IMG/VR virus record: IMGVR_UViG_3300047476_001238
Span: 79,712-137,196 of that record
Length of the DNA: 57,485 bases
Reading direction: 5' to 3' (one strand)
DNA from: a virus
Taxonomy: Duplodnaviria; Heunggongvirae; Uroviricota; Caudoviricetes
Part shown: positions 1 through 57,485 of the stretch, piece after piece
Layout of the letters: every line of letters begins with the position of its first letter
Position numbering within the stretch: the first letter of the stretch is position 1
The notes under the pieces: generated by a model
The model's input: only the letters and a program-made list of their open reading frames with translations
Told to the model about the DNA's origin: nothing
Databases searched by the model: none
Program-made: the position numbers and the translations under genes

Positions 1-1148
1 TAATTTTCCTTTGATAAATTCCTACTTAGTAGTTTTTTGTACTCTTCTAAACTTTGTGCTTTTGGGGCACAGAACCCACACATACAAATGTCTTTTACAC
101 ATTTTATAATAGGAGGCTCAGTGCTGTCAAGTTGTATTTTTAATTGTTTTAATATAGATTGGTAATTATTTAGATTGCCCAATGGTTCGACCCGACCTGT
201 TGTGCTGGTTTTGCAATCTTTGTTTGTGAATACTGCGCCATCCAGTTGCCTTACAAATAGAAAAAACCAATTTACACTACAATACCAATCCTTGAAACCT
301 TGTTTTGGTACATACGACGCACAAGATTTTAAATCTCCATTGAGACTGAGTTTTCTGCCACCACAACAAGGTCTTCCTTGATCAATGCTTGATACTTCAC
401 TTTTTTGTTCTGTGATGTTGATAAATTTCTGATACTGATCTTTTTTTGATTCCGGTACTTCACCAATCCAAAATGTTTTTAATTTTGAAAATTGTTCAGC
501 CGAGTATTTCCATTCTGGTCCAGAATTGTCAAGCGGTTTTAGTACATATCGAATATTATTGTCCTTACAGAACTGTACCAAGGATTCAGCATCTTCGAAT
601 AATTCTTTGTTGTTGTGCATCATAACAGCACATTTAAATCGCTTGTTTTGCGACTTGAGATACATGATGTTATCTTTGTACTGTTGTTTTTGTTTGGGTA
701 AACTTTCCGAATGATAACTCATTGTAAAATCATCAACTAGCGAAACTATCCGTTCCCATTGATTTTTTCCTACTACCCCGTTTGTGGTACATGCAATAGT
801 AAGATGCCATTTGTCTTTGAACGGCTGATACCTATTTCTACATTCTTTTAATATTTCAACTATGTCTGGATGAAACAAACTTTCACCACCGTAGACGTTT
901 AGTATAACTTTTCGTTGGCTGGGTTTTTTATGTTGCATGTATAAATCAACATACTGGTACATAAAATCAATAGTTTGTAAACATTGTTCTTTTGGTGGAT
1001 GCTTGGTTGTGTTATCGTGTCCACCATCGATACCTTGAGCGCAATAACTGCAATCAAGATTGCAAAGCTTGGTCAATTCCCAATCCAGTAAAAATGCAGG
1101 AACATTGGTTGGATCTAGTGCAAATGCTATTGAATTTACTTCATCCAT
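1..1148 (-). CDS. Radical SAM protein with C-terminal Cys-rich (SPASM-like) region; 382 codons, stop codon cut by the window edge; absent from the ORF track
   Basis: Manual translation from ATG at 1148: MDEVNSIAFALDPTNVPAFLLDWELTKLCNLDCSYC (CxxxCxxC), YGGES, C-terminal CCGG...WYCSVNW...CVKDICMCGFC. The frame stays open to base 3 and ends in TA at the edge. Confidence 0.9.
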   Translation of the reverse strand, partial: MDEVNSIAFALDPTNVPAFLLDWELTKLCNLDCSYCAQGIDGGHDNTTKHPPKEQCLQTIDFMYQYVDLYMQHKKPSQRKVILNVYGGESLFHPDIVEILKECRNRYQPFKDKWHLTIACTTNGVVGKNQWERIVSLVDDFTMSYHSESLPKQKQQYKDNIMYLKSQNKRFKCAVMMHNNKELFEDAESLVQFCKDNNIRYVLKPLDNSGPEWKYSAEQFSKLKTFWIGEVPESKKDQYQKFINITEQKSEVSSIDQGRPCCGGRKLSLNGDLKSCASYVPKQGFKDWYCSVNWFFLFVRQLDGAVFTNKDCKTSTTGRVEPLGNLNNYQSILKQLKIQLDSTEPPIIKCVKDICMCGFCAPKAQSLEEYKKLLSRNLSKEN

Positions 1149-2289
1149 ATTGATACAATTCTTTAAAAATGTTCTTACTGTTTAGTCCTCGACGAGTGTC
1201 AATCTGTTCAATCATTTCAAATGCCTGAGCTAGATTTTTTACTATGGGTTTATCTAGACACAATGCAAGATTTCTATAACTGTTTTCTAACAAAAATCCT
1301 GGCAATTGATTTATACGATTATGCAGCTCGTTTTTAATTGTGTCTAACACACTGTCTGGCAGATGCCGTATATCTAGATATCCAGGATTGGTCACTGGTC
1401 CAATAATAAAACTGTTATTATGAAATCCTAATCCTTTTAAAAAATCAATACAATCAAATAGCGATCGATGATTTAACAAAAAATGCAACATGTTAAATGA
1501 AATTTTATGATTTAAACTTTTAATGGTAGTTAAATTATCAACAAAGTCGTGCCATGATCCGCCGTATCTGATATATTCGTATTCTTCTTCAACAGTTTCT
1601 ACACTAACTGTCCAATGCACATTTTTGAATTTACAGATCAATTCAAATATTTTTGTGTCGACTTTACTTAAATTTGTATTAACACGTAAATTTACATCTG
1701 GATTATCTACATACAGATGTTCGAGTAATTCTAAATTTTCTTTCATTAACAATGGCTCGCCGCCAGCTAGATAAACGTGCTTTAGTTTCTTGGCGCTGCC
1801 TAATATATAGTCTTTGAATTGTTGTCTTTGTTGATCGGTAGGTACAGGTATTTTTACATTTAATTCGTTAGCCCATCGGCTGCTAAAATCTGGTCCGCAA
1901 TAAACACAGGCCATATTGCACAAATTGGTCCAACGTACATCAACTGTGTGTAAATCAAATTTATCTGGCTGTTGATAAAGAGTCAGCGGAACTTGTTTTA
2001 ATTCTCGCAAATAAAATACTCGGTCACTGATAATATCAAATTTATTTTTCTCCTGCTCTAATTCATAACAAGGAAAACAATTTGAGCCAGGACTATTACC
2101 AATCATTTTGGTTCGAGTTTCAGTATTTTTAAATCCGTTTACTATCTCTTGTATAGAATTGTTTTGAATATTGCCAATTGGTCCTGCACTCCTGATACAG
2201 TTTTTTACATTGCCATCAAAATTGTACATCAGCCCAGTCCATGGCATGGGGCAAAAATTACGATTGGTTAGATATTCTTTGCTATCCAT
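1141..2289 (-). CDS. Radical SAM protein with N-terminal SPASM/twitch-like domain
   Basis: CNMACVYC, AGGEP, N-terminal FCPMPW...DGNVKNC...CFPC. Confidence 0.9.
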   Translation of the reverse strand: MDSKEYLTNRNFCPMPWTGLMYNFDGNVKNCIRSAGPIGNIQNNSIQEIVNGFKNTETRTKMIGNSPGSNCFPCYELEQEKNKFDIISDRVFYLRELKQVPLTLYQQPDKFDLHTVDVRWTNLCNMACVYCGPDFSSRWANELNVKIPVPTDQQRQQFKDYILGSAKKLKHVYLAGGEPLLMKENLELLEHLYVDNPDVNLRVNTNLSKVDTKIFELICKFKNVHWTVSVETVEEEYEYIRYGGSWHDFVDNLTTIKSLNHKISFNMLHFLLNHRSLFDCIDFLKGLGFHNNSFIIGPVTNPGYLDIRHLPDSVLDTIKNELHNRINQLPGFLLENSYRNLALCLDKPIVKNLAQAFEMIEQIDTRRGLNSKNIFKELYQYG

Positions 2290-2827
2290 AATTTACGCCC
2301 AAAGATATTTCACTTACCTCCAAGTTAGGACCAGCATCTAATATTGCTATCAACTGAGCTGCCCATTCGTTTACATCGGCATAGGGCCTGGGGGCAGTTT
2401 GACCTGGCTGTGTAGCAACTGCGCCTGGCTTGACCAAACAAATTTTTGGACCAGTGTGAAAATTTTTCAATTGCGAAACAGCTTCCTCTAAAGATTTTTT
2501 CTGCACATAGTATTCGGTCATTTCTATTCCGGGCAACACACTCACAGGCAAAGAAGTGAGCATGGTACTGATATTGATAATTTTTTTATTGGGTTGCTGT
2601 TGCCACAATTTGTACACTGCAAACAGTAGTTCAGTTTGAGCGAACCCTACTTGTGCATTGTTAATAAAAATATCACAAGATTCAATTGCGGAAGCCACTT
2701 TGGTAATACTTCTAATGTTATATCCGTTGCGTCTACTCAAGCCAACAATTTCATGTCCGTTGCTGGCATATATTTCTGCCAATGCCTGACCTATACCTGC
2801 TGTATGACCTGTTATCGCTATTTTCAT
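2282..2827 (-). CDS. Short-chain dehydrogenase/reductase (SDR)
   Basis: ITGHTAGIG nucleotide-binding motif, INNA, NISTM, catalytic YxxxK (YYVQK). Confidence 0.85.
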   Translation of the reverse strand: MKIAITGHTAGIGQALAEIYASNGHEIVGLSRRNGYNIRSITKVASAIESCDIFINNAQVGFAQTELLFAVYKLWQQQPNKKIINISTMLTSLPVSVLPGIEMTEYYVQKKSLEEAVSQLKNFHTGPKICLVKPGAVATQPGQTAPRPYADVNEWAAQLIAILDAGPNLEVSEISLGVNYG

Positions 2828-3772
2828 TTATAAGCCCCGCAATGTTTTTTGTTCAGTGATAAATGCATCCAATTCTGTTTGATTATTTTTGTCTACTGAT
2901 ACTATACCTGGAAAAATATTTTTGTACGGAAGTGTTAAATTATTTTCGTACTTGACATTGATTGGATCAGGGCTATGCAAAAATGCATACGAGTGTGCCA
3001 GTTGATGATCGGCTGTAAATTGTTTAATAGCTGTAAAGTTATGGATATTTAATGCACTGACTGTGGTCCATGTATTTAAATCTAACTTATCTATTGCTTG
3101 GTAATGCATTAAATTTTTATAAAAATTATCCCACTTGATAGGCCAACGTACAAAATCGTGTGTTTCTTCAATCCCGTCTAAGCTGACTGTGACAGTTATT
3201 TTAATTCCTCTATTGATCAATTCCTCTATTTCATCAATTATTATTGAACCGTTGGTATTGATTCTAATAGATTTAACATTGGGAGGAGGATTTTTTAAAA
3301 TGTTCTTATAATTTTTACTTGCACTGGGTTCGCCGCCATTGACGTCCAGATGTACTATTCTATCCATTGGCAAATTCCAAAACTTAGAGGAATTGTCCAC
3401 AATTGGATATATTCGTGATTTTAAACTACCAATCTTGGTACTGTGGGTTTCGTTGCAGGTCATGCATCCACTATTACAAATATTGTCAAGCACTCCGCCC
3501 ACAATGAGATAGTCTGGTTGTGTTTGTGTTTGATCAAATTGAATCGCATTCAATCTGATGCTGGTATTTTCGGCTGTTTCGGTCTGCTTGCATCTCAGAC
3601 ACTCTGCAGGCCATAGCCCCTTATGCATATACAATTTTGCATTGCGTAGCCAGAGACTTTGATCCATTTCTTCCATGGAATCAAATTGAGGTGCATTGAC
3701 CATGTGTCCGCAACGACTCACTGTTCCGTTAGAATTAAATCGAACAAAATGACTTAGTCTAGGACATCGCAT
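2828..3772 (-). CDS. Radical SAM protein with N-terminal SPASM/twitch-like domain
   Basis: CNSGCMTC, NGGEP, INTNG, N-terminal CPRL...GTVSRC...CLRC. Confidence 0.9.
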   Translation of the reverse strand: MRCPRLSHFVRFNSNGTVSRCGHMVNAPQFDSMEEMDQSLWLRNAKLYMHKGLWPAECLRCKQTETAENTSIRLNAIQFDQTQTQPDYLIVGGVLDNICNSGCMTCNETHSTKIGSLKSRIYPIVDNSSKFWNLPMDRIVHLDVNGGEPSASKNYKNILKNPPPNVKSIRINTNGSIIIDEIEELINRGIKITVTVSLDGIEETHDFVRWPIKWDNFYKNLMHYQAIDKLDLNTWTTVSALNIHNFTAIKQFTADHQLAHSYAFLHSPDPINVKYENNLTLPYKNIFPGIVSVDKNNQTELDAFITEQKTLRGL

Positions 3773-4362
3773 AAATCCATGCTCCGTTGAACAACTTCTT
3801 TGTATACTTCAGGATAACGATGTTGAATCGTTTGTACAATTAATTTAAATGGTACAGTTTTTCCCAATAGGTCTTCAGTTAATACTTTATCAATGGACAA
3901 ATAAAAATGTAGCTTTTCTGTATTAACAGCTTCATCTAACAATGGATCTTGACTTTGGTTAAATTTTAGTGAGGTAATATCCGACAATGCGTCTATAGAA
4001 TTAATTCTAATTTTGGCACGAGTAAATCGTTGCAAATTTACTAGCCAATGAAACTGCGGACAAAAATGTCTGTTTAGAAAAAGATAATTGTTAACGAAGT
4101 GCAGTACTGTGGCTCTATCAAGATTGTTGTTGTGCTGTAAAAATGTATTTACACCAGTGACAAAGCGATCGTAAGGGTTGCGAACATAAATGTCCACTAC
4201 TGAAATATTGGGCAATTCATCATGATTCACAAGTCTAAATCCTGAATTATATAAACTGCTACTGCCGTTTTTATATATAGGATAGACATACCGTTGTGAC
4301 GGTACTATTTCTAGCACATCACAACGGTCCGGGAATATAATGTTATCTAGCTGCGATAACAT
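3754..4362 (-). CDS. Sulfotransferase-like protein (Sulfotransfer_2-type)
   Basis: PIYKNGSSSL resembles the 5'-PAPS-binding loop; VRNPYDRFVTG resembles the 3'-phosphate-binding motif; HFCPQ downstream. Confidence 0.55.
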   Translation of the reverse strand: MLSQLDNIIFPDRCDVLEIVPSQRYVYPIYKNGSSSLYNSGFRLVNHDELPNISVVDIYVRNPYDRFVTGVNTFLQHNNNLDRATVLHFVNNYLFLNRHFCPQFHWLVNLQRFTRAKIRINSIDALSDITSLKFNQSQDPLLDEAVNTEKLHFYLSIDKVLTEDLLGKTVPFKLIVQTIQHRYPEVYKEVVQRSMDLCDVLD

Positions 4363-4370
4363 TAAACGCC

Positions 4371-5372
4371 TTATTTGCTACGGTTTCGAATCATGGCCAA
4401 GATATCCTCGGCTTTCTGACTTGAAGGTTTTGCAGCCGGTGTTTGCACAGGTGCAGTTGCTACTGGTGGCTCGTCATCCTCAAGATCCGGACTCACTGTT
4501 GGCACGAATGGAGCAGCGGGTGCTGCCTTTGCTACAGGAGTAGGTGCTGCGGATTCAGCTGCGTCATCGCTGCTCTTGCCGCCAGTAAAGCCGCTAGGCT
4601 TGAAGTATTGGCTCCAACGATCTGGATCATATGCTTGACCGTCTACGCTTGCTTCAAACATCTCTTTGATCACTTTGAGTTCAACTTCACCTGGACGTTT
4701 TGGTAGGAAGTCGCTCAAGTTGTATAGACCGTGTGAGTCAATTGCTGCTTGCTCTTGTGCAGTTAGAGCAGTCTCTTTGCGGCTCCACTTGCTGGTTGAG
4801 TAGTCTGCATATCCGCCTTTACTAGTCTTTGTGACAGTAAAATCCAGTCCAGCGGTGTAATCAGTAGGCATGCTTTCTAGTTCTGGGTCCATTAGTGCAG
4901 CCTTGATCAAATTAAAAATCTGTGGACTAATAACGAATCTGCGAATAGGATTCTCTGGTGACTTGTCATCCGCTAGAGGATTTTCTCTCACAAAACCTTG
5001 GAACAGATACGATTTCTTCTTCCAGTACTTACGACCCATTTCCTCAAGACCAGGGTCTTTGAACCATGTGCGTACTTCGGCTAGGATGGGGCAAGCGTCG
5101 CCATACATCTCAACACAAGGTACTTGTACAACAACAGGTTTACTATCAGATTGTCCTTTGATTCCTGCAAACGGCAGTCGAATCATTAGTCGCTCAACCC
5201 AGAAGAAGTCGTTCTTGGTATTTGCGTCTGGTAGGAAACGGATTTTTGCACTGGAACCTTCTGGAATGTTCCAGTGTGCGTAGATGGCGTTATCGCCTTG
5301 TGATTGTCCGCCTTGCGAACGAGTTTCTTGCGCTTGTAGTTTTGCGCGGATTTCTGCTAATGAAGTGGCCAT
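4371..5372 (-). CDS. 32: Single-stranded DNA-binding protein, T4 gp32-like
   Basis: KIRFLPD, PCVEMYGDACPI, KKSYLFQGFV, FTVTKTSKGGYADYSTSKW; strong AAGGAG SD. Confidence 0.9.
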   Translation of the reverse strand: MATSLAEIRAKLQAQETRSQGGQSQGDNAIYAHWNIPEGSSAKIRFLPDANTKNDFFWVERLMIRLPFAGIKGQSDSKPVVVQVPCVEMYGDACPILAEVRTWFKDPGLEEMGRKYWKKKSYLFQGFVRENPLADDKSPENPIRRFVISPQIFNLIKAALMDPELESMPTDYTAGLDFTVTKTSKGGYADYSTSKWSRKETALTAQEQAAIDSHGLYNLSDFLPKRPGEVELKVIKEMFEASVDGQAYDPDRWSQYFKPSGFTGGKSSDDAAESAAPTPVAKAAPAAPFVPTVSPDLEDDEPPVATAPVQTPAAKPSSQKAEDILAMIRNRSK

Positions 5373-5413
5373 AATGTTTCTCCTTATAAAATGCCATAAT
5401 GTGTGTGCCTAGA

Positions 5414-5440
5414 TATACAACTGCACCGTGCAATTATATA
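5414..5440 (-). other. 12-bp inverted repeat/hairpin (two G-U pairs) overlapping the -10 box upstream of gp32
   Basis: Minus strand TATATAATTGCA-CGG-TGCAGTTGTATA. Confidence 0.6.
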
Positions 5441-5462
5441 ACAATACTATTTATGCTGTCAA
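5433..5462 (-). promoter_or_regulatory. Composite promoter for gp32: sigma70 TTGACA-N18-TATAAT with a late TAAATA box inside the spacer
   Basis: TTGACA 5462-5457, TATAAT 5438-5433, TAAATA 5453-5448. Confidence 0.75.
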
Positions 5463-5472
5463 ATGAATTTTT

Positions 5473-6036
5473 TTATTTTTTTAACTTGTAGGTACCAAAA
5501 TTGGTATAGCTTGAAACTCTAAATTGCTGCACCGGTGCGAGCATGCCGTGCCATTGTAATGGTTGACTTCCATCTTGATTTGGTCCATTCAACATTAGAT
5601 ACCCAGAGTTTGCTTTGAACTTGCATTGATATTTTACACAATTTGCGTTCTTGAACTCAAAAAATGTAGTACCGTAATTGTCAGAATCAGCGGCCCAATA
5701 TATTTGCATACTAGCTGGCAGGTGCCCATCGGTATGTATCGGAACAATAAAATTTGGTTCGTCGTACCACCACATGGTAAACGGATAATACTCGAATTGA
5801 ATTCCCAATTCTTGTTCAATTTGAATCTTATTTTTTAAAACTTGATCATCAAATTTTTGAAAAAGTTCAAAATTTGAAATGTCTAATTGTCGACGTCGCC
5901 AAGTTTCTTGTTGTTCACCTCTGGTCCACTGAATATTGTCCCAGTTTGTATCAAGAACTCGTTCAGCCAAATCGTTTGGTAAAAAATTTTCAACGGAGAA
6001 TAGTCGGTAGTCTTTGTCTACCGGCTTAATAATCAT
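5473..6036 (-). CDS. 2-oxoglutarate/Fe(II) oxygenase-like protein
   Basis: HxD (IHTD), distal His (QWHG) and Arg (FRVS) in the expected order. Confidence 0.7.
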   Translation of the reverse strand: MIIKPVDKDYRLFSVENFLPNDLAERVLDTNWDNIQWTRGEQQETWRRRQLDISNFELFQKFDDQVLKNKIQIEQELGIQFEYYPFTMWWYDEPNFIVPIHTDGHLPASMQIYWAADSDNYGTTFFEFKNANCVKYQCKFKANSGYLMLNGPNQDGSQPLQWHGMLAPVQQFRVSSYTNFGTYKLKK

Positions 6037-6037
6037 A

Positions 6038-7480
6038 TTAGAATTTTAAGCCAGCTAGACGACGTAAAAAAGACAAATCTTCTGATACTACCGGTTCATC
6101 CATTGTGGTTGCACCAGTGGGCTGCGGCTGCGGTGTAGGCTGTTGTGGAGCCGGCTGTGTATTGGCATTTTGTTGCTGCATTATCTGCATAAACTGGTTA
6201 GCCAATGCGTTTTCTCCATTTGATGCTAACCAACCAATAATGGTTCTTCTAGCATCTGCATCCGGTCCTTGTACCTTACTTAATTTTATCAAGGCTTGAT
6301 TTAAATCTTCGCTATTAAGAAAATTGATATTTGATAGAGCTGCAATAGCGTCAGAAGCGTCAATACCAACTGCAATTGGAGTTTGCATTAGATCGCTTAG
6401 ATCTTGTTCATCTCTGTCATCGGTGTCGTCGGTCCAGGTCTGTTCTGTAATGTCGTTGGCCCAAGACTCAAATTCCACAGTCATTGGGGTGTCCATTTTT
6501 TGTTTATTTTTGTAGGCGCGATACACATAAGGCAATGCCTCGTTGAATCTGTCATCGTAAATTTTCTTAACAAAACGTTCGCGCAATGAATCAACGTCAA
6601 CTTCATCTAGTTCCTGCGATTGACCACACATATTCATTAACAATTCGTGTCCTTTGCGACCTTGTAAACGCTTTAAATTGTTTTTGACTTCGTTGTAGCG
6701 ATGTATAGCAGATTCAACCATGCCACTTGTTTCTGCGTCCTCAAATGTACGATTACGCATTGAACGCACAAAGTGTTTCATGCTGGCCATTTCCTTGACC
6801 ATTTCATTGATTAATGCTGCGCCTTCGTCATCCATGCGTCCTTCGTGGCGTAAATGATTGGCTATAGCTCTAGCGCCATGCAAGTTTGTATGGGGCAATA
6901 AGAATCTTTCTCCTAATGGAGTTTCTACGAACACATGCTCAATCTGACGTCCACGAGCACCGTGGCGTTCTGGATCAATTTGATCCTTGTGTTTAATTAT
7001 TAGCTTGTGTGTTCCAACATCACCGTAGCTGACTCTGCGGTTGTTTCCATGTCCGTACAATTTGCTTTCTGCTATAGCCAGCTCTTCTTTGTCGTATGTG
7101 GCATCAGATACACTTTGCTGTTTGATGTCTTTGAGATCTAAATTGCTACGATTGATATCTCTTACATCAAACGATAACATGTTGCGTCGTGCAAATTCTC
7201 TCAGGCCGCGAAGAAATCTATACCATTCTGTTTCTTGCTCTTCATCTAAAGCATTGGTAATGTTTGATCCAAAATAAACTTTGATGCTGTCTTCGTCAAT
7301 TAAACTGACAGTGACATTACCAAAGTTTTCTCCGCTTTCGCTGATATAATCAAAATTAAAAAAACGGGCTTGTTCGGGATCGGTGACTCGTTGAGCGTTT
7401 TCGTCACCAATATTGACGTGGTCAAAACGGGCACGTATTTTATCAAATAAAGCAGCTGAAATTTTGTTTAGTTCTCGCAT
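6038..7480 (-). CDS. Hypothetical late protein, probably head-associated
   Basis: 480 aa; TAAATA box 7 nt before the ATG; ends FLRRLAGLKF, like the scaffold C-terminus. Confidence 0.6.
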   Translation of the reverse strand: MRELNKISAALFDKIRARFDHVNIGDENAQRVTDPEQARFFNFDYISESGENFGNVTVSLIDEDSIKVYFGSNITNALDEEQETEWYRFLRGLREFARRNMLSFDVRDINRSNLDLKDIKQQSVSDATYDKEELAIAESKLYGHGNNRRVSYGDVGTHKLIIKHKDQIDPERHGARGRQIEHVFVETPLGERFLLPHTNLHGARAIANHLRHEGRMDDEGAALINEMVKEMASMKHFVRSMRNRTFEDAETSGMVESAIHRYNEVKNNLKRLQGRKGHELLMNMCGQSQELDEVDVDSLRERFVKKIYDDRFNEALPYVYRAYKNKQKMDTPMTVEFESWANDITEQTWTDDTDDRDEQDLSDLMQTPIAVGIDASDAIAALSNINFLNSEDLNQALIKLSKVQGPDADARRTIIGWLASNGENALANQFMQIMQQQNANTQPAPQQPTPQPQPTGATTMDEPVVSEDLSFLRRLAGLKF

Positions 7481-7496
7481 AGTATATTATTTATCG

Positions 7497-9059
7497 TTAA
7501 ATCATTATAAAGGGCATAGGCGCTATATAGTCATCAATGCTGTCTTTTAGCTTTTCATCCAGTTCCGAATCATAGCTTTGCAAGCCCTGCACCATTCTGA
7601 GTACCAGCAGGGTTGAAGTCACCAAATCGTCGGTTTCGCCAATTTTTGCAGCAAATCCAGGTCCATTTGCAACAAAAGTCTTTAGCTCACTGATTAAATT
7701 TTTGCTTGAAATTGTCATCTTTTTATTTTCAATGAGATTCTTGAGTTTGGCGCAAACTGCAATTTTGGTTTTATTGGTTGTAGTAAATCCTTTGCGATGT
7801 ATTCTAGCCTGACCTACTTTGACTGGCTGACTTAGGAATGTTCCTTTGATATTTTCTTCTCCTATTTCGTTGATAACAACCAGTGCCGCTTCGCCCAGGG
7901 TATTATTTTCAACGCTGTAGTAGATGTCGTTTTGTGTCCCAATCGAATCATACAAGTATTCGCATATTTCTTTAAGAATAGCAATTTGTCGTTGAATTGG
8001 GGTTTTGTTGTGCTGCCATTCACCAATTTGAATCATTGTGGGTAATTCAAACACTTGTATAGCAGCAGGGTCGCCACCGGTGCCCAAGCTTGGGTCCAGC
8101 CCAAGCACATAAGTTTTGCCACGTTGTGGTTTTTGATACCAACGTACTTGGCCTTGTCGTTCTATTGGCTCGCGTCCTTCAAGTTCGGCAAGAGTAGATG
8201 CATTAATTAGTGTTTCATCGTAAATCAAAAACTCACATCCGTGTTCACGTCTGAAACGCTCTTCGCCAATACGGCCAATTTCTTCAGATTTCCATTTCTC
8301 ATCACGATCTGGGTGTTCGTCCCAGCGAGCGCGGTATGCTTTGAATCCGTTTATGCCTATTGCTGTTGGATTCCCGAATTCGTCCGTACACTTGTTGGCC
8401 TGTTTCCATATTGTAGCAAATTGGTCTTCGTCACTGTTTGGCGTTGATGTAATAATTGCTTTACCGCCAGTGCTCAGTGTAGGTGATATGGAAGTCCAAA
8501 ACTCTTTGGCTATAGTGGGGCGCACAAACGCAAATTCGTCACAGTATAGTAGTGTAATACTCATACCTCGTCCGGTTGTTTCTGTTGTTGTTTGTGCAAC
8601 AATACGCGAACCATTTTCAAAATCTATACTGCCTTTGTTATAACTGGTGACACCGGCTCTAATAAAATCCGGACACAGTTCGTATGCATAACGCACACGT
8701 TGCATAATCTCTTGGGCGCCAGTATATTTGTGTGCTGCAATCAAGATTGTACTATCTGGTTTAAACATTGCATACCAAAGCAAGTATCCTGCTGCCGACG
8801 TAGACTTACCGGTCTGTCGAGGCATGAGACTGATACTGAATCTATTGTGATGATAAGTATCTATTAGCTTTACTTGATATTCAAACGGGTGATATAACAT
8901 TTTCCCTTTAACGGGATGTTGTATATAAAAATAATTGTCCATAAAATATTGCGGACCGTCAACTGGATCAGCACACCTTGCGAATTCCAGAATCTGGTCC
9001 TCGGTCATGTTGACTTTTTGATACGGACTCTTTATAATACTATTTGCATCGTTTTTCAT
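7497..9059 (-). CDS. 17: Terminase large subunit, T4 gp17-like (start refined from 9095 to 9059)
   Basis: Walker A PRQTGKS, Walker B LLYCDEFAF, ITSTPN, nuclease GLDPS and DDLV motifs. Confidence 0.95.
   Translation of the reverse strand: MKNDANSIIKSPYQKVNMTEDQILEFARCADPVDGPQYFMDNYFYIQHPVKGKMLYHPFEYQVKLIDTYHHNRFSISLMPRQTGKSTSAAGYLLWYAMFKPDSTILIAAHKYTGAQEIMQRVRYAYELCPDFIRAGVTSYNKGSIDFENGSRIVAQTTTETTGRGMSITLLYCDEFAFVRPTIAKEFWTSISPTLSTGGKAIITSTPNSDEDQFATIWKQANKCTDEFGNPTAIGINGFKAYRARWDEHPDRDEKWKSEEIGRIGEERFRREHGCEFLIYDETLINASTLAELEGREPIERQGQVRWYQKPQRGKTYVLGLDPSLGTGGDPAAIQVFELPTMIQIGEWQHNKTPIQRQIAILKEICEYLYDSIGTQNDIYYSVENNTLGEAALVVINEIGEENIKGTFLSQPVKVGQARIHRKGFTTTNKTKIAVCAKLKNLIENKKMTISSKNLISELKTFVANGPGFAAKIGETDDLVTSTLLVLRMVQGLQSYDSELDEKLKDSIDDYIAPMPFIMI
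9010..9038 (+). promoter_or_regulatory. Sigma70 promoter for the HNH gene, lying inside the 5' end of gene 17
   Basis: TTGACT 9010-9015, 17-nt spacer, TATAAT 9033-9038. Confidence 0.7.
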
Positions 9060-9069
9060 AATAATACTT

Positions 9070-9597
9070 ATGAGCCACACTTTACTTTTAAACAAAGATT
9101 ATACACCAATTAGCGTACTTCCGCTAAGTGTTATCCATTGGCAACATGCTGTTAAGCTTATGTTTTTGGGACGTATTCAGGTTATCGAAACTTACCCAGA
9201 CTGGATGATCCACAGCGAAAAACTATCTATTAATGTACCCAGTGTGGCTATTACTCGAGAGTACTTTAATTTCAAACGCAAAGTAAACTTTACTCGACAT
9301 AATATGTACTTGCGTGATTTGTACCAGTGCCAATACTGCGAAGATACGTTCGACTTTAAGGACTTAACCATCGACCATGTTATTCCTGTAAGCCACGGTG
9401 GCGGTACTACGTGGGAAAATTGTGTGACTAGTTGCAAACCTTGCAACTTTAAAAAAGCAGATAAGTTAATGCGTCCTATACGCAAGCCGTATCGCCCGGA
9501 TTATTGGGCATTGGCTGCTGCTTGGAAGAACAGTCCGTTTAGAGTTAAGGATCCTAAGTGGAATCAGTATTTGGGTAGAGATGCAGAAGCTGCTTAA
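9070..9597 (+). CDS. HNH endonuclease (McrA/HNH_5-like)
   Basis: RDLYQCQYC...TIDHVIPVSHGG...WENCVTSCKPCN. Confidence 0.9.
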   Translation: MSHTLLLNKDYTPISVLPLSVIHWQHAVKLMFLGRIQVIETYPDWMIHSEKLSINVPSVAITREYFNFKRKVNFTRHNMYLRDLYQCQYCEDTFDFKDLTIDHVIPVSHGGGTTWENCVTSCKPCNFKKADKLMRPIRKPYRPDYWALAAAWKNSPFRVKDPKWNQYLGRDAEAA

Positions 9598-9803
9598 ATG
9601 GGCCGTTCGCCTGTTAGATAAGGCTTACTGAACCACAATTTAAACCACTCTTCAGTCCCAGGGCGAATATCATGTCGTTTCATGAGTTCGCCTTTTTCAT
9701 TTCCTGTGACTGATATGTTGCTACCAGCAAAGCCTTTGTATTCCTGCATTACTGCACGATTACCAATGCCTGCAAGTACCTTTAGTTGTTCAATATCGTT
9801 CAT
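9594..9803 (-). CDS. Small hypothetical protein carrying the LAG motif
   Basis: 69 aa, MNDIEQLKVLAGI; overlaps the upstream micro-ORF by 14 nt. Confidence 0.65.
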   Translation of the reverse strand: MNDIEQLKVLAGIGNRAVMQEYKGFAGSNISVTGNEKGELMKRHDIRPGTEEWFKLWFSKPYLTGERPI

Positions 9804-9939
9804 TGTGTTCTTCTAATTCTTCTGCCATAGTAAACAAAAATAAGAAGCCGGCAGTAGATAAAAAAATTCCTATCGCATCGCCCCTGCTAATAGCAAAAGT
9901 TGTTAAAAACCAAAAAAATAAAAAAATAATTGTTTTCAT
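9790..9939 (-). CDS. 49-aa predicted membrane protein (not in the ORF track)
   Basis: MKTIIFLFFWFLTTFAISRGDAIGIFLSTAGFLFLFTMAEELEEHNERY; ATGA overlap with the upstream ORF; two hydrophobic segments and an acidic tail. Confidence 0.6.
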   Translation of the reverse strand: MKTIIFLFFWFLTTFAISRGDAIGIFLSTAGFLFLFTMAEELEEHNERY

Positions 9940-10103
9940 GGTGTTAATTGTTTTGCCGAACAATAGGCCTTAATTTTATCTTCTCTGTGATACGTTATAA
10001 CAGATATCACTTCTTCGCATTGGGCGAGCGTAGGATAAGAATTCCAGGCACGCCATTGTCCATCATCAGCAACCAAAACCATTAAAACAAAAACGTACTT
10101 CAT
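9936..10103 (-). CDS. 55-aa hypothetical protein with hydrophobic N-terminus (not in the ORF track)
   Basis: MKYVFVLMVLVADDGQWRAWNSYPTLAQCEEVISVITYHREDKIKAYCSAKQLTP; TGATG coupling upstream, ATGA downstream. Confidence 0.6.
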   Translation of the reverse strand: MKYVFVLMVLVADDGQWRAWNSYPTLAQCEEVISVITYHREDKIKAYCSAKQLTP

Positions 10104-10165
10104 CAGTGTTCGCCATATGGCACCACCGGAAGATCATTTTCTGAATCTTGGTTTTCGTTGCCCAT
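10103..10165 (-). CDS. 20-aa acidic micro-ORF (not in the ORF track)
   Basis: MGNENQDSENDLPVVPYGEH; start overlaps the nuclease stop (TAATG) and stop overlaps the next start (TGATG). Confidence 0.45.
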   Translation of the reverse strand: MGNENQDSENDLPVVPYGEH

Positions 10166-10599
10166 TACTGGCACCACGATTGCTTGGCTTCGCCGTAGTA
10201 TTCTCTAGCAAATCCATTGGCAATCAATTGAGCACGTAAGCTTTGTCCATCTAGTATCATGTCGCCTAGTACACGGCCACCAAACTTGTCCCAACCGTAA
10301 AGGATCACTTGACGCTTGACTGACTTGGCTACTGCATTCTTGGTAAATGCAGTTGCAGCTTCACCTCGCTGTGCTTCGCTAGCACATTGAGCACGATGTC
10401 CTTTTTCTGGTGTATCAACTCCATACACACGAACAGCCAATTCAGGCTTGAGTGGCTGTGGTAAAAATGGTGCTGCAATAACAACTGTGTCGCCGTCATT
10501 GACACGAACAATTTGTGCATCATATGTGACGCCTTGTGGTGCCTTTTGTGCAAATGCTAAAGCAGGTGCTAGTAATAGAATTGCGAATAGTTTTTTCAT
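10165..10599 (-). CDS. Thermonuclease (staphylococcal nuclease fold) with Sec signal peptide
   Basis: DGDT, RVYGVDTPE and DKFGGR catalytic motifs; MKKLFAILLLAPALAFA signal peptide. Confidence 0.9.
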   Translation of the reverse strand: MKKLFAILLLAPALAFAQKAPQGVTYDAQIVRVNDGDTVVIAAPFLPQPLKPELAVRVYGVDTPEKGHRAQCASEAQRGEAATAFTKNAVAKSVKRQVILYGWDKFGGRVLGDMILDGQSLRAQLIANGFAREYYGEAKQSWCQ

Positions 10600-10611
10600 T
10601 GATTTTTTCCT

Positions 10612-11043
10612 TTAAGATTTTGTGTAAGTTGTTACATAATTGCCGCCGGGTTTGATGTCTTTTCCTACTCCACCAAATCCAATGCCTTTATCCATTCTAA
10701 CTGTGTGTGTCTGTCCAGGAGTACCTAATGCTCCTGTTGTATCCTTGTATGCAGCAGAGACACTTGTGGTACCTCCCATTTGCCCCTTATTATAAGCCGG
10801 GGTGCTTTTTTGAGCTGAAAGATCTACACCATTTATATTTGTTTTTACTCCAACAGTTGATGCACCACCAGGATTGAAATCTCGAGTTGCTGTTAATTGC
10901 GTAGTATCATCTACATCAAGTTGTCCAGTAAATGTTTTAGTAGGTTTGTCTGCTGTAAATTTTGCATTGCCAAGATCTAAAGTGGCAGAGTCTTGTTCAT
11001 CAAGAATATCTAAATATCGTCTAAAGAATCTTGGGTCAGACAT
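10612..11043 (-). CDS. Hypothetical protein, probable internal head protein (start refined to 11043)
   Basis: MSDPRFFRRYLDILDE; TAATG coupling to the upstream gene. Confidence 0.55.
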   Translation of the reverse strand: MSDPRFFRRYLDILDEQDSATLDLGNAKFTADKPTKTFTGQLDVDDTTQLTATRDFNPGGASTVGVKTNINGVDLSAQKSTPAYNKGQMGGTTSVSAAYKDTTGALGTPGQTHTVRMDKGIGFGGVGKDIKPGGNYVTTYTKS

Positions 11044-12071
11044 TACCAACTCCTACACGACCAATAACGTGCCTTCCATCTTGGTCCCGGATTAGCGCAG
11101 TTGTGTCTTGCTCTGAAACTCTTACGACGTTTAGGGTTTGACTTTTTGATACGCATGTTAGGATCACCAAATTCAACTTTAACAATGTTGCCGTTTGGCT
11201 TTCTTACATACACTTTGGATTTCTTAACATCACCAGGCATTTTCTTGCCCAGTGGAACTGTGCGGCCTCTGTACTTTGCTTCATTGGTAGTGGCACGAAA
11301 TTGTGCCATTGGGCCTTGTCCACCTTTTTCAGTGTAGTCCATCCAAGGCTTACTTACATCCTGCTGAAACTCTTGTTCGTAGCTGTCGTCTTTCATTTTA
11401 TTGATAAGATAATCGCCGGCACCAGTTTTGGGATCTCTAGCAAAGGTGCGAGAAGTGTACTCTTGACTGAATTTTGGTTCACCTTTACTAGAATTAGAAT
11501 ATGTGGCTCTTTGATCTGCATAGGCCGATACCAGAGTTTTATTGTCTTTAGGAACCACTGGGCTTGTTGACTTATAGCTGTCAGATTTGGGATCGTACTT
11601 GTTTACACCACCGTGCTTGTCAGTCCAGCTATCTTGCCCCCACTTGAAATCATCTTCATGAACCATATAATCCTTGGGATCTTTTTTTGCTTTTGGTTCA
11701 GTTAACGGACTTGTATCAACAGGATTTCTTGTAGGCTTCTTTGGAGCAGTTGCTCCTGTATCTTTGGACATGTACTTGTTTTCAAGATCGTCATCGGCGC
11801 TTTTATCTTTGTTTACATTTGAATGTATTGGGCTTATAGTTTGAGTAGCAGGGGGCATGTTTGTTGGATTCTCTGTAATGTATCCCGCATGCGTTAAAAT
11901 TTTCATCATTGTGTCGTCTGCTTCTAATACTATTCCATCTTCAAATACATCAACAATGTATGTTTCAATCAAAGTTTCGTCTCTAGCGATTTCTAATTCA
12001 AACACATCACCTACCGCAGGATTACCTTCAGTTAATTCTGCTTCGGTTAGATAGTCACGAAAACTTTTCAT
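11043..12071 (-). CDS. Probable internal head protein with basic Cys/His C-terminal domain (start refined to 12071)
   Basis: MKSFRDYLTE resembles the T4 capsid-targeting sequence; C-terminus ...KSFRARHNC...RYWSCRSW. Confidence 0.6.
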   Translation of the reverse strand: MKSFRDYLTEAELTEGNPAVGDVFELEIARDETLIETYIVDVFEDGIVLEADDTMMKILTHAGYITENPTNMPPATQTISPIHSNVNKDKSADDDLENKYMSKDTGATAPKKPTRNPVDTSPLTEPKAKKDPKDYMVHEDDFKWGQDSWTDKHGGVNKYDPKSDSYKSTSPVVPKDNKTLVSAYADQRATYSNSSKGEPKFSQEYTSRTFARDPKTGAGDYLINKMKDDSYEQEFQQDVSKPWMDYTEKGGQGPMAQFRATTNEAKYRGRTVPLGKKMPGDVKKSKVYVRKPNGNIVKVEFGDPNMRIKKSNPKRRKSFRARHNCANPGPRWKARYWSCRSW

Positions 12072-12072
12072 A

Positions 12073-14430
12073 TCACTTGCCTTTCCACTGCTGAGGTGGT
12101 AATACTTTAATTGGCTCTCCATCTTTACCAACTACTTCGCCTTTGTCGGCTTGGAGTCTATTTAAGTGTGTATCATATCGATCATTGACTTGTTTTTCGT
12201 ACTCGGTACCTTTGTACTGCTTACGCATGGCGTCAAGATCACGTAATTGTTGACTGGTTCTTAGCTTGCTGGCCTCTGTACCTACTAGGTCACCAACAAA
12301 GTTTGAAACGTCGTCCCATCCTTCGTCAACTTCTTTTTCATCACCGCTACCAATTGTGACATGGCGTGGGCCACCAACACGATCATCCGAGGAGTGAGTT
12401 GTTAAAGGAAGTTTGGATTGATCTGGGGCGCCAGATTTTTTTGGTGGCGGAAATGTTGCACGTACTCTGCCTGTTTCTGGATCTTTTTTGATTTCAGGAT
12501 CATCTTTGTTGTCCCTAATCAAGATACTTTCCAACATGGCATCCAAATCTGCATCAAGCGTACTTTCGGCCATTGGATTGTCCCCCAACTTTGGCTTGTC
12601 TGCATATTGACGCTTTTCTCTATTTAGATCATTGCCTTGACGAATAATGCTGTCCACGGTTTGATATTCTTCTTCTGGAGTGTTTTCGTATTCTGTTTCT
12701 CTATCAGCTTCCATCATTTCTTCATCGCCGTCGGACATGACAACCATTGCTGGGCGATCGCTACTGTTCATACCTGCTAGTTTGAGCATTGATAATAGTT
12801 CGTCTGCTTTGTCGCCTTGAGCTGAGATGTTTACACTCTTTGTGCCGTTGCTGCTCATATTGGTGCTTACATTCATAGTGTCATGACTATTCATACCCAT
12901 GTCGCCGCATTCGTCTAATTTGCTTTCACTTAGTCCAGCCAAGCGAGCCAATTCACTTAAAGTATTATCCACAACTGGCTGTTCGGTCACAACAGACTCG
13001 CTCATGCTGCTGCCCATATCTGCATAGAAACGCTCCTCAACCCACTGATACGGATCACCTTCGCGACCTTTAGCAACGCCGTATGGCATTTCGCCTGTAT
13101 CAAGATAGTAATCGTACAGTGCATCGTATAGATTTTCTGCCATAAATCCATTGTTCATGAAATTTTTGACTTCATGTTTGAATCTATTAGCAATATGCTT
13201 TAGTGCATTGCCACCTTCATCTAACATAACATCTTCGTTGACTTTCTTAGGAAGGCCTTTGTGTTTGGTGCTTGCGAAATCTTTTGTGTCTTTTTTGCTC
13301 ATAGTTTTAGCTGCTTTCTTTAATTCAGGACTAGCGCCTTTGACCTTTTCACCTTTTTGCATAGCATGTACCATGCCCATAAATTTTTGTTGCTGTTTAC
13401 TAACAGCTTTTTCGTTTAATGCAAGTCCACTTAGGCGCATCATTTCTTCTAATTCCATGTTATCTTGTTCCTCTAATTCATCTTCGGCGAATTGTCCATA
13501 GCCACCAGCGGGTTTAGTAGCGGTAGTTGTAGCAGGTTCTGGGGCAGCATTCAGTGCTGCTGTGGCCGCTTGATCTGAAGTTTGTGTTGGTGCTGATTTA
13601 CTTGCCATTGCGGTAGCGGCATTATTTGTTGGCTGATTACCACCAAACATTCCTTTAACTTTGTCTCCTACTGCACTAGCAAAATCTCCAAAGCTGGCAT
13701 AGCTTTTTGTTGCTTGATTTTGTTGTCCATAAAGACCGCCAGCTTTTTGATCTGCTGCAATTTTGTCTGACGTTCTAGACACTACATTAGTGGTTCCTGC
13801 AACAGGTTGATAATCGCTTTTAGAGGCAGTAGCGGTGTTGGTCGCTGCTGGTGCAGTCTGCGGATTTACTTGTGCAACTGGCTTGTATGCACCGCTATTT
13901 ACTTGTGCTTGCAGTCTATCTCGTGCGGCAGTTGCTTCTTGATCTACGTTGGCATCTGCTGCTGGTGCTGTATTAAGTGCTGCTGTAGCAGTCTGGTCCG
14001 AGGTTTGTGTTGGTGCAGACTTACTTGCCATAGCTGCTGCGCCTCTTGTGTCAGTTGCTGGATTGTCAACTACTTCTTCGCCAGCATCTAATGATTGATC
14101 TGCTGGCACTGTTTGTGCCGCTTGATTGGTATCTGTAGCTGCAGGTTTTGCTACTCCGGCAACGTTGATATCTGTAGCAGCGCGATCTGAGATAGTTGGT
14201 GCAACAGCCGCTGTACCGGCTGGCTGCGGTTGGCTGAATTTCTTTGCTAGTGCCATGTTAGCTGCGGCTGTTCCGGCTGTAAACCCTGGACCTAGTGCTG
14301 CATCAACTTTGGCTTGATTCAATCTATCTGCTTTGTTCATGAACTGGCCGCCGCTTGTTTGTGCAAGTTTTGTCCCAGTTGCGCCTTGTGCCGGCGCTTC
14401 GAATAAGTCTATTAAGTCTCGCATGTTCAT
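12073..14430 (-). CDS. 785-aa probable internal head protein containing a DUF3008-like module
   Basis: KAVSKQQQKFMG...FASTKHKGLPKKV resembles DUF3008; three LxGL-type motifs; Ala/Thr-rich N-terminal half. Confidence 0.6.
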   Translation of the reverse strand: MNMRDLIDLFEAPAQGATGTKLAQTSGGQFMNKADRLNQAKVDAALGPGFTAGTAAANMALAKKFSQPQPAGTAAVAPTISDRAATDINVAGVAKPAATDTNQAAQTVPADQSLDAGEEVVDNPATDTRGAAAMASKSAPTQTSDQTATAALNTAPAADANVDQEATAARDRLQAQVNSGAYKPVAQVNPQTAPAATNTATASKSDYQPVAGTTNVVSRTSDKIAADQKAGGLYGQQNQATKSYASFGDFASAVGDKVKGMFGGNQPTNNAATAMASKSAPTQTSDQAATAALNAAPEPATTTATKPAGGYGQFAEDELEEQDNMELEEMMRLSGLALNEKAVSKQQQKFMGMVHAMQKGEKVKGASPELKKAAKTMSKKDTKDFASTKHKGLPKKVNEDVMLDEGGNALKHIANRFKHEVKNFMNNGFMAENLYDALYDYYLDTGEMPYGVAKGREGDPYQWVEERFYADMGSSMSESVVTEQPVVDNTLSELARLAGLSESKLDECGDMGMNSHDTMNVSTNMSSNGTKSVNISAQGDKADELLSMLKLAGMNSSDRPAMVVMSDGDEEMMEADRETEYENTPEEEYQTVDSIIRQGNDLNREKRQYADKPKLGDNPMAESTLDADLDAMLESILIRDNKDDPEIKKDPETGRVRATFPPPKKSGAPDQSKLPLTTHSSDDRVGGPRHVTIGSGDEKEVDEGWDDVSNFVGDLVGTEASKLRTSQQLRDLDAMRKQYKGTEYEKQVNDRYDTHLNRLQADKGEVVGKDGEPIKVLPPQQWKGK
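13549..14037 (-). repeat. Internal duplication of about 21 codons in the 785-aa gene (about 13972-14037 and 13549-13614)
   Basis: AMASKSAPTQTSDQTATAALN versus AMASKSAPTQTSDQAATAALN, with synonymous DNA differences. Confidence 0.85.
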
Positions 14431-14431
14431 T

Positions 14432-17400
14432 TTATTTTTTTGCCCTTCCAGCTAACCATAAAATATCTTTAAGTTCAGTATTTACCGATTCGGGAACTCG
14501 TATTGTTTCCCGATCAGCGGGCGGGCGTCGATTACCAGTAAGGGTATCAATTCCTTGATTCCATTTATCAACAAATGATTCTGGTTCTTGAGTTGATAGA
14601 TTTGGACTGATTTTTTCTAATTCTTTTCTGGCTTTTTCGTCGTCTATCTTTTTCTGTAGTTCTGCCTTGGCACGCTCAATATCTTGTTTGTCACTTGTGC
14701 CTGTTCCCCATGGCTTCCCAGTTCCAGAAACAACAGGAGTGCCGTCGGTGGAACGTAATACATCTGCGGGCTTACTACTAGCTAGACTAGCTGCAGAGGC
14801 AGAATCATCGGATGATACATCAAATCCGTGTATCCATAACTTGGCATCTCTAAGTCTTCTTTCGCGTTCCTCTGGAGATAATGCATCCATTTCTTTTCGT
14901 ATAGGATCCCACAACTCGTCGCTTTTTATTTCATCGGCGGTACGCGGTGCGGGTCTCACATCAGGATCCTGGCTTAATATTCTTTCTAGATCATCTGCAC
15001 GGCGTAATTTGGCTCTAGCACTTGCTTGGGCGTCTGCTGCTGCTTTATAACCTGCGCCAATTTTACTACCACTAGCATCTAAGTCTGCTTGTGATGGTCT
15101 GCTGACTTTTACCTTGGGAGCAACTTCATCAGCATAGTCAGTTGTGAATTGTGCTTCTTTACCAGTGACCGGATCTTTGAAAGTAAATGTTCCGCCACTG
15201 CCTTTACCAGTGTCCTGAATTTGTTTTGCTCTAGCTGCTGCAAATGCTTTTTCAAACTCTTTGCGAACATTAACTTTGGTATCTGCATCTGCCTTAGGTT
15301 CGGCATCTGCCTTTGGTTCTGACACTACCTTTGTACTTTTCTTTTCTTTCTTATCTACTGTTGCTACAGAAGCAGGTACTGCCGCAGGAGGTTCTGATTT
15401 GGCTGGAACTGTTGCTGTACTCACTCCCTTTGCAGGCTTAGCTAAGTCGGAGTCTGCTTTTGCAGATTGCGGTCCTATAGCAGGTACACTACTAGCGCGA
15501 CCAGACACAGACTGTTGCGTTGTTGTCTTTTCTGCTTTTTTGGTTGTTTTACCAGGTTCAATTACATTGCCAAAATCATCAACTGCTGGCATCTCTTTAG
15601 GTACTGGCGACGACTTTTTAGGTGTTTGTGTTTTTTCATCATTCCACCATTTTTGAAGTCTGTCGGCGATAGATCCTGGTTCTGTAGTTATAGAAATTTT
15701 AGTGTCAGTTCCTTTGTCTGAAGCTGCTTTATCCTTTGCGTAATCTTGCTTTAATTTCTCTAGCTGTTGTTTAAGTTCGCCTGTTTTCTTTCCTGCTGCT
15801 TCTGCTTGTTTAATAATGTTTTCAAGCTCTTTAACAGGATCTTTATAATTTTGTAATTGCTTATTGATTTTTGCCAATTCTGCTGCATCTGGGGCTCTTG
15901 GAGTCTTCCCGGAGCGATCGGCTTTTTCTGGCCCACCTTGATTGGATGGAAGTTCACCAGCAACTGCACTACCAATTGGTAGCATGTTAGTGATATTTTT
16001 AGCAATAGTTTTGTATCCTTTGGGATCAAGATGCAAATTCATTGGATCCTTTTTTGAGGCAGGTCCCAAATCAACTATTGGCGCTATTGTTTGTCCTTGT
16101 GTCATTGCTTGGCGCAACTGATCGCGCATTTGCTTTGTCTTGGGATTGTCAGTGGCAGTAGGTAATAAATGAACCACTTGAAGACCACGAGCTTTGGCAG
16201 CAGCAATCAGTTTGTTTACTTGACTGGTGATAACTTCTGGCTTGGCCGACGCAACATCGTTGCCTCCTCCGCTAATGGCCACAACACTACCTGGAGGAAT
16301 TTTTTCTATATTGGCCAAATGAACTTTAAACTGCTTGGGATCTAGTATACTGGCTCCACGATAGGCCATGCTTTTGTCCCACTGTTCGCCACCATAACCA
16401 GCCACACCCTGTGCTTGACTGTCGCCCACAGCATAATACCCTGGTCTTGCTGCTTTGGTGTCCCGCTTGGGTTCTGCGGTTTTTTGATCAACTCGTGCTA
16501 CTTGTGTTCCATCAATGCTGGTATCAATACCGTGAATCTGTTTAAGATCAGCAACTTGATCGTTTACCCATTTCCAACTTTTTGGTCCGTATCCTTGTTT
16601 GATTTCTGTTGCAGGTAAACTGGCCCATTGGCTTTTTAATTTTTTTACTGCATTTGTGTAGTCGCCTTTTAGTACAGAATCTAATGCACCTCGGTCGGCA
16701 ATCATTTGTATTGCAATTTTGTCTTGCGATTCCGGTCCAAAATCTTTAAGGCCTAATTTTTTAGAGTAAGGACCCCAATTGGCTCCCATAATTTGGTATT
16801 TACCGGCTGCATCACTAGGTATTGTTTTACCGCGTGATTTTAAATAAACTGTTTTGTTAGGATGCGAACTGAAGTCGTTGAATTTGCCGCCACCTACAAG
16901 TGTATTGTAATTGGTATTACCTTCTGCTCTTGCTATTAGATCCAGCATAACACGGATATTAGGATTTGTTCTAAGATCGTCTAAATCTAGTTCCTTTCGT
17001 TCCGACAGTTGAGCTTTGTAATCAAGATACTTTTCTGCTAATGTTTTTTCTTTACCCGCAGGTGCTTTGCCTTGTGGCGGCAAGTCTTTGATTGGAGATT
17101 CTGGTTCGGCTGCAGGTTTTTGAGGTGCAGGCGATGCCGGTGCCGGTTGATCTGTCGCTGGTGCAGGCGCTGGTGCTGATTGTTGCGTGTTTTGTTTATC
17201 TATAATGTCAGACAGTAATTCGCCTTCTTCGCCTTTTTTAATAATATCTTTTTCTGGTCCTCGGCGCCACCAGTCTATACCTTTTTGAACCACATCTGGT
17301 CCATAATAAAATCCGGTGCCCAGTGCCGCACCAGACCCACCCCACCGTAATCCTGTGCCTAATGCTTTTTTGCCAAACTCTTTTGCTGCACCTGTCAATG

Positions 17401-18175
17401 TTCCGCGCTCGAGTTCGCGCATCTTTAAAAGAGTGTCTAACTGTTGAGCGTGTTTGGCTGCATATTCTGGTCCCATGGCCGCTACTCTATCTGAGTAGGC
17501 CTTATCAGTCTCAAGACGTCCTCTTTTTGGTAATTCTACAGTTGTTGATGGTTCTCCGACTATTGGCGTATCGCCATCTGATTTTGGTTTCCCGCGACGA
17601 TCAATAACTTTAACTTCTTTTTCTGCTCGACGTGCTGCTTCTTCTTCTGCTCTAGCAATAGCATCGCGTTCAGCTGCGCTTAAAGGTGGCTTGGGTTCAA
17701 TACGAGGAGGAGCTTCGGGTGCACCTTTTCTAAGATTTTTAATCCAGTCCATGGCCATTGAGCCATATTTTTTAGGATTAAAAAGTATGTCTCTCAATCC
17801 GGCTTCGTCAAGCTGACCTGACTGTTCAAGACGATCTAGTTCTTCAAATCCCTCAGGTAAAAAACTAGGATCGTATTCTTGATTCTTTATTGAATCGTAA
17901 TACTCTTTACCAAGATTTACCCAGCCGCCTTTTTCTTTAGCATAATCACGCAATTGGTTTAGCGCATCAAGACCATAACTAGCCGCAGTAGCACCTCCGT
18001 GTGGTATAAAACCAATTCCAGTGGCTGCACCAGCAATGCCTGCACCAAGGTAATCGCCTTGTCCTGCTCTGATTGCAGCATCAACAAAACCAACACCCGG
18101 GGCTGACTTTTTTAAAACTTTAACAGCATCCCCTTCGTTAAGAGGCGACTGCTTGGCTATTTCATGGATTTTCAT
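14432..18175 (-). CDS. 1247-aa multidomain protein: lambda R-type lytic transglycosylase (about 16590-16970) plus SGNH hydrolase (about 15985-16440)
   Basis: MLDLIARAEG...YNTLVGG...HP...AGKYQI...LGLKDFGPESQD...WASLP parallels lambda R; GDSQ, GGND and LHL..GY SGNH blocks. Confidence 0.8.
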   Translation of the reverse strand: MKIHEIAKQSPLNEGDAVKVLKKSAPGVGFVDAAIRAGQGDYLGAGIAGAATGIGFIPHGGATAASYGLDALNQLRDYAKEKGGWVNLGKEYYDSIKNQEYDPSFLPEGFEELDRLEQSGQLDEAGLRDILFNPKKYGSMAMDWIKNLRKGAPEAPPRIEPKPPLSAAERDAIARAEEEAARRAEKEVKVIDRRGKPKSDGDTPIVGEPSTTVELPKRGRLETDKAYSDRVAAMGPEYAAKHAQQLDTLLKMRELERGTLTGAAKEFGKKALGTGLRWGGSGAALGTGFYYGPDVVQKGIDWWRRGPEKDIIKKGEEGELLSDIIDKQNTQQSAPAPAPATDQPAPASPAPQKPAAEPESPIKDLPPQGKAPAGKEKTLAEKYLDYKAQLSERKELDLDDLRTNPNIRVMLDLIARAEGNTNYNTLVGGGKFNDFSSHPNKTVYLKSRGKTIPSDAAGKYQIMGANWGPYSKKLGLKDFGPESQDKIAIQMIADRGALDSVLKGDYTNAVKKLKSQWASLPATEIKQGYGPKSWKWVNDQVADLKQIHGIDTSIDGTQVARVDQKTAEPKRDTKAARPGYYAVGDSQAQGVAGYGGEQWDKSMAYRGASILDPKQFKVHLANIEKIPPGSVVAISGGGNDVASAKPEVITSQVNKLIAAAKARGLQVVHLLPTATDNPKTKQMRDQLRQAMTQGQTIAPIVDLGPASKKDPMNLHLDPKGYKTIAKNITNMLPIGSAVAGELPSNQGGPEKADRSGKTPRAPDAAELAKINKQLQNYKDPVKELENIIKQAEAAGKKTGELKQQLEKLKQDYAKDKAASDKGTDTKISITTEPGSIADRLQKWWNDEKTQTPKKSSPVPKEMPAVDDFGNVIEPGKTTKKAEKTTTQQSVSGRASSVPAIGPQSAKADSDLAKPAKGVSTATVPAKSEPPAAVPASVATVDKKEKKSTKVVSEPKADAEPKADADTKVNVRKEFEKAFAAARAKQIQDTGKGSGGTFTFKDPVTGKEAQFTTDYADEVAPKVKVSRPSQADLDASGSKIGAGYKAAADAQASARAKLRRADDLERILSQDPDVRPAPRTADEIKSDELWDPIRKEMDALSPEERERRLRDAKLWIHGFDVSSDDSASAASLASSKPADVLRSTDGTPVVSGTGKPWGTGTSDKQDIERAKAELQKKIDDEKARKELEKISPNLSTQEPESFVDKWNQGIDTLTGNRRPPADRETIRVPESVNTELKDILWLAGRAKK

Positions 18176-18966
18176 TTTGCAAATTTGTCTTTCTTGGGAC
18201 GGCCACGGCCTTTCTTTGCTACCTCACCTGTTTCATTGTCTGTGTCTGGTTCGTCTTTTTGTGCTGATCCACCATAACGTTTACCGGCTTTGATTCCACT
18301 ACCGCCGCTGGGCTGAGGGCCGCTGCGTTCTTTGGCAGCTTTCATCATGTCGTCCCATCCCTCGTGTACTGGCTCCATTTCGCCGTCGCCGTCTAGGTCA
18401 GCTTGCTTTAAACCTTGTGCTCTGGCTTTTGCAAGATTGCCTGAAAACTTATTACCTTCAGTTTTCTTGTCTTTCTTGGCGCCTGCAATTTTGTCTGCGT
18501 AAGTAATTTTGTCTTTGGGCTCAGCTAACGCTGCAAACTTCTTTTGTGCAGGTGACAGCATGTCTTCGTTGTATTCACCTTCATCCATCTTGTCGTGTTT
18601 AGCACGAATCTTGGCCATTTTTTCTTTGCTAGCACCATCGCGCCCAGCTTGTTGTAGGGCCTTCATGCCTTGCTCGCCGTATTTCTTTTTACCCAAGTAA
18701 GCTTGTAAGCCGCTTTCTTCCATCTCGCGTTCGCTCAATTGTTTTTTGTGATTGTTGTATTTCTCTGCCAACTGTTTTTCAACACGAGCAACTGCTTCGC
18801 CAATAGCACCTTTACTTTTTTCTTTGGCAGCTTTTTTCAATGGTTCTTTCTTGTCACTATCTTTATCAAGGAAATCAGGCTTGGCTTTTTTGCCTTCATT
18901 TAGGCTCTGCTTGGGTGCTTCTAGGTTTTCCATCTTCTTTAAGATGTCATAGATATTGTTGCTCAT
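18172..18966 (-). CDS. Highly charged probable internal head protein
   Basis: Lys/Glu-rich, several hydrophobic-x-E sites, DLDGDGE (Dx[DN]xDG-type) motif. Confidence 0.55.
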   Translation of the reverse strand: MSNNIYDILKKMENLEAPKQSLNEGKKAKPDFLDKDSDKKEPLKKAAKEKSKGAIGEAVARVEKQLAEKYNNHKKQLSEREMEESGLQAYLGKKKYGEQGMKALQQAGRDGASKEKMAKIRAKHDKMDEGEYNEDMLSPAQKKFAALAEPKDKITYADKIAGAKKDKKTEGNKFSGNLAKARAQGLKQADLDGDGEMEPVHEGWDDMMKAAKERSGPQPSGGSGIKAGKRYGGSAQKDEPDTDNETGEVAKKGRGRPKKDKFAK

Positions 18967-19586
18967 TTGTTTTTTCCTTTAATGGGTGGTAATTTATTTT
19001 GTTGGCTTCCTACCGGGCTCTTAGTGCCTTGTGGTAGTGCATTAGTTGTTTGCGCTGGCTTGGTTCTTTCGCTGGCACGGGTTGAAGTTAATTCTGGCTC
19101 TTTAAATCCAGTTAACTTAGGTGACTGTGCGTCTAGTTCTTTTAATAAACTGTCTTTGCGTTTGTCGCCCACTAGGTCCTGTCCGCCAGGAACGTCTTGA
19201 AGTTCACTGTCCAATAGCAATGACCCTTCGTGGTCTTTGCCATATGCTTCAGCATAATCATTTTGATCGGCTTGTTGTTTACCGTAAACACAAACCCACT
19301 CAGCTTGCATGCCGGTGCGCTCTTTTAACAGTTGTGCAATTTGTACACTGGTTGTGGGGTAAGCAACTGTGGCTTCAAACTGCCAGCATTCGCAAGGTCC
19401 CCATTTTGGAAACTCTCTGTGTTCTTGTACGGGCATACTTTTTGGTGCGGTAATATCTACCAGCTCGTACGCATCAAGAGCATTCTTAATTTCTTCCATA
19501 ATATCTTTAGGATCTTGCTTTGCTACTTTGATCCTAAAAGCATAATTTGAATTTCGTTCGGCTATATAATCGTGAAGACTTTTCAT
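18963..19586 (-). CDS. Probable internal head protein
   Basis: MKSLHDYIAE N-terminus; TAAATA box (19610-19615) and AGGA SD. Confidence 0.6.
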   Translation of the reverse strand: MKSLHDYIAERNSNYAFRIKVAKQDPKDIMEEIKNALDAYELVDITAPKSMPVQEHREFPKWGPCECWQFEATVAYPTTSVQIAQLLKERTGMQAEWVCVYGKQQADQNDYAEAYGKDHEGSLLLDSELQDVPGGQDLVGDKRKDSLLKELDAQSPKLTGFKEPELTSTRASERTKPAQTTNALPQGTKSPVGSQQNKLPPIKGKNK

Positions 19587-19612
19587 AGGTTTTATCCTGT
19601 TTTATAGAGTAT

Positions 19613-20110
19613 TTATGTGTTTTTGTTCTTTTGGAGAATCTGTTCCAGTAGTGCATTGCGATCCAGCACAATACCTTGTCCATCTATAGGACGATCCTCG
19701 GGACTATCTTTGCTCATTTGATGATCTAATCTGGCCTTTTGTAGCTGTAATTGTACCATACGCAGCTTCTTGTCCATCTTGGCTGTTTTTGCAGTAATAG
19801 CATGCCCCAACAGTGTGCCGGCAGTTTGAAATACTACCCCGCCAAAACGCGGATCCATATTCATTCCTAGGTCCATTAGATCTTCAAACTTGCTTTTTGC
19901 TAAGTCAGCCAGTTCATCCATTTCTTCGTCGCTGGCTTCAAGATCGCGCACAGTGGGCAACGCTATATCAATCTTGTCTATAGCATCATCAACCCTGGCA
20001 ATGATGTCTTTGTTTTCGGCAATTGTTTTGAGTGCGTCATCGGACTCTGCAGAATCTGTTGACGGGAGATCTGTGGGTAGATCAAATAGTTCAGATAATT
20101 TTTTGGTCAT
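19613..20110 (-). CDS. Possible terminase small subunit (gp16-like)
   Basis: Size, helical character and DPRFGGVVFQTAGTLL loosely resemble the gp16 core; next to gp4; weak evidence. Confidence 0.4.
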   Translation of the reverse strand: MTKKLSELFDLPTDLPSTDSAESDDALKTIAENKDIIARVDDAIDKIDIALPTVRDLEASDEEMDELADLAKSKFEDLMDLGMNMDPRFGGVVFQTAGTLLGHAITAKTAKMDKKLRMVQLQLQKARLDHQMSKDSPEDRPIDGQGIVLDRNALLEQILQKNKNT

Positions 20111-20118
20111 GCTCGTAT

Positions 20119-20556
20119 TTACCGAGCTCGTCCTTGATGAAACATATCATTTTCTGTTAGTACCCGGAATCGCAGTCCGTTTTGGCTGCACCAGGCTTGT
20201 GCAGCTTGCCATTTATACATGTTCAATACTGCTGCTGCTTGATCTCTAGCACTACGTGCTTCTTGTAAGTTTGTTTGTTTATTTGGTTTAATTTCAATCA
20301 GCTCGCCAAATTTTTCACCATTTTTGTTTACATACATGATCATGAAATCAGGTACGTAGATTGTGTTCTTGTTTGTAAACGGATTACGATAGGGAATGTG
20401 TATAGCTTCACTGGCCCATTGCAACACTGCTGGATTGGTATCACAGAAGCGCATGAAAGTATGTTCCCAACTGCTTCTGAAATGCGGAACTTTCTTTCCC
20501 ACATACTTGTCTGGGTTCATGATTTGATAGAACCCGTTTGCAAACTTTGCAGCCAT
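20119..20556 (-). CDS. 4: Head completion nuclease, T4 gp4-like
   Basis: NPDKYVG, FRSSWE, WASE, IPY, YVPDF, IEIKP. Confidence 0.9.
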   Translation of the reverse strand: MAAKFANGFYQIMNPDKYVGKKVPHFRSSWEHTFMRFCDTNPAVLQWASEAIHIPYRNPFTNKNTIYVPDFMIMYVNKNGEKFGELIEIKPNKQTNLQEARSARDQAAAVLNMYKWQAAQAWCSQNGLRFRVLTENDMFHQGRAR

Positions 20557-20951
20557 TATGGTCTAATAGATCTTTGTATATATTTGTTAACTTGAGGCTG
20601 GTTGCTTAACCCTAGGTAGCTGGTACCTTTGCGTTCAAAATTTAAAAACATCGCTGTGTATGCATCAAGTTCGCCTTTTGGCAGTTTTTGAAATTCTTTC
20701 AATGTTTCCATTGGATTAAGTCCTTGCTTGACACTGGTATATATAACCGCACTGGCAAGAGCTCGAGCCGATTCTTTGTTGTCTGTGACTTGTTCAAAAT
20801 ATGCCACAATAGCTGAATCAACGTTGCTGCTGACTTCAACTGGTATTTCAAAAAAATTATTAAAATACTTGTTGGTATCTTTTGTCTCAATAGCATTTAA
20901 ATTGATTTGTCCTAGATTGGTAGGTTCTTTTGCTCGTATTAAATTGGCCAT
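20556..20951 (-). CDS. Hypothetical protein, probably structural
   Basis: 131 aa; coupled to gp4 (TAATG); no family recognised. Confidence 0.6.
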   Translation of the reverse strand: MANLIRAKEPTNLGQINLNAIETKDTNKYFNNFFEIPVEVSSNVDSAIVAYFEQVTDNKESARALASAVIYTSVKQGLNPMETLKEFQKLPKGELDAYTAMFLNFERKGTSYLGLSNQPQVNKYIQRSIRP

Positions 20952-20952
20952 A

Positions 20953-21135
20953 TCAATCTTTCATTATTTTTTGATTGCTGGGCACTCGAGGAATAGTGGT
21001 ACCCATTGAGCTGGTATTTGTTGATTCCAGGTATTTTTCCTGTGTGATCCGATCTGCGTTTGCCTGCTGTTCTGCAGTAAGGCCGCTGCTATTTCCAAAT
21101 AGTGTAGTTGAAAAAATTTGACTGTTTGCTGTCAT
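20953..21135 (-). CDS. Small hypothetical protein (start refined to 21135)
   Basis: MTANSQIFS... fills the gap between flanking genes with 1-nt spacing on each side. Confidence 0.5.
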   Translation of the reverse strand: MTANSQIFSTTLFGNSSGLTAEQQANADRITQEKYLESTNTSSMGTTIPRVPSNQKIMKD

Positions 21136-21136
21136 T

Positions 21137-22792
21137 TTATGTGTTCTCTGGGTTAGTTGAGCGTCCCACTTGATTGCCAGCATAGCTAAGTGCCGGTTGC
21201 GGATTACCGTTATCTACAAACTGTTTGGCTTCATTGCTGGCCAAGTTAGTAAATGCCACTGATGTGGTACTGGTTCCTGGTATCACTGTTCTATTGTACG
21301 GTGTCTGTGCCAATGGACTGGTTGATGTCACTTCAGTCGCTGTACCAGTTGTAAACGTTGGTGTGGTTGCACCAGGGCCTGTAGTATAATATGATCTATA
21401 AGCATCAGCCTGTTCTTTGTTCTTCTTTTCTTGTTCGGCTTTTGCTTTGGCTTCTCTTTCTTTTGCCACTTTCTGCAGCGATGCGCCAAAGCTAAAGAAG
21501 TCCAACGGCGAACTGCTAGACACTGCTTGTAATGCTTCAGTATTACTGGTTTCTGCGGGTTTTTCAATATTCACTGTTTTATCCAATGAGCCACCGGTGA
21601 TCTGATTCTTGTTGTTGACCAATAGACCAGCTATAGCAAGACCGGCTCCTATTTCTGGTTTACCGGCAATGGCCAATGCTGCGCCACCTCCTATTAGTCC
21701 TGTACCAAGACTGATACTTGATCCATTGCTGTTAACGCTGCCAGGAGCTACCCCGGCTTCGCCCGGTGTTGTTGATGGAGTTCGGCCAGGTCTATTTGCT
21801 AAACTTCCAGCAGCTGGAATAAAGAATCTATCTCTTGGGTCTCTTCCGTTTAATATGTCCATGCCGGATGTTAAAAGCTCTGCACTGGCAAGACCTTTGA
21901 GGTCAACATTTTTGTTTTTGTTGTATGATCTGAATAGGCCAAATGCTCCCGCGGCGGGATTTCTAACAAATCCATCAAGTGCTGAAACTATACCACCTGG
22001 ACCAAGTATACTGTTAGTACCTCCACCAGCTGCCGTTAACGGACTAGGCGACTTGTCATAATGTAAATCTGCAAATCCTTTTACAGTATTTTTTGTCACA
22101 TAACCACTGGCATATAACATTGTGGTGTACGCTAGTGTCATTGAATGTTCAAGTCCGCCATTGCTGCTGGCATTGTGATTGCCGTGACTGAACTGAACAA
22201 TCATGGGATTAACCAATGTGTATTCGCTGAATTTTTTCTGGTGTAAACTATAAATTCTAATAGCCTGGATATACTGCGGACCGTTAACTCCACCACCGTT
22301 TCTTGGAGTATATCCAAAATTATTTAAAATATCTCTTTGCCCAAGTCTATACTGACTTTTTGAATGATACAAAGGATGCACGGTTCCTGCACTGTCTGAA
22401 TAGCTAGCATCCATATCTCTATAGTAGTGATTAAAATAATCAAACCATAGATTTCTAACTACATCAGACTGATCGTCGTGAAATGTTATTTGTACTGTGT
22501 CGTATTTTACTTTGGTTTGTACAACTTCTGGTCTGTTGTACATGTTGAATGTTTTTGTGTCAATGCTGAATTTGGGAAGATCAACTGATTTGACCAGCAT
22601 GCCAGCTTCAAGTACTCGATCTCTGGCAACTTTTGTCAGTGTAGGATCTAGATCAAAATAAACATGATACAACCAGTCGTACTTTGGGCTCAGTGCGTAG
22701 TTGTTGTCAACATACAATCTACTGGCGTGCTTAAAATCTTTAATCTGGTCGCCAGTGGCCAATTGTGTCAAAAAGCCGTCAAAAATTCCCAT
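21137..22792 (-). CDS. Baseplate tail-tube initiator/cap-like protein (gp54/gp48-like) with long low-complexity tail
   Basis: Tube-like fold motifs VKSVDLPKF...YNR...ITFHDD; directly downstream of gp19. Confidence 0.6.
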   Translation of the reverse strand: MGIFDGFLTQLATGDQIKDFKHASRLYVDNNYALSPKYDWLYHVYFDLDPTLTKVARDRVLEAGMLVKSVDLPKFSIDTKTFNMYNRPEVVQTKVKYDTVQITFHDDQSDVVRNLWFDYFNHYYRDMDASYSDSAGTVHPLYHSKSQYRLGQRDILNNFGYTPRNGGGVNGPQYIQAIRIYSLHQKKFSEYTLVNPMIVQFSHGNHNASSNGGLEHSMTLAYTTMLYASGYVTKNTVKGFADLHYDKSPSPLTAAGGGTNSILGPGGIVSALDGFVRNPAAGAFGLFRSYNKNKNVDLKGLASAELLTSGMDILNGRDPRDRFFIPAAGSLANRPGRTPSTTPGEAGVAPGSVNSNGSSISLGTGLIGGGAALAIAGKPEIGAGLAIAGLLVNNKNQITGGSLDKTVNIEKPAETSNTEALQAVSSSSPLDFFSFGASLQKVAKEREAKAKAEQEKKNKEQADAYRSYYTTGPGATTPTFTTGTATEVTSTSPLAQTPYNRTVIPGTSTTSVAFTNLASNEAKQFVDNGNPQPALSYAGNQVGRSTNPENT

Positions 22793-22818
22793 AATATACC
22801 TTTTAAAATATTTATGCC

Positions 22819-22846
22819 AAAAAAAATACCCGGATTTCTCCGGGTA
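22819..22846 (-). terminator. Rho-independent terminator after the tail tube gene
   Basis: TACCCGGA-GAAA-TCCGGGTA followed by T8. Confidence 0.9.
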
Positions 22847-22868
22847 CTCAAAAGTAAAACTTTTTTAA

Positions 22869-23492
22869 TTAGGTCACGCCTGTGATCAATGTGCCTAGAG
22901 TACGTCCTACTGCTGTTCCAACTCCGGTACCAGTTGGAGTTTGGATTGCATTGTCGTATGTGACTGTTAGTGTGATATCTGCAGGACTATTTTCTGAATA
23001 TGACATTTCACCGTAGTTTACTTGGTTAACAAATGCGCCATACAGCTCCCATGTTTCTAATACGTTAGGTTGATTAGCTCCGTTGCCGCCATCTAACATT
23101 TCAAATTTTAGAACAAATTTATAATCAATACCAGAGCTGGCCGATGCTTGTTCCATAAAATCAAACTGCTTCTGAATCTGTTCACCAACTAACTTAGACA
23201 CGTTGCCGCCTGCATCATCTCGTAATACAACTGTCACTGGTTCCCAACTTGGTTTACCAACTAAGTTAACCTTGCTGTTATAAGCCTCAATAACAAAAGG
23301 ATTGAAGTTTACATTAGGACGGCTAATGCTATTAACTTGTTTGGTTAATTCTACTCTGTCGCTACTTACACCAAAATTTTCAAATACCGCACGGAAGCGA
23401 TATTTTAACTTAGGCATTAGCAGACCTTGTGTGCTAGCACTCTGATTAGTTGCTAAAGGTACTGTAAATCTGTTTAATGAGGCTATTGCCAT
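22869..23492 (-). CDS. 19: Tail tube protein gp19
   Basis: PKLKYRFR, GKPSWEPVTVVLRDD, WELYGAFV, LTVTYDNA; follows the sheath gene. Confidence 0.9.
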   Translation of the reverse strand: MAIASLNRFTVPLATNQSASTQGLLMPKLKYRFRAVFENFGVSSDRVELTKQVNSISRPNVNFNPFVIEAYNSKVNLVGKPSWEPVTVVLRDDAGGNVSKLVGEQIQKQFDFMEQASASSGIDYKFVLKFEMLDGGNGANQPNVLETWELYGAFVNQVNYGEMSYSENSPADITLTVTYDNAIQTPTGTGVGTAVGRTLGTLITGVT

Positions 23493-23541
23493 TTATATTC
23501 TCCTGTTATAGGTATTTATCAATTTTTTTCCAAAATTTTTC

Positions 23542-23560
23542 GGGGGTAAAAATTACCCCC
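23542..23560. other. Perfect 8-bp hairpin between sheath and tube genes, without a U-tract
   Basis: GGGGGTAA-AAA-TTACCCCC. Confidence 0.6.
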
Positions 23561-23568
23561 TACCCATA

Positions 23569-26500
23569 TTATACGCCTGCTGCTATGTCACCTGGATTCT
23601 TTAATCTAATTGGAATAAAGATAAACTCAACATCCTTCATTGGTTCGATCGCAATGTCTACATACAATTCATTACGAGCAATACGTGTAGGTGTGTTGTT
23701 GGTGTCATCACAAACAACTAGATAATCGTAAATACCGCGTTTAGCTACAAGATCATTAATTGCACCTGAGATAATATTCTTGATCTGGTCGCGAGTAATT
23801 TTATCATTAGGTTCAAACAAGAATCCGTTGCCAACATTGGCCAGTATTGTACGGATGTAGTTAACTAGACGTGCAACATTGATACGATCAAGACTGCTTG
23901 CAGTTGGGTTGCGAGTCTTTTGACCCCAAACAACTAGGCCAACACCTGGTAAGTTAGTGATTGGATTGATCTTGTTTTCGTATAATGTGTCACGTAAACC
24001 AGTACGAATACTGTTGAATTCAAATTCGCCTGTGGTAGCATTGATATAACCAATGCTGCTTGCATTGTCAACTAGTCCACGACGTGTACCAGCTGGTGCA
24101 AACCATTGATATGCAACGTTATCGTTAAAAATCATTGTGCGTAATGCCATATGACTTGCAGGAACAACAATGTCATTGCCTTGTAAGTCGCTGCTTCTAC
24201 CGCAAGGATAGTAAACGCCCAAGTAAGGATCAGCAGTTGCTAGACCGTCTCCGTTGGTATTATTGCTCCAGTTTGCAATGTCAATTGCATTAGGTGCCAG
24301 TCTCATTGGAGTGTCGCCAATGATAAATGCAGTGTTTGCACGATCATTGTTTAATGCTACCATTTCATCAATTAGTTCTGGATAACCTGGAGCACAAATA
24401 ATATTAAATGCATACTGTTCTTCTCTTACTTCTGTGTTTGCAATAATTGCTGCTTGCATAGCCGCTGTGACCATGCGACGCTGTGCTTGGCGACCCATAT
24501 AAGGACTGCCGTTATCCTTCAATCCGCTAGCTGTTTGCCATGTATCTTTGACAGCCGGTAAAGAACTGCCTGCACCTGGAACAGCTGGTAGATCAGGATA
24601 AGCGTTTGCATTGAACTTGTTGCTAACAAATTGTTTTACATTATAACCGCTACGACGGGTGTTGAATAACAACATACCACGTGGATATAGTCTGTAGTCT
24701 GGTGCATCCTGATCTAGATAATCACTTTCTAGTAGATCAGTAATTGCAGGCAATGAACCTGTAATAATGTCAGTGGTGCCGTCAGTGTCCCAACGTGCAT
24801 CAGCAAACACAATACCGTTTTGGCTTACTTGATCAGTGTTGTCAATCAAGATCCATGTATTGTTGTCGTCGTATCTGTATAGTGCAGGATAGTTTTCCAA
24901 GTCGCCGGTATCTAGCCATAGATCACCTGGAACTAAAGAAGTCACGCCGTCGCTTTGTTTTGTTGGCTCGCTTGCGCTAATAATAACACCGTTTGTGTCT
25001 GTAGCTGACAAATCATATCCTCGTGCATCAGTGGTGCTACCATCATAGTATGAACTATGATATGCTCTCCATCCACCAATTTCGTTGATCATGATGTCAA
25101 CTGATGCTGGATCACTGTAGTACCATAAAGTACCTTCTGCAGGTGCTCGGTATGGCTCAGTGGTGCTGTAAGTCAATACAAACGACGAAGTGTTTGGAAT
25201 TTCCCAGTTGGTCAATGCCAATGTGCTGCCGTATTGTAAAATACCAGTACTGCCGTCTACTGTGGTTGCACTAAATCCTGCATCCGAAGTTGGTGTACCC
25301 ACACTGTCTGTCAAATAAATGTCACCACCGTAAATGTGTGTAAATGTGATTACACCGCTGGTACTAACAGAGATATTAAGTTCAGGAATATTTAAAGCCA
25401 ACACATCACTAACAAACGATGCACGTGATGTACCAGTTAGAACTACAGTATATTCAATGATATTAGCTGATCCAATTTCAGTGACACCAATTACCAATTC
25501 GTCACTTGCTGTAAATGGGTTTGCGCCAACAGCGGTACCACCAATTACAGTTTGCCCGCTGGTGCGTCTACGGAATACTTTGTATCCACCTGTATCAGTA
25601 CGTAATGGATCGTATGCTACCCATAAGGTGCCTGCTGCGATACCATTTCCGCCGCCACTAGAATCTAATCCATAAATTGCATCTTCTGCACGATTGTAGA
25701 ATGGTGCTGCCAAAGTTGCCCAGGTATCGGTGCTGGAACTGTATCGTTTGACAACAATATCTGCACCGCTACCAGTTGCGCCAACTTTTGCAAACACGCT
25801 ACCGCTTGGACGAGGAACTGTGTCTGTGCTTCTCCAGCTTGGCATGGCTGCAAAATCACCGTATGTTAAAATAGGATTAGCATATGTACCAGCTGTAATT
25901 CCTAACAGTGTTAATGGAGCACCTGACAAGTTAGACGAAATAGCAATTTTACCATCAGCAGTTGAACCGTTGCTTTGTGCCAAGTTGCTTGCATATAGAT
26001 ATATTTTTCCGTTTACATTGGCTGCTGTGACACCAGTAATTGCTGCTGTATTAATTGCATTAACAATGTAATCTAGACTTCTTGTGACCGAAGTGTTCTG
26101 TAAATCAACAGTTTCAGTGTTGATAGTAATTGTATAAGAAGTTCCGTTTACAGGAGCTAATGGATTAGATGCTGTACCTTTGATTGCTGGCCAAGCAGTT
26201 TGCCATGCAGTGGTTCCCAATCTTACCCAAGTGTTGTAGTTTGCATTGTCTGTACGTAAATTATTACCTGCTTTGTAGAATAGGTTAGCATTTGTGCCTG
26301 TCCATGCTACAGCGTACTGACCAATTTGACCAATGCTGGTTTTTGGAACGTAAATACCACCGGATAAAGTAGCGTCAGTTGCATTGTCGGTGATTAGTAA
26401 TGGAGTCTTTAAACTGAACACATTGTTTACTGCGTCCCATTCATTGATGCCCCAAGTTGACTCTGCTAGATCCATCCAATGAGTTCCGTTTTCAACAGCA

Positions 26501-26880
26501 CCTGTTGGACGTACACTAGTACCTTCTAGTGCATTAAGATCTACGTCTGCACGGATAGCATAAATTCTGTTCACGTTGCCTAGTGCGCTATAAGCTGCCA
26601 TTAAGCCATATTCGTTTCGCTCATCTCCATGCAAAGGAGTGCCTGCTGCGCTTTGCTTGAAGCTAGGATATCCCATTGCGCTAATAAGTTCGCGCTGGCT
26701 ACTAAATGCCAATAGTCTACCTGCTCTAGCAGCGGTAGTATCAGACGCTAGGGCACCTGATGGATTTGTTTTATTTTGTGCAGTGGCCATTACAATTAAT
26801 GGAACAGTGCCAACTGCGCCTGGTACGTATTGACTTTCGTCGGTTACGCTAATTTCTAAACCTGGAGATACTAGTGCCAT
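23569..26880 (-). CDS. 18: Tail sheath protein gp18, enlarged to 1103 aa (start refined to 26880)
   Basis: LVSPG, APGYP, RDTLYENKINPI, WGQKT, LDRINVARL, FEPND. Confidence 0.95.
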   Translation of the reverse strand: MALVSPGLEISVTDESQYVPGAVGTVPLIVMATAQNKTNPSGALASDTTAARAGRLLAFSSQRELISAMGYPSFKQSAAGTPLHGDERNEYGLMAAYSALGNVNRIYAIRADVDLNALEGTSVRPTGAVENGTHWMDLAESTWGINEWDAVNNVFSLKTPLLITDNATDATLSGGIYVPKTSIGQIGQYAVAWTGTNANLFYKAGNNLRTDNANYNTWVRLGTTAWQTAWPAIKGTASNPLAPVNGTSYTITINTETVDLQNTSVTRSLDYIVNAINTAAITGVTAANVNGKIYLYASNLAQSNGSTADGKIAISSNLSGAPLTLLGITAGTYANPILTYGDFAAMPSWRSTDTVPRPSGSVFAKVGATGSGADIVVKRYSSSTDTWATLAAPFYNRAEDAIYGLDSSGGGNGIAAGTLWVAYDPLRTDTGGYKVFRRRTSGQTVIGGTAVGANPFTASDELVIGVTEIGSANIIEYTVVLTGTSRASFVSDVLALNIPELNISVSTSGVITFTHIYGGDIYLTDSVGTPTSDAGFSATTVDGSTGILQYGSTLALTNWEIPNTSSFVLTYSTTEPYRAPAEGTLWYYSDPASVDIMINEIGGWRAYHSSYYDGSTTDARGYDLSATDTNGVIISASEPTKQSDGVTSLVPGDLWLDTGDLENYPALYRYDDNNTWILIDNTDQVSQNGIVFADARWDTDGTTDIITGSLPAITDLLESDYLDQDAPDYRLYPRGMLLFNTRRSGYNVKQFVSNKFNANAYPDLPAVPGAGSSLPAVKDTWQTASGLKDNGSPYMGRQAQRRMVTAAMQAAIIANTEVREEQYAFNIICAPGYPELIDEMVALNNDRANTAFIIGDTPMRLAPNAIDIANWSNNTNGDGLATADPYLGVYYPCGRSSDLQGNDIVVPASHMALRTMIFNDNVAYQWFAPAGTRRGLVDNASSIGYINATTGEFEFNSIRTGLRDTLYENKINPITNLPGVGLVVWGQKTRNPTASSLDRINVARLVNYIRTILANVGNGFLFEPNDKITRDQIKNIISGAINDLVAKRGIYDYLVVCDDTNNTPTRIARNELYVDIAIEPMKDVEFIFIPIRLKNPGDIAAGV

Positions 26881-26909
26881 GTTTTTATCCTTTAACAAAC
26901 ATTTTGTAG

Positions 26910-26974
26910 TATTTATAAAAGGATATCTATTTTTGGTGGTTAGAGGTGCCTTTCGAAAGGTTTACCTATAAATA
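26910..26974. promoter_or_regulatory. Back-to-back TATAAATA late promoters separated by a 12-bp palindrome
   Basis: TATAAATA on minus 26917-26910 and on plus 26967-26974; CCTTTCGAAAGG at 26949-26960. Confidence 0.8.
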
Positions 26975-26979
26975 TCTGT

Positions 26980-27324
26980 ATGAATAGACCTTTATGTACC
27001 ATATGTCATGGCAATCCTGTTGCAATCAATTACCATTCTGAGGGAAAAGTACGTTATAGGAAACTGTGTTCCAGTTGTGCTCGCAAAGGAAAACGCACTC
27101 GTGCTTTACCCGGGTGGATTAAAGCAGGCTACAAGAAGAAAACTGTGTGTGATAAATGTGGCTTTAAAGCCAAATCAATCAATCAAATATTCGTGTTCCA
27201 CATTGATGGTAATTTAAAGAACAACGATTGGAGCAATCTTAAATCAGTGTGTGCAAACTGTAGGATTGAGATACACAATACTAAGACGACCTGGCGCGAG
27301 AGTCCGTTAGTAGCAGATTATTAA
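26980..27324 (+). CDS. Zn-finger/HNH-like protein with degenerate active site
   Basis: Four CxxC pairs; FVFHIDGNLKNNDWSNLKSVCANCRIEIH. Confidence 0.7.
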   Translation: MNRPLCTICHGNPVAINYHSEGKVRYRKLCSSCARKGKRTRALPGWIKAGYKKKTVCDKCGFKAKSINQIFVFHIDGNLKNNDWSNLKSVCANCRIEIHNTKTTWRESPLVADY

Positions 27325-27946
27325 CTTGAGCGTATAGTTCTTCAACTGTACCGTTATTATCAAGCTCGTAGTTGAACGTTTGTCCTATCCAGGCCCATTC
27401 GCTGTGATGTACGTTAGGATACCGCTGGGGCATCAATTGCTCTGCATCTTCCAGTAGCCATTGCTCATCTTCGTGGGTGGTATTTTCTGTTAAAGCACAA
27501 TCGTACCACTCAGGCAATTCGCCACGTTTTACCCATACACAAATGCCACCAGCTTTACGTATAGCTGTTAACTCGTTAGGGAATCTGACGTCACTGATCA
27601 CGATGTTTTCAGTAGTTTTACGCAGTCGGTTTTCTAGACTAGCAATCCAGATGTCGTTATGAAAGCCTCGACGGCACACTTCAGTTCCCCAAAGTTGCAG
27701 CATGTATCGGGGAGTGAGTCGGGGCATATCCAATCTTTTAGACCACCACGGATCCACTTGTTCGCGCCATTCACGGGCTTCAGGAGTGAGTCCTTCTAGT
27801 AGTTCTCTGTCCCACCCAAATACCTTTGCTACTGCATCTTTGAGTGTGCCAGCAAAGCTGTCTCTAACAAACCCGTGTTTGGCTACCAAGTAGTTGGCCG
27901 CAGTATCTTTACCTGAACCAATGAATCCTGTAATTCCTATGATCAT
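27281..27946 (-). CDS. 1: Deoxynucleoside monophosphate kinase, T4 gp1-like
   Basis: P-loop GITGFIGSGKDT, FAGTLKD, LQLWGTE, ISDVRFPNE, HHSE. Confidence 0.92.
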   Translation of the reverse strand: MIIGITGFIGSGKDTAANYLVAKHGFVRDSFAGTLKDAVAKVFGWDRELLEGLTPEAREWREQVDPWWSKRLDMPRLTPRYMLQLWGTEVCRRGFHNDIWIASLENRLRKTTENIVISDVRFPNELTAIRKAGGICVWVKRGELPEWYDCALTENTTHEDEQWLLEDAEQLMPQRYPNVHHSEWAWIGQTFNYELDNNGTVEELYAQVNNLLLTDSRARSS

Positions 27947-27949
27947 AAA

Positions 27950-27997
27950 AAATGCCCCTTATAGGAGCATTTTAGTTTATTTGTTGTCAAAAGTCAA
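27950..27997 (-). promoter_or_regulatory. Sigma70 promoter for gene 1 overlapping an SD-sequestering, terminator-like hairpin
   Basis: TTGACT 27997-27992, N17, TAAAAT 27974-27969; hairpin AAAAUGCUCCU-AUA-AGGGGCAUUUU then UUAUG. Confidence 0.7.
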
Positions 27998-28368
27998 ACA
28001 CCATATTTGTTCTTTTTCTTAGATGCTACGGGGCTTGCTCGGTTAACTGTTGGGCCTTCTTGACTGCGTAGATCACCTTTATTGATATCTTCTACGTTGG
28101 CATCAACTGCTTTATACGCTAAATTTAACATGTCTTGTTCAAGTTGAGTGTAAGGTGCTGCCAGTTTCCATTTACCTACCCACGACTCGTCGTCTACATC
28201 GGGCATGGTTTTGCCATCTGTGCTAGCTACTGCTAGTCCTAAACGATAAAGAGTATAATCGCCATTCCATTTTTTAGCATCAGAAAATTTGTTCATGCCG
28301 CGTTGGGCCAGTCGCTGCCTATCCTTTAATACCCCGGCTTGTTCTAGCACTATTTCTTTAATTTTCAT
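27994..28368 (-). CDS. Hypothetical late protein (start refined to 28368)
   Basis: MKIKEIVLE N-terminus; TAATG coupling to gp13. Confidence 0.6.
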   Translation of the reverse strand: MKIKEIVLEQAGVLKDRQRLAQRGMNKFSDAKKWNGDYTLYRLGLAVASTDGKTMPDVDDESWVGKWKLAAPYTQLEQDMLNLAYKAVDANVEDINKGDLRSQEGPTVNRASPVASKKKNKYGV

Positions 28369-29288
28369 TATCCAATTACCCAAGTTAACGGCATACTGCC
28401 ATCTACATAATCTTTTAATTGTTGCTCAAGAGCATCCATCTCTGTTTGTGCTTCTGCTTTCAAGCTGGCACCGTTTAACTGTGTACCGCCTTGAGGGCCA
28501 GCAATACTTGCAAACTTTTCTCTTGCTTCGCCTAAAATACGTTTGGCAAAGCTGTAAGCATACTCTTGGATCCACGGAAATGCTTGGAAGTCGTTTAGTA
28601 GCATCGAGTCTGGCTTGTAGTTGTACAAGTGCAGTAATACATCTTCCATTTGTTCTTCTTGTTGATTCGCACCGGCATAGGGAATTTTACGTATCAACGT
28701 TAGTTTTTTTGATGTCTTATTAAAATAAAAATTTAAATAACCGCCAAACATTTTCATTGACATTTTTTGATAATCAACAAAAAGTTCGTAGCTCAGTAGC
28801 CCGCCAACACGACCTGCTACCAACATGTATGTATTCAAATAGCCCGAGCTGAATGGCTCAAATTGGCTTGCTGTTGTACCGGTCACGCTGCCAATACCGC
28901 GGCGGTATGCTGCCCTAACTTCCATCACTTCGTTGGGCAGTATATATTCTTGTGTTTCTGGTTTGAGCTTTAAGAAAGCGTAGGATTCTTCTTGACTGTT
29001 TGAAGCTCGTTGACGGTATTTGATTAGAGCTTGTTTGATAGCCAGCTCGTAGTGTTCTTTGTCTAACTCAACATCAACAATCCCGTCTGCTAGACGCAAG
29101 CGGATATAATCAGTGATTTCAGTGCGCTTGTTGTTTACAGTGTCTAGCTCTGGTGCTGTAATTGAACCCAAATTTTCATTGGGATCGTAAGCAATATGCC
29201 CGGTACCTGTGCCAGTACCTGGATTGTAAAGACTGTCTGTGACCATTACGCCGTTAGCGTAAAAATTAGTTGTATCTGCTGTAGCCAT
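28368..29288 (-). CDS. 13: Neck protein gp13
   Basis: LRLADGIVDVEL, YILPNEVMEV, WIQEYAYSFAKRILGEAREKF, GGTQLNG. Confidence 0.85.
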   Translation of the reverse strand: MATADTTNFYANGVMVTDSLYNPGTGTGTGHIAYDPNENLGSITAPELDTVNNKRTEITDYIRLRLADGIVDVELDKEHYELAIKQALIKYRQRASNSQEESYAFLKLKPETQEYILPNEVMEVRAAYRRGIGSVTGTTASQFEPFSSGYLNTYMLVAGRVGGLLSYELFVDYQKMSMKMFGGYLNFYFNKTSKKLTLIRKIPYAGANQQEEQMEDVLLHLYNYKPDSMLLNDFQAFPWIQEYAYSFAKRILGEAREKFASIAGPQGGTQLNGASLKAEAQTEMDALEQQLKDYVDGSMPLTWVIG

Positions 29289-29291
29289 TTA

Positions 29292-29322
29292 GGTGTCCTA
29301 GTAATGTATTTACCAGGACACC
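29292..29322 (-). promoter_or_regulatory. 13-bp hairpin covering the gp13 SD, with a late TAAATA box at its apex
   Basis: GGUGUCCUGGUAA-AUACA-UUACUAGGACACC; TAAATA 29312-29307; AGGA SD 29299-29296. Confidence 0.8.
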
Positions 29323-29328
29323 CAGGAC

Positions 29329-30516
29329 TTAGTTGATTCGAAGTAGGATCATATCTGCATTGATACGCCCGTTCCCGATAGTTTCTGTTGCTTTGATTTC
29401 GTCTAGGAACTTGCGTAGCTGTACCTTGCTAGCCTTAGCAAACTCCTTGAGCTTTTCTTCGGGCTTACGCAAAGTCTTGCCCACGCTCTTTGTTTCATCA
29501 AACCCAGTCAAACTGGTACCTTTAACGCCCAATGGACCATGTAAACTGTCGGCAATGTACTTGTACAGTTTACGAGTTTTGGTATTGTAAGCCCACAGCT
29601 CTTGTGCGCCAATAATGTCCACAGGATTGATTGACACCAACTTCAGCGTCTTTTCTTCCCGCATGTACTTGAGTTTGGCCACGAGCTTTTCTTTACTTGG
29701 GCTCTTTTTAACACGAGCCTTTTTAGTTGCTTTTTTGACATTACGATACTGGTCAAGCGCATCCAAAATACTTTGGATAAAGGCGTGGTGTCGCTTGAAG
29801 TCTGCTGCTTTGTAATGTTTATATGCTTCAATCACTTGTTCGTCAAGCTTACCCAACGCTTCGCCTAGCTCTGTTTTACGGCGCATAAACAAGTCTTCGA
29901 ACTTTTTAATCTGACTTTGTGGCACTGTATTAGACACCAAGTAGTCGTATGCTTTGGGATCCACTGTGCCGCCCAAAACGACTTCGTCATACAAGCCTTC
30001 GAAGTGTGCTAGATGCTCGCTGGTCTTCTCGTTCAAGCGGTCTTGAATTGTTGGTACCTTGATTGCTGGTGCTGGCTCTGGAGATTTTGCACCAGTTGCA
30101 GTATCTGCCGGTTCAGAATCTGCCGAGTTAATTGCATTGTGTATTTGTTGTTTGAAATAATTTAATTCTTTTTCGCGGAACGGCATGCCCTGCTTGTGCG
30201 ACATAAGAAGACCGTATGCTGTCATTGGCATCGCACGGTCAGGACTGCGAATGAAGGCACTAACATCTGCCTTGCTGTATTTTTGTTCTTGCATCCAACT
30301 TACTGCATGCTTTTTGAGATCTTTTTGGGTATAAAAATAATTGTAATAGAAAAAACTTTTACGCAGGAAGTGGTCGAATTCTGCTTGCGTCATTTTTAGA
30401 GCACGTTCAGTATCCCATACAGGTTCGCCGCCTGTGTACTTTTCATCAGAGAACAACGGGTCGCGAGTTTTTTTGGGTGCTTTTTTGGGTGCTTTAACGC
30501 TTTGTGCTGTAGCCAT
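29329..30516 (-). CDS. Hypothetical protein, probably early (start refined to 30516)
   Basis: AAGGAG SD before MATAQ; downstream of a consensus sigma70 promoter; no family recognised. Confidence 0.65.
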   Translation of the reverse strand: MATAQSVKAPKKAPKKTRDPLFSDEKYTGGEPVWDTERALKMTQAEFDHFLRKSFFYYNYFYTQKDLKKHAVSWMQEQKYSKADVSAFIRSPDRAMPMTAYGLLMSHKQGMPFREKELNYFKQQIHNAINSADSEPADTATGAKSPEPAPAIKVPTIQDRLNEKTSEHLAHFEGLYDEVVLGGTVDPKAYDYLVSNTVPQSQIKKFEDLFMRRKTELGEALGKLDEQVIEAYKHYKAADFKRHHAFIQSILDALDQYRNVKKATKKARVKKSPSKEKLVAKLKYMREEKTLKLVSINPVDIIGAQELWAYNTKTRKLYKYIADSLHGPLGVKGTSLTGFDETKSVGKTLRKPEEKLKEFAKASKVQLRKFLDEIKATETIGNGRINADMILLRIN

Positions 30517-30553
30517 TTGGATAGCTCCTTGTACTGTGCAAAATGCTATTATA

Positions 30554-30835
30554 CTATTCTTGGGGTTTTTCGTCAAGTAATGTTGCAAACATGAGCCAAG
30601 ATTGCAATTCTTGCAACTCTTGTTGCACTTTTAGCAACTGTTCGTCATACTTAGTACTACGCCCAAAACGGCGCCTATCAACGTCCAACTTGCTGAGTTT
30701 TGTAATACTTTGTAATAAGTTTTTATACATTCGTTCAAGCTGCCGCTTGTGCTGCAAATTATACAATGCCCACATTGAACGCTTGATTTGCGCTTCAATT
30801 TGTTGCCAGTCGTGCAGGGATTGAAATTCGCTCAT
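30554..30835 (-). CDS. 93-aa coiled-coil hypothetical protein, probably early
   Basis: ATG lies 7 nt after the TATAAT box. Confidence 0.65.
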   Translation of the reverse strand: MSEFQSLHDWQQIEAQIKRSMWALYNLQHKRQLERMYKNLLQSITKLSKLDVDRRRFGRSTKYDEQLLKVQQELQELQSWLMFATLLDEKPQE

Positions 30836-30842
30836 ATTGCAT

Positions 30843-30871
30843 ATTATATGCTATACCCTAATTTATGTCAA
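30843..30871 (-). promoter_or_regulatory. Perfect consensus sigma70 promoter
   Basis: TTGACA 30871-30866, N17, TATAAT 30848-30843. Confidence 0.9.
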
Positions 30872-30910
30872 TTTGGGTCGCCGCTAAATATAAAATAATA
30901 GGATACAATT

Positions 30911-32296
30911 GTGCCAAGATTATCACTTTGGAAAGACGGACGTCACAGCAACGACTACAAATTTTTTGATCGCAGAATAAGCGAAATGTTTACCGTTGGC
31001 GGTACTGGAATTTTGGTACACAAATATCTGGGCACAAACGAACAAAATACAGTAAAAACCACAACTGTATCTCAGGCCAACGTTGGTCCAACATTGACAT
31101 TTAGTACCACCGGTGATGTACTGTTAGGCAATTATGTGGTAGGTACTGGTATTGCCGCCAATACTACTGTAATAGCCAAGACAGCAAACACCGTCACCCT
31201 AAGTTCTAATACCACTGCTGCGCTATCAAGCAATTCTACAGTAAAATTTTACGAGAGTGCCAGCAGGCCAAGTTATATCAATCAGAGCGCACAAAACATA
31301 CAAGACTTGTTTTTCTTGGAAAACAGGGACAGAAAATATGATCCAGATGTGTATGTCATGCGAGGTGTTTATCAAACGCAAGACGTCACATTTGACCTAA
31401 GTCAATTTGGTATGTTTTTACAAACTGGCACACTGTTCATGGTGTTCCACATCAACGACATGATAGCAACGATAGGCCGTAAACTCATGCCCGGAGATGT
31501 AATTGAACTCATGCATCTTAAAGATTATAACCCATTGGATGACAGTCTTCCTGTGGCACTAAAAAGATTTTATGTCATAAGTGATTGCAATAATGCATCA
31601 GAAGGATTCAGTCCCACTTGGTGGCCACACCTGTGGCGTTGCAAGATCAATCCGCTAACTGACAGCCAAGAATACAAAGACATACTCAATCAAATCAAGA
31701 TTGATGCACCCGAAGGCGACCCAACAGCTGGCAATATTACACTGGGTTCTGTTTCTAGCATTATCAGCAAATACCAAACTATTAACAACGCTATCCTTGA
31801 AGAAGCTGAATCTAATGTTCCTTACAGCGGATACGATACCAGTCACTTGTACATCAAGTCAAAAACTGTTTTTGAAGAGCCCGGAGATCCAATTGGCATT
31901 ACCACCGATAGCGGAGCTGTCACTGGTGATACGGTGGTCATTGGTGCCGATGCTGGTATATTGTCACCCGATGATGTTGTTCGAGGATATTTAACCGGAG
32001 ATGGTGGACCGCCAAATGGACTACCTATAACTTCTGGAGTATCATTTCCAACATCACCCAAGACCGGTGACTACGCTTTACGCACAGATTACTTGCCCAA
32101 TAGATTGTTTAGATGGGACGGACGCCGTTGGGTCAAGATTGAAGACAATGTTAGAACCACGCTTACCCTGGGAGCAGATAATAAAACTCAGCGTAGCAGT
32201 TTTGTTAACAACACTGATACCTATGTAAACAATTCTGGCAACGTGACAGTACGTCAAAGTTTAAGCCAAGCACTAAGACCCAAGGCAGATAATTAA
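30911..32296 (+). CDS. 14: Neck/head-closure protein gp14-like, with a beta-rich insertion
   Basis: IQDLFFLENRDRKYD, PGDVIEL, WWPHLWR; GTG start, AGGA SD, TAAATA 30885-30890; precedes gp15. Confidence 0.75.
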   Translation: MPRLSLWKDGRHSNDYKFFDRRISEMFTVGGTGILVHKYLGTNEQNTVKTTTVSQANVGPTLTFSTTGDVLLGNYVVGTGIAANTTVIAKTANTVTLSSNTTAALSSNSTVKFYESASRPSYINQSAQNIQDLFFLENRDRKYDPDVYVMRGVYQTQDVTFDLSQFGMFLQTGTLFMVFHINDMIATIGRKLMPGDVIELMHLKDYNPLDDSLPVALKRFYVISDCNNASEGFSPTWWPHLWRCKINPLTDSQEYKDILNQIKIDAPEGDPTAGNITLGSVSSIISKYQTINNAILEEAESNVPYSGYDTSHLYIKSKTVFEEPGDPIGITTDSGAVTGDTVVIGADAGILSPDDVVRGYLTGDGGPPNGLPITSGVSFPTSPKTGDYALRTDYLPNRLFRWDGRRWVKIEDNVRTTLTLGADNKTQRSSFVNNTDTYVNNSGNVTVRQSLSQALRPKADN

Positions 32297-33651
32297 TGAG
32301 TCAACAATTTTTTTATGATGGTCAAATAAGACGATTCCTAGTACAATTTATGCGAATTGTCAGCGGAATTGATGTAGAGTTTGGCAAAAACAGTCAAGGA
32401 GTTCGCTCTTTACAGCGTGTACCTGTATACTACGGTGATCAGAGTCGACAAGCCGCAGTTATACTCAAAGGCAATAGCGAAAACACTTTAAACGCTGTAC
32501 CAGCAATGGCTGCATACATTGATGGATTAAATTACGATCAGTCAAGAATGCAAGAACCAAATTTTGTTAGCAAGATGCATTTGCGCGAGCGCGAGTTTGA
32601 CCCTGATACTGGAATGTACAATTCAAATCAAGGTGATAGTTATACTATCGAACGCTTGATGCCGGTACCATATAAACTATCTGTCAAGCTGGACATCTGG
32701 ACCAGTAATACCGAACAAAAAATGCAGATCATTGAACAGTTGGCAGTGTTGTTCAATCCCAGTCTGGAAATTCAAAGCACAGACAATTATATAGATTGGG
32801 CCAGTTTAACTTATGTACAATTGACAGAGGTACTGTGGAGTTCTCGAACTGTGCCAACTAGCACCGAAGAGCCTATTGATGTTGCTACGCTAACATTTGA
32901 AATGCCTATCTGGATCAGTGCACCAGCCAAAGTCAAACGTCTGGGCGTTATACAAAAATTTATTGCAAATATATACGACGAGCAGGGCGGATTCAGCGAG
33001 GAAACAGTTCTTTCCAATTTGGTAGGACGATCAAGAATTACTCCATTGAATTATGGTATATTTTATTCCGGCAATCAATTGAGATTGCTCAAACCACAAG
33101 AAGTAGTAGACGACGAATCAAATATTACAAAAGTAGGAGCCCCAGACACCTGGCGAGCGTTTATTGACATATACGGAAGCTTGGTCACGGGTCAAAGCGA
33201 AATCAGAATTGAATTACCTACCGGTAATGAATTAATTGGTTCTATCACTTATCATCCATCGGATCCTAACATATTGTTGTTTACTCCTATCGAAGATACT
33301 ATGCCCATTAACACAATAGATGCAGTGGATGCAATTATAAATCCGCTCAATATTGATGTTGATAATGCGCTGCTTACTCCTGCTGCGGGCACAAGATATC
33401 TACTAACAGATGATATTGGTGCAGACGAAAATCAATACTATAGTGCCTGGGGATCAGTAGTGGCCTATCAAAATGATATCATCGAATTTAATGGCACTCA
33501 ATGGATCAAAGTTTTTGATAGCACAGTCAGCAACGAGATAGAATATATTACCAATACAAATACAAATGTCCAATATAGATGGACTGGTGCCGAATGGGTC
33601 AAGAGTGTAGAAGGTGTTTATCGAGGTGGTGAGTGGAGTCTAATCATATAG
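32296..33651 (+). CDS. 15: Tail sheath stabiliser/terminator gp15-like with C-terminal extension
   Basis: FFYDGQIRRFLVQF, VPVYYG, PVPYKL, QLAVLFNP, TLTFEMPIWI. Confidence 0.85.
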   Translation: MSQQFFYDGQIRRFLVQFMRIVSGIDVEFGKNSQGVRSLQRVPVYYGDQSRQAAVILKGNSENTLNAVPAMAAYIDGLNYDQSRMQEPNFVSKMHLREREFDPDTGMYNSNQGDSYTIERLMPVPYKLSVKLDIWTSNTEQKMQIIEQLAVLFNPSLEIQSTDNYIDWASLTYVQLTEVLWSSRTVPTSTEEPIDVATLTFEMPIWISAPAKVKRLGVIQKFIANIYDEQGGFSEETVLSNLVGRSRITPLNYGIFYSGNQLRLLKPQEVVDDESNITKVGAPDTWRAFIDIYGSLVTGQSEIRIELPTGNELIGSITYHPSDPNILLFTPIEDTMPINTIDAVDAIINPLNIDVDNALLTPAAGTRYLLTDDIGADENQYYSAWGSVVAYQNDIIEFNGTQWIKVFDSTVSNEIEYITNTNTNVQYRWTGAEWVKSVEGVYRGGEWSLII

Positions 33652-34079
33652 GTTGTGGTGCTTTAGTTTATAGCAAATCAACTCAAAGATATCTTTTTTT
33701 ACTAAGAAATCAAAAACGTCATGCAGGTTCGTGGGGACTAGTTGGCGGCGGAGTTGAGCTTGGCGAAACCGCAATCGAAGCCTTGCACAGAGAGATTCAA
33801 GAGGAAATTGGATCAATTCAGATTGGTAAAGTGATCCCGCTTGAAAAGTTTACCAGCGATACTAACAATTTTGAATACCACACTTATCTTATTGTGGTTA
33901 ACGAAGAATTTATTCCTAGATTAAACAACGAACATCGTGGGTATGCGTGGACTGAATTAGACGATCATCCCAAACCCCTGCATCCAGGAGTATGGCGTAC
34001 TTTTAATTTTAAATCAATAATAGACAAAATTAAAACTGTGGAAAAAGTTATAGCCCAACCTCAGATGCAAACTGTCTAA
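33633..34079 (+). CDS. NUDIX hydrolase
   Basis: Complete Nudix box GGVELGETAIEALHREIQEEIG. Confidence 0.92.
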   Translation: MESNHIGCGALVYSKSTQRYLFLLRNQKRHAGSWGLVGGGVELGETAIEALHREIQEEIGSIQIGKVIPLEKFTSDTNNFEYHTYLIVVNEEFIPRLNNEHRGYAWTELDDHPKPLHPGVWRTFNFKSIIDKIKTVEKVIAQPQMQTV

Positions 34080-34803
34080 AATCAATTTGTCTATAGTTTA
34101 AACAGTATTTCCAAAGCTCAGGAGTTCTGAAACTGGCAGTAGGTGCCACTCTAACAAATTCTGTTTCGTTATAGGCAGACATCACTTCTTTTAAACTCAA
34201 TACCCAGTAATCTTCTGTAATTGGAGAATTTTCCGACGGGTATCCTGTCGTTCCATTATATACATTATAATTGTAGTTAGGAGTATCATTGCCATCAAAT
34301 CCAAGCATGTACACTTTTTTATGTCCATCAAATGCAGCAAGATACGCAGCAATTGCTCCGCTGTTGAATTGAGGGTTTTGTGGTATCAGATGAAATTTAC
34401 CTGGAAAGTTTACCAACGGGCTATTGTTTGCATACACCACTCTACTATCGCAGTATCCGCTATTGGCTATTTCTGTTAGCAGTGTGTCTCCAGTGGCAAT
34501 CAAGAAGTCTGGTCTATAATCTCTAAATAATGCATTACAACCGTAAGTTAAAAAATTAACTTTGTTTTCTTTTGCTCTCCAGGTATTAGGTGGAACGCGA
34601 TACTCTAAAAATCTTGAGCAGTCAAATTCTAATCTAGTAGGCCCATTTCCTAAAACTACTGCGTTTGTGCTGGTAGGTTCGACGTTAAAGCTATTTGATA
34701 CGAATTCTACTGTGGGATTCCATTTTGAGTTTCGATAAACTCTATTTGTAATAACGTCCTCGCCGCGATAATCTTTACGATATAATTTTTTTATTGTTTG
34801 CAT
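34048..34803 (-). CDS. DUF115/MptE/Maf-like (GT-related Rossmann) protein
   Basis: VLGNGPT, YGCNAL, PDFLIATGD, NSGAIA, VYMLGFD. Confidence 0.6.
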   Translation of the reverse strand: MQTIKKLYRKDYRGEDVITNRVYRNSKWNPTVEFVSNSFNVEPTSTNAVVLGNGPTRLEFDCSRFLEYRVPPNTWRAKENKVNFLTYGCNALFRDYRPDFLIATGDTLLTEIANSGYCDSRVVYANNSPLVNFPGKFHLIPQNPQFNSGAIAAYLAAFDGHKKVYMLGFDGNDTPNYNYNVYNGTTGYPSENSPITEDYWVLSLKEVMSAYNETEFVRVAPTASFRTPELWKYCLNYRQIDFRQFASEVGL

Positions 34804-34807
34804 AATC

Positions 34808-35122
34808 TTATTCCGGTTTAGGATACTTATCTTTTACTGCTTGAATTTCTGCTCGCCATGCGTCGTATCCTCCATGATACAAGGTGTCAAATTGATCAGC
34901 AAAACTGGGGTATTCTTCCCTACGCAATCGCTGATACTCTAGAGCATCGTATTCGGCTTGTAGTCTAGCTATTTCTGCTTCAACTTCTTCCTGTGTTGGG
35001 CACGGTATCGTTTCGTCTTTCCATTCAATACCCGCATAACCGTCGCCGCGATGCACCCACTGTGCTGCGGGATACAAGCTAACTAGTGCTGCCGGTACAT
35101 CAAAAATTCTTCTTGTTGCCAT
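34808..35122 (-). CDS. Tail fibre assembly chaperone-like (XkdW-like)
   Basis: IEWKD...PT.EEV...YQRLRREEYP...QFD...AVKDKYPK; closes the fibre operon. Confidence 0.7.
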   Translation of the reverse strand: MATRRIFDVPAALVSLYPAAQWVHRGDGYAGIEWKDETIPCPTQEEVEAEIARLQAEYDALEYQRLRREEYPSFADQFDTLYHGGYDAWRAEIQAVKDKYPKPE

Positions 35123-35134
35123 TTTTATAACCTC

Positions 35135-35728
35135 TCATGCTATTGCCATTATTGTTAACACCGGGATACCTAGTTGCACACTGCCGCCACCATCCCAGTA
35201 TGTGGTTCCGTGTACATTCATTGGGTTTCCTGATCCATACCGTCTAAATTGCATTTTTAGTGTTTTAGCAGACGACCATGTTGCTTGTCTACCTGTATTG
35301 GCATCTGCATTTCCTCCTATAGCAATAGTCCATTCAAAAGCAAATCGACCTTCAGGATAAAATCCTGATCTACTGTGTCTTGCATAAACTACTTCTGCTG
35401 CATCAATGAAAAATTTATGATGGCTAATACAATGGGTTCCTGACGGCCAATACCAGTTATAATCAAAGATATATTTAACTCTAGTGGTGCCAGCAGGAGG
35501 TGTGTATGCAATACTTGACCCAGTGATGTCAGCATAAGCATCGGTCCCAGTTTGTACTCCAGTGACATTTTGAAATGTGTACGTACCGGATCCCACAGTG
35601 ACAGAAGATCCGTCGCATGGACTGCTTAAATATTCAATTATTTGTCCCGGCTGACGAGGATAGCCGTTGACTAACACAGCGGTACCAGCTGAGTTTTTAA
35701 TATCGTCTACCCTTATTGATGATGCCAT
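35135..35728 (-). CDS. Fibre-tip/adhesin-like paralogue A2
   Basis: Shares NGYPRxPGxIIEYLS..CDGSSVTVGSGTY with A1. Confidence 0.65.
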   Translation of the reverse strand: MASSIRVDDIKNSAGTAVLVNGYPRQPGQIIEYLSSPCDGSSVTVGSGTYTFQNVTGVQTGTDAYADITGSSIAYTPPAGTTRVKYIFDYNWYWPSGTHCISHHKFFIDAAEVVYARHSRSGFYPEGRFAFEWTIAIGGNADANTGRQATWSSAKTLKMQFRRYGSGNPMNVHGTTYWDGGGSVQLGIPVLTIMAIA

Positions 35729-35747
35729 TTTGATTCCTTTATTCTAT

Positions 35748-36356
35748 TTACGCTGCTGCAATAATGTCTAACTGGGGCATGCTAAAATTGGCGGCAGTTC
35801 CTGCTCCGCCGCCACCGTCCCAATAATAGGTTCCATGTAAATTGCTATCGTCACTGGATCCGTAATTTCTTACCATCATGTATAATTTTTTTGAAGTAGA
35901 CCAAGTTGCTTGCCTGCCAGTATTAGTATTGTCAGCTCCGCCAATGTCTATTGTCCAGCTAAAAGTATATCTATCTTCTATATATCTGCCAGATCTATTG
36001 TGTCTAGCATATACTACTTCATTGTTGTCAATAAAAAATTTGTAATGATTGATTGCATGGTCGGTATCCCAGTATGTTGTAAAATGAAATCTGTAAGTCA
36101 CGGCGGTTGTTCCCGGCGGCGGTACATAATCTATTACTGACCCTCTTATTACTGCGTATGTTGTTGTAGTTGTTGCAGTGAGCAATTGCTGCGTGAACAC
36201 GCTTTGAAATTTGTATGTTCCCGAACCTACAGTGACCGAAGATCCGTCGCACACACCAGACAAGTATTCAATAATCCTACCTGGTCGTCTAGGATAGCCG
36301 TTAACCAGTAGATCTTGACCTGAAGAATTTTTGATGGTGTCAATCTTGGCACTCAT
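35748..36356 (-). CDS. Fibre-tip/adhesin-like paralogue A1 (start refined to 36356)
   Basis: ATGA overlap with B2; paralogue of A2. Confidence 0.65.
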   Translation of the reverse strand: MSAKIDTIKNSSGQDLLVNGYPRRPGRIIEYLSGVCDGSSVTVGSGTYKFQSVFTQQLLTATTTTTYAVIRGSVIDYVPPPGTTAVTYRFHFTTYWDTDHAINHYKFFIDNNEVVYARHNRSGRYIEDRYTFSWTIDIGGADNTNTGRQATWSTSKKLYMMVRNYGSSDDSNLHGTYYWDGGGGAGTAANFSMPQLDIIAAA

Positions 36357-36916
36357 TGTGCGATCTCCGTCAAATGCCACCCGTATTCCATGTATTGATC
36401 TACTAAGTAGTTGGTAGCAGTACTTGATATATTTCTGTAGCTTAATTTGTACACAATATTGCCCGCGACACCAGGCGTGTCAACGAATCTGACTTTTTGC
36501 TGTGCCCATCCGTTTGAATTGTAATTCCATCCGTATTGATATCTTGATCCTGCATTAGTAAATGGAGTTAAATTAACAAAACTAGATCCTCCATTATTAC
36601 TTCTATATAGCTGCAAAATGATTGCATTAGCAGCTCCGTATATCATTTGCGAATACCATTCGACTATAATTTTACTTGAGGCGTATTCTGGTGTGATCCA
36701 AATTTTTAATCCTAAATCAGTTTCGGTCAATGATGTAATAGTCAATGCAGAAGTAGTAGAAGCATTAGAATTGACCTGTTGAACAATTTCTCCCACCCTA
36801 GGCGGTGACATAAACACATTGGCGCTAGTGCCAAGCATTTTGTTGCCTGTAGGTATGACTATAGTGCCACTTTGACTATACGATGCGATACTGTCTGTTC
36901 TAAGAATGCCGGGCAT
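36353..36916 (-). CDS. Fibre-tip/adhesin-like paralogue B2
   Basis: PPRVG.IVQ, ITP.YA.SKI and QYMEYGW.LTEI shared with B1. Confidence 0.65.
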   Translation of the reverse strand: MPGILRTDSIASYSQSGTIVIPTGNKMLGTSANVFMSPPRVGEIVQQVNSNASTTSALTITSLTETDLGLKIWITPEYASSKIIVEWYSQMIYGAANAIILQLYRSNNGGSSFVNLTPFTNAGSRYQYGWNYNSNGWAQQKVRFVDTPGVAGNIVYKLSYRNISSTATNYLVDQYMEYGWHLTEIAQ

Positions 36917-37473
36917 TAGGCGTATATCTCCGTTAATGTCCAGCCGTATTCCATATACTGGTGTGTGAAATAATTAGTTGTTGTTCCTGCCCAATTTCTG
37001 TAATTCACCCTATAGGTCACTGTAGATGTTGTGTTTGGCGAATCTAGATATGTATGGACTGCTGAATTCCAATTGGATTGTATATAACTCCACCCGTATG
37101 CGTATCTAGACGCTGCGCCAGTTAGGGGTGTCAACACATTGTACCCGGCGCCGCCAATATCCCTATATAATAGTAAACACATTGGGTTCCCGGATGCTCC
37201 ATATTGCATAGTGGACCACGACTCTACTCGAATCTTACTAGTGGCATATCTGGGTGTGATACTTGCAGTTAGGGGTGCGGCCACCTCTCCAGTGGAGGCT
37301 ACACTCAAATGTGAGATTGGCATGGCATTGGCTGTGACCATTTGAACTATGCCGCCAACTCTTGGAGGTCCGTCGAACGTGCCCGGATCTGTCCCTACAA
37401 ATCTAGTGTTAGCAGGAATAACAATATTGCCAGTTCCAGCTGATGCTGTAATTTGATCTACTCGTAATGTCAT
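36916..37473 (-). CDS. Fibre-tip/adhesin-like paralogue B1
   Basis: TAATG coupling to B2. Confidence 0.65.
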   Translation of the reverse strand: MTLRVDQITASAGTGNIVIPANTRFVGTDPGTFDGPPRVGGIVQMVTANAMPISHLSVASTGEVAAPLTASITPRYATSKIRVESWSTMQYGASGNPMCLLLYRDIGGAGYNVLTPLTGAASRYAYGWSYIQSNWNSAVHTYLDSPNTTSTVTYRVNYRNWAGTTTNYFTHQYMEYGWTLTEIYA

Positions 37474-38051
37474 TGTGCAATCTCCCAGGCCATACTTATA
37501 CTTGAGCCATTTTCATAATTGGTAGTCCCAAGACTGCCCGCTGTTCGATTCAAGAACCAGGTATAACTAGTTCCTGCTGTATTCTGCACTCCCGGGGCGT
37601 AGGTAATCAAATCTGTTGTTTTAGGAAAATCAAAGTATCTCATGGTTGATGTGAATGGTGTGCTGTTATAATCTGTTTCGTATGGCAGCGGCATGGCATA
37701 GCCTGACCAGAATTGTCTTCCGGCTTGATTATTAAAGCCAGCATACGGACCATCAGGGACGGCACCGTTTTTAAAAATAGTCATTACATAATCGTGTGTG
37801 CTAGCACCTTCGCCAAATACCTGAAATGTACACATTATCATGCTATTAGATCTTTTTGGTCTGATGCTGACTCTTAAATCTGTCATTTCTACACCACCTA
37901 AGCTATTTCCGGTTGTGTAAGTTGTTGGCGCATCATACCGCGTGATTACACATTGTATAACTGAGCCAGGGCTTATTATAGAATGGCCGCCGGGCATGAC
38001 TATTGTGTTGCCAGATAAGGCTTTGATATTTCCTACTGTTAATACGGTCAC
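37470..38051 (-). CDS. Fibre-tip/adhesin-like paralogue C2 (GTG start at 38051)
   Basis: GTGA overlap with C1; PGS.IQC..TRYD...LNRT...ENG...AWEIAQ shared with C1. Confidence 0.65.
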   Translation of the reverse strand: MTVLTVGNIKALSGNTIVMPGGHSIISPGSVIQCVITRYDAPTTYTTGNSLGGVEMTDLRVSIRPKRSNSMIMCTFQVFGEGASTHDYVMTIFKNGAVPDGPYAGFNNQAGRQFWSGYAMPLPYETDYNSTPFTSTMRYFDFPKTTDLITYAPGVQNTAGTSYTWFLNRTAGSLGTTNYENGSSISMAWEIAQ

Positions 38052-38635
38052 TGTGCTATTTCCCAAGCAATGCTTACACTTACACCGTTTTCTTGATTAG
38101 TAGTGCCAGTGCTGCTAACTGTTCTATTCAAATACCAAACATAACTAGTGGCCGCCGATACCTTGACTCCAGGTGCGTAAGTAATGGCACTAGTGACTCC
38201 AGGAAAATCATAATACATAAAATTTTGTGTAAATGGTGTGGAGCTGTAATCACCTTCGTACGGCAATGCCATTGCAATACCAGACCAGTGATTATCGCCG
38301 GCTGCTGTGTTATAACCAGCATATGTTCCTGCAGGCACTGTACCGTTTTTAAATACTCTGAATATATAATTGTGGTCCGATGCGCCTTCGCCATGCACTT
38401 GAAACTGGCACACAATTAAACTATTGGCTCGCTTTGGTGTGATACTTACTCGCAAGTCTGTCAATTCCACGCCATTTAAGCCAGTACCAGTAGTGTATGT
38501 AGTTTGTGTGTCGTACCTTGTGACTTTACATTGTATTATAGATCCAGGATTAATTAGTGTATGCCCATTGGTCACAAGAATTTGATTGTTGTTAGACACT
38601 GTGCCTGACAGTCCGCTAACTGTTAGATTACTCAT
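38048..38635 (-). CDS. Fibre-tip/adhesin-like paralogue C1 (start refined to 38635)
   Basis: Starts 1 nt after the upstream stop; paralogue of C2. Confidence 0.65.
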   Translation of the reverse strand: MSNLTVSGLSGTVSNNNQILVTNGHTLINPGSIIQCKVTRYDTQTTYTTGTGLNGVELTDLRVSITPKRANSLIVCQFQVHGEGASDHNYIFRVFKNGTVPAGTYAGYNTAAGDNHWSGIAMALPYEGDYSSTPFTQNFMYYDFPGVTSAITYAPGVKVSAATSYVWYLNRTVSSTGTTNQENGVSVSIAWEIAQ

Positions 38636-38636
38636 A

Positions 38637-39482
38637 TTATACAATACTCCATTCGCCGCCGTCGGCAATTACTACTTCAACTCCATCGGCTATTGTCATT
38701 GGGCCAACACTCATAGCATTTTCTGTGGCAGCAATTGTCACATTTGCTGAGATAGTTCTTGTGTTATAATAAAATTGTCCAGTATTGTTTACTCTTGCTG
38801 CTGTAAGATTATTAGTTGTACTGATATTTCCGCTGGTGCTAATATTTCCAGTAGTACTAATAAGTCCAGAAGTGTTAATATTTCCAGCTACTCCTATACC
38901 GCCAGCGACAACCAATGCACCTGTAGTTGTGGATGTTGACGGAATTGGGGACGCAGCAACTATGTTTCCGGCTGCTATTACTTCTCCAGCAATACCCACG
39001 CCACCTCGAACTACCAATGCTCCTGTGTCTGTTGACGTAGAAGCAGTAGTGGCTCCAATGACAGTATTACCGCGAACTGTAGTTGATAGTGCCACGCTAC
39101 CATCTCTAGCAATTAAATGCAGCATTGGTACTGCATTGTCAAACACTGATCTAGCAGTTGAATCAATTACCACACCATTTCCAGAATTGCCCACTGATGC
39201 AGACACATACATTGTGCCGGTGGTACCAGCACCGTTGTTATTAACATACATCCGATAACCATTGCCGTTTGTTGTACCGGCAAAAATATTTCCAGTGGTG
39301 GTTATCCCTCCGGATGTTGTTAAAGAATCACTACCAGAATTAGTCAATACCAATTTGTCAAAAGTTAAGGTAGCTGATGCATTAGATGTTCTTACCCAAG
39401 CGTCTTTTGTTGAGTTATAGGTGTAAACAACATTGTTTACAATGGCCTGTTGACCGTTTGTTGGGTTAGTTGGAAAAGACAT
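38637..39482 (-). CDS. Tail fibre/fibre connector protein
   Basis: Two TGALVV.GG.G shaft repeats; C-terminal SVGPMTIADGVEVVIADGGEWSIV. Confidence 0.7.
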   Translation of the reverse strand: MSFPTNPTNGQQAIVNNVVYTYNSTKDAWVRTSNASATLTFDKLVLTNSGSDSLTTSGGITTTGNIFAGTTNGNGYRMYVNNNGAGTTGTMYVSASVGNSGNGVVIDSTARSVFDNAVPMLHLIARDGSVALSTTVRGNTVIGATTASTSTDTGALVVRGGVGIAGEVIAAGNIVAASPIPSTSTTTGALVVAGGIGVAGNINTSGLISTTGNISTSGNISTTNNLTAARVNNTGQFYYNTRTISANVTIAATENAMSVGPMTIADGVEVVIADGGEWSIV

Positions 39483-41506
39483 TAAAATCTCCCTACCACA
39501 ACTTCAATTATTTTCAATTCGTTGTCCTTTATATCTTCAAGGCTCTTGCCTATTACACAACCTGGAGTATACTTTAAAATATTTAATCGTTCGGCTGCTC
39601 CTGACGTTGAACTTGATACCAACAGATCGCCTTTGGTCACTGGTCCAAGAACTTGGCACGGAACTCTTCCTGTAAGTGCAACTGGCAACCCGTTAGCAGT
39701 TGAATTCATTATATAAGCCGGATTGGTAGAAATCACCCCAGCTATTCTTGAATCATGATCTACGGTAGAAATAGTAATTTCTTTTGCTCCGCCAAATACC
39801 ACAACTGTACCAGCAGCGTAGTTGCTGTCTGATTCATAAATCTCGGCCAAGTCAGCATATTGTGCTGACGTTGCTCTAGCAAAAATTGTATTAAACGATG
39901 CACCCGATGATCCAATATTACCAACGCCGTTGGTTCCACCATTGGCAATGGCTATTGTTTGCCCATCTGAATTGACCGAAAGCAGTCTTGTAGTGCTTAA
40001 TGTGTTGGCTGTTAACCCTCTTGTAATTGCTGCATTACTGTTGATTACGAGATTTCCTGCTGTCAGAGTCTGATTTACTATTATGGTGTTGGCTACTAAA
40101 ACATTGGCCACGTTTGCTGCGGCTGAACCAGTATCTACCCAAAGACTACTTGTTCCATCTGATATTCTAGAAAATAAAATGTCTGTATCAGTGTCGTACC
40201 AATAATCACCAAGTCTAGGCGAACTAGGTGCAGTACTTGCTGCTGTAAATTTTATACCAGTAAAGGGTTCGTTGTTTGCTGACCAGAATACCCCTGATCC
40301 TGTATAAAGACTACCCACAGTTGTGTTTCCGGCGATATTGGCCGATGGAGGATTAAATTCTACATTTGAACCTAAATTAACTGTAGTACCACCGCTAGTG
40401 AAAGACCATCGACCGGACGAGTCTACACTCATTGACTCTGGTCCAAGATAGATTGTATTACCGCTTAACCAAAGATCCTTCCATCTTAGATTGCTTGAAC
40501 CCAAGCTATAGGTGACATTTGCATCTGGAATTACGTGACCTTGCACTCTTACATTACCGCTGCTTGGTATAATATTGCTGTCAATGGTTAACGATCCAAT
40601 TCTTAGTGGATCGTATACTAATCCTGGGTCAGACCAATTTATTGTAGCACCTGGCTCCGAAGTCACATTACTAAACAGGTTCCATTGATTTGTAGTGTAA
40701 TCTCGAACAAGGCCGGTATGTTGATAAACGTTTGCGCTGCCGCCAACGAAGTGGCTAAAAAATCCAATATCGTATATGTACGGATAAGCAACGTTGGCAT
40801 TTAAATACAATAAAGGATCTTGTACATTTAATGTATGCGATGCAATTGACAGCAGATTCGAAGCAAATATGTTTCCAGTGACAAAAAGATTTCCAACTAT
40901 GCCGGCTCCACCTTTAACAACCAGAGCACCTGTAGTTGACGAAATAGATTCTGTAATTGAATTAATAACCACATTACTAGTAGTCGAATTACCTAGTATA
41001 ACGTTTCCAGTGGCAATAACATTACCAGTTTCAGCGTAATAGTTAAAATCAGCTGCGCCAGCAAATGCGCCTGAACTGTTGTACTGAACATTTCTATTGG
41101 CTCCTGCAACACCACCTGCTGCACCTGCAGAATCAACAAAAGTTAAATTAGTGGTACCAAGCGTAATAGGATTGCCTGTAGTCAAGCGCCAGGCTTTTCC
41201 AACATAAGTTCCGTCCTCGATTGTGGTAGTTAAACCAGGCGTGACTCGATCGCTAGAATTGGCGTCAAAACTGCGGACCCAAGTTCCGTTGCTTCCTGCA
41301 CCCAGCGTTTGCACTATGTAAATACCGTTCTGACTTGCTGTGCTCTGTCCTGCTACCAAAATACGGTCACCTGCTGCTAAACTTACGCCGTCGTATGTGT
41401 TTGGTGCGCCACCACTTAAGGTAATATTTGTTGTGGTTACAATTCTACAGCTAGCTTTGTAGTCAGTGTCAACAATGTTGCTGTATTTTGGTCTAGTTAA
41501 TGCCAT
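39482..41506 (-). CDS. Tail fibre with C-terminal Peptidase_G2-like intramolecular chaperone
   Basis: YADLAE...GTVVVFGG...GVISTNPA...VALTGRVPC...KGDLLV...IGK. Confidence 0.8.
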   Translation of the reverse strand: MALTRPKYSNIVDTDYKASCRIVTTTNITLSGGAPNTYDGVSLAAGDRILVAGQSTASQNGIYIVQTLGAGSNGTWVRSFDANSSDRVTPGLTTTIEDGTYVGKAWRLTTGNPITLGTTNLTFVDSAGAAGGVAGANRNVQYNSSGAFAGAADFNYYAETGNVIATGNVILGNSTTSNVVINSITESISSTTGALVVKGGAGIVGNLFVTGNIFASNLLSIASHTLNVQDPLLYLNANVAYPYIYDIGFFSHFVGGSANVYQHTGLVRDYTTNQWNLFSNVTSEPGATINWSDPGLVYDPLRIGSLTIDSNIIPSSGNVRVQGHVIPDANVTYSLGSSNLRWKDLWLSGNTIYLGPESMSVDSSGRWSFTSGGTTVNLGSNVEFNPPSANIAGNTTVGSLYTGSGVFWSANNEPFTGIKFTAASTAPSSPRLGDYWYDTDTDILFSRISDGTSSLWVDTGSAAANVANVLVANTIIVNQTLTAGNLVINSNAAITRGLTANTLSTTRLLSVNSDGQTIAIANGGTNGVGNIGSSGASFNTIFARATSAQYADLAEIYESDSNYAAGTVVVFGGAKEITISTVDHDSRIAGVISTNPAYIMNSTANGLPVALTGRVPCQVLGPVTKGDLLVSSSTSGAAERLNILKYTPGCVIGKSLEDIKDNELKIIEVVVGRF

Positions 41507-41537
41507 CGTTTCATCCGTTATGCAATATTTAGCCGTA

Positions 41538-41559
41538 AATAAAGGGCCTTGCGGCCCTT
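41538..41559 (-). terminator. Rho-independent terminator
   Basis: AAGGGCC-GCAA-GGCCCTT followed by TATTT. Confidence 0.8.
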
Positions 41560-41582
41560 ATATTTTTTAGTTTGTAGTGTTT

Positions 41583-42101
41583 TTATAAACGCCCTACTAC
41601 TACTTCAATTGTACCAGATTCACCGTTAAAGTTTTCTAAAGCTTTTCCGATAACTGACCCAACTGTTGGGCTACTACAAGCACTAGCAAAGCCACCGCCT
41701 GCAGAAACAAGCATATCGCCTTTTTCTACTGGGCCTAATACTTGGCAAGGGACTCGCCCAATAAGTGCGACCGCGGTGATATGACTACCTGTTAAACTAT
41801 CGTTCATTAAGTAAGCAGGATTAGTAGATACTACGCCAGCCACTCGTGTTGTACCGGGGCTGGCTTGTGTAATTTCTTCTGTTCCACCAAACTGTACAAC
41901 AGTACCAGGACCATACAGCTGATCAGCTGTATACATTTCAGCCAAGTCAGCGTACAAGGCATTGTGCGACACACCATAGATAGTAGCAAACCTAAAAGTT
42001 AAATTTCCTAAATATACGTTTGCATTTGCCTGGGGTTGTACATTCCCATTAAATCTAATAGGATTTCCGCCCCCAGTTGTTTCTATTCTTTGTAATGCCA
42101 T
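41583..42101 (-). CDS. Nearly stand-alone Peptidase_G2-like intramolecular chaperone protein
   Basis: About 45-aa N-terminus, then YADLAEMY...ALIGRVPC...IGKALE; paralogue of the preceding fibre's C-terminus. Confidence 0.75.
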   Translation of the reverse strand: MALQRIETTGGGNPIRFNGNVQPQANANVYLGNLTFRFATIYGVSHNALYADLAEMYTADQLYGPGTVVQFGGTEEITQASPGTTRVAGVVSTNPAYLMNDSLTGSHITAVALIGRVPCQVLGPVEKGDMLVSAGGGFASACSSPTVGSVIGKALENFNGESGTIEVVVGRL

Positions 42102-42116
42102 AATTTCTTTTCCTTT

Positions 42117-44696
42117 TTATGCCTGGTTTTCTTGCCAACGCAAACTTGCTCTAGCAGTGTACGCAACGTTGGCGTTTAACGGTTGCACCACAATACTCAA
42201 TGTATCTGGGCCGTTAGGATATGTTTCAAATCCTCCCAAAATACCATTGTTTAATTCTTTAATCTTGCTTAGGTCAAAACTTGTGACACCAAAGTTAACA
42301 CCAGTTGTGATTGGTTGACCAAAGTAGTTAAAATAGGTTTGACGAGCCGGTGCTGGTTGTGTGTATGCTTGGAACACTACTTCTCCGCCGGTCACTACAG
42401 TAGCAGCATCATCATATTGTGTTAGGCTATTACCTCCCACATTCTGCCAATTTGGACTCGGACTGCTCAATGTACCATTTAAAATGACGCTGACAATAAC
42501 CGAGTCGGTTGAAGCTACGTCGCAACCTAGTGGCCATAGCTGCATGCGGTTTGTAAGATCGCGAACACCATATCCGGCTGCAATACCGTTATCAGCAGTT
42601 GGAGCCAGTCTGATGTTTAACAAGCAATACGGATTGCCGGTGTTAACACTATTAAGTGTGCCTGCTCTAGAGAATGTATAACCTCTATCTTCATCAAACC
42701 TACCATCCATTATCAATGATGTACCCCAATGGAACAGGGTCGGAGCGTATGAAGGTGTACCCACGTTAACAACTTCGTATCTAATGGGCAAATTACCTGC
42801 TCTAAAATAAGCTTCAATCTTGTTGTTGCCGTGTACAAATTTATGTAAGTACGTTATTTCACCGTCTTGATCTTTGACACCAAAACGAATTGTACCAGCG
42901 CCGTACCATGCATAGTCAATGTACCACATCAGGATCTTGTTGATGTCTAGTTGGAAGCCAGATAAACCAGTTCCATCTGCTTTGTCAATGTTGAATCCTG
43001 ATTGCGGAATACGTGCATCTACTGTGACGCTGATTCGTACACCAGACAAAGTTGTGATGGTAGGATCTGCACGATAAGCAGGTACCACTTCCATGCTGGT
43101 GTCGCTGTTAATTTGTGCCACTTTGTAGCTTTGACCTTTGATAACCACTCGGCTACCAACCGAGAATTCAGTCTGGAATTGCGTACCCGAACCTGATATC
43201 AATCCGGAACCGTTGGTCACAGTGACAGTACCTGTTCCTTGTCTAACTGAACTACGTCTTACTGCCCAAAGTGTACCACCATCCCACTCAAAAAATGCTC
43301 CGTTCTGATCATCAAATACACCGGCACGGTTAGCAATACTGCTAGTAGGCTGTGCTGGGTTATTGAACGCAACAGCGAACGACACCTGAACGCCTTTACC
43401 TGATTGGTAGCGGAAATACTTACGACTCTGTCTAATAATACGTGCATTAGGTTGTGTATCATTGGTAGTCATTACAATGCCACCATCTTGTGGCTGAGCA
43501 TAAGCAATACCTTGTGGCCTTACATACACATTACCTGCTGCCGATGAACCGGCAGTTGGCGAGCTGGTGATTGTATATTCAAATGCTCTACTGTTAGATT
43601 GTGTAGCAATTGTGTGTGCTCCGTTTACTGCTGCGGTAGCAAAATTAACTACAGAAATTGTGTTATTGACTTCTAGACCGTGAGCAGTCTGAGAGATAAC
43701 TTGTACTGTAGTATTACCAAAAGTTTTTACTGCTGTAATTGCAATATTTGCACCAGTGAAGAATGCACCTGGTATAATTGCCACTCCGTTCTGTAATATT
43801 GATCCTGCAGTGACAGTGCCTAATCCTGTGTATCTAAACGACGTTGCCCCTGTATTTGATACCAAGAATTGACCGTTTGCCTGTTCGTCTGTAGTACCAA
43901 CCACCTGAATTGGTTGCCCGTCTGTAAGTCCGTGTGCTGTAGCCGTGGTCACTGAAACAATTGATGTACCGTTTCCTTGCATGGTTGCAACGTTTGCAGT
44001 CAATGTTGCATCTGTGTTGCGCCCATAACTGGCAAATTGATTGTTGATCAATGATAGGGTTTGCCATTTGGTTGGTTGAGGTCCGTATTCAAAGTCTGTG
44101 TCAATTAACGACTGTGGAGTTGACACTCTTAATTTGCCAACTGGATCTACCAAGAAATCTCTAAACGAAACCAATGGAGCAGGTTCCGCATCGGTGATAA
44201 TCAATAATTTATCATCAGCACTGTATGCTGATGTATCAACAGGAATATTACTTAATCTAGTCACATAACTAGCGTCAGTGTAAGTCAAACTTACATTGGT
44301 TCCAGTGGCTGTAGCTGGTACGTCTAGGAAAATTGTGCTAACACCATCAGTGTAATCCACAACATTGCCCTGCAAAGGCATGCCTGTGCCAGAAATTCTC
44401 CAACCTTGTCCCACGCCGCCGTTGTTGTATTTTAATGCACTGTATTGACCACCGGTCATTGCAATTGCGGTTGATCCCGAAACAGTGTTTCCTGCTACCG
44501 AATAGCTTCGCTGTACATAACTAAAAACCACATTGTTAAATGTAGAATCGTTAAACGAGTACAGTGTAGTTTTACTCGGTACGTGAATGATTAACAGTAT
44601 TTGTTCTGGTGTAGCTTTTTCTGGTAGTGTTACAACGGTATTGCCCGAAGTACCTGGAGTAAATTGATACCCGCTGGTGTAAGTTTTCTTTGCCAT
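42117..44696 (-). CDS. 859-aa fibre/baseplate-associated structural protein
   Basis: DFEYG, two T.TAHGL modules, lectin-like C-terminal half; own TAAATA box 44724-44729. Confidence 0.65.
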   Translation of the reverse strand: MAKKTYTSGYQFTPGTSGNTVVTLPEKATPEQILLIIHVPSKTTLYSFNDSTFNNVVFSYVQRSYSVAGNTVSGSTAIAMTGGQYSALKYNNGGVGQGWRISGTGMPLQGNVVDYTDGVSTIFLDVPATATGTNVSLTYTDASYVTRLSNIPVDTSAYSADDKLLIITDAEPAPLVSFRDFLVDPVGKLRVSTPQSLIDTDFEYGPQPTKWQTLSLINNQFASYGRNTDATLTANVATMQGNGTSIVSVTTATAHGLTDGQPIQVVGTTDEQANGQFLVSNTGATSFRYTGLGTVTAGSILQNGVAIIPGAFFTGANIAITAVKTFGNTTVQVISQTAHGLEVNNTISVVNFATAAVNGAHTIATQSNSRAFEYTITSSPTAGSSAAGNVYVRPQGIAYAQPQDGGIVMTTNDTQPNARIIRQSRKYFRYQSGKGVQVSFAVAFNNPAQPTSSIANRAGVFDDQNGAFFEWDGGTLWAVRRSSVRQGTGTVTVTNGSGLISGSGTQFQTEFSVGSRVVIKGQSYKVAQINSDTSMEVVPAYRADPTITTLSGVRISVTVDARIPQSGFNIDKADGTGLSGFQLDINKILMWYIDYAWYGAGTIRFGVKDQDGEITYLHKFVHGNNKIEAYFRAGNLPIRYEVVNVGTPSYAPTLFHWGTSLIMDGRFDEDRGYTFSRAGTLNSVNTGNPYCLLNIRLAPTADNGIAAGYGVRDLTNRMQLWPLGCDVASTDSVIVSVILNGTLSSPSPNWQNVGGNSLTQYDDAATVVTGGEVVFQAYTQPAPARQTYFNYFGQPITTGVNFGVTSFDLSKIKELNNGILGGFETYPNGPDTLSIVVQPLNANVAYTARASLRWQENQA

Positions 44697-44735
44697 ATGT
44701 TCAAAAATCCTTTTCCTATGTTATATTTATTAAAT

Positions 44736-45785
44736 TTAAAGTCCGCCAAAAACTACCGCATACTTAATTGCAGTCTCAGTCACTGACGCTTCAGATGACG
44801 ATGTAGCAGCTACCCATTTACCTTGAGCGGAGTTATATTGTAAGAATTGTCCGTTTGTAGGAGATGTGGTAAAATTAATGTCCCCTAGTGTTCCTAATAA
44901 TTGTGCGCCGGCGCCGGCTAATATCTTGACCTCTGCCCTGGTGCCGGTAGGAATGGCTTCAGAAAACGTAATTTGATTGCCAGAAATAGTATATGTATCT
45001 TTTGGTTGATAGATACCGTTCCACCAAACAGATACTTGGTCTGCGTCAGCGGGTGTGTATGGTAAATTAAATGGACCAACTGTGCCACCACCAGTTAGTG
45101 TGGCTGTTAGCATACCATTACCAGACGATGTAGAAACCAATTGACCTTGCTGATAAATGTTTCCACCTACATACAAATTACCGCTTTGAACTACCACATT
45201 ACTACTGGCAGTAATTAACTTGTCCGATGCAACTACTAAATTTGCTGCTGCTGAACCTGGATCACTGTCTACTGTGTTAATCCAGGTAAATTTTGCTTCT
45301 GTAGTGGTGCGTACCTCAGCAAACCCTTTACCAACATCTGCTGCCACCCTTACGTATACGTCCCAACTTGTGCCCGTACCTACTCCTGATACAGACTTTA
45401 CTTTCATGTCTGTTATAGATTGCTTATGTCCTAGACTATAGAATCTACTTTCTATATTAGGAGAGCCGCCTGACAAGAATCTGACTACAAGAAAATCTTT
45501 ACTATCACTTTCGCCAGCAAAACCTGCACCTGCTGTGATAATAATCTCAAGTGCTTCGCCCGCACCAGCACCACTGTTAACACTAAATGTGCCTAACTTA
45601 TACCAAGCAGGTGCTCCTAGATTGTCAGGCAATTGCATTACATATTTTGTCACTGCAATTTGCTGAATACTTGCCGAGTTCGTGCTAGTTAAATTACCCG
45701 TAGTAATAATGTCGCTGTTGGCTGCGAATATTTTAACACCACCAACTTCAAGACCATTATGTACTATAAAATTTTTATTTGCCAT
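44736..45785 (-). CDS. Fibre-related structural protein
   Basis: MANKNFIVHNGL; NG.YQ...Y.ISG..ITF.EA module; C-terminal AIKYAVVFG. Confidence 0.65.
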   Translation of the reverse strand: MANKNFIVHNGLEVGGVKIFAANSDIITTGNLTSTNSASIQQIAVTKYVMQLPDNLGAPAWYKLGTFSVNSGAGAGEALEIIITAGAGFAGESDSKDFLVVRFLSGGSPNIESRFYSLGHKQSITDMKVKSVSGVGTGTSWDVYVRVAADVGKGFAEVRTTTEAKFTWINTVDSDPGSAAANLVVASDKLITASSNVVVQSGNLYVGGNIYQQGQLVSTSSGNGMLTATLTGGGTVGPFNLPYTPADADQVSVWWNGIYQPKDTYTISGNQITFSEAIPTGTRAEVKILAGAGAQLLGTLGDINFTTSPTNGQFLQYNSAQGKWVAATSSSEASVTETAIKYAVVFGGL

Positions 45786-45815
45786 GGTTCCATGTTCCCC
45801 TATGTATTATTTTTA

Positions 45816-48800
45816 TTATATCTTCATCAGCGTTGCGAATGATTTAACATTGACATTGCCAACTGGCGTAGCGTTCAAGTTCACGTCATTACCAGATATG
45901 TTAGCACTAAATGTTGCTAGATTTGCTGTACCGGTGAATGTGACAGCATATGTTGCTATTGTGGCAGTTGTACCGTTGTGTACACAAATAACTTCTGCTG
46001 ATTGATATTCGCCGGAGTCTTCGTCACTGACCTGCACAAAGAACTTGCCACTTCTATGTACGGTTTTGTCAAAGCTTTGAATCTTTCCAGTTGTACCTGA
46101 CGATACTTGTGTATTTGATGTATTGTCAATTGTCATTAGGCCAGCAATGATTGTGACGCTGGTATTGGCCTGGAATACGTTGGCAGTTAGAGTGGTGAAA
46201 TTACCGGTGTTGCCTACATTACCACCAATTGGTGTATCGTCAATCGGGCCGCCTGTTAATGCTACACCGCTGATTGTACCGCCGCTTAGATTGATGTTGC
46301 TTGCATACAAGTAGTCAACACGGTAGTCTGGTGCACCAATATTTGATTTTGTGACTGGATAAAGATCACCGTTAGTGTCCATTCTCCAGTTTTCCACAGT
46401 GCCCAATGCTACATTACCAGTATAGAAACTCAACGAAGTATTATTGGCAACAAATTGATTAAATCCGTTATCACTGGCCAATTGGTTAACAACTGAAGTG
46501 GTAGTTAATATTCTTGTATCAATAACGTCGCCTAATGCCGGGGCTTCAGTGAATTCTAGTGTTGACCCTGAAACACTGTATGCAGTACTTGGTATCTGTA
46601 ATACACCGTTGATACTTACCATAGTACCAGCAGTTGTGCCGGTTCCTGCTAAAGTAAATGTAGTATTAACACCATCAACATTACCGTATGGCGATCCTGA
46701 TGCTAATTCAAATACTCTGGTTGTGATAACTGTAAATGCTGATCCAGCATTGTTCCACTGGCTATTTCCGTAATACTCAAGAACTCCTGTGGTTGAGTTG
46801 TATCGTAGCATCCCGTCAACATCAGTATATCCTTGGCCGCTTGGTCTTTGAGCACTGGTTCCTACTGGCACAATCAATGAGTCGTTGCTGCTAACTGTTA
46901 ATTTTGCACCTTGCGATACGTTTGCGGCTACCAGATTGCCACCAATGGTCACTTGATCATATGTGCCATCAGACACAGCGTACAATAACGATCTATCGTT
47001 AACACCACGAATTATGGTATCGTGTATGCTTTGTGAACCATTAATAACAGTACCTTGACCAACGTATAAATTGCCACCAACGGCTGCACCACCTGTACCA
47101 GGTATCACCAATGCGCCGCCGGTGCTGGCTGTGGCTGCTGCGGCAGTGTAGTTTGTGGTCACACGCGAATTGGCTAGTACATTACCGTTTAGTACTGATA
47201 CTTGATCAACACGTAAATTTTCGTTGATGCCCAAGCTGGCAGCAAAATAACTGTCGCCGCCAACTGCTAATCCTCCAGAACTGACTCTCAATGATTGTCC
47301 AGCATTTGCTGTATTGCTAGCTGTTCCGCCACTTAGTCCGCTAAGTGCGCCGCCTGTAATTTGAACATTGCCTGAACTAAAGTTAGTCACTACACCTGTA
47401 GTAGTGGCAGAAGAAGTAATTAAAGCATTGGCTGTGCTAGAGTTATTGGCTTGTAAATCAACATTATAAATTACGCCTGCAGAAATTAACACATTACCAG
47501 AACTGAAGTTGGTAATTTGTCCGGTTGTTGTTGACAATGTGGTAATAGTGGCAGTGTTGTTGACCCTTAAGGTATCAACGTTGGCAAATGTAAAATAGCC
47601 AGCTGCCGGTGTCACTGCACCAATTGGTATATTGTTGATGCCATTTGTACCAGATCCGCCTCTTAACCATATTGTTCCTGTTGGGGTAGCAAACAAACTG
47701 GTAGTTGCTCGCATGTTTGTAGCAACAACGTTTGCAGCACTGGTAGCACCAATTGACATATTATCAATGGTACCAATAATTAATGGATCAATTGCTACTG
47801 TTGCTCCGCCAGTTTGCGGTTTTAGATAAACGTTTGATGTTATGTTTAATGTAGGAGCAATTACCTGCTTGTTAAAATTCCAACTGTCGCCTGTGCTTGC
47901 ATAAAGAATAGTAGCATTGGCACCTTCTAATGTAATTCCACCACCATCGGCCGCTGATGAATTTACTGCGCCTTTGGCGATTGTAATATTTTTGTCTTCT
48001 ACGTCTAAAGTGTTGGTGTTAAGAGTAGTTGTTGTACCTTGTACAGTTAAATTACCGGCAACATATAAATCCTCGCCAACATTGACATTTCCGCCAATAC
48101 CAGCACCACCAACTACAACCAATGCGCCAGTGGTTGTACTGGTACTTGATTGCGAACTAGCTGCTACTAAATTACCACCTATTGTTGCAACTTCTGTTGT
48201 TGCAATGTTTGCTATTCCAGTTATATAACCGCCGGTGATAACTGCATTGGCGGTGCTAAAATTATCAGTTCTACCAGTTGTGATATACGCATTTGTTAAT
48301 GCACTTATATATCCACCAGAAATTACAATATTGCCAGTGCTGGCATTGGTAGCATTGAATGTAGTAAAATAACCGCTGGCCGCAGTTTCAGTGCCAATTG
48401 GAGTGTTTTGAATACTTCCAGCATATACTGTACCTGTAATGCCCGCGCCACCTGCTACTATCACTGCGCCAGTTGATGTACTTGAACTGACTGTGTTGGC
48501 GTATACTATCAATCCATTGCTAGAAAAAGCGCCTTTAACTGCGCCACTGCCAAAGTCGCCAACCTGGAACGCAATACCATTTGCTGGTCCGCTGGTATGA
48601 TTAACAATAAATAGGTTTCCGGTACTACCAACTCCATGATGAATCAGATATCCATCATTTGCTCCCATAGAAGGAAAGTTAGTGGGATCCAAGAACGTAC
48701 TGCTGTTGATACCCATGTTGATGTAGCCTTCGGTATCTGTTCCGTTGTCCGCTGTGGCTACAAAGTCAGTTGATGCAAAGCAGTTGCTACTTAAATTTTG

Positions 48801-49622
48801 GAAGTTAACCTGTGCATAAGTGTCAACATTGCCGGACAGTTGTAATACTGTAGTAGGCAGTGCAGTGTATGTTGATGTTCCAGCGTACAGCGCACCAATG
48901 CCACCGGCATTACCGTAGAATACACCAGTATTGCTAAATGTGCCACCAACTGGCACATTGATGTTTCCGCTTAGTTGGATATTACCTGCTGATATATTAC
49001 CCGCAAAGGTACTAGGTCCTTGCACCCATAGATCGCCAGTAATACCGGCGCCACCGCCATTGGACACTACCAGAGCACCGGTTGTATAGTTTGTTGCGTT
49101 AACTCCGGACGCTGCGACTATGTTGCCAGAGGCAGTATAAACACCGCTGACATTTAAATTTGTAATTCTTGCAGTTTGAATTGCGGCCGTGTTGGCTACT
49201 GTTATATTACCAGCAATTAAGTTTGCTTTGAAATTTTGGCTGACAGCGCCTTTTGTTGCACCAGTTTCTGATGTTAAAAGAGCAATGAATGCGCCGTCAG
49301 TTTCAGACCATACAAGTGCTGCGTTAACTGAGCCGTAATTGCCAAGACTACCAAGGCTTCGATCAACCAAAAAGCCCACATCGTATGATGGGGTTCCTAC
49401 ATAACCTGCATTAAAAACAATTAAAGGATCATTGACAGTAGTATCAATGGAATTTACAGTAGTGGTATTTCCATTAACTGTAAGATTTCCAGTGATCGAA
49501 ACATTGGAATTTAATGTAAGATTAGCATTAAAAACTGATCCAACAAGAGTTCCTGGAGCAATTTTTTGATAGGTAATGGTACTATCAGTAATCTGATTAT
49601 TCTTAATTCTTGTAACGGCCAT
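45816..49622 (-). CDS. 1268-aa long tail fibre-like protein
   Basis: Three TGA.(V/I)V..GG.GI.G shaft repeats; G/N/T-rich; own TAAATA box 49656-49661. Confidence 0.75.
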   Translation of the reverse strand: MAVTRIKNNQITDSTITYQKIAPGTLVGSVFNANLTLNSNVSITGNLTVNGNTTTVNSIDTTVNDPLIVFNAGYVGTPSYDVGFLVDRSLGSLGNYGSVNAALVWSETDGAFIALLTSETGATKGAVSQNFKANLIAGNITVANTAAIQTARITNLNVSGVYTASGNIVAASGVNATNYTTGALVVSNGGGAGITGDLWVQGPSTFAGNISAGNIQLSGNINVPVGGTFSNTGVFYGNAGGIGALYAGTSTYTALPTTVLQLSGNVDTYAQVNFQNLSSNCFASTDFVATADNGTDTEGYINMGINSSTFLDPTNFPSMGANDGYLIHHGVGSTGNLFIVNHTSGPANGIAFQVGDFGSGAVKGAFSSNGLIVYANTVSSSTSTGAVIVAGGAGITGTVYAGSIQNTPIGTETAASGYFTTFNATNASTGNIVISGGYISALTNAYITTGRTDNFSTANAVITGGYITGIANIATTEVATIGGNLVAASSQSSTSTTTGALVVVGGAGIGGNVNVGEDLYVAGNLTVQGTTTTLNTNTLDVEDKNITIAKGAVNSSAADGGGITLEGANATILYASTGDSWNFNKQVIAPTLNITSNVYLKPQTGGATVAIDPLIIGTIDNMSIGATSAANVVATNMRATTSLFATPTGTIWLRGGSGTNGINNIPIGAVTPAAGYFTFANVDTLRVNNTATITTLSTTTGQITNFSSGNVLISAGVIYNVDLQANNSSTANALITSSATTTGVVTNFSSGNVQITGGALSGLSGGTASNTANAGQSLRVSSGGLAVGGDSYFAASLGINENLRVDQVSVLNGNVLANSRVTTNYTAAAATASTGGALVIPGTGGAAVGGNLYVGQGTVINGSQSIHDTIIRGVNDRSLLYAVSDGTYDQVTIGGNLVAANVSQGAKLTVSSNDSLIVPVGTSAQRPSGQGYTDVDGMLRYNSTTGVLEYYGNSQWNNAGSAFTVITTRVFELASGSPYGNVDGVNTTFTLAGTGTTAGTMVSINGVLQIPSTAYSVSGSTLEFTEAPALGDVIDTRILTTTSVVNQLASDNGFNQFVANNTSLSFYTGNVALGTVENWRMDTNGDLYPVTKSNIGAPDYRVDYLYASNINLSGGTISGVALTGGPIDDTPIGGNVGNTGNFTTLTANVFQANTSVTIIAGLMTIDNTSNTQVSSGTTGKIQSFDKTVHRSGKFFVQVSDEDSGEYQSAEVICVHNGTTATIATYAVTFTGTANLATFSANISGNDVNLNATPVGNVNVKSFATLMKI

Positions 49623-49695
49623 CGCAAAGTCCTTGGTTTATACTAATATTGTTAGTATTTACCAAAAATTAGAATTAACTTGTTTTGCCAAGAAT

Positions 49696-52041
49696 TTAAG
49701 ACTTCATTATGTAGCAGAGTGCGTAGTACGGTGGTAAATTAGCGTTTGTACCCGACGTACCTTCTGTACTAATTCCAACAGAAATACCAGTTCTACTGCT
49801 TGTAGTTGCAACGTTTGCAGTATTTTTCTCATCAGGCCCGGTTCTACCTGATGAGTCCACCGTGCCGTCACCTGAGAAAGGATCACTGATAAATCTCCAG
49901 GTCGAAGGAGGATAGTGAACGTGCCCGGGATCTGTGACTGTTGCAGTGTGACTGTGACTCACCACAACAGCATCAGCAGTACCGCCTGTTGCCCCTACAG
50001 CATACGAAGATCCTGTTCCAGCGCCAACAACGAATCTATTACGTAAATCTGGTGTACCGTTTGATCCATTACATAACAGCCAACCTGTTGGGATGTTCGC
50101 TTCTGACCCTGACCACATAATGATTCCACCAGGTGGTATTACTCCGCCGCCGGTGCCGGCAATAATTAAACTGCCAGTGACTACAACATTCCCGTTAGCA
50201 ACAACAGCATTACCTGATCCAGATCCAACATTAATATTACCTGCTATACCCACACCGCCACGCACAACCAGGGCGCCGGTGGTAGTTGATGTAGAGTTCG
50301 TAGTTGCCACAACAACTAAGTTGCCATTGGAATTTGTGCCAATTTTGGTATTTGCGTAGGCTTGGAATGCGCCAAGATTAGCACTAGTTGCTATATTTTC
50401 AGAAACTATATTTCCAATGTTGGCATTGGCGTATGTTTGATACGAGCCCAAATTGGCCTGTATTGCCACAACATTAGCATTAGCGTAAGTCTGATACGAA
50501 CTTGAACTAGTGTTAGCATAGATTTGGTACGCACCCAAATTGGCTCTAATAGCATTAATAAGCGGGTCAAAGTTCAGATATTCTGCCACTACAACATTAC
50601 CGTAGCTGCCTGCAACAAATAGAGCATCTGCTAAACCTGCATCAACATAGGTTTTCATTGCAGTGTTGGCAGTAATCATAGCAACGTTAGCTGCTGCCAC
50701 ATTGGCATTTATTGCTGCTATGTTGGATTCAATTCCAGTCACATCAACATTTGCTCCGCCAACTGTTGAACCGGCTGGAAGCTGAATGGTGTTGCCTACT
50801 GCACTTAGTGTAGCTGATCCTATATTAATTGTATTGCCACTCAACCATAGATCACGCCATCTAAAATTAGGTGATCCTAAATCATAAGTCACGTTGGCAC
50901 TAGGGCTTACGTTGCTGGCTATATTAGCAAAGTTGATTGTCAATGCTGCCACACCAGACGCCAAGAATCTAATTTCAATTACATCTGTGACCAACGGAAC
51001 TTCGGCAAAGGTAATTTGATTACCTGACACACTGTATGCACCTGCGCCAGCCTGTTGAATTGTACCGTTAATATTAACTAGTACAGCATTTTCTACCGTA
51101 GATTGATTTAGAGTATAAGTGTCGCTGGTACCATTAGGGACAATTTGTTGCGTACTGATCAAGTTTGATCCTGCGACCCATTGTGATCCTCCCCACCACT
51201 CAATTGATCCAATATCTGTATTATATCTTACATAACCGTAATCAGGACTAGGCGGTCTTTCTGCGGTTGTACCGGATGGAATATCAAATGCACTAACACT
51301 GTCAAATCTGATTATGTTATTGGGGTCTGCTGTACCGGCACTGATGTGTAGATCACCGGTGGGGCTGGTAATTTTCTGCGCTACAACGTTTCCGGTTGCG
51401 GTCATTGTACCGTTTACATTTACTGTATTGAAATTTCCGTACGATCCTGCAACATTACCTTCAAGCCAACCAGAATATAAATTGCCGCTGAATTCGCCAA
51501 AGGTTCCTGTGATGTTTCCTGTCAGATTGGCAGTCACATTACCACTGGAAGTATTCAAATTACCTGTGAGATTGCTGGCATAAACATTGCCAGCATAGAA
51601 ATCATTTGAGGTGGTCACTGAACCAACCCCATTAGCTGACAATATTAGATTACCGTCAGTATTGGTAATAGAAATAGTATTATTGGTTAATAATAAATTA
51701 CCCCAACTGACATCTAGGTCGCTGATTTGACCCCATGCTAGATTTCCATTGCCGTCAGTGTAAATTACATAATTAGCGGATCCGCCGGCGATAGTGATGT
51801 TAGAGATACTTCCCAAGTCAACAACACCGGTGTTCGAGGAAATAGAATTTCCTTGAATAAGAATATTTGCTAGACGTACATTACCTGGATTGTCTATAGA
51901 ATATTGAGGCGAGGTATTATTAATACCCACCCTTCTATTAGTGACATCTAAATAAACTAGATTAGAATCAAATGCTAGATCAACCCCTTGTCGTTCAAGG
52001 TTGCTAAACAGCATTGGTCCGGATATACGCCCAATTGCCAT
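49696..52041 (-). CDS. Tail fibre with C-terminal tail-collar domain
   Basis: PPGGIIMWSG...PTGWLLCNG...PDLRNRFVVG...NLPPYYALCYIMK. Confidence 0.85.
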   Translation of the reverse strand: MAIGRISGPMLFSNLERQGVDLAFDSNLVYLDVTNRRVGINNTSPQYSIDNPGNVRLANILIQGNSISSNTGVVDLGSISNITIAGGSANYVIYTDGNGNLAWGQISDLDVSWGNLLLTNNTISITNTDGNLILSANGVGSVTTSNDFYAGNVYASNLTGNLNTSSGNVTANLTGNITGTFGEFSGNLYSGWLEGNVAGSYGNFNTVNVNGTMTATGNVVAQKITSPTGDLHISAGTADPNNIIRFDSVSAFDIPSGTTAERPPSPDYGYVRYNTDIGSIEWWGGSQWVAGSNLISTQQIVPNGTSDTYTLNQSTVENAVLVNINGTIQQAGAGAYSVSGNQITFAEVPLVTDVIEIRFLASGVAALTINFANIASNVSPSANVTYDLGSPNFRWRDLWLSGNTINIGSATLSAVGNTIQLPAGSTVGGANVDVTGIESNIAAINANVAAANVAMITANTAMKTYVDAGLADALFVAGSYGNVVVAEYLNFDPLINAIRANLGAYQIYANTSSSSYQTYANANVVAIQANLGSYQTYANANIGNIVSENIATSANLGAFQAYANTKIGTNSNGNLVVVATTNSTSTTTGALVVRGGVGIAGNINVGSGSGNAVVANGNVVVTGSLIIAGTGGGVIPPGGIIMWSGSEANIPTGWLLCNGSNGTPDLRNRFVVGAGTGSSYAVGATGGTADAVVVSHSHTATVTDPGHVHYPPSTWRFISDPFSGDGTVDSSGRTGPDEKNTANVATTSSRTGISVGISTEGTSGTNANLPPYYALCYIMKS

Positions 52042-52050
52042 CGTCGACCC

Positions 52051-52473
52051 TTATGTAGCGTTAGTGCTGTTTAGGTTATGAACAACAACAATTTTGTTTG
52101 GGTTCACTCCTGGAGCAGGCGGCGGGCTGGTAAAACTTATTGTGGTTCCAGAAACAGTATATGCTGTGGTTGGTTGCTGATAAACACCACCAATAGAAAC
52201 TAACACTGCACTGTCTGAGCTTTCGCTTTGACTCATGACAAAATTGGTTTGTATGCCGTCACCAGTAAATTCATCTACAACAATTGCCACTGTTCCTATT
52301 TTGGCCACTTGATTCCATGCACCGTTATAAAATAATTCAACTTTTGTATTAGTCAAATTAAATCTAATTTGTCCGGTGACTGGAACATCTGGACCAACAC
52401 TACTGTATCCTAGAGGCAGTTGTAGTGCGTAGCTCCCGCCTTTTAATTGAGTATTCTTTAAGAATCGTGCCAT
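52051..52473 (-). CDS. Small fibre-associated structural protein
   Basis: GQIRFN...YNGAW module plus FTGDG...GGVYQ..AY.VSG module. Confidence 0.65.
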   Translation of the reverse strand: MARFLKNTQLKGGSYALQLPLGYSSVGPDVPVTGQIRFNLTNTKVELFYNGAWNQVAKIGTVAIVVDEFTGDGIQTNFVMSQSESSDSAVLVSIGGVYQQPTTAYTVSGTTISFTSPPPAPGVNPNKIVVVHNLNSTNAT

Positions 52474-52475
52474 TA

Positions 52476-52799
52476 TTACAAACCTATAGTGCTTACTGTA
52501 GCAATCAAACTATCGCCTGCCGAAGTATTAGCACGGATAGTGTCGCCGGTTCCAAAAACTAGTTTTTCCCAATCTACAACCAATGTATCACCGCCTGTAA
52601 TAGTCACATTGCTATATACAATATTATTAGCATTTGCTATAAAACTTCCAGGAACTACATATACATTTACTGTTAAATTGGCAGCGGTACGATTGCAAAG
52701 ATACATTGTTGTTAATGCATCACCATTAGTGCTAGAGCAAGCAAATATATTTGCTGCTGGTTGTCCCGAATCTACGACTGCTGTGTTATGAATTGCCAT
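52476..52799 (-). CDS. Small beta-rich structural protein
   Basis: 107 aa within the fibre operon. Confidence 0.6.
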   Translation of the reverse strand: MAIHNTAVVDSGQPAANIFACSSTNGDALTTMYLCNRTAANLTVNVYVVPGSFIANANNIVYSNVTITGGDTLVVDWEKLVFGTGDTIRANTSAGDSLIATVSTIGL

Positions 52800-52808
52800 G
52801 TTAAATCC

Positions 52809-53450
52809 TTATAATACCATTGAATAGACAATTGCTTTTCTTGTACTGGCCAATTCTCTATTTGTATTTGTTGTGTTTGTCACGAACAGCCCTGACCCAC
52901 CTGAGTTAGGAGCTTGAGTGTAAATTACATTATACCCGGCTATGGCACTGGGTACGGTGTTTGTATTTTTTATTGCCAAATTGCTATCAATTATGACTTG
53001 TGCAGTATTTGAGCTGAAGATCGTTCTTGCTAATACATCTAAGTTGCCGCCAAGTTGCGGAGCCGAGTCGTCAATGATAGCAACTGCTGCTGCGCCCGAA
53101 CTGGTAGTGATGTTTCCGTATGTTGTTCCGTCATTTGTAATTTGCCATTTGTCAAAAGTTTCGTTCCAACGAATAGAAACGTTTGCAAGTCCTGACCCGG
53201 TTCCATCTTTTCTATCAACTTCGATACCAGCTACACCTAAAACTACACCACCGGCTCCGCCGCCGCCCTTGTTGAGTGTGATAGTATTATCACTAACTTC
53301 CATTTCTACTTTTGTGACAGTTGTAGTATTGCCGCCAACAGTCAGGTTTCCATCAATAAAAACGGTACGTGTAGCTAAAGTGATATCCGCTGCGGGATTG
53401 ACTTTATTGGTGATAACAAGATCTGTATTTAAATTTTGTACAGAAGGCAT
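52809..53450 (-). CDS. Fibre-related structural protein
   Basis: GNLTVGGNTTTV...DN.ITLNKG motif also present in the 1268-aa fibre; TAAATA 53472-53477. Confidence 0.65.
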   Translation of the reverse strand: MPSVQNLNTDLVITNKVNPAADITLATRTVFIDGNLTVGGNTTTVTKVEMEVSDNTITLNKGGGGAGGVVLGVAGIEVDRKDGTGSGLANVSIRWNETFDKWQITNDGTTYGNITTSSGAAAVAIIDDSAPQLGGNLDVLARTIFSSNTAQVIIDSNLAIKNTNTVPSAIAGYNVIYTQAPNSGGSGLFVTNTTNTNRELASTRKAIVYSMVL

Positions 53451-53503
53451 TTATATAGTCCTTATTCAGTGTATTTATGCGGGCTAAAGGTTTGTGAATC
53501 CAT

Positions 53504-53527
53504 AAAAAAACCCGCCGAAGCGGGTTT
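53504..53527 (-). terminator. Rho-independent terminator
   Basis: AAACCCGC-TTCG-GCGGGTTT plus T-tract; C(UUCG)G tetraloop. Confidence 0.92.
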
Positions 53528-53543
53528 AATTATTACGTTGCGA

Positions 53544-54035
53544 TTAATGACATTCTACGTTAGCAAAAGTGCTTGTAGCTACATTGTCGCTTGTGCGCCA
53601 ACGATATCTGTTGTTGCTAAAATCCCAAACATATTTGTTAGAAATTCTCTTAACATAGAAACGAACATTACTGGTATTGTATCCTGTGACTGTCATTGCG
53701 GCTGCTCCGGATGCTGGGGCTGCATTTGCTGCATCTGCTCCAGCAGTTAAAGTAGCTACGGTGACGCTTGCATTGCTGTGAGTGGCATCTTCAATTGAGC
53801 CAACTGCGTTTGCTACCAAGAATTGTCTTGCACCTTTTTGTGCAACAATATATGCATTGCCGTGATATATGCTTGCATCTGTATTAAATTGAACTTTAAC
53901 AGTTTTTACACCTTGTACAGTGATCCACTGTGGGCGACCGCCAGTACCACCAATTGAGCTAATTGTTGTGCTTACTTCTTGATCAACTAGTGTACCATCA
54001 CTTCTTTCATGACTGATTTTTAAACCACGTGCCAT
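53544..54035 (-). CDS. 163-aa protein directly after the major capsid gene; possible head decoration protein
   Basis: Flanked by its own TAAATA box and terminator; AAGGAG SD; function inferred from position only. Confidence 0.5.
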   Translation of the reverse strand: MARGLKISHERSDGTLVDQEVSTTISSIGGTGGRPQWITVQGVKTVKVQFNTDASIYHGNAYIVAQKGARQFLVANAVGSIEDATHSNASVTVATLTAGADAANAAPASGAAAMTVTGYNTSNVRFYVKRISNKYVWDFSNNRYRWRTSDNVATSTFANVECH

Positions 54036-54122
54036 TTTGTTTTCTCCTTAAATTGGCGTTCTAGGCCTACGCGGTTGGCTCCGCATAAGTTCTCGAGAAC
54101 ATGTATATTTATTGTGACCAAC

Positions 54123-54145
54123 AAAAAAGGGCCTTGCGGCCCTTT
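54123..54145 (-). terminator. Rho-independent terminator after gp23
   Basis: AAAGGGCC-GCAA-GGCCCTTT plus T-tract. Confidence 0.9.
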
Positions 54146-54170
54146 AATGTTTCCCATCCCGAGTGGAAAA

Positions 54171-55367
54171 TTACTGGAACGATAGGTTCGAAACAGCAAT
54201 CTCACCTAGGTAGTCGGCAGCATTACCAAACGATGATGCTGTGTTTGTTAACTCGATATAACCATAACGAGTCATAAAGCCAACTACTGGCTCAAATGTT
54301 GCTGGATCTAGAACAACGCCAGAGCTCATTAGAGGGATATATGGGCAGTAGAACGCGGCTGCATCAGCCTCGCTTGAACCCTTATAACCAACTAGAACTG
54401 CTTGGCTATCGCTAGCATAGCTGTCAACGTAGATACGCATTGCGCCGTTTAGTGTACCAACAAACTTGGTGTTGGTAGGAGCTTCAAAGGTACCTTCAGT
54501 TGTACGTGCAAATGCCGAAGTTGTTGCGCTCTGTAGTACAGTTAGAGCTGCTGGACTTACAACTGCCCAGTTACCAGCGCCACGACGTGTACGTGAAGCG
54601 ATTAGGTTTGCTGTGCGGTTGATTAGAACAGCTAATGCAGCGTGTTCGTCACCAACGAAAGTAGCAGTACCACTTACAGCAGCTTGGTCGAATGTGAATT
54701 CGGTTGCTGCTAGACTACGTAGAGAACCTAAGATTTCTTGGTCGATCTCAACGGTGATCTCTTGTGCAAGAGCAGCCATGATTTCTGCTTCGATGTCAAG
54801 ACCATGCATGGCTTGTGCATCTTGAGCAGCTTCGAAAGTCCAGCGTGCGCTTAACTTACGAGTCTTGGCTTCAACTACTTGCTTTAAGATCTGAACGTTG
54901 ATACGATTACCAGTCACACCTTCAAGTGCGCTAGTAGCCGCTGCACGACCAGTAGTAGCAGTACCACCATTGGTTAAACCAGAGTATGCAACTGCAATCT
55001 TAAATGGACTTAATGCTTCGTCACCAGCAGTAGTACCAGTAGCGTATGGGCTAGCAGTATCTGTGGTAGTGTCAGCATAACGAACACGTAGAGTGTGAAT
55101 TTGTGCTACAGGGCCAGTCATCGGCTGAACACCAACGATTTCGTTAGCAATAACGGTTGGCATAACACGACGAATAACTGGTAGAATAACACGGTTTAGA
55201 GTTGCAACGTTTGATGCAGCAGTAGCGCCAGCAGTTGCAGTTTCCATTAGGTGCTTGCGGGTGTTTTCAAGAATAACGCCCATTGTGGTTCTTTTCGAAC
55301 CGTTTAAGCCTTCTAGCAGAGCGTCTTTTGTTTCGCCCCAACGGCTTTCTAATAGTGCTTGTGACAT
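54171..55367 (-). CDS. 23: Major capsid protein gp23
   Basis: VGVQPMTGP, KTRKLSARWTFEAAQD.QAMHGLD.EAE, YCPYIPL, GFMTRYG. Confidence 0.97.
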   Translation of the reverse strand: MSQALLESRWGETKDALLEGLNGSKRTTMGVILENTRKHLMETATAGATAASNVATLNRVILPVIRRVMPTVIANEIVGVQPMTGPVAQIHTLRVRYADTTTDTASPYATGTTAGDEALSPFKIAVAYSGLTNGGTATTGRAAATSALEGVTGNRINVQILKQVVEAKTRKLSARWTFEAAQDAQAMHGLDIEAEIMAALAQEITVEIDQEILGSLRSLAATEFTFDQAAVSGTATFVGDEHAALAVLINRTANLIASRTRRGAGNWAVVSPAALTVLQSATTSAFARTTEGTFEAPTNTKFVGTLNGAMRIYVDSYASDSQAVLVGYKGSSEADAAAFYCPYIPLMSSGVVLDPATFEPVVGFMTRYGYIELTNTASSFGNAADYLGEIAVSNLSFQ

Positions 55368-55393
55368 AATTTTCCTTTTCTCCTATTTAGGGT

Positions 55394-56500
55394 TCACTTT
55401 AGCCCTGCTAACCGCTTGATTTCAAAAACGTTATTAGCGTTTTCTTCAACTGCGGCAGTATTAGCAGATTTATCACCAGTTATTTCTACACGGCTTTCAG
55501 CTAACATAGACTTAGCTTGTTTTGCTGGTTGAGCTGTGTTGTTTAAAACAGCTGGTAGATACTTATCGTATGCACTCTGTAATTTTACAGTCTGCACACT
55601 TTCAAGAAGTTCGCTCATAACTGTAGCTTTCTCCTTGTTTAAAGGTTTTAGCAGATTCGCTAGGATTTCTTTACGTTCTGCTGACTCTTTAATAACTTTA
55701 ATTTCTTTCTCTTTTGATTCAACAATCATTGCAGCCGAATCAGCTTGTGCTCTAGCTTCCGCTAGTGCTTGCTCTTTGGCAGCAACAACAGCTTGTAGCT
55801 TGCGAATCTCTTTGTTCTCATTTAGGTGAGTCACAGCAAATTCACTTGCAAAAGCTTCAAAGATTTGACGACCAAACATGTTCTCGCGAGCCATGTGGAT
55901 GTCTTCTTTGAGTTGAGTCATTTCTGACTCTAGTTTCTTGGTAATTGATTCCTTAACTAGTTCTGCAGAACGAGCGATGAAATTCTGTTGCAGTTCAGCA
56001 AGCTTGTCTTTAGCACCAGCGATTAGACGAACTTTTGTCTCTACCACTGCTTGCTTGTCTTGCTCAAACTCTTGAATTTCCTCTGCTAGTGATTTGATCA
56101 CAAATGATTCTAGCTTACTAACACTATTTTCATATTGCTTGCGATCTTCACGTAGTTCTTTAATTTCTTCAGCTAGTTTACCAACTAAGAAATTATTAAA
56201 CTTTTCGCTGCTTTCCATCATGTGAACTTTAAATTTCGCACGATCTTCTGCTAGAGCTTGTTTCTCTGCGGCAAACTCTTCAAGTTCGCTTTGTAGAGAT
56301 TCAGTTACCATTTTGTCTAGAGCTTCAACCATAACTTGTTTGTCATGCTGATAGCGAGTGGCAAATTCTTCACGAAGTTCTGCACGTACACTTTCGCGGG
56401 CTTCAAGAAGTTTTGCTTCCCATGCTTCGCTAATAGCTGTACGAGTATCCTCGTTTATGATGCCGCTGTCTACCAATGGTTTGATAGCATCTAATAACAT
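55394..56500 (-). CDS. 22: Prohead core scaffolding protein gp22
   Basis: Long acidic coiled coil between gp21 and gp23; ends EIKRLAGLK. Confidence 0.88.
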   Translation of the reverse strand: MLLDAIKPLVDSGIINEDTRTAISEAWEAKLLEARESVRAELREEFATRYQHDKQVMVEALDKMVTESLQSELEEFAAEKQALAEDRAKFKVHMMESSEKFNNFLVGKLAEEIKELREDRKQYENSVSKLESFVIKSLAEEIQEFEQDKQAVVETKVRLIAGAKDKLAELQQNFIARSAELVKESITKKLESEMTQLKEDIHMARENMFGRQIFEAFASEFAVTHLNENKEIRKLQAVVAAKEQALAEARAQADSAAMIVESKEKEIKVIKESAERKEILANLLKPLNKEKATVMSELLESVQTVKLQSAYDKYLPAVLNNTAQPAKQAKSMLAESRVEITGDKSANTAAVEENANNVFEIKRLAGLK

Positions 56501-56510
56501 CAGGTTTCTC

Positions 56511-57152
56511 CTATTTTAACTTAAGGTCTTTGATAAGGCGTGTAATGCCTTCTTTCAGGTACTTCTGTACTTTTTGATCTTGTGTGGCATCACGAGCCAC
56601 ATCTAACACTCGGTGTCCATGACGCATATTCATCAAGCCCTCATAGATTGCTTTAGGATATGCATGCGGAGCCGAAGGCTGTGCTACGATGTCAACGGTA
56701 ATAATATCAAAACCACTAACATGTCCATTACTTTCATTAACTTCGCCGCTTCCACGGCTGCTAACACCTAGCTTGACACCACTGGTAATCATAGCTTCCA
56801 CTAGTTTACCCATTGGCGTTGGTAGGATTTTTAGTTTACCGTGACCGCAAGGACCGTCCATCCACATTTCAGTGATCATATGGCTAACACGGTCCAAATT
56901 AATCTTTAGGTCATCAGGGTGATCAACTTCGCCCAAAACAGAATGTCCTGTTTTGATTTGTTCATTAATCTGACTTACGGCTTTACTGATTTCAGAAATG
57001 GGATACACACGTTCGTTGGCGTTTCTAACACCACCTTCGATGAATATCCCTTTCATATACAGATTCTTACCTTGACCGGTTGTAGAATCTTCGGTTAAGA
57101 CTTCTATCTGAGCCCGGTCAAAAGTAAGATCTTCTTTTAGGTACAAAGCCAT
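56511..57152 (-). CDS. 21: Prohead protease gp21
   Basis: NANERVYP, LGEVDHP, GVSSRGSG, DIVAQPSAP. Confidence 0.95.
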   Translation of the reverse strand: MALYLKEDLTFDRAQIEVLTEDSTTGQGKNLYMKGIFIEGGVRNANERVYPISEISKAVSQINEQIKTGHSVLGEVDHPDDLKINLDRVSHMITEMWMDGPCGHGKLKILPTPMGKLVEAMITSGVKLGVSSRGSGEVNESNGHVSGFDIITVDIVAQPSAPHAYPKAIYEGLMNMRHGHRVLDVARDATQDQKVQKYLKEGITRLIKDLKLK

Positions 57153-57165
57153 ATTATTGCCCTAA

Positions 57166-57485
57166 TTAATTACCACCTGGTTCAATGCTTTTCTTCTGCA
57201 CTGGAACTGAACCGTCGGTAGTTTGCCCTTCGCCCTTCTTTGCACTAGCTTTATTGCTGTACCAGTTTTGAGCGCCTTTGTTGCCGCCTGGTTTGTTAAC
57301 GTTGCGTTTAGCTACGTCAATTTCCTGAGCGTTCTTTACTAACTTACCGTCAACTTTACCTTTTGGCGATTGGCCATCTGGAGCTTGTTCTGCAAAACCT
57401 TTAGCAATGTTGGCACTACTGCCACCCATGTCGTGTTTGCCTGCAAGTGGGGTCTTGGTATTGCCAGCTGGCTTGTCGCCGCCTG
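57166..57485 (-). CDS. 3' part of a prohead core protein (gp67/68 position); begins outside the window
   Basis: Frame is open from the edge (GGDKPAGNTKTPLAGKHDMGG...) and lies immediately upstream of gp21. Confidence 0.55.
   Translation of the reverse strand, partial: GGDKPAGNTKTPLAGKHDMGGSSANIAKGFAEQAPDGQSPKGKVDGKLVKNAQEIDVAKRNVNKPGGNKGAQNWYSNKASAKKGEGQTTDGSVPVQKKSIEPGGN

Follow-up and report, generated by a model that had tools for sequence, protein, structure and literature searches.

A LAG peptide ending the prohead scaffold of an uncultured jumbo phage recurs in unrelated proteins as a candidate docking tag

The element by which scaffolding proteins of P22, herpesviruses and other HK97-fold systems bind the coat is C-terminal, being a helix-turn-helix in P22 gp8 and the C-terminal ~25 residues in herpesvirus UL26.5/UL26; contacts of the N-arm with scaffold are described in PMC9546572. 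Protease and scaffold also occur as nested pairs, for example lambda C/Nu3, and engineered cargo loading of P22 works by the same tail principle. To our knowledge, the N-terminal CTS is the one cargo signal so far defined for T4-type heads, and in phiKZ-like phages or SPN3US we know of no docking peptide, common to several proteins and identical to the tail of the scaffold, that has been defined. The S77 proteases need Glu at P1, as established for T4 gp21. The T4 CTS (MKTYQEFIAE) of IPI-III and Alt is a portable peptide that loads unrelated proteins into the prohead core (PMC3012670), and we verified it at the N-termini of both ipII and ipIII. The contact between the T4-type scaffolding core and the shell still awaits structural resolution (PMC3012670, PMC9546572). 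In phiKZ-like giant phages and SPN3US, ejection and inner-body proteins are directed by propeptides (PMC5694885, PMC7411985). Family 1 encapsulins use a cargo-loading or targeting peptide with the consensus SDGSLGIGSLKRS (PMC8346489). Literature searches for the string 'RLAGL' or for jumbo-phage scaffold targeting found nothing relevant.

The window, by which we mean the whole stretch of 57,485 nucleotides analysed here, comes from an uncultured jumbo phage of about 350 kb having a T4-type head module, with genes in the order protease-scaffold-major capsid protein:

56511-57152, minus strand: gp21-like prohead serine protease (Peptidase_S77; PF03420, phrog_207), an alternative candidate partner of the peptide
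55394-56500, minus strand: gp22-like prohead scaffold of 368 aa (phrog_10922; tblastn to PA5oct, 121Q and Atu_ph07; gene order)
55466-55483, minus strand: second conserved scaffold-tail element ITGDKS (phi-T-G-[ND]-[KR]), from aligned relatives
55400-55429, minus strand: LAG motif at the scaffold C-terminus, VFEIKRLAGL followed by K and stop, from the sequence and relatives
54171-55367, minus strand: gp23-family major capsid protein of 398 aa (PF07068 at 4e-99), candidate partner

The 121Q protein matched in tblastn with the scaffold of the window is annotated 'scaffolding (T4 gp22-like)', and comparison with T4 gp23 indicated that the capsid protein is likely to lose a propeptide by cleavage after HLME(42). 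No part of this major scaffolding protein is better conserved than the LAG motif at its extreme C-terminus, with V358, E360, K362, R363, L364, A365, G366 and L367 invariant among 23 aligned relatives. It was kept in 80 close relatives from IMG/VR, in spite of variable upstream linkers, as well as in PA5oct, Atu_ph07, Vibrio 2.275.O, Yen9-04, 121Q and XaC1 at 33-43% scaffold identity, and it was found throughout the PA5oct / Rak2 / Atu_ph07 jumbo-phage supergroup. The ITGDKS element directly follows a putative L-x-E protease site and has the counterparts VTGDR, VTGNR or KTGNR in the scaffolds of Vibrio 2.275.O, Atu_ph07, Yen9-04, 121Q, XaC1 and PA5oct. T4 gp22, when its sequence was compared, lacked the LAG motif, and T4 genetics are therefore not directly transferable. 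As in the scaffolds of P22, herpesviruses and lambda, the tail is a putative amphipathic helix at the extreme C-terminus, probably a single short one and not the helix-turn-helix of P22 gp8.

The same peptide recurs in a hypervariable gene block, flanked by head-completion genes on one side and terminase genes on the other:

6038-7480, minus strand: 480-aa virion-structural-protein homologue (phrog_13484), adjoining the large terminase gene
6047-6076, minus strand: LAG motif at the 480-aa C-terminus, LSFLRRLAGL followed by KF and stop (LSFLRRLAGLKF), from the sequence and orthologues
9594-9803, minus strand: 69-aa protein with about 40 distinct orthologue sequences
9765-9794, minus strand: N-terminal LAG motif of the 69-aa protein, MNDIEQLKVLAGI, from the sequence
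12042-12071, minus strand: CTS-like MKSFRDYLTE, probable true start of a 362-aa ORF, from the sequence
12073-14430, minus strand: 785-aa mosaic protein with three LAG copies, from the sequence
12769-12798, minus strand: 785-aa copy c, LLSMLKLAGM, from the sequence
12931-12960, minus strand: 785-aa copy b, LSELARLAGL, in an 18-aa module in common with the 480-aa tail
13423-13452, minus strand: 785-aa copy a, LEEMMRLSGL, from the sequence
14432-18175, minus strand: 1247-aa protein with lysozyme-like and SGNH/GDSL esterase domains (phrog_90, phrog_17230, PF13472, PF00657)
14444-14473, minus strand: LAG variant at the 1247-aa C-terminus, LKDILWLAGR followed by AKK and stop (LKDILWLAGRAKK), from the sequence
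14525-14542, minus strand: LTGNRR element upstream of the 1247-aa LAG tail, from the sequence
19557-19586, minus strand: CTS-like N-terminus MKSLHDYIAE of a 207-aa protein, to be compared with the starts of T4 ipII and ipIII

All seven copies quoted in the first-pass annotation were found in frame on the minus strand. It had assigned the reuse to positions 6038-19586, which holds for four of the carriers but not for the scaffold gene (55394-56500), about 36 kb outside. The 'RLAGL' string on which it built is real but forms part of a longer pattern, [DE]-phi-x-x-phi-[RK]-[RKW]-L-[AS]-G-phi, with phi-x-[RK]-L-[AS]-G-phi as its core; the peptide is probably a short helix with the invariant Gly as cap, usually followed by 0-4 basic residues. 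The copy in the 1247-aa protein is present as claimed, though with W at -1 and R at +3 it is a variant to which the regular expression proposed along with it does not apply; it is conserved all the same, with orthologues of 40-50% identity ending in DILRLAGRKK or DILWLAGRVKR. With this regular expression, the crude proteome of the 137-kb record gave 6 matches, against 0.06-0.09 expected from residue-shuffled proteomes, and none of 200-300 shuffles reached 6. The five carriers, described as otherwise unrelated, indeed had no other BLASTP similarity that could be detected, and the similarity between the 480-aa and 785-aa proteins exceeded chance level only in the 18-residue module around the motif. 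The motif is C-terminal in three of the five, present as three internal copies in one, and N-terminal only in the 69-aa protein; in the non-scaffold carriers it is terminal or lies between domains, ending a predicted disordered linker where modelled. An eighth copy, ELMDMQRLAGILD, was found outside the window in a 100-aa ORF (G000:C1:10868-11170), which sits in a non-head region and has a 115-aa orthologue. The lineage holds at least six carrier families. From a close relative, a contig of 221 kb that is mostly non-structural had just the scaffold copy and one small-ORF copy.

As basic amphipathic helices, the copies at termini (FLRRLAGLKF, LRKLAGLVKK) presumably resemble the MinD tail. Such helices could, like those at the C-termini of MinD or FtsA, target a membrane or bind a host factor, either localizing assembly proteins to the inner membrane or acting after ejection in the next host. 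The assembly of T4 proheads on the membrane (PMC9546572) can be counted in favour of this explanation, which we nevertheless regard as very unlikely, since a membrane helix can change in sequence without loss, but L, [AS] and G hardly vary here, acidic residues stand upstream and acidic segments follow the internal copies.

The 480-aa protein consists of a globular body, a disordered Pro/Gln linker and the LAG tail, and over its first 327 aa it matches PA5oct gp278, which ESI-MS/MS identified as a virion protein. The tail was found at the extreme C-terminus in 76 of 76 complete orthologues (90-41% identity), with L475 and G477 invariant behind a hypervariable Pro/Gln linker, and was kept also in orthologues with inserted domains (526-825 aa). 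In an AF2 model, residues 440-467 had pLDDT<50 and one short helix was placed at 469-475 with low confidence; a comparison of the model with the PDB gave no fold match at E <= 0.001. The 785-aa protein has a low-complexity N-terminal half and a DUF3008-like domain, and its orthologues (793-1177 aa) carry 3-4 copies each. Orthologues of the 1247-aa and 785-aa proteins kept the motif at 40-50% identity, while the scaffold of the same contig was 93% identical. In the 69-aa family the N-terminal motif was kept in ~40 distinct orthologue sequences, some of which have the module inside a longer ORF. In the 69-aa protein itself, the motif is followed by NISVTGNEK (9693-9710) and a conserved PGTxEWFxLWFSxPYLTGE end. 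The second scaffold-tail element also recurs, with VNISAQGDK (TG[ND]K-like; 12808-12834) upstream of 785-aa copy c and with similar element-to-tail spacing in the 1247-aa protein (LTGNRR before L1241) and the scaffold (ITGDKS at 340 before L364).

The 480-aa tail and 785-aa copy b have an 18-residue module in common, and the number of copies in 785-aa orthologues varies from three to four, a sign of module shuffling. On these grounds the peptide might be a neutral leftover, without function, from recombination or duplication between adjacent late genes. We disfavour that reading and give it hardly any probability: the motif is conserved far beyond its flanking linkers in 76 orthologues down to 41% identity, its codons show full synonymous turnover, and it recurs independently in PA5oct. 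Every codon for Leu, Ala/Ser (Ser in both of its codon families) and Gly occurs among the 53 distinct tails, showing that selection acts on the peptide and not on the DNA, which also ruled out a DNA-level element. Conservation, codon variation and enrichment together identify the motif as a real, portable element under strong selection at the protein level.

Block members without the LAG motif begin with peptides resembling the T4 CTS, and PA5oct gp282, a virion protein, has the N-terminus MKSFRDYYDA. The region at 6038-19586 is likely to encode head-internal proteins; Megablast of the block against cultured phages gave no match. The LAG motif resembles the T4 CTS in being a short portable peptide, and the CTS-like MKSLHDYIAE and MKSFRDYLTE stand in the same block. 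The CTS, however, is strictly N-terminal, ends in an L/I-x-E cleavage site and forms no part of gp22, whereas the LAG motif follows neither this location nor the consensus MK-x-Y-Q-E-F-I-A-E with its L/I-x-E end, being C-terminal, internal or N-terminal, having no obligatory Glu and being identical to the tail of the scaffold itself. The LAG motif is hence not the sole candidate address label in the block, as judged by these T4-type N-termini, and it may complement them. The 1247-aa protein combines a CTS-like start (MKIHEIAKQ) with its LAG tail, and the CTS-like N-termini of several carriers could alone suffice for packaging.

For other genomes, motif counts were taken from whole-genome sequence scans. 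A 13-column matrix trained only on this lineage, scanned over PA5oct with a cut-off of at least 17.5 bits, gave four matches, namely the scaffold tail, one in gp249 and two in gp281, and none in 20 shuffled proteomes. Both gp249 and gp281 are annotated 'structural protein, ESI-MS/MS'. With 93 of 461 PA5oct proteins being virion-associated (PMC7318152), the finding that both non-scaffold carriers are virion-positive amounts to weak statistics (about p = 0.04); the PA5oct scaffold is absent from the ESI-MS/MS virion proteins. The homologous acidic multi-copy protein of 121Q, the product of gene 560, carries the annotation of a virion structural protein. The scan of related genomes that the first-pass annotation suggested gave no significant enrichment of its regular expression in 121Q or Vibrio 2.275.O, because of drifted dialects (LDVLSGI, LTKIAGI), and Atu_ph07 had no copy in any protein besides the scaffold. 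A 14-column motif profile searched against five phage records gave no match, the model being too short for a profile search. Since Atu_ph07 has only the scaffold copy and the motif has drifted in 121Q, reuse is not a general property of the group; outside the scaffold it is, by these sequence comparisons, lineage-specific.

The motif could instead be an exosite, serving the gp21-like protease for docking or recognition, or a marker of processing substrates. It would then control how carriers are cleaved and not how they are recruited, and the carriers would be prohead proteins all the same. The scaffold is the chief substrate of the protease, and a T4-type phi-x-E stands directly before many copies, both here (LSE|LARLAGL, LEE|MMRLSGL, VFE|IKRLAGL) and in other phages (LKE|LDVLSGI in 121Q, LDE|ISRYAGI in Yen9-04, LLE|MLASRAGI in XaC1); the tail region of the scaffold also has a conserved element, L-x-E-S...TG[ND][KR]. 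Glu at -4 was found in just 3 of the 8 copies of this genome, on which ground we dropped an L/I-x-E cleavage site as a defining feature of the motif. This, the lack of Glu in the invariant L-[AS]-G and the persistence of PA5oct gp281 and gp249 in virions render a protease exosite quite unlikely.

On balance we lean towards the reading that the carriers mimic the docking tail of the scaffold to enter the prohead, where binding, partner and packaging role are what we infer from the comparisons above. The amphipathic, Gly-capped helix at the scaffold tail would be the ancestral docking element of the PA5oct / Rak2 / Atu_ph07 supergroup, and in some lineages other head-associated proteins would have acquired the module of ~11-18 residues at a terminus or between domains, in the case of the 480-aa protein on a predicted disordered tether. 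The acquired copies would take the scaffold-tail site within the assembling prohead, most plausibly offered by the gp23-like capsid protein, at its luminal face or in its N-terminal region, and less likely by another core component, and recruitment would thus be proportional to carrier abundance. Multi-copy proteins such as the 785-aa protein or those of PA5oct gp281 type may serve as multivalent core or adapter proteins, and the gp21-like protease would afterwards digest scaffold and linkers. A co-fold of the capsid protein with scaffold residues 325-368 gave a score of 0.00 and a partner pLDDT of 42-44, and weighs neither way.

The first-pass annotation had proposed a shell- or core-binding helix, and its core-binding half could be the sole mechanism if LAG helices bound among themselves or to the coiled coil of the scaffold and so tied minor core proteins to the scaffold core instead of the shell. 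The acidic multi-copy proteins (the 785-aa protein, PA5oct gp281, Vibrio 235552-236787 and 121Q gene 560) resemble multivalent cross-linkers, and T4 gp22 co-assembles with gp67, gp68, internal proteins and Alt (PMC9546572), both of which would suit such self-association. However, for a homotypic bundle to be stable, a helix of ~7 residues with Gly at its end is short, and a shell partner better fits a tail that is far better conserved than the scaffold body, the capsid protein being 64-70% identical; we therefore consider self-association unlikely.

Docking by the LAG tail would have a parallel in herpesviruses and lambda, where a second protein, the protease, has the same tail and is recruited by it. 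There, the sharers are in-frame nested products of one gene, whereas the LAG carriers are encoded by separate non-homologous genes, and some of them have several internal copies. In phiKZ-like phages and SPN3US, likewise, the head of a giant phage takes up many internal proteins that a prohead protease processes, as would be the case here, with differences in protease specificity and capsid lineage. The likeness to Family 1 encapsulins lies in a short peptide on a flexible linker that is found on diverse unrelated cargo, usually at the C-terminus but also at N-termini, and targets the lumen of an HK97-fold shell, as the LAG peptide would, with a small-residue/Gly core, hydrophobic flanks and a basic end; in the window, a short peptide, terminal in most of them, is likewise common to five non-homologous carriers. 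The LAG peptide differs in having L-[AS]-G-phi after a helix in place of the G-S-L consensus (SDGSLGIGSLKRS), in that the container is a phage prohead with a separate scaffold bearing the same peptide, and in that it may be removed by the protease, its shell binding being a candidate property only.

Marking both the end of the scaffold and a number of variable virion proteins, the conserved peptide of 11-18 residues is a candidate, concrete and accessible to mutation, for how the scaffold contacts the shell (or the core) in a large group of jumbo phages. It offers a sequence rule to predict head-internal or ejected proteins of uncultured genomes, and might serve as a C-terminal or internal tag by which proteins are packaged in phage heads. 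In mechanism, it sets phage scaffolds in parallel with the loading of cargo into encapsulins. It is a tentative and rather doubtful further possibility that the bipartite module of the scaffold tail (phi-T-G-[ND]-[KR] strand plus LAG helix) constitutes a second, scaffold-mimicking cargo code of jumbo T4-related phages; encapsulin cargo-loading peptides would then have a counterpart, and possibly a relative by descent, among viruses. If true, the module would let any protein fill scaffold sites on an HK97-fold shell, and would be a natural C-terminal or internal tag to load foreign proteins into giant phage heads.

The window spans G000:C1:79712-137196. Its source, an IMG/VR record of 137 kb estimated to be 37% complete, derives from an uncultured phage whose head module is of the T4 type:

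54171-55367, minus strand, gp23-family major capsid protein
55394-56500, minus strand, coiled-coil scaffold of 368 aa (phrog_10922)
56511-57152, minus strand, gp21-like S77 protease

The phage's nearest cultured relatives are the jumbo phages PA5oct, Vibrio phage 2.275.O, Atu_ph07/Phosso and the Rak2/121Q/CBB/Yen9-04 group, with identities of 64-70% for the capsid protein and 32-43% for the scaffold. The stretch 6038-19586 forms a separate part of the late region, distinct from the location of the scaffold, and has the gene order head-completion homologue, variable block (members of 207, 264, 1247, 785, 362, 145, 144, 55 and 69 aa), large terminase, 480-aa protein and gp32-like SSB.

Seven copies of a short peptide around RLAGL, here called the LAG motif, had been claimed for that stretch in five otherwise unrelated proteins, namely the scaffold and the 480-, 1247-, 785- (copies a, b and c) and 69-aa proteins. 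A six-frame scan recovered all seven and no others, each in a real minus-strand gene, and BLASTP gave no further similarity among the five carriers; the scaffold copy, however, is found at 55400-55429, outside the claimed range. With the pattern proposed in the first-pass annotation, [LIM]x[RK]L[AS]G[LMI], the proteome of the record (crude ORF sets made for this analysis) gave 6 matches, versus 0.06-0.09 in residue-shuffled proteomes, and 0 of 200-300 shuffled proteomes reached 6. With relaxed criteria, the record as a whole (G000) yielded one more copy, the eighth, which lies in an ORF of 100 aa outside the window (G000:C1:10868-11170). When the copies were aligned, the motif extended beyond RLAGL: positions -6 and -3 are hydrophobic, -7/-8 or -4 is usually acidic, -1 is basic or Trp and -2 often basic, and L-[AS]-G-phi follows (phi, hydrophobic). 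Terminal copies were trailed by 0-4 residues, mostly basic, and internal copies by acidic residues and Ser/Asn/Thr. An 18-residue module recurs in the 480-aa tail (EPVVSEDLSFLRRLAGL) and in copy b of the 785-aa protein (QPVVDNTLSELARLAGL).

The motif was strongly conserved in its carriers. Every scaffold from 80 IMG/VR relatives (76-95% identity) ended in NV[VFI]E[ILF]KRLAGL, followed by one residue or none, the 10-15 residues upstream varying freely. When 23 sequences were aligned, the C-terminal columns without any variation were V358, E360, K362, R363, L364, A365, G366 and L367. The tail was also retained in distant cultured phages, with these residues directly before the stop:

PA5oct scaffold, VEELRRLAGIK
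Atu_ph07 scaffold, INDLKRLAGIKK
Vibrio 2.275.O scaffold, LDRLTKIAGIRK
Yen9-04 scaffold, LDEISRYAGIKKKR
121Q scaffold, LKELDVLSGINKK
XaC1 scaffold, LLEMLASRAGIRK

T4 gp22 is without a LAG tail and ends in DIVSVYAKVASRF (...VYAKVASRF). The T4 minor scaffold gp68 (locus L140, NC_000866 103023-103448) ends in ...KRRKALGLS, which is basic and has an A-L-G-L core loosely resembling the motif.

In the 480-aa protein the motif formed the C-terminal end in 76/76 complete orthologues (41-90% identity), behind a Pro/Gln-rich linker varying in sequence and length; orthologues with large inserted domains (526-825 aa; loci L214, L209, L217 and L192) also ended in it, and over reference positions 411-480 the invariant residues were R411, W417, L475 and G477. 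The 1247-aa orthologues are just 40-50% identical, yet all end in DIL[WR]LAGR-x-[KR]-[KR]. Three or four copies were present in the 785-aa orthologues, and the N-terminal copy of the 69-aa protein was retained in about 40 distinct orthologue sequences, some within a longer ORF. Among 53 distinct tail DNAs, the conserved positions drew on six Leu codons, on Ala and Ser codons (Ser from both families) and on the full set of four for Gly, a synonymous turnover that shows selection to act on the peptide. We thus disfavour a neutral recombination remnant, against which these conservation data speak. The codon usage also ruled out a DNA element.

The genomes of PA5oct, Vibrio 2.275.O, 121Q, Atu_ph07 and G001 (one contig, 221 kb, from a close relative) were scanned with a 13-column matrix trained solely on anchor-selected instances from IMG/VR relatives of the window's lineage. 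PA5oct gave four matches of at least 17.5 bits where 20 shuffled proteomes gave none: the scaffold tail, gp249 (IDRIKKLAGIS), the gp281 N-terminus (MFNINDILRLAGV) and a gp281 internal segment (LDEISKLAGIS). Its annotation (NC_071039) lists gp249 and gp281, and not the scaffold, as 'structural protein; ESI-MS/MS', the virion evidence for carriers being that from relatives of the window's phage; 93 of the 461 PA5oct proteins are virion-associated (PMC7318152). The gp281 gene lies directly upstream of the terminase, the place of the window's variable block, and its highly acidic homologues in Vibrio 2.275.O (235552-236787) and 121Q (gene 560, annotated virion structural protein) have 2-3 motif copies in local dialects. 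Motif enrichment was not significant in the 121Q proteome, Atu_ph07 gave the scaffold tail and no other copy, and G001, holding mostly non-structural genes, gave only the scaffold copy and that of a small-ORF orthologue. Judged from this distribution, the LAG tail is ancestral on the scaffold; its use elsewhere is derived and falls mainly in late or structural genes of certain lineages.

The 480-aa protein is a homologue of a PA5oct virion protein; its PA5oct, 121Q and Vibrio homologues are without the C-terminal tail. At an equivalent position these homologues have a conserved internal segment (LKRLQGR / LKRLSGV / LKLAGT). An internal helix of the capsid protein (residues ~205-225) is also weakly motif-like, with LGSLRSLAA in the window, LNRLRILAG in PA5oct and LGSLRSLAG in G001 (matrix scores 12-14; null ~0.2 per genome), a likeness that may be coincidence.

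The genes lying between head completion and terminase form a very fast-evolving block. For most genes of this run, from the 207-aa to the 69-aa member, no BLAST homologues were found in PA5oct, Vibrio 2.275.O or 121Q, and contig IMGVR_UViG_3300042485_002515 (loci L005, L144 and L189) matches the window at 93% in the scaffold and 87% in the 480-aa protein, with only 40% in the 1247-aa protein (14432-18175). The latter has lysozyme-like and SGNH esterase domains, a content compatible with an ejected cell-wall enzyme. The 785-aa protein begins with 300 low-complexity, Ala/Thr/Gln-rich residues, including an internal repeat (MASKSAPTQTSDQ, twice), and has a DUF3008-like domain immediately after copy a (13240-13405, residues 342-397; PF11450 slightly under cut-off, phrog_26015, 30268, 28725 and 10538 at 1e-16 to 1e-19). 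Three block proteins have starts like the T4 capsid targeting sequence (CTS), for which T4 ipII and ipIII have MKTYQEFIAE:

19557-19586, minus strand, MKSLHDYIAE, start of the 207-aa protein
18146-18175, minus strand, MKIHEIAKQ, start of the 1247-aa protein
12042-12071, minus strand, MKSFRDYLTE, where the 362-aa ORF probably begins, two bases past the 785-aa stop

The PA5oct virion protein gp282 starts with MKSFRDYYDA. By analogy with T4, where a range of internal proteins enter the scaffolding core by way of the CTS (PMC3012670), the block products are probably head-internal or ejected proteins. The LAG motif itself is not a T4 CTS, as its position and consensus rule out. Small conserved ORFs (100-115 aa) distant from the head genes combine a CTS-like start (MKITDIIRGVLD..., MRITELEQLNE...) with a LAG copy (G000:C1:10868-11170; G001:C1:7939-8286; Vibrio phage MG592671 17071-17406).

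The structure that AF2 predicts for the 480-aa protein from 38 aligned sequences (mean pLDDT 74) has a folded body up to about residue 440, pLDDT below 50 at 440-467 and a short helix at 469-475 that stops at A-G, and so has the look of a tethered short linear motif; the invariant Gly with the hydrophobic residue after it would fit a helix C-cap. Foldseek found no PDB match for the body (6038-7480) at E <= 0.001. A rival reading would make the peptide a helix binding membrane or a host factor. Another short element, phi-T-G-[ND]-[KRE], was found with the LAG helix in four places:

55466-55483, scaffold, in every scaffold of the supergroup, immediately after an L-x-E-S site
14525-14542, 1247-aa protein, LTGNRR at residue 1212, upstream of the LAG tail (L at 1241)
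12808-12834, 785-aa protein, TG[ND]K-like, preceding copy c
9693-9710, 69-aa protein, after the LAG motif

The record has 5 such elements versus 0.89 expected, and 0/200 shuffles reached 5. This co-occurrence, the weaker evidence here, suggests that the portable unit may be bipartite. VTGNRI also occurs within the capsid protein itself (residues 151-156, ~54900-54917).

P22, herpesviruses and further HK97-fold systems have scaffolds that bind the coat protein through their C-terminal end, and the LAG tail has position and conservation in common with such tails. Tail sharing was known earlier from nested protease/scaffold gene products and engineered P22 cargo; we know of no previous case among separate non-homologous genes. 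Functionally closest is the encapsulin cargo-loading peptide, which is short, mostly C-terminal, sometimes N-terminal, carried by unrelated cargo and targeted to an HK97-fold shell (PMC8346489); its consensus differs, which places the LAG motif outside that family.

The first-pass annotation had proposed a portable shell- or core-binding helix. A docking helix is indeed the best-supported reading, with shell and core as two alternatives for its partner, and we give a little better than even chances to a putative scaffold docking element, copied by cargo and by minor core proteins so as to occupy the same prohead sites. The capsid protein is our tentative choice of partner and takes the larger part of that probability, because it is the best-conserved candidate across the supergroup; the alternative is another core component. 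The T4 gp23 N-terminal region probably touches the core (PMC9546572). Rival readings would make the peptide a self-association helix, purely core-internal, or an exosite for the protease. Under the docking reading, the LAG helix would dock the scaffold within the prohead, cargo and minor core proteins with LAG copies would take scaffold-type sites, acidic multi-copy proteins would be multivalent, and the S77 protease would cut nearby phi-x-E sites, so that the scaffold, and perhaps the cargo, would be released after assembly.

Follow-up and report, generated by a model that had tools for sequence, protein, structure and literature searches.

The genes at 10612-19586 of the window (the whole stretch analysed here, 57,485 nucleotides, positions 79,712 to 137,196 of virus record IMGVR_UViG_3300047476_001238), together with g124 and several open reading frames (ORFs) elsewhere, probably encode virion-internal proteins that are loaded through N-terminal leaders as in T4. 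We consider loading like that of T4 internal proteins (IPs) probable because the short tags end in the cut site of the phage's own head protease. This reading extends a known T4 mechanism. It also lends partial support to an earlier note on this DNA, which held that about 9 kb of contiguous genes encode head cargo delivered with the DNA. The contiguous block exists at 10612-19586, but the gene starting with MKIKEIVLE (g124) lies 8 kb away, with ordinary tail and neck genes in between, and more leader-bearing ORFs are found elsewhere on the same contig, beyond the window. Leader-bearing proteins are named below by their length in amino acids.

Head genes and block borders

The source, an uncultured T4-related giant from freshwater, is a jumbo myophage with a genome of ~350 kb of which the window is one part. 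Its head core is of the T4 type and comprises an S77/gp21 protease, a scaffold and a gp23-family capsid protein (Table 1). The protease scores 91 bits against its profile (curated cut-off 27) and matches 5JBL with an E-value of 3e-15; its His in LGEVDHP and its Ser in GVSSRG line up with T4 gp21 in the alignment, and we take this pair to be the catalytic dyad of gp21. The scaffold tail, which carries what is called the LAG motif below, is invariant across relatives; the PA5oct scaffold ends in ..RRLAGIK. The scaffold contains 18 [LI]xE sites, 7.4 being expected. The capsid protein shares 68% identity with its counterparts in PA5oct and Vibrio 2.275.O. Around its putative maturation site, 80 relatives read ..HL[MTAVKQ]E/[TAS]ATAG, with P3 L and P1 E invariant and P2 free.

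The block is bordered by a head-completion gene and the gene of a conserved 165-aa protein upstream and by the large terminase gene downstream. The 165-aa protein was considered as small terminase subunit, a name that was dropped because BLAST gives no similarity to T4 gp16.

Table 1. Positions of the features in the window. A slash marks the putative cleavage point.
Feature	Position	Strand	Identifying features
g480, 480-aa member of a 'virion structural protein' family	6038..7480	(-)	scaffold-like tail ..RRLAGLKF, without leader
Large terminase subunit, downstream block border	7497..9059	(-)	E 9e-55 against T4 gp17
Conserved 69-aa protein	9594..9803	(-)	N-proximal ..EQLKVLAGIGN.. motif
g143, 143 aa	10612..11043	(-)	class D leader MSDPRFFRRYLDILDE/Q at 10996-11043
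g342, 342 aa	11043..12071	(-)	class A leader MKSFRDYLTE/A at 12042-12071
g785, 785-aa low-complexity protein	12073..14430	(-)	class C leader MNMRDLIDLFE/A at 14398-14430
g1247, 1247 aa	14432..18175	(-)	class B leader MKIHEIAKQSPLNE/G at 18134-18175
g1247, C-terminal end	14435-14482		..ILWLAGRAKK
g1247, SGNH/GDSL domain	about 15992-16420		
g1247, lambda-R-type lysozyme domain	about 16571-16921		1AM7, E 1e-24 over about aa 419-535
g264, 264-aa charged protein	18172..18966	(-)	class E leader MSNNIYDILKK...SLNE/G at 18895-18966
g207, 207 aa	18963..19586	(-)	class A leader MKSLHDYIAE at 19557-19586
Conserved 165-aa protein, part of upstream block border 19613..20556	19613-20110	(-)	
Head-completion protein, gp4 family, part of upstream block border 19613..20556	20119-20556	(-)	
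g124, 124 aa, between neck gene and dNMP kinase gene	27994..28368	(-)	class B leader MKIKEIVLE/Q at 28342-28368
Major capsid protein, gp23 family	54171..55367	(-)	putative maturation site L40-M41-E42/T43 at 55242-55250
Scaffold protein, gp22 position	55394..56500	(-)	C-terminal end ..IKRLAGLK
Prohead protease, Peptidase S77 (T4 gp21 family)	56511..57152	(-)	profile PF03420, 5JBL, gp21 alignment

Leader classes and enrichment

All seven N-termini listed in the earlier note are present on the minus strand, at 19586 (MKSLHDYIAE), 12071 (MKSFRDYLTE), 28368 (MKIKEIVLE), 14430 (MNMRDLIDLFE), 18175 (MKIHEIAKQSPLNE), 18966 (MSNNIYDILKKMENLE) and 11043 (MSDPRFFRRYLDILDE). The leaders fall into the classes MKS[LF]x[DE]Y[IL] (A), MKIx[DE]I[IV]xE (B), MNMRxL[IL]x[LI]FE (C), M[DN]PKL..YSDILxE with MSDPRFFRRYLDILxE (D) and MSNNIYDILKK..LxE (E). 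A strict T4-like pattern, MK[STN][FYL]x[DE][FY][ILV], occurs twice in the six frames of the 137-kb contig, at the starts of g207 and g342. The looser core [DE][IYLF][IVLA]xE, placed 2-5 residues past the start Met, is carried by six ORFs where about 0.6 are expected (Poisson P about 5e-5). Across the related contigs, a conserved [LIVFM]xE lies within the first 30 residues in 8/8 block families versus 2/12 controls (Fisher P 4e-4). The share of conserved sites is 0-0.24 in the control families, save for the 165-aa protein and the large terminase; since these two also keep such a site, an N-terminal LxE alone is not diagnostic. The T4 late promoter TATAAATA gave no signal, with two matches against 4.3 expected.

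Conservation and exchange among relatives

In 39 related contigs, the interval from the head-completion gene to the large terminase gene is hypervariable and encodes proteins of 100-1386 aa, which start with few leader classes, nearly all ending in a conserved [LIVF]-x-Glu. This terminal site is kept in 60 of the 61 distinct leaders of classes B to F (B 15/16, C 9/9, D 13/13, E 19/19, F 4/4). The Glu concerned is E11 in class C (9/9) and E15/16 in class D (13/13), and E9 is found in 18/18 members of the g124 family, in which I3 and I6 are retained via synonymous codons. The class E L-x-E is found at residues 24-27 in all 19 leaders, its position shifting with indels. For g264, the site proposed earlier (NLE16) was abandoned: its P3 is variable and non-hydrophobic, with LD in one relative, and the conserved L-x-E, ending at LNE24 (residues 22-24, SLNE/G), is the likely site.

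Class A behaves differently at its last residue. Positions 4, 7 and 8 are hydrophobic and invariant or conservatively replaced among relatives. Glu10 is replaced by Q, S or A in 5/31 distinct sequences of the g207 family and by Q or L in 6/16 of the g342 family (E10 in 10/16), and it is missing from the homologues of PA5oct (MKSFRDYYDA), XaC1 (..ILTA) and Phosso (..YLSS). MKSLHDYIAE and MKSFRDYLTE had been singled out as the closest matches to T4; the likeness stands, but their Glu10 is the least secure cut site of all. For g207 and g342, it is more likely that the leader targets the protein without having to be cleaved.

Codon differences indicate that selection on the leaders acts at the protein level. 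Class E leader codons show 1428 synonymous versus 127 nonsynonymous differences, and the nonsynonymous share rises from 0.08 in the leader to 0.77 in the next 20 codons. The corresponding shares for leader and downstream codons are 0.46 vs 0.82 in class B and 0.67 vs 0.90 in class C. In g207, the leader (0.45) is no better conserved than its body (0.39).

Leader-bearing proteins of this genome have no mutual similarity past residue 20. Among relatives, the g785 core occurs behind class C or class D leaders, depending on the relative (aa 332-640 share 59-75% identity with class D-leader proteins), and the lysozyme-esterase core of g1247 is found behind three different leaders. The bodies can be called unrelated within this genome but not over all relatives, because single-linkage clustering of block-protein bodies placed classes B, C, D, F and G together in a single mosaic group. 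The LAG motif is present on 16/17 large class B and 11/11 class C proteins. The two-signal loading system suggested earlier is therefore a label that fits the large proteins only, on which leader and LAG motif co-occur, because the small ones lack the motif.

Bodies exposed to the head protease would be expected to avoid [LI]xE. Such avoidance was not seen in the block-protein bodies; g1247 alone is slightly depleted (4 vs 8.9), and since all others are neutral or enriched, the test is uninformative. At the nucleotide level, the 20-kb region had no match in the phage collection.

The leader-bearing proteins

In g207, a helix (residues 4-11) is predicted ahead of a ferredoxin-like core (aa 15-114), which is followed by a disordered basic tail; the leader could be merely the first helix of the fold. 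A fold search with this model returned generic ferredoxin-like matches and no lead on function. The protein is homologous and syntenic to PA5oct gp202 (pairwise E 4e-6), and further homologues start with MNKLQKILTE (GAP32_204), MNRLQEILTA (XaC1) and MKDLNTILTE (Vibrio 2.275.O). The C-terminus of g264, GRGRPKKDKFAK, is AT-hook-like. A predicted complex between the scaffold and residues 1-45 of g264 scored 0.00, a value obtained without controls that speaks neither for nor against binding.

The largest protein, g1247, combines the lysozyme and SGNH/GDSL domains of Table 1, and its ..ARAEGN.. is placed where, we presume, lambda R has its catalytic Glu motif. A DUF3008-like segment and two internal LAG motifs (..ELARLAGLSE.. 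and ..MLKLAGMN..) are found in g785. In g342, a conserved N-domain is combined with a C-terminal Cys/basic domain of ~80 aa that also occurs in pelagiphage and roseophage proteins. Glu16 is the sole Glu of g143. In g124, the leader is followed by an indel-tolerant linker; its AlphaFold model (pLDDT 40) was unusable, and an ESM Atlas look-up returned no informative neighbour. An NCBIfam search of six block proteins gave no match.

Comparison with T4 and other giant phages

T4 IPI, IPII and IPIII carry a capsid targeting sequence (CTS) that the prohead protease gp21 cuts off (Mullaney and Black 1996, reviewed in PMC9026906 and PMC3012670). Residues 4 and 7 serve targeting and residues 8 and 10 processing; with Asp at position 10, processing is lost while targeting persists (PMC9026906). 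All seven proteins studied here have a leader with hydrophobic residues of the targeting kind, and positions 4, 7 and 8 are the conserved hydrophobic ones. In the T4 record, IPII and IPIII start with MKTYQEFIAE, as the earlier note states, and IPI with MKTFKEFTST...TITE. Class A differs from MKTYQEFIAE by conservative changes only. Both systems use a brief leader at the N-terminus, 10-19 aa long in T4 and 9-24 aa here, that begins with MK, is hydrophobic or aromatic at positions 4 and 7 and ends in [LI]-x-E, and in both, one leader is placed on unrelated, fast-evolving, mostly basic proteins, with a gp21-family protease encoded nearby. In contrast to T4, at least five leader classes are found here instead of one, the cargo reaches 1247 aa (1386 aa in relatives) rather than about 80-190 aa, the genes form a single hypervariable block ahead of the large terminase gene, the large members also carry the C-terminal LAG motif of the scaffold, and the Glu of the most T4-like class (A) is not always retained. 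Searches of Pfam, PHROG and NCBIfam gave no match of block proteins to the T4 IPI, IPII, IPIII or Alt families. The block proteins would thus resemble T4 internal proteins in their working without being members of those families.

Other T4 head proteins begin alike, namely Inh (MIDKDYIAE), gp24 (MAKINELLRE) and gp22 (MLKEQLIAE) in the T4 record. They resemble class B (MKIKEIVLE, or MKINEILRE in relative locus L030) and class A (MKSLHDYIAE), but their roles in T4 are structural, core-forming or inhibitory, and the block proteins yielded no homologue of any of them. The phiKZ-like giants (phiKZ, 201phi2-1, SPN3US; PMC5694885, PMC10052503) also carry numerous proteins in the head, enzymes among them, and use a gp21-related protease that cuts after Glu at x-x-E motifs. 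They differ in their S/A-x-E sites, in their mostly long propeptides (over 100 aa) and in forming a separate jumbo lineage; their processing was mapped by mass spectrometry.

Cultured parallels are PA5oct gp150, gp202, gp203 and gp238 and GAP32_204 to 208, from Rak2-like ('group 2.2') jumbo phages. These genes are syntenic and follow the head-completion gene, the g207 homologue starts with MKSF... or MNKL...ILTE, N-proximal ..LAG.. proteins are present, and the products are annotated as virion-detected; in contrast, only two to five such genes occur, with little leader diversity. The PA5oct record flags gp202, gp203, gp150 (MKINDIITE) and gp238 (MKIKDILVE) as detected by ESI-MS/MS, and GAP32_204, 206, 207 and 208 are annotated as 'virion structural protein'. 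PA5oct gp271 has a leader and no flag. The flag is soft evidence, because the PA5oct virion list also holds obvious non-structural enzymes (RNR, ligase, thymidylate synthase). Genome-wide in PA5oct, 2/3 strict class B leaders are flagged, or 3/4 counting gp202 (P 0.03-0.1), an association that is suggestive, with too few leaders to decide. No leaders, CTS or cut sites are described for the PA5oct and GAP32 proteins in PMC7318152, PMC3622015, PMC5259590 and PMC7824862.

Proposed mechanism and alternatives

By analogy with T4, a short N-terminal amphipathic leader would bring each protein into the assembling prohead and dock it onto the scaffolding core. The S77 (gp21-type) protease would then cleave behind the Glu that closes the leader's [LIVF]-x-E, as at the putative L-x-E42 site in the capsid protein, and release the mature protein within the head. 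On the large proteins, the scaffold-type LAG motif may provide an additional contact. For g1247 at least, the lysozyme/esterase protein, ejection and subsequent action on the cell wall would follow. Docking, cleavage, head location and ejection are all inferred for the block proteins.

The N-termini may instead be permanent parts of the proteins, serving as helices for docking into the virion or as the start of the fold, with the Glu being incidental. This would agree with the variable or missing Glu10 of class A, with the g207 leader as a helix packed ahead of the ferredoxin-like core and conserved no better than the body, and with the T4 CTS, in which Asp at position 10 stops processing only (PMC9026906). 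We nevertheless regard it as unlikely for the set: classes B to F almost always keep [LIVF]-x-E, the class E site moves with indels and is followed by variable, indel-rich linkers, and the same motif forms the maturation site of the capsid protein.

A second alternative, with a poor chance of being right, takes the large block proteins as tail- or baseplate-internal parts (tape-measure-like or hub-associated and wall-degrading) whose leaders serve tail assembly. Myovirus virion lysozymes are usually located in the baseplate hub, which counts against a head location of g1247, and lysozyme domains such as that of g1247 occur in baseplate hubs and some tape-measure proteins. The same protein weakly matches the 'hub' chain 8KEA, 'tail fiber protein/lysozyme' is among the PHROG matches, and the proteins have long, low-complexity sequences. 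However, the leaders end in the head-protease motif, like T4 head proteins, the C-terminal LAG motif is common to the scaffold, and the genes sit between head-completion and terminase genes, away from the baseplate and fibre genes.

It is equally improbable that the block proteins are accessory, scaffold-like proteins of the prohead core, degraded by the protease and expelled before DNA packaging rather than delivered as cargo. They do bear the LAG tail of the scaffold, the T4 core proteins gp22, gp67 and gp68 likewise have N-terminal LxE sites, and the scaffold here is itself rich in [LI]xE. The block proteins lack this scaffold-like enrichment, however, their homologues are annotated in mature virions of PA5oct and GAP32, and a pair of cell-wall-attacking enzymes has no obvious use in a prohead. 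The last reading, that chance or a nucleotide-level constraint on translation initiation produced the shared N-termini, is already disfavoured and has next to no probability left: MK- starts and A/T-rich early codons are frequent in highly expressed genes, and about a quarter of proteins should have one LxE within 25 residues, but the residues are fixed despite abundant synonymous changes, both enrichments are significant and the strict pattern stands at two gene starts only.

Head loading by leaders that would be cleaved in most classes remains the preferred explanation. More tentatively, it might be part of a modular two-address system, in which interchangeable cleavable leaders, falling into five or more classes, act with a copy of the scaffold's LAG tail at the C-terminus to recruit very large, rapidly exchanged cargo, including g1247. 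The genes for that cargo would form a hypervariable cassette locus immediately ahead of the large terminase gene, and the cargo would be ejected into the host.

Should the leaders function as they do in T4, the proteins injected by a large group of uncultured jumbo phages could be read from sequence alone. These phages are abundant, with 39 related contigs in IMG/VR that cover the block and over 250 that cover the scaffold. The leaders could then also serve to tag proteins for packaging in cultured relatives, PA5oct for example. If true, the hypervariable block would represent a catalogue of first-contact weapons, such as wall-degrading enzymes, DNA-binding proteins and possible anti-defence factors.

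Virion core and putative protease sites

The window makes up one end of a 137-kb record in IMG/VR with an estimated completeness of about 37%, and almost all of its genes lie on the minus strand. It encodes a Peptidase S77 prohead protease (gp21 family), a scaffold protein in the gp22 position, a gp23-family capsid protein, a tail sheath, a tail tube, a gp4-type head-completion protein and a large terminase subunit (TerL), and the phage is therefore an uncultured Rak2/PA5oct-like jumbo phage with a T4 core. Alignment with T4 gp21 retains the protease His (LGEVDHP versus LGELNHP) and Ser (GVSSRG in both), which we take to be the catalytic residues.

In 80 relatives, the capsid protein displays ..RKHL[M/T/A/V/K/Q]E followed by [T/A/S]ATAG directly upstream of the gp23 domain, like LTE/A in T4 gp23, with an invariant P3 Leu and P1 Glu and a free P2. 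Such a pattern would be expected for an L-x-E-specific protease and agrees with the leader ends described below. [LI]xE sites are most abundant in the scaffold (18 versus 7.4 expected); by analogy with T4 gp22, this fits degradation of the scaffold by the protease. The conserved 165-aa protein was considered as small terminase subunit based on size and position, but was rejected as it has no BLAST similarity to T4 gp16.

Coordinates of the features discussed (window positions unless marked as contig or as loci of other phages)
Feature	Position	Strand	Remarks
Prohead protease	56511-57152	-	Pfam 91 bits (cut-off 27); T4 gp21 structure 5JBL, E 3e-15
Scaffold	55394-56500	-	
Capsid protein	54171-55367	-	68-70% identity to Pseudomonas phage PA5oct, Vibrio phage 2.275.O, Sinorhizobium phage Phosso
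165-aa protein	19613-20110	-	MTKKLSELFDLP...; after head-completion gene; PHROG family without assigned function
g264 C-terminus	18172-18213	-	..KKGRGRPKKDKFAK
g342 C-terminal ~80 aa	11043-11282	-	..RARHNCANPGPRWKARYWSCRSW
g143	10612-11043	-	Sole Glu among 143 residues is the putative P1, Glu16
Staphylococcal-nuclease-family protein	10165-10599		Signal peptide (MKKLFAILLLAPALAFA); block end; kept in relatives, replaced in some by a 265-270-aa secreted protein
69-aa protein	9594-9803	-	N-proximal ..EQLKVLAGIGNRAVMQEYKGF.. motif; beside terminase gene; kept in many relatives
175-aa ORF	9070-9597	+	Among few plus-strand ORFs; between terminase gene and block; may be a homing-endonuclease-type insert
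TerL	7497-9059	-	E 9e-55 versus T4 gp17
100-aa ORF	contig 10868-11170		Start MKITDIIRG; internal ..QRLAGIL..
ORF, class C	contig 19405-19854		MNLRKYINLFE
ORF, class B	contig 27170-27583		MRIREIITE; neighbour matches 'virion structural protein' PHROG
ORF, leader-like	contig 30773-31885		MYFEFVEYLME
ORF, class B	contig 32628-33320		(V)KIRDIVSE
ORF, leader-like	contig 73193-74653		MRDLINIILNE
N-proximal LAG proteins, five phages	L134:15597-16553, L135:15981-16901, L048:17526-18761, L001:17906-19120, L043:45321-46817		..TLSRMLALAGQ.. and MFNINDILRLAGV as examples

N-terminal leaders in the genome

The earlier note had described seven N-termini resembling the T4 capsid targeting sequence (CTS). All seven were found at the given starts: six belong to the block proteins g207, g264, g1247, g785, g342 and g143 (named by length in aa) and one to the 124-aa g124 outside the block. 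The T4 record bears out MKTYQEFIAE as the start of internal proteins IPII and IPIII, and IPI starts with MKTFKEFTST...TITE. The block genes abut or overlap via ATGA in an operon-like manner. In relatives, the frame 5' of each Met is shut within a few codons, which supports the refined starts. Across six frames of the whole contig, the strict T4-like pattern matches twice, only at the g207 and g342 starts. A looser core (acidic-hydrophobic-hydrophobic-x-Glu, 2-5 residues past Met) was found at six ORF starts versus about 0.6 expected. The g264 leader is present, but SLNE24 rather than the proposed NLE16 is the conserved site. The leader observation is confirmed and reaches past the genes first listed.

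Leader classes and their conservation

The 207-aa protein is encoded by 39 IMG/VR contigs at 50-94% identity. In these relatives, hypervariability marks the block that runs from the head-completion gene and the conserved 165-aa gene to the large terminase gene: the number of genes differs, and they encode proteins of 100-1386 residues. The N-termini fall into a small set of classes.

Leader classes, with conservation of the terminal [LIVF]-x-Glu among distinct sequences and nonsynonymous share of codon differences
Class	Leader	Site	Share, leader	Share, next 20 codons	Members in this genome
A	MKS[LF]x[DE]Y[IL]				g207, g342
B	MKIx[DE]I[IV]xE, or longer variants ending P[LV]xE	15/16	0.46	0.82	g124, g1247, ORFs MRIREIITE and (V)KIRDIVSE
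C	MNMRxL[IL]x[LI][FI]E	9/9	0.67	0.90	g785, ORF MNLRKYINLFE
D	M[DN]PKLxRxYS[DN]I[IL]xE and M[ST]DPRFFRxYLDILxE	13/13			
E	MSNNIYDILKK..LE....LxE	19/19	0.08 (127/1555)	0.77	
F	MTKRSLKQIEESL...[FL]AE	4/4			

The class E site is displaced by indels to residue 24, 25, 26 or 27, and the stretch 3' of the leader Glu is variable and indel-tolerant. The same contigs supplied control families (among them sheath, tube, tube-like, gp4, dNMP kinase and neck), in which 0-24% of members carry a motif of this kind anywhere within residues 1-30, with the 165-aa protein and TerL as exceptions; 8/8 block families are motif-marked versus 2/12 control families (P 4e-4).

Conserved leader residues are written with several synonymous codons, and the nonsynonymous shares in classes E, B and C exclude an RNA-level or translation-initiation cause of leader conservation. 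By the same shares, the leaders of these three classes are better kept than the 20 codons after them, a comparison of the kind that the earlier note had proposed. The g207 leader is no better conserved than its body. Glu10 of class A is replaced by Q, S or A in 5/31 distinct sequences of the g207 family and by Q or L in 6/16 of the g342 family, and is absent from the PA5oct, XaC1 and Phosso homologues of the g207 family. On these alignments, Glu10 is insecure as a cut site, and class A leaders are better read as targeting signals that need not be cleaved. In the g207 model, the leader is a helix (4-11) ahead of a ferredoxin-like core.

Past residue 20, no similarity was detectable among the leader-bearing proteins of this genome. 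For g785, the conserved core (aa 332-640) recurs at 59-75% identity in proteins bearing class D leaders, and the lysozyme-esterase core of g1247 occurs behind three different leaders among relatives; leaders are therefore exchanged as modules.

The C-terminal domain of g342 is small, basic and Cys-containing. It shares 41-69% identity with small proteins that stand alone in phages of Pelagibacter, Roseobacter, Methylophilales and Flavobacterium, and has further matches among ORFs from spindle-shaped viruses of Nitrosopumilaceae; some of the matches are annotated 'HVA1 family protein'. The g264 C-terminus has an AT-hook-like RGRP core and is conserved in many relatives (..GRGRPKKD[KR]FA), which suggests that the protein may bind DNA within the capsid.

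The LAG motif

At its C-terminus the scaffold reads ..KRLAGLK, a tail that is invariant in relatives; the PA5oct scaffold has ..RRLAGIK at this end. Among the long ORFs of the contig, [RKLW]LAG[LIVMR] has six matches, all within five proteins: the scaffold, g1247 and the leaderless 480-aa g480 (both at the C-terminus), g785 (two, internal) and the 100-aa ORF outside the window. In relatives, C-terminal ..IL[RKW]LAG[RK]K is found in 16/17 class B proteins of at least 400 aa and 3/4 class F proteins, and class C proteins have an internal motif (11/11); it was never found in classes A and E. Of the two-signal loading put forward in the earlier note, the co-occurrence of leader and LAG motif is real, but confined to large proteins, where the motif may act as a second loading signal. 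GAP32, XaC1, Vibrio 2.275.O, Phosso and PA5oct each encode a block protein that carries ..L..[LM]..LAG.. near its N-terminus; this protein is annotated as a virion protein in GAP32 and PA5oct.

Comparison with T4 and cultured relatives

In T4, the 10 N-terminal residues of IPIII are enough for packaging; within the CTS, residues 4 and 7 serve targeting and residues 8 and 10 processing, and Asp at position 10 stops processing while targeting is unaffected (PMC9026906). At these positions, class A here has Leu/Phe (4), Tyr (7), Ile/Leu (8) and, in most cases, Glu (10). Further head N-termini in the T4 record are MAKINELLRE (gp24), MLKEQLIAE (gp22) and MIDKDYIAE (Inh); the gp24 propeptide closely resembles class B, and one relative has MKINEILRE.

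In PA5oct, gp202 (MKSFRDYYDA...) is the next gene after the head-completion gene and the homologue of the 165-aa gene, and it is the collinear counterpart of g207 (pairwise E 4e-6); gp202, gp203 and gp205 are ESI-MS/MS flagged. In 281 kb of PA5oct, strict class B leaders occur only in gp150 (MKINDIITE, adjoining the portal gene), gp238 (MKIKDILVE), both flagged, and gp271, without flag. This flag is soft evidence, since the list also holds obvious non-structural enzymes. GAP32_204, annotated as virion structural protein, starts with MNKLQKILTE and the Vibrio 2.275.O homologue with MKDLNTILTE. In the consulted papers on PA5oct, RaK2, CBB and the comparison of jumbo phages (PMC7318152, PMC3622015, PMC5259590, PMC7824862), these genes are not linked to leaders, a CTS or cut sites, and full-text searches joining CTS and jumbo phages yielded phiKZ-like work only.

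By analogy with T4, the leaders would dock or target proteins to the prohead, with putative cleavage by the S77 protease after the Glu of the terminal [LIVF]-x-E; head rather than tail location, cleavage and ejection of the block proteins would follow the same analogy. Judged from sequence, the best reading, somewhat more probable than not, is that this Rak2/PA5oct-like jumbo phage has a T4-type capsid-targeting and protease-propeptide system that has diversified into several leader classes and is tied to a hypervariable locus encoding large internal proteins. The T4-type loading principle is already known, and what is new here is its variant form.
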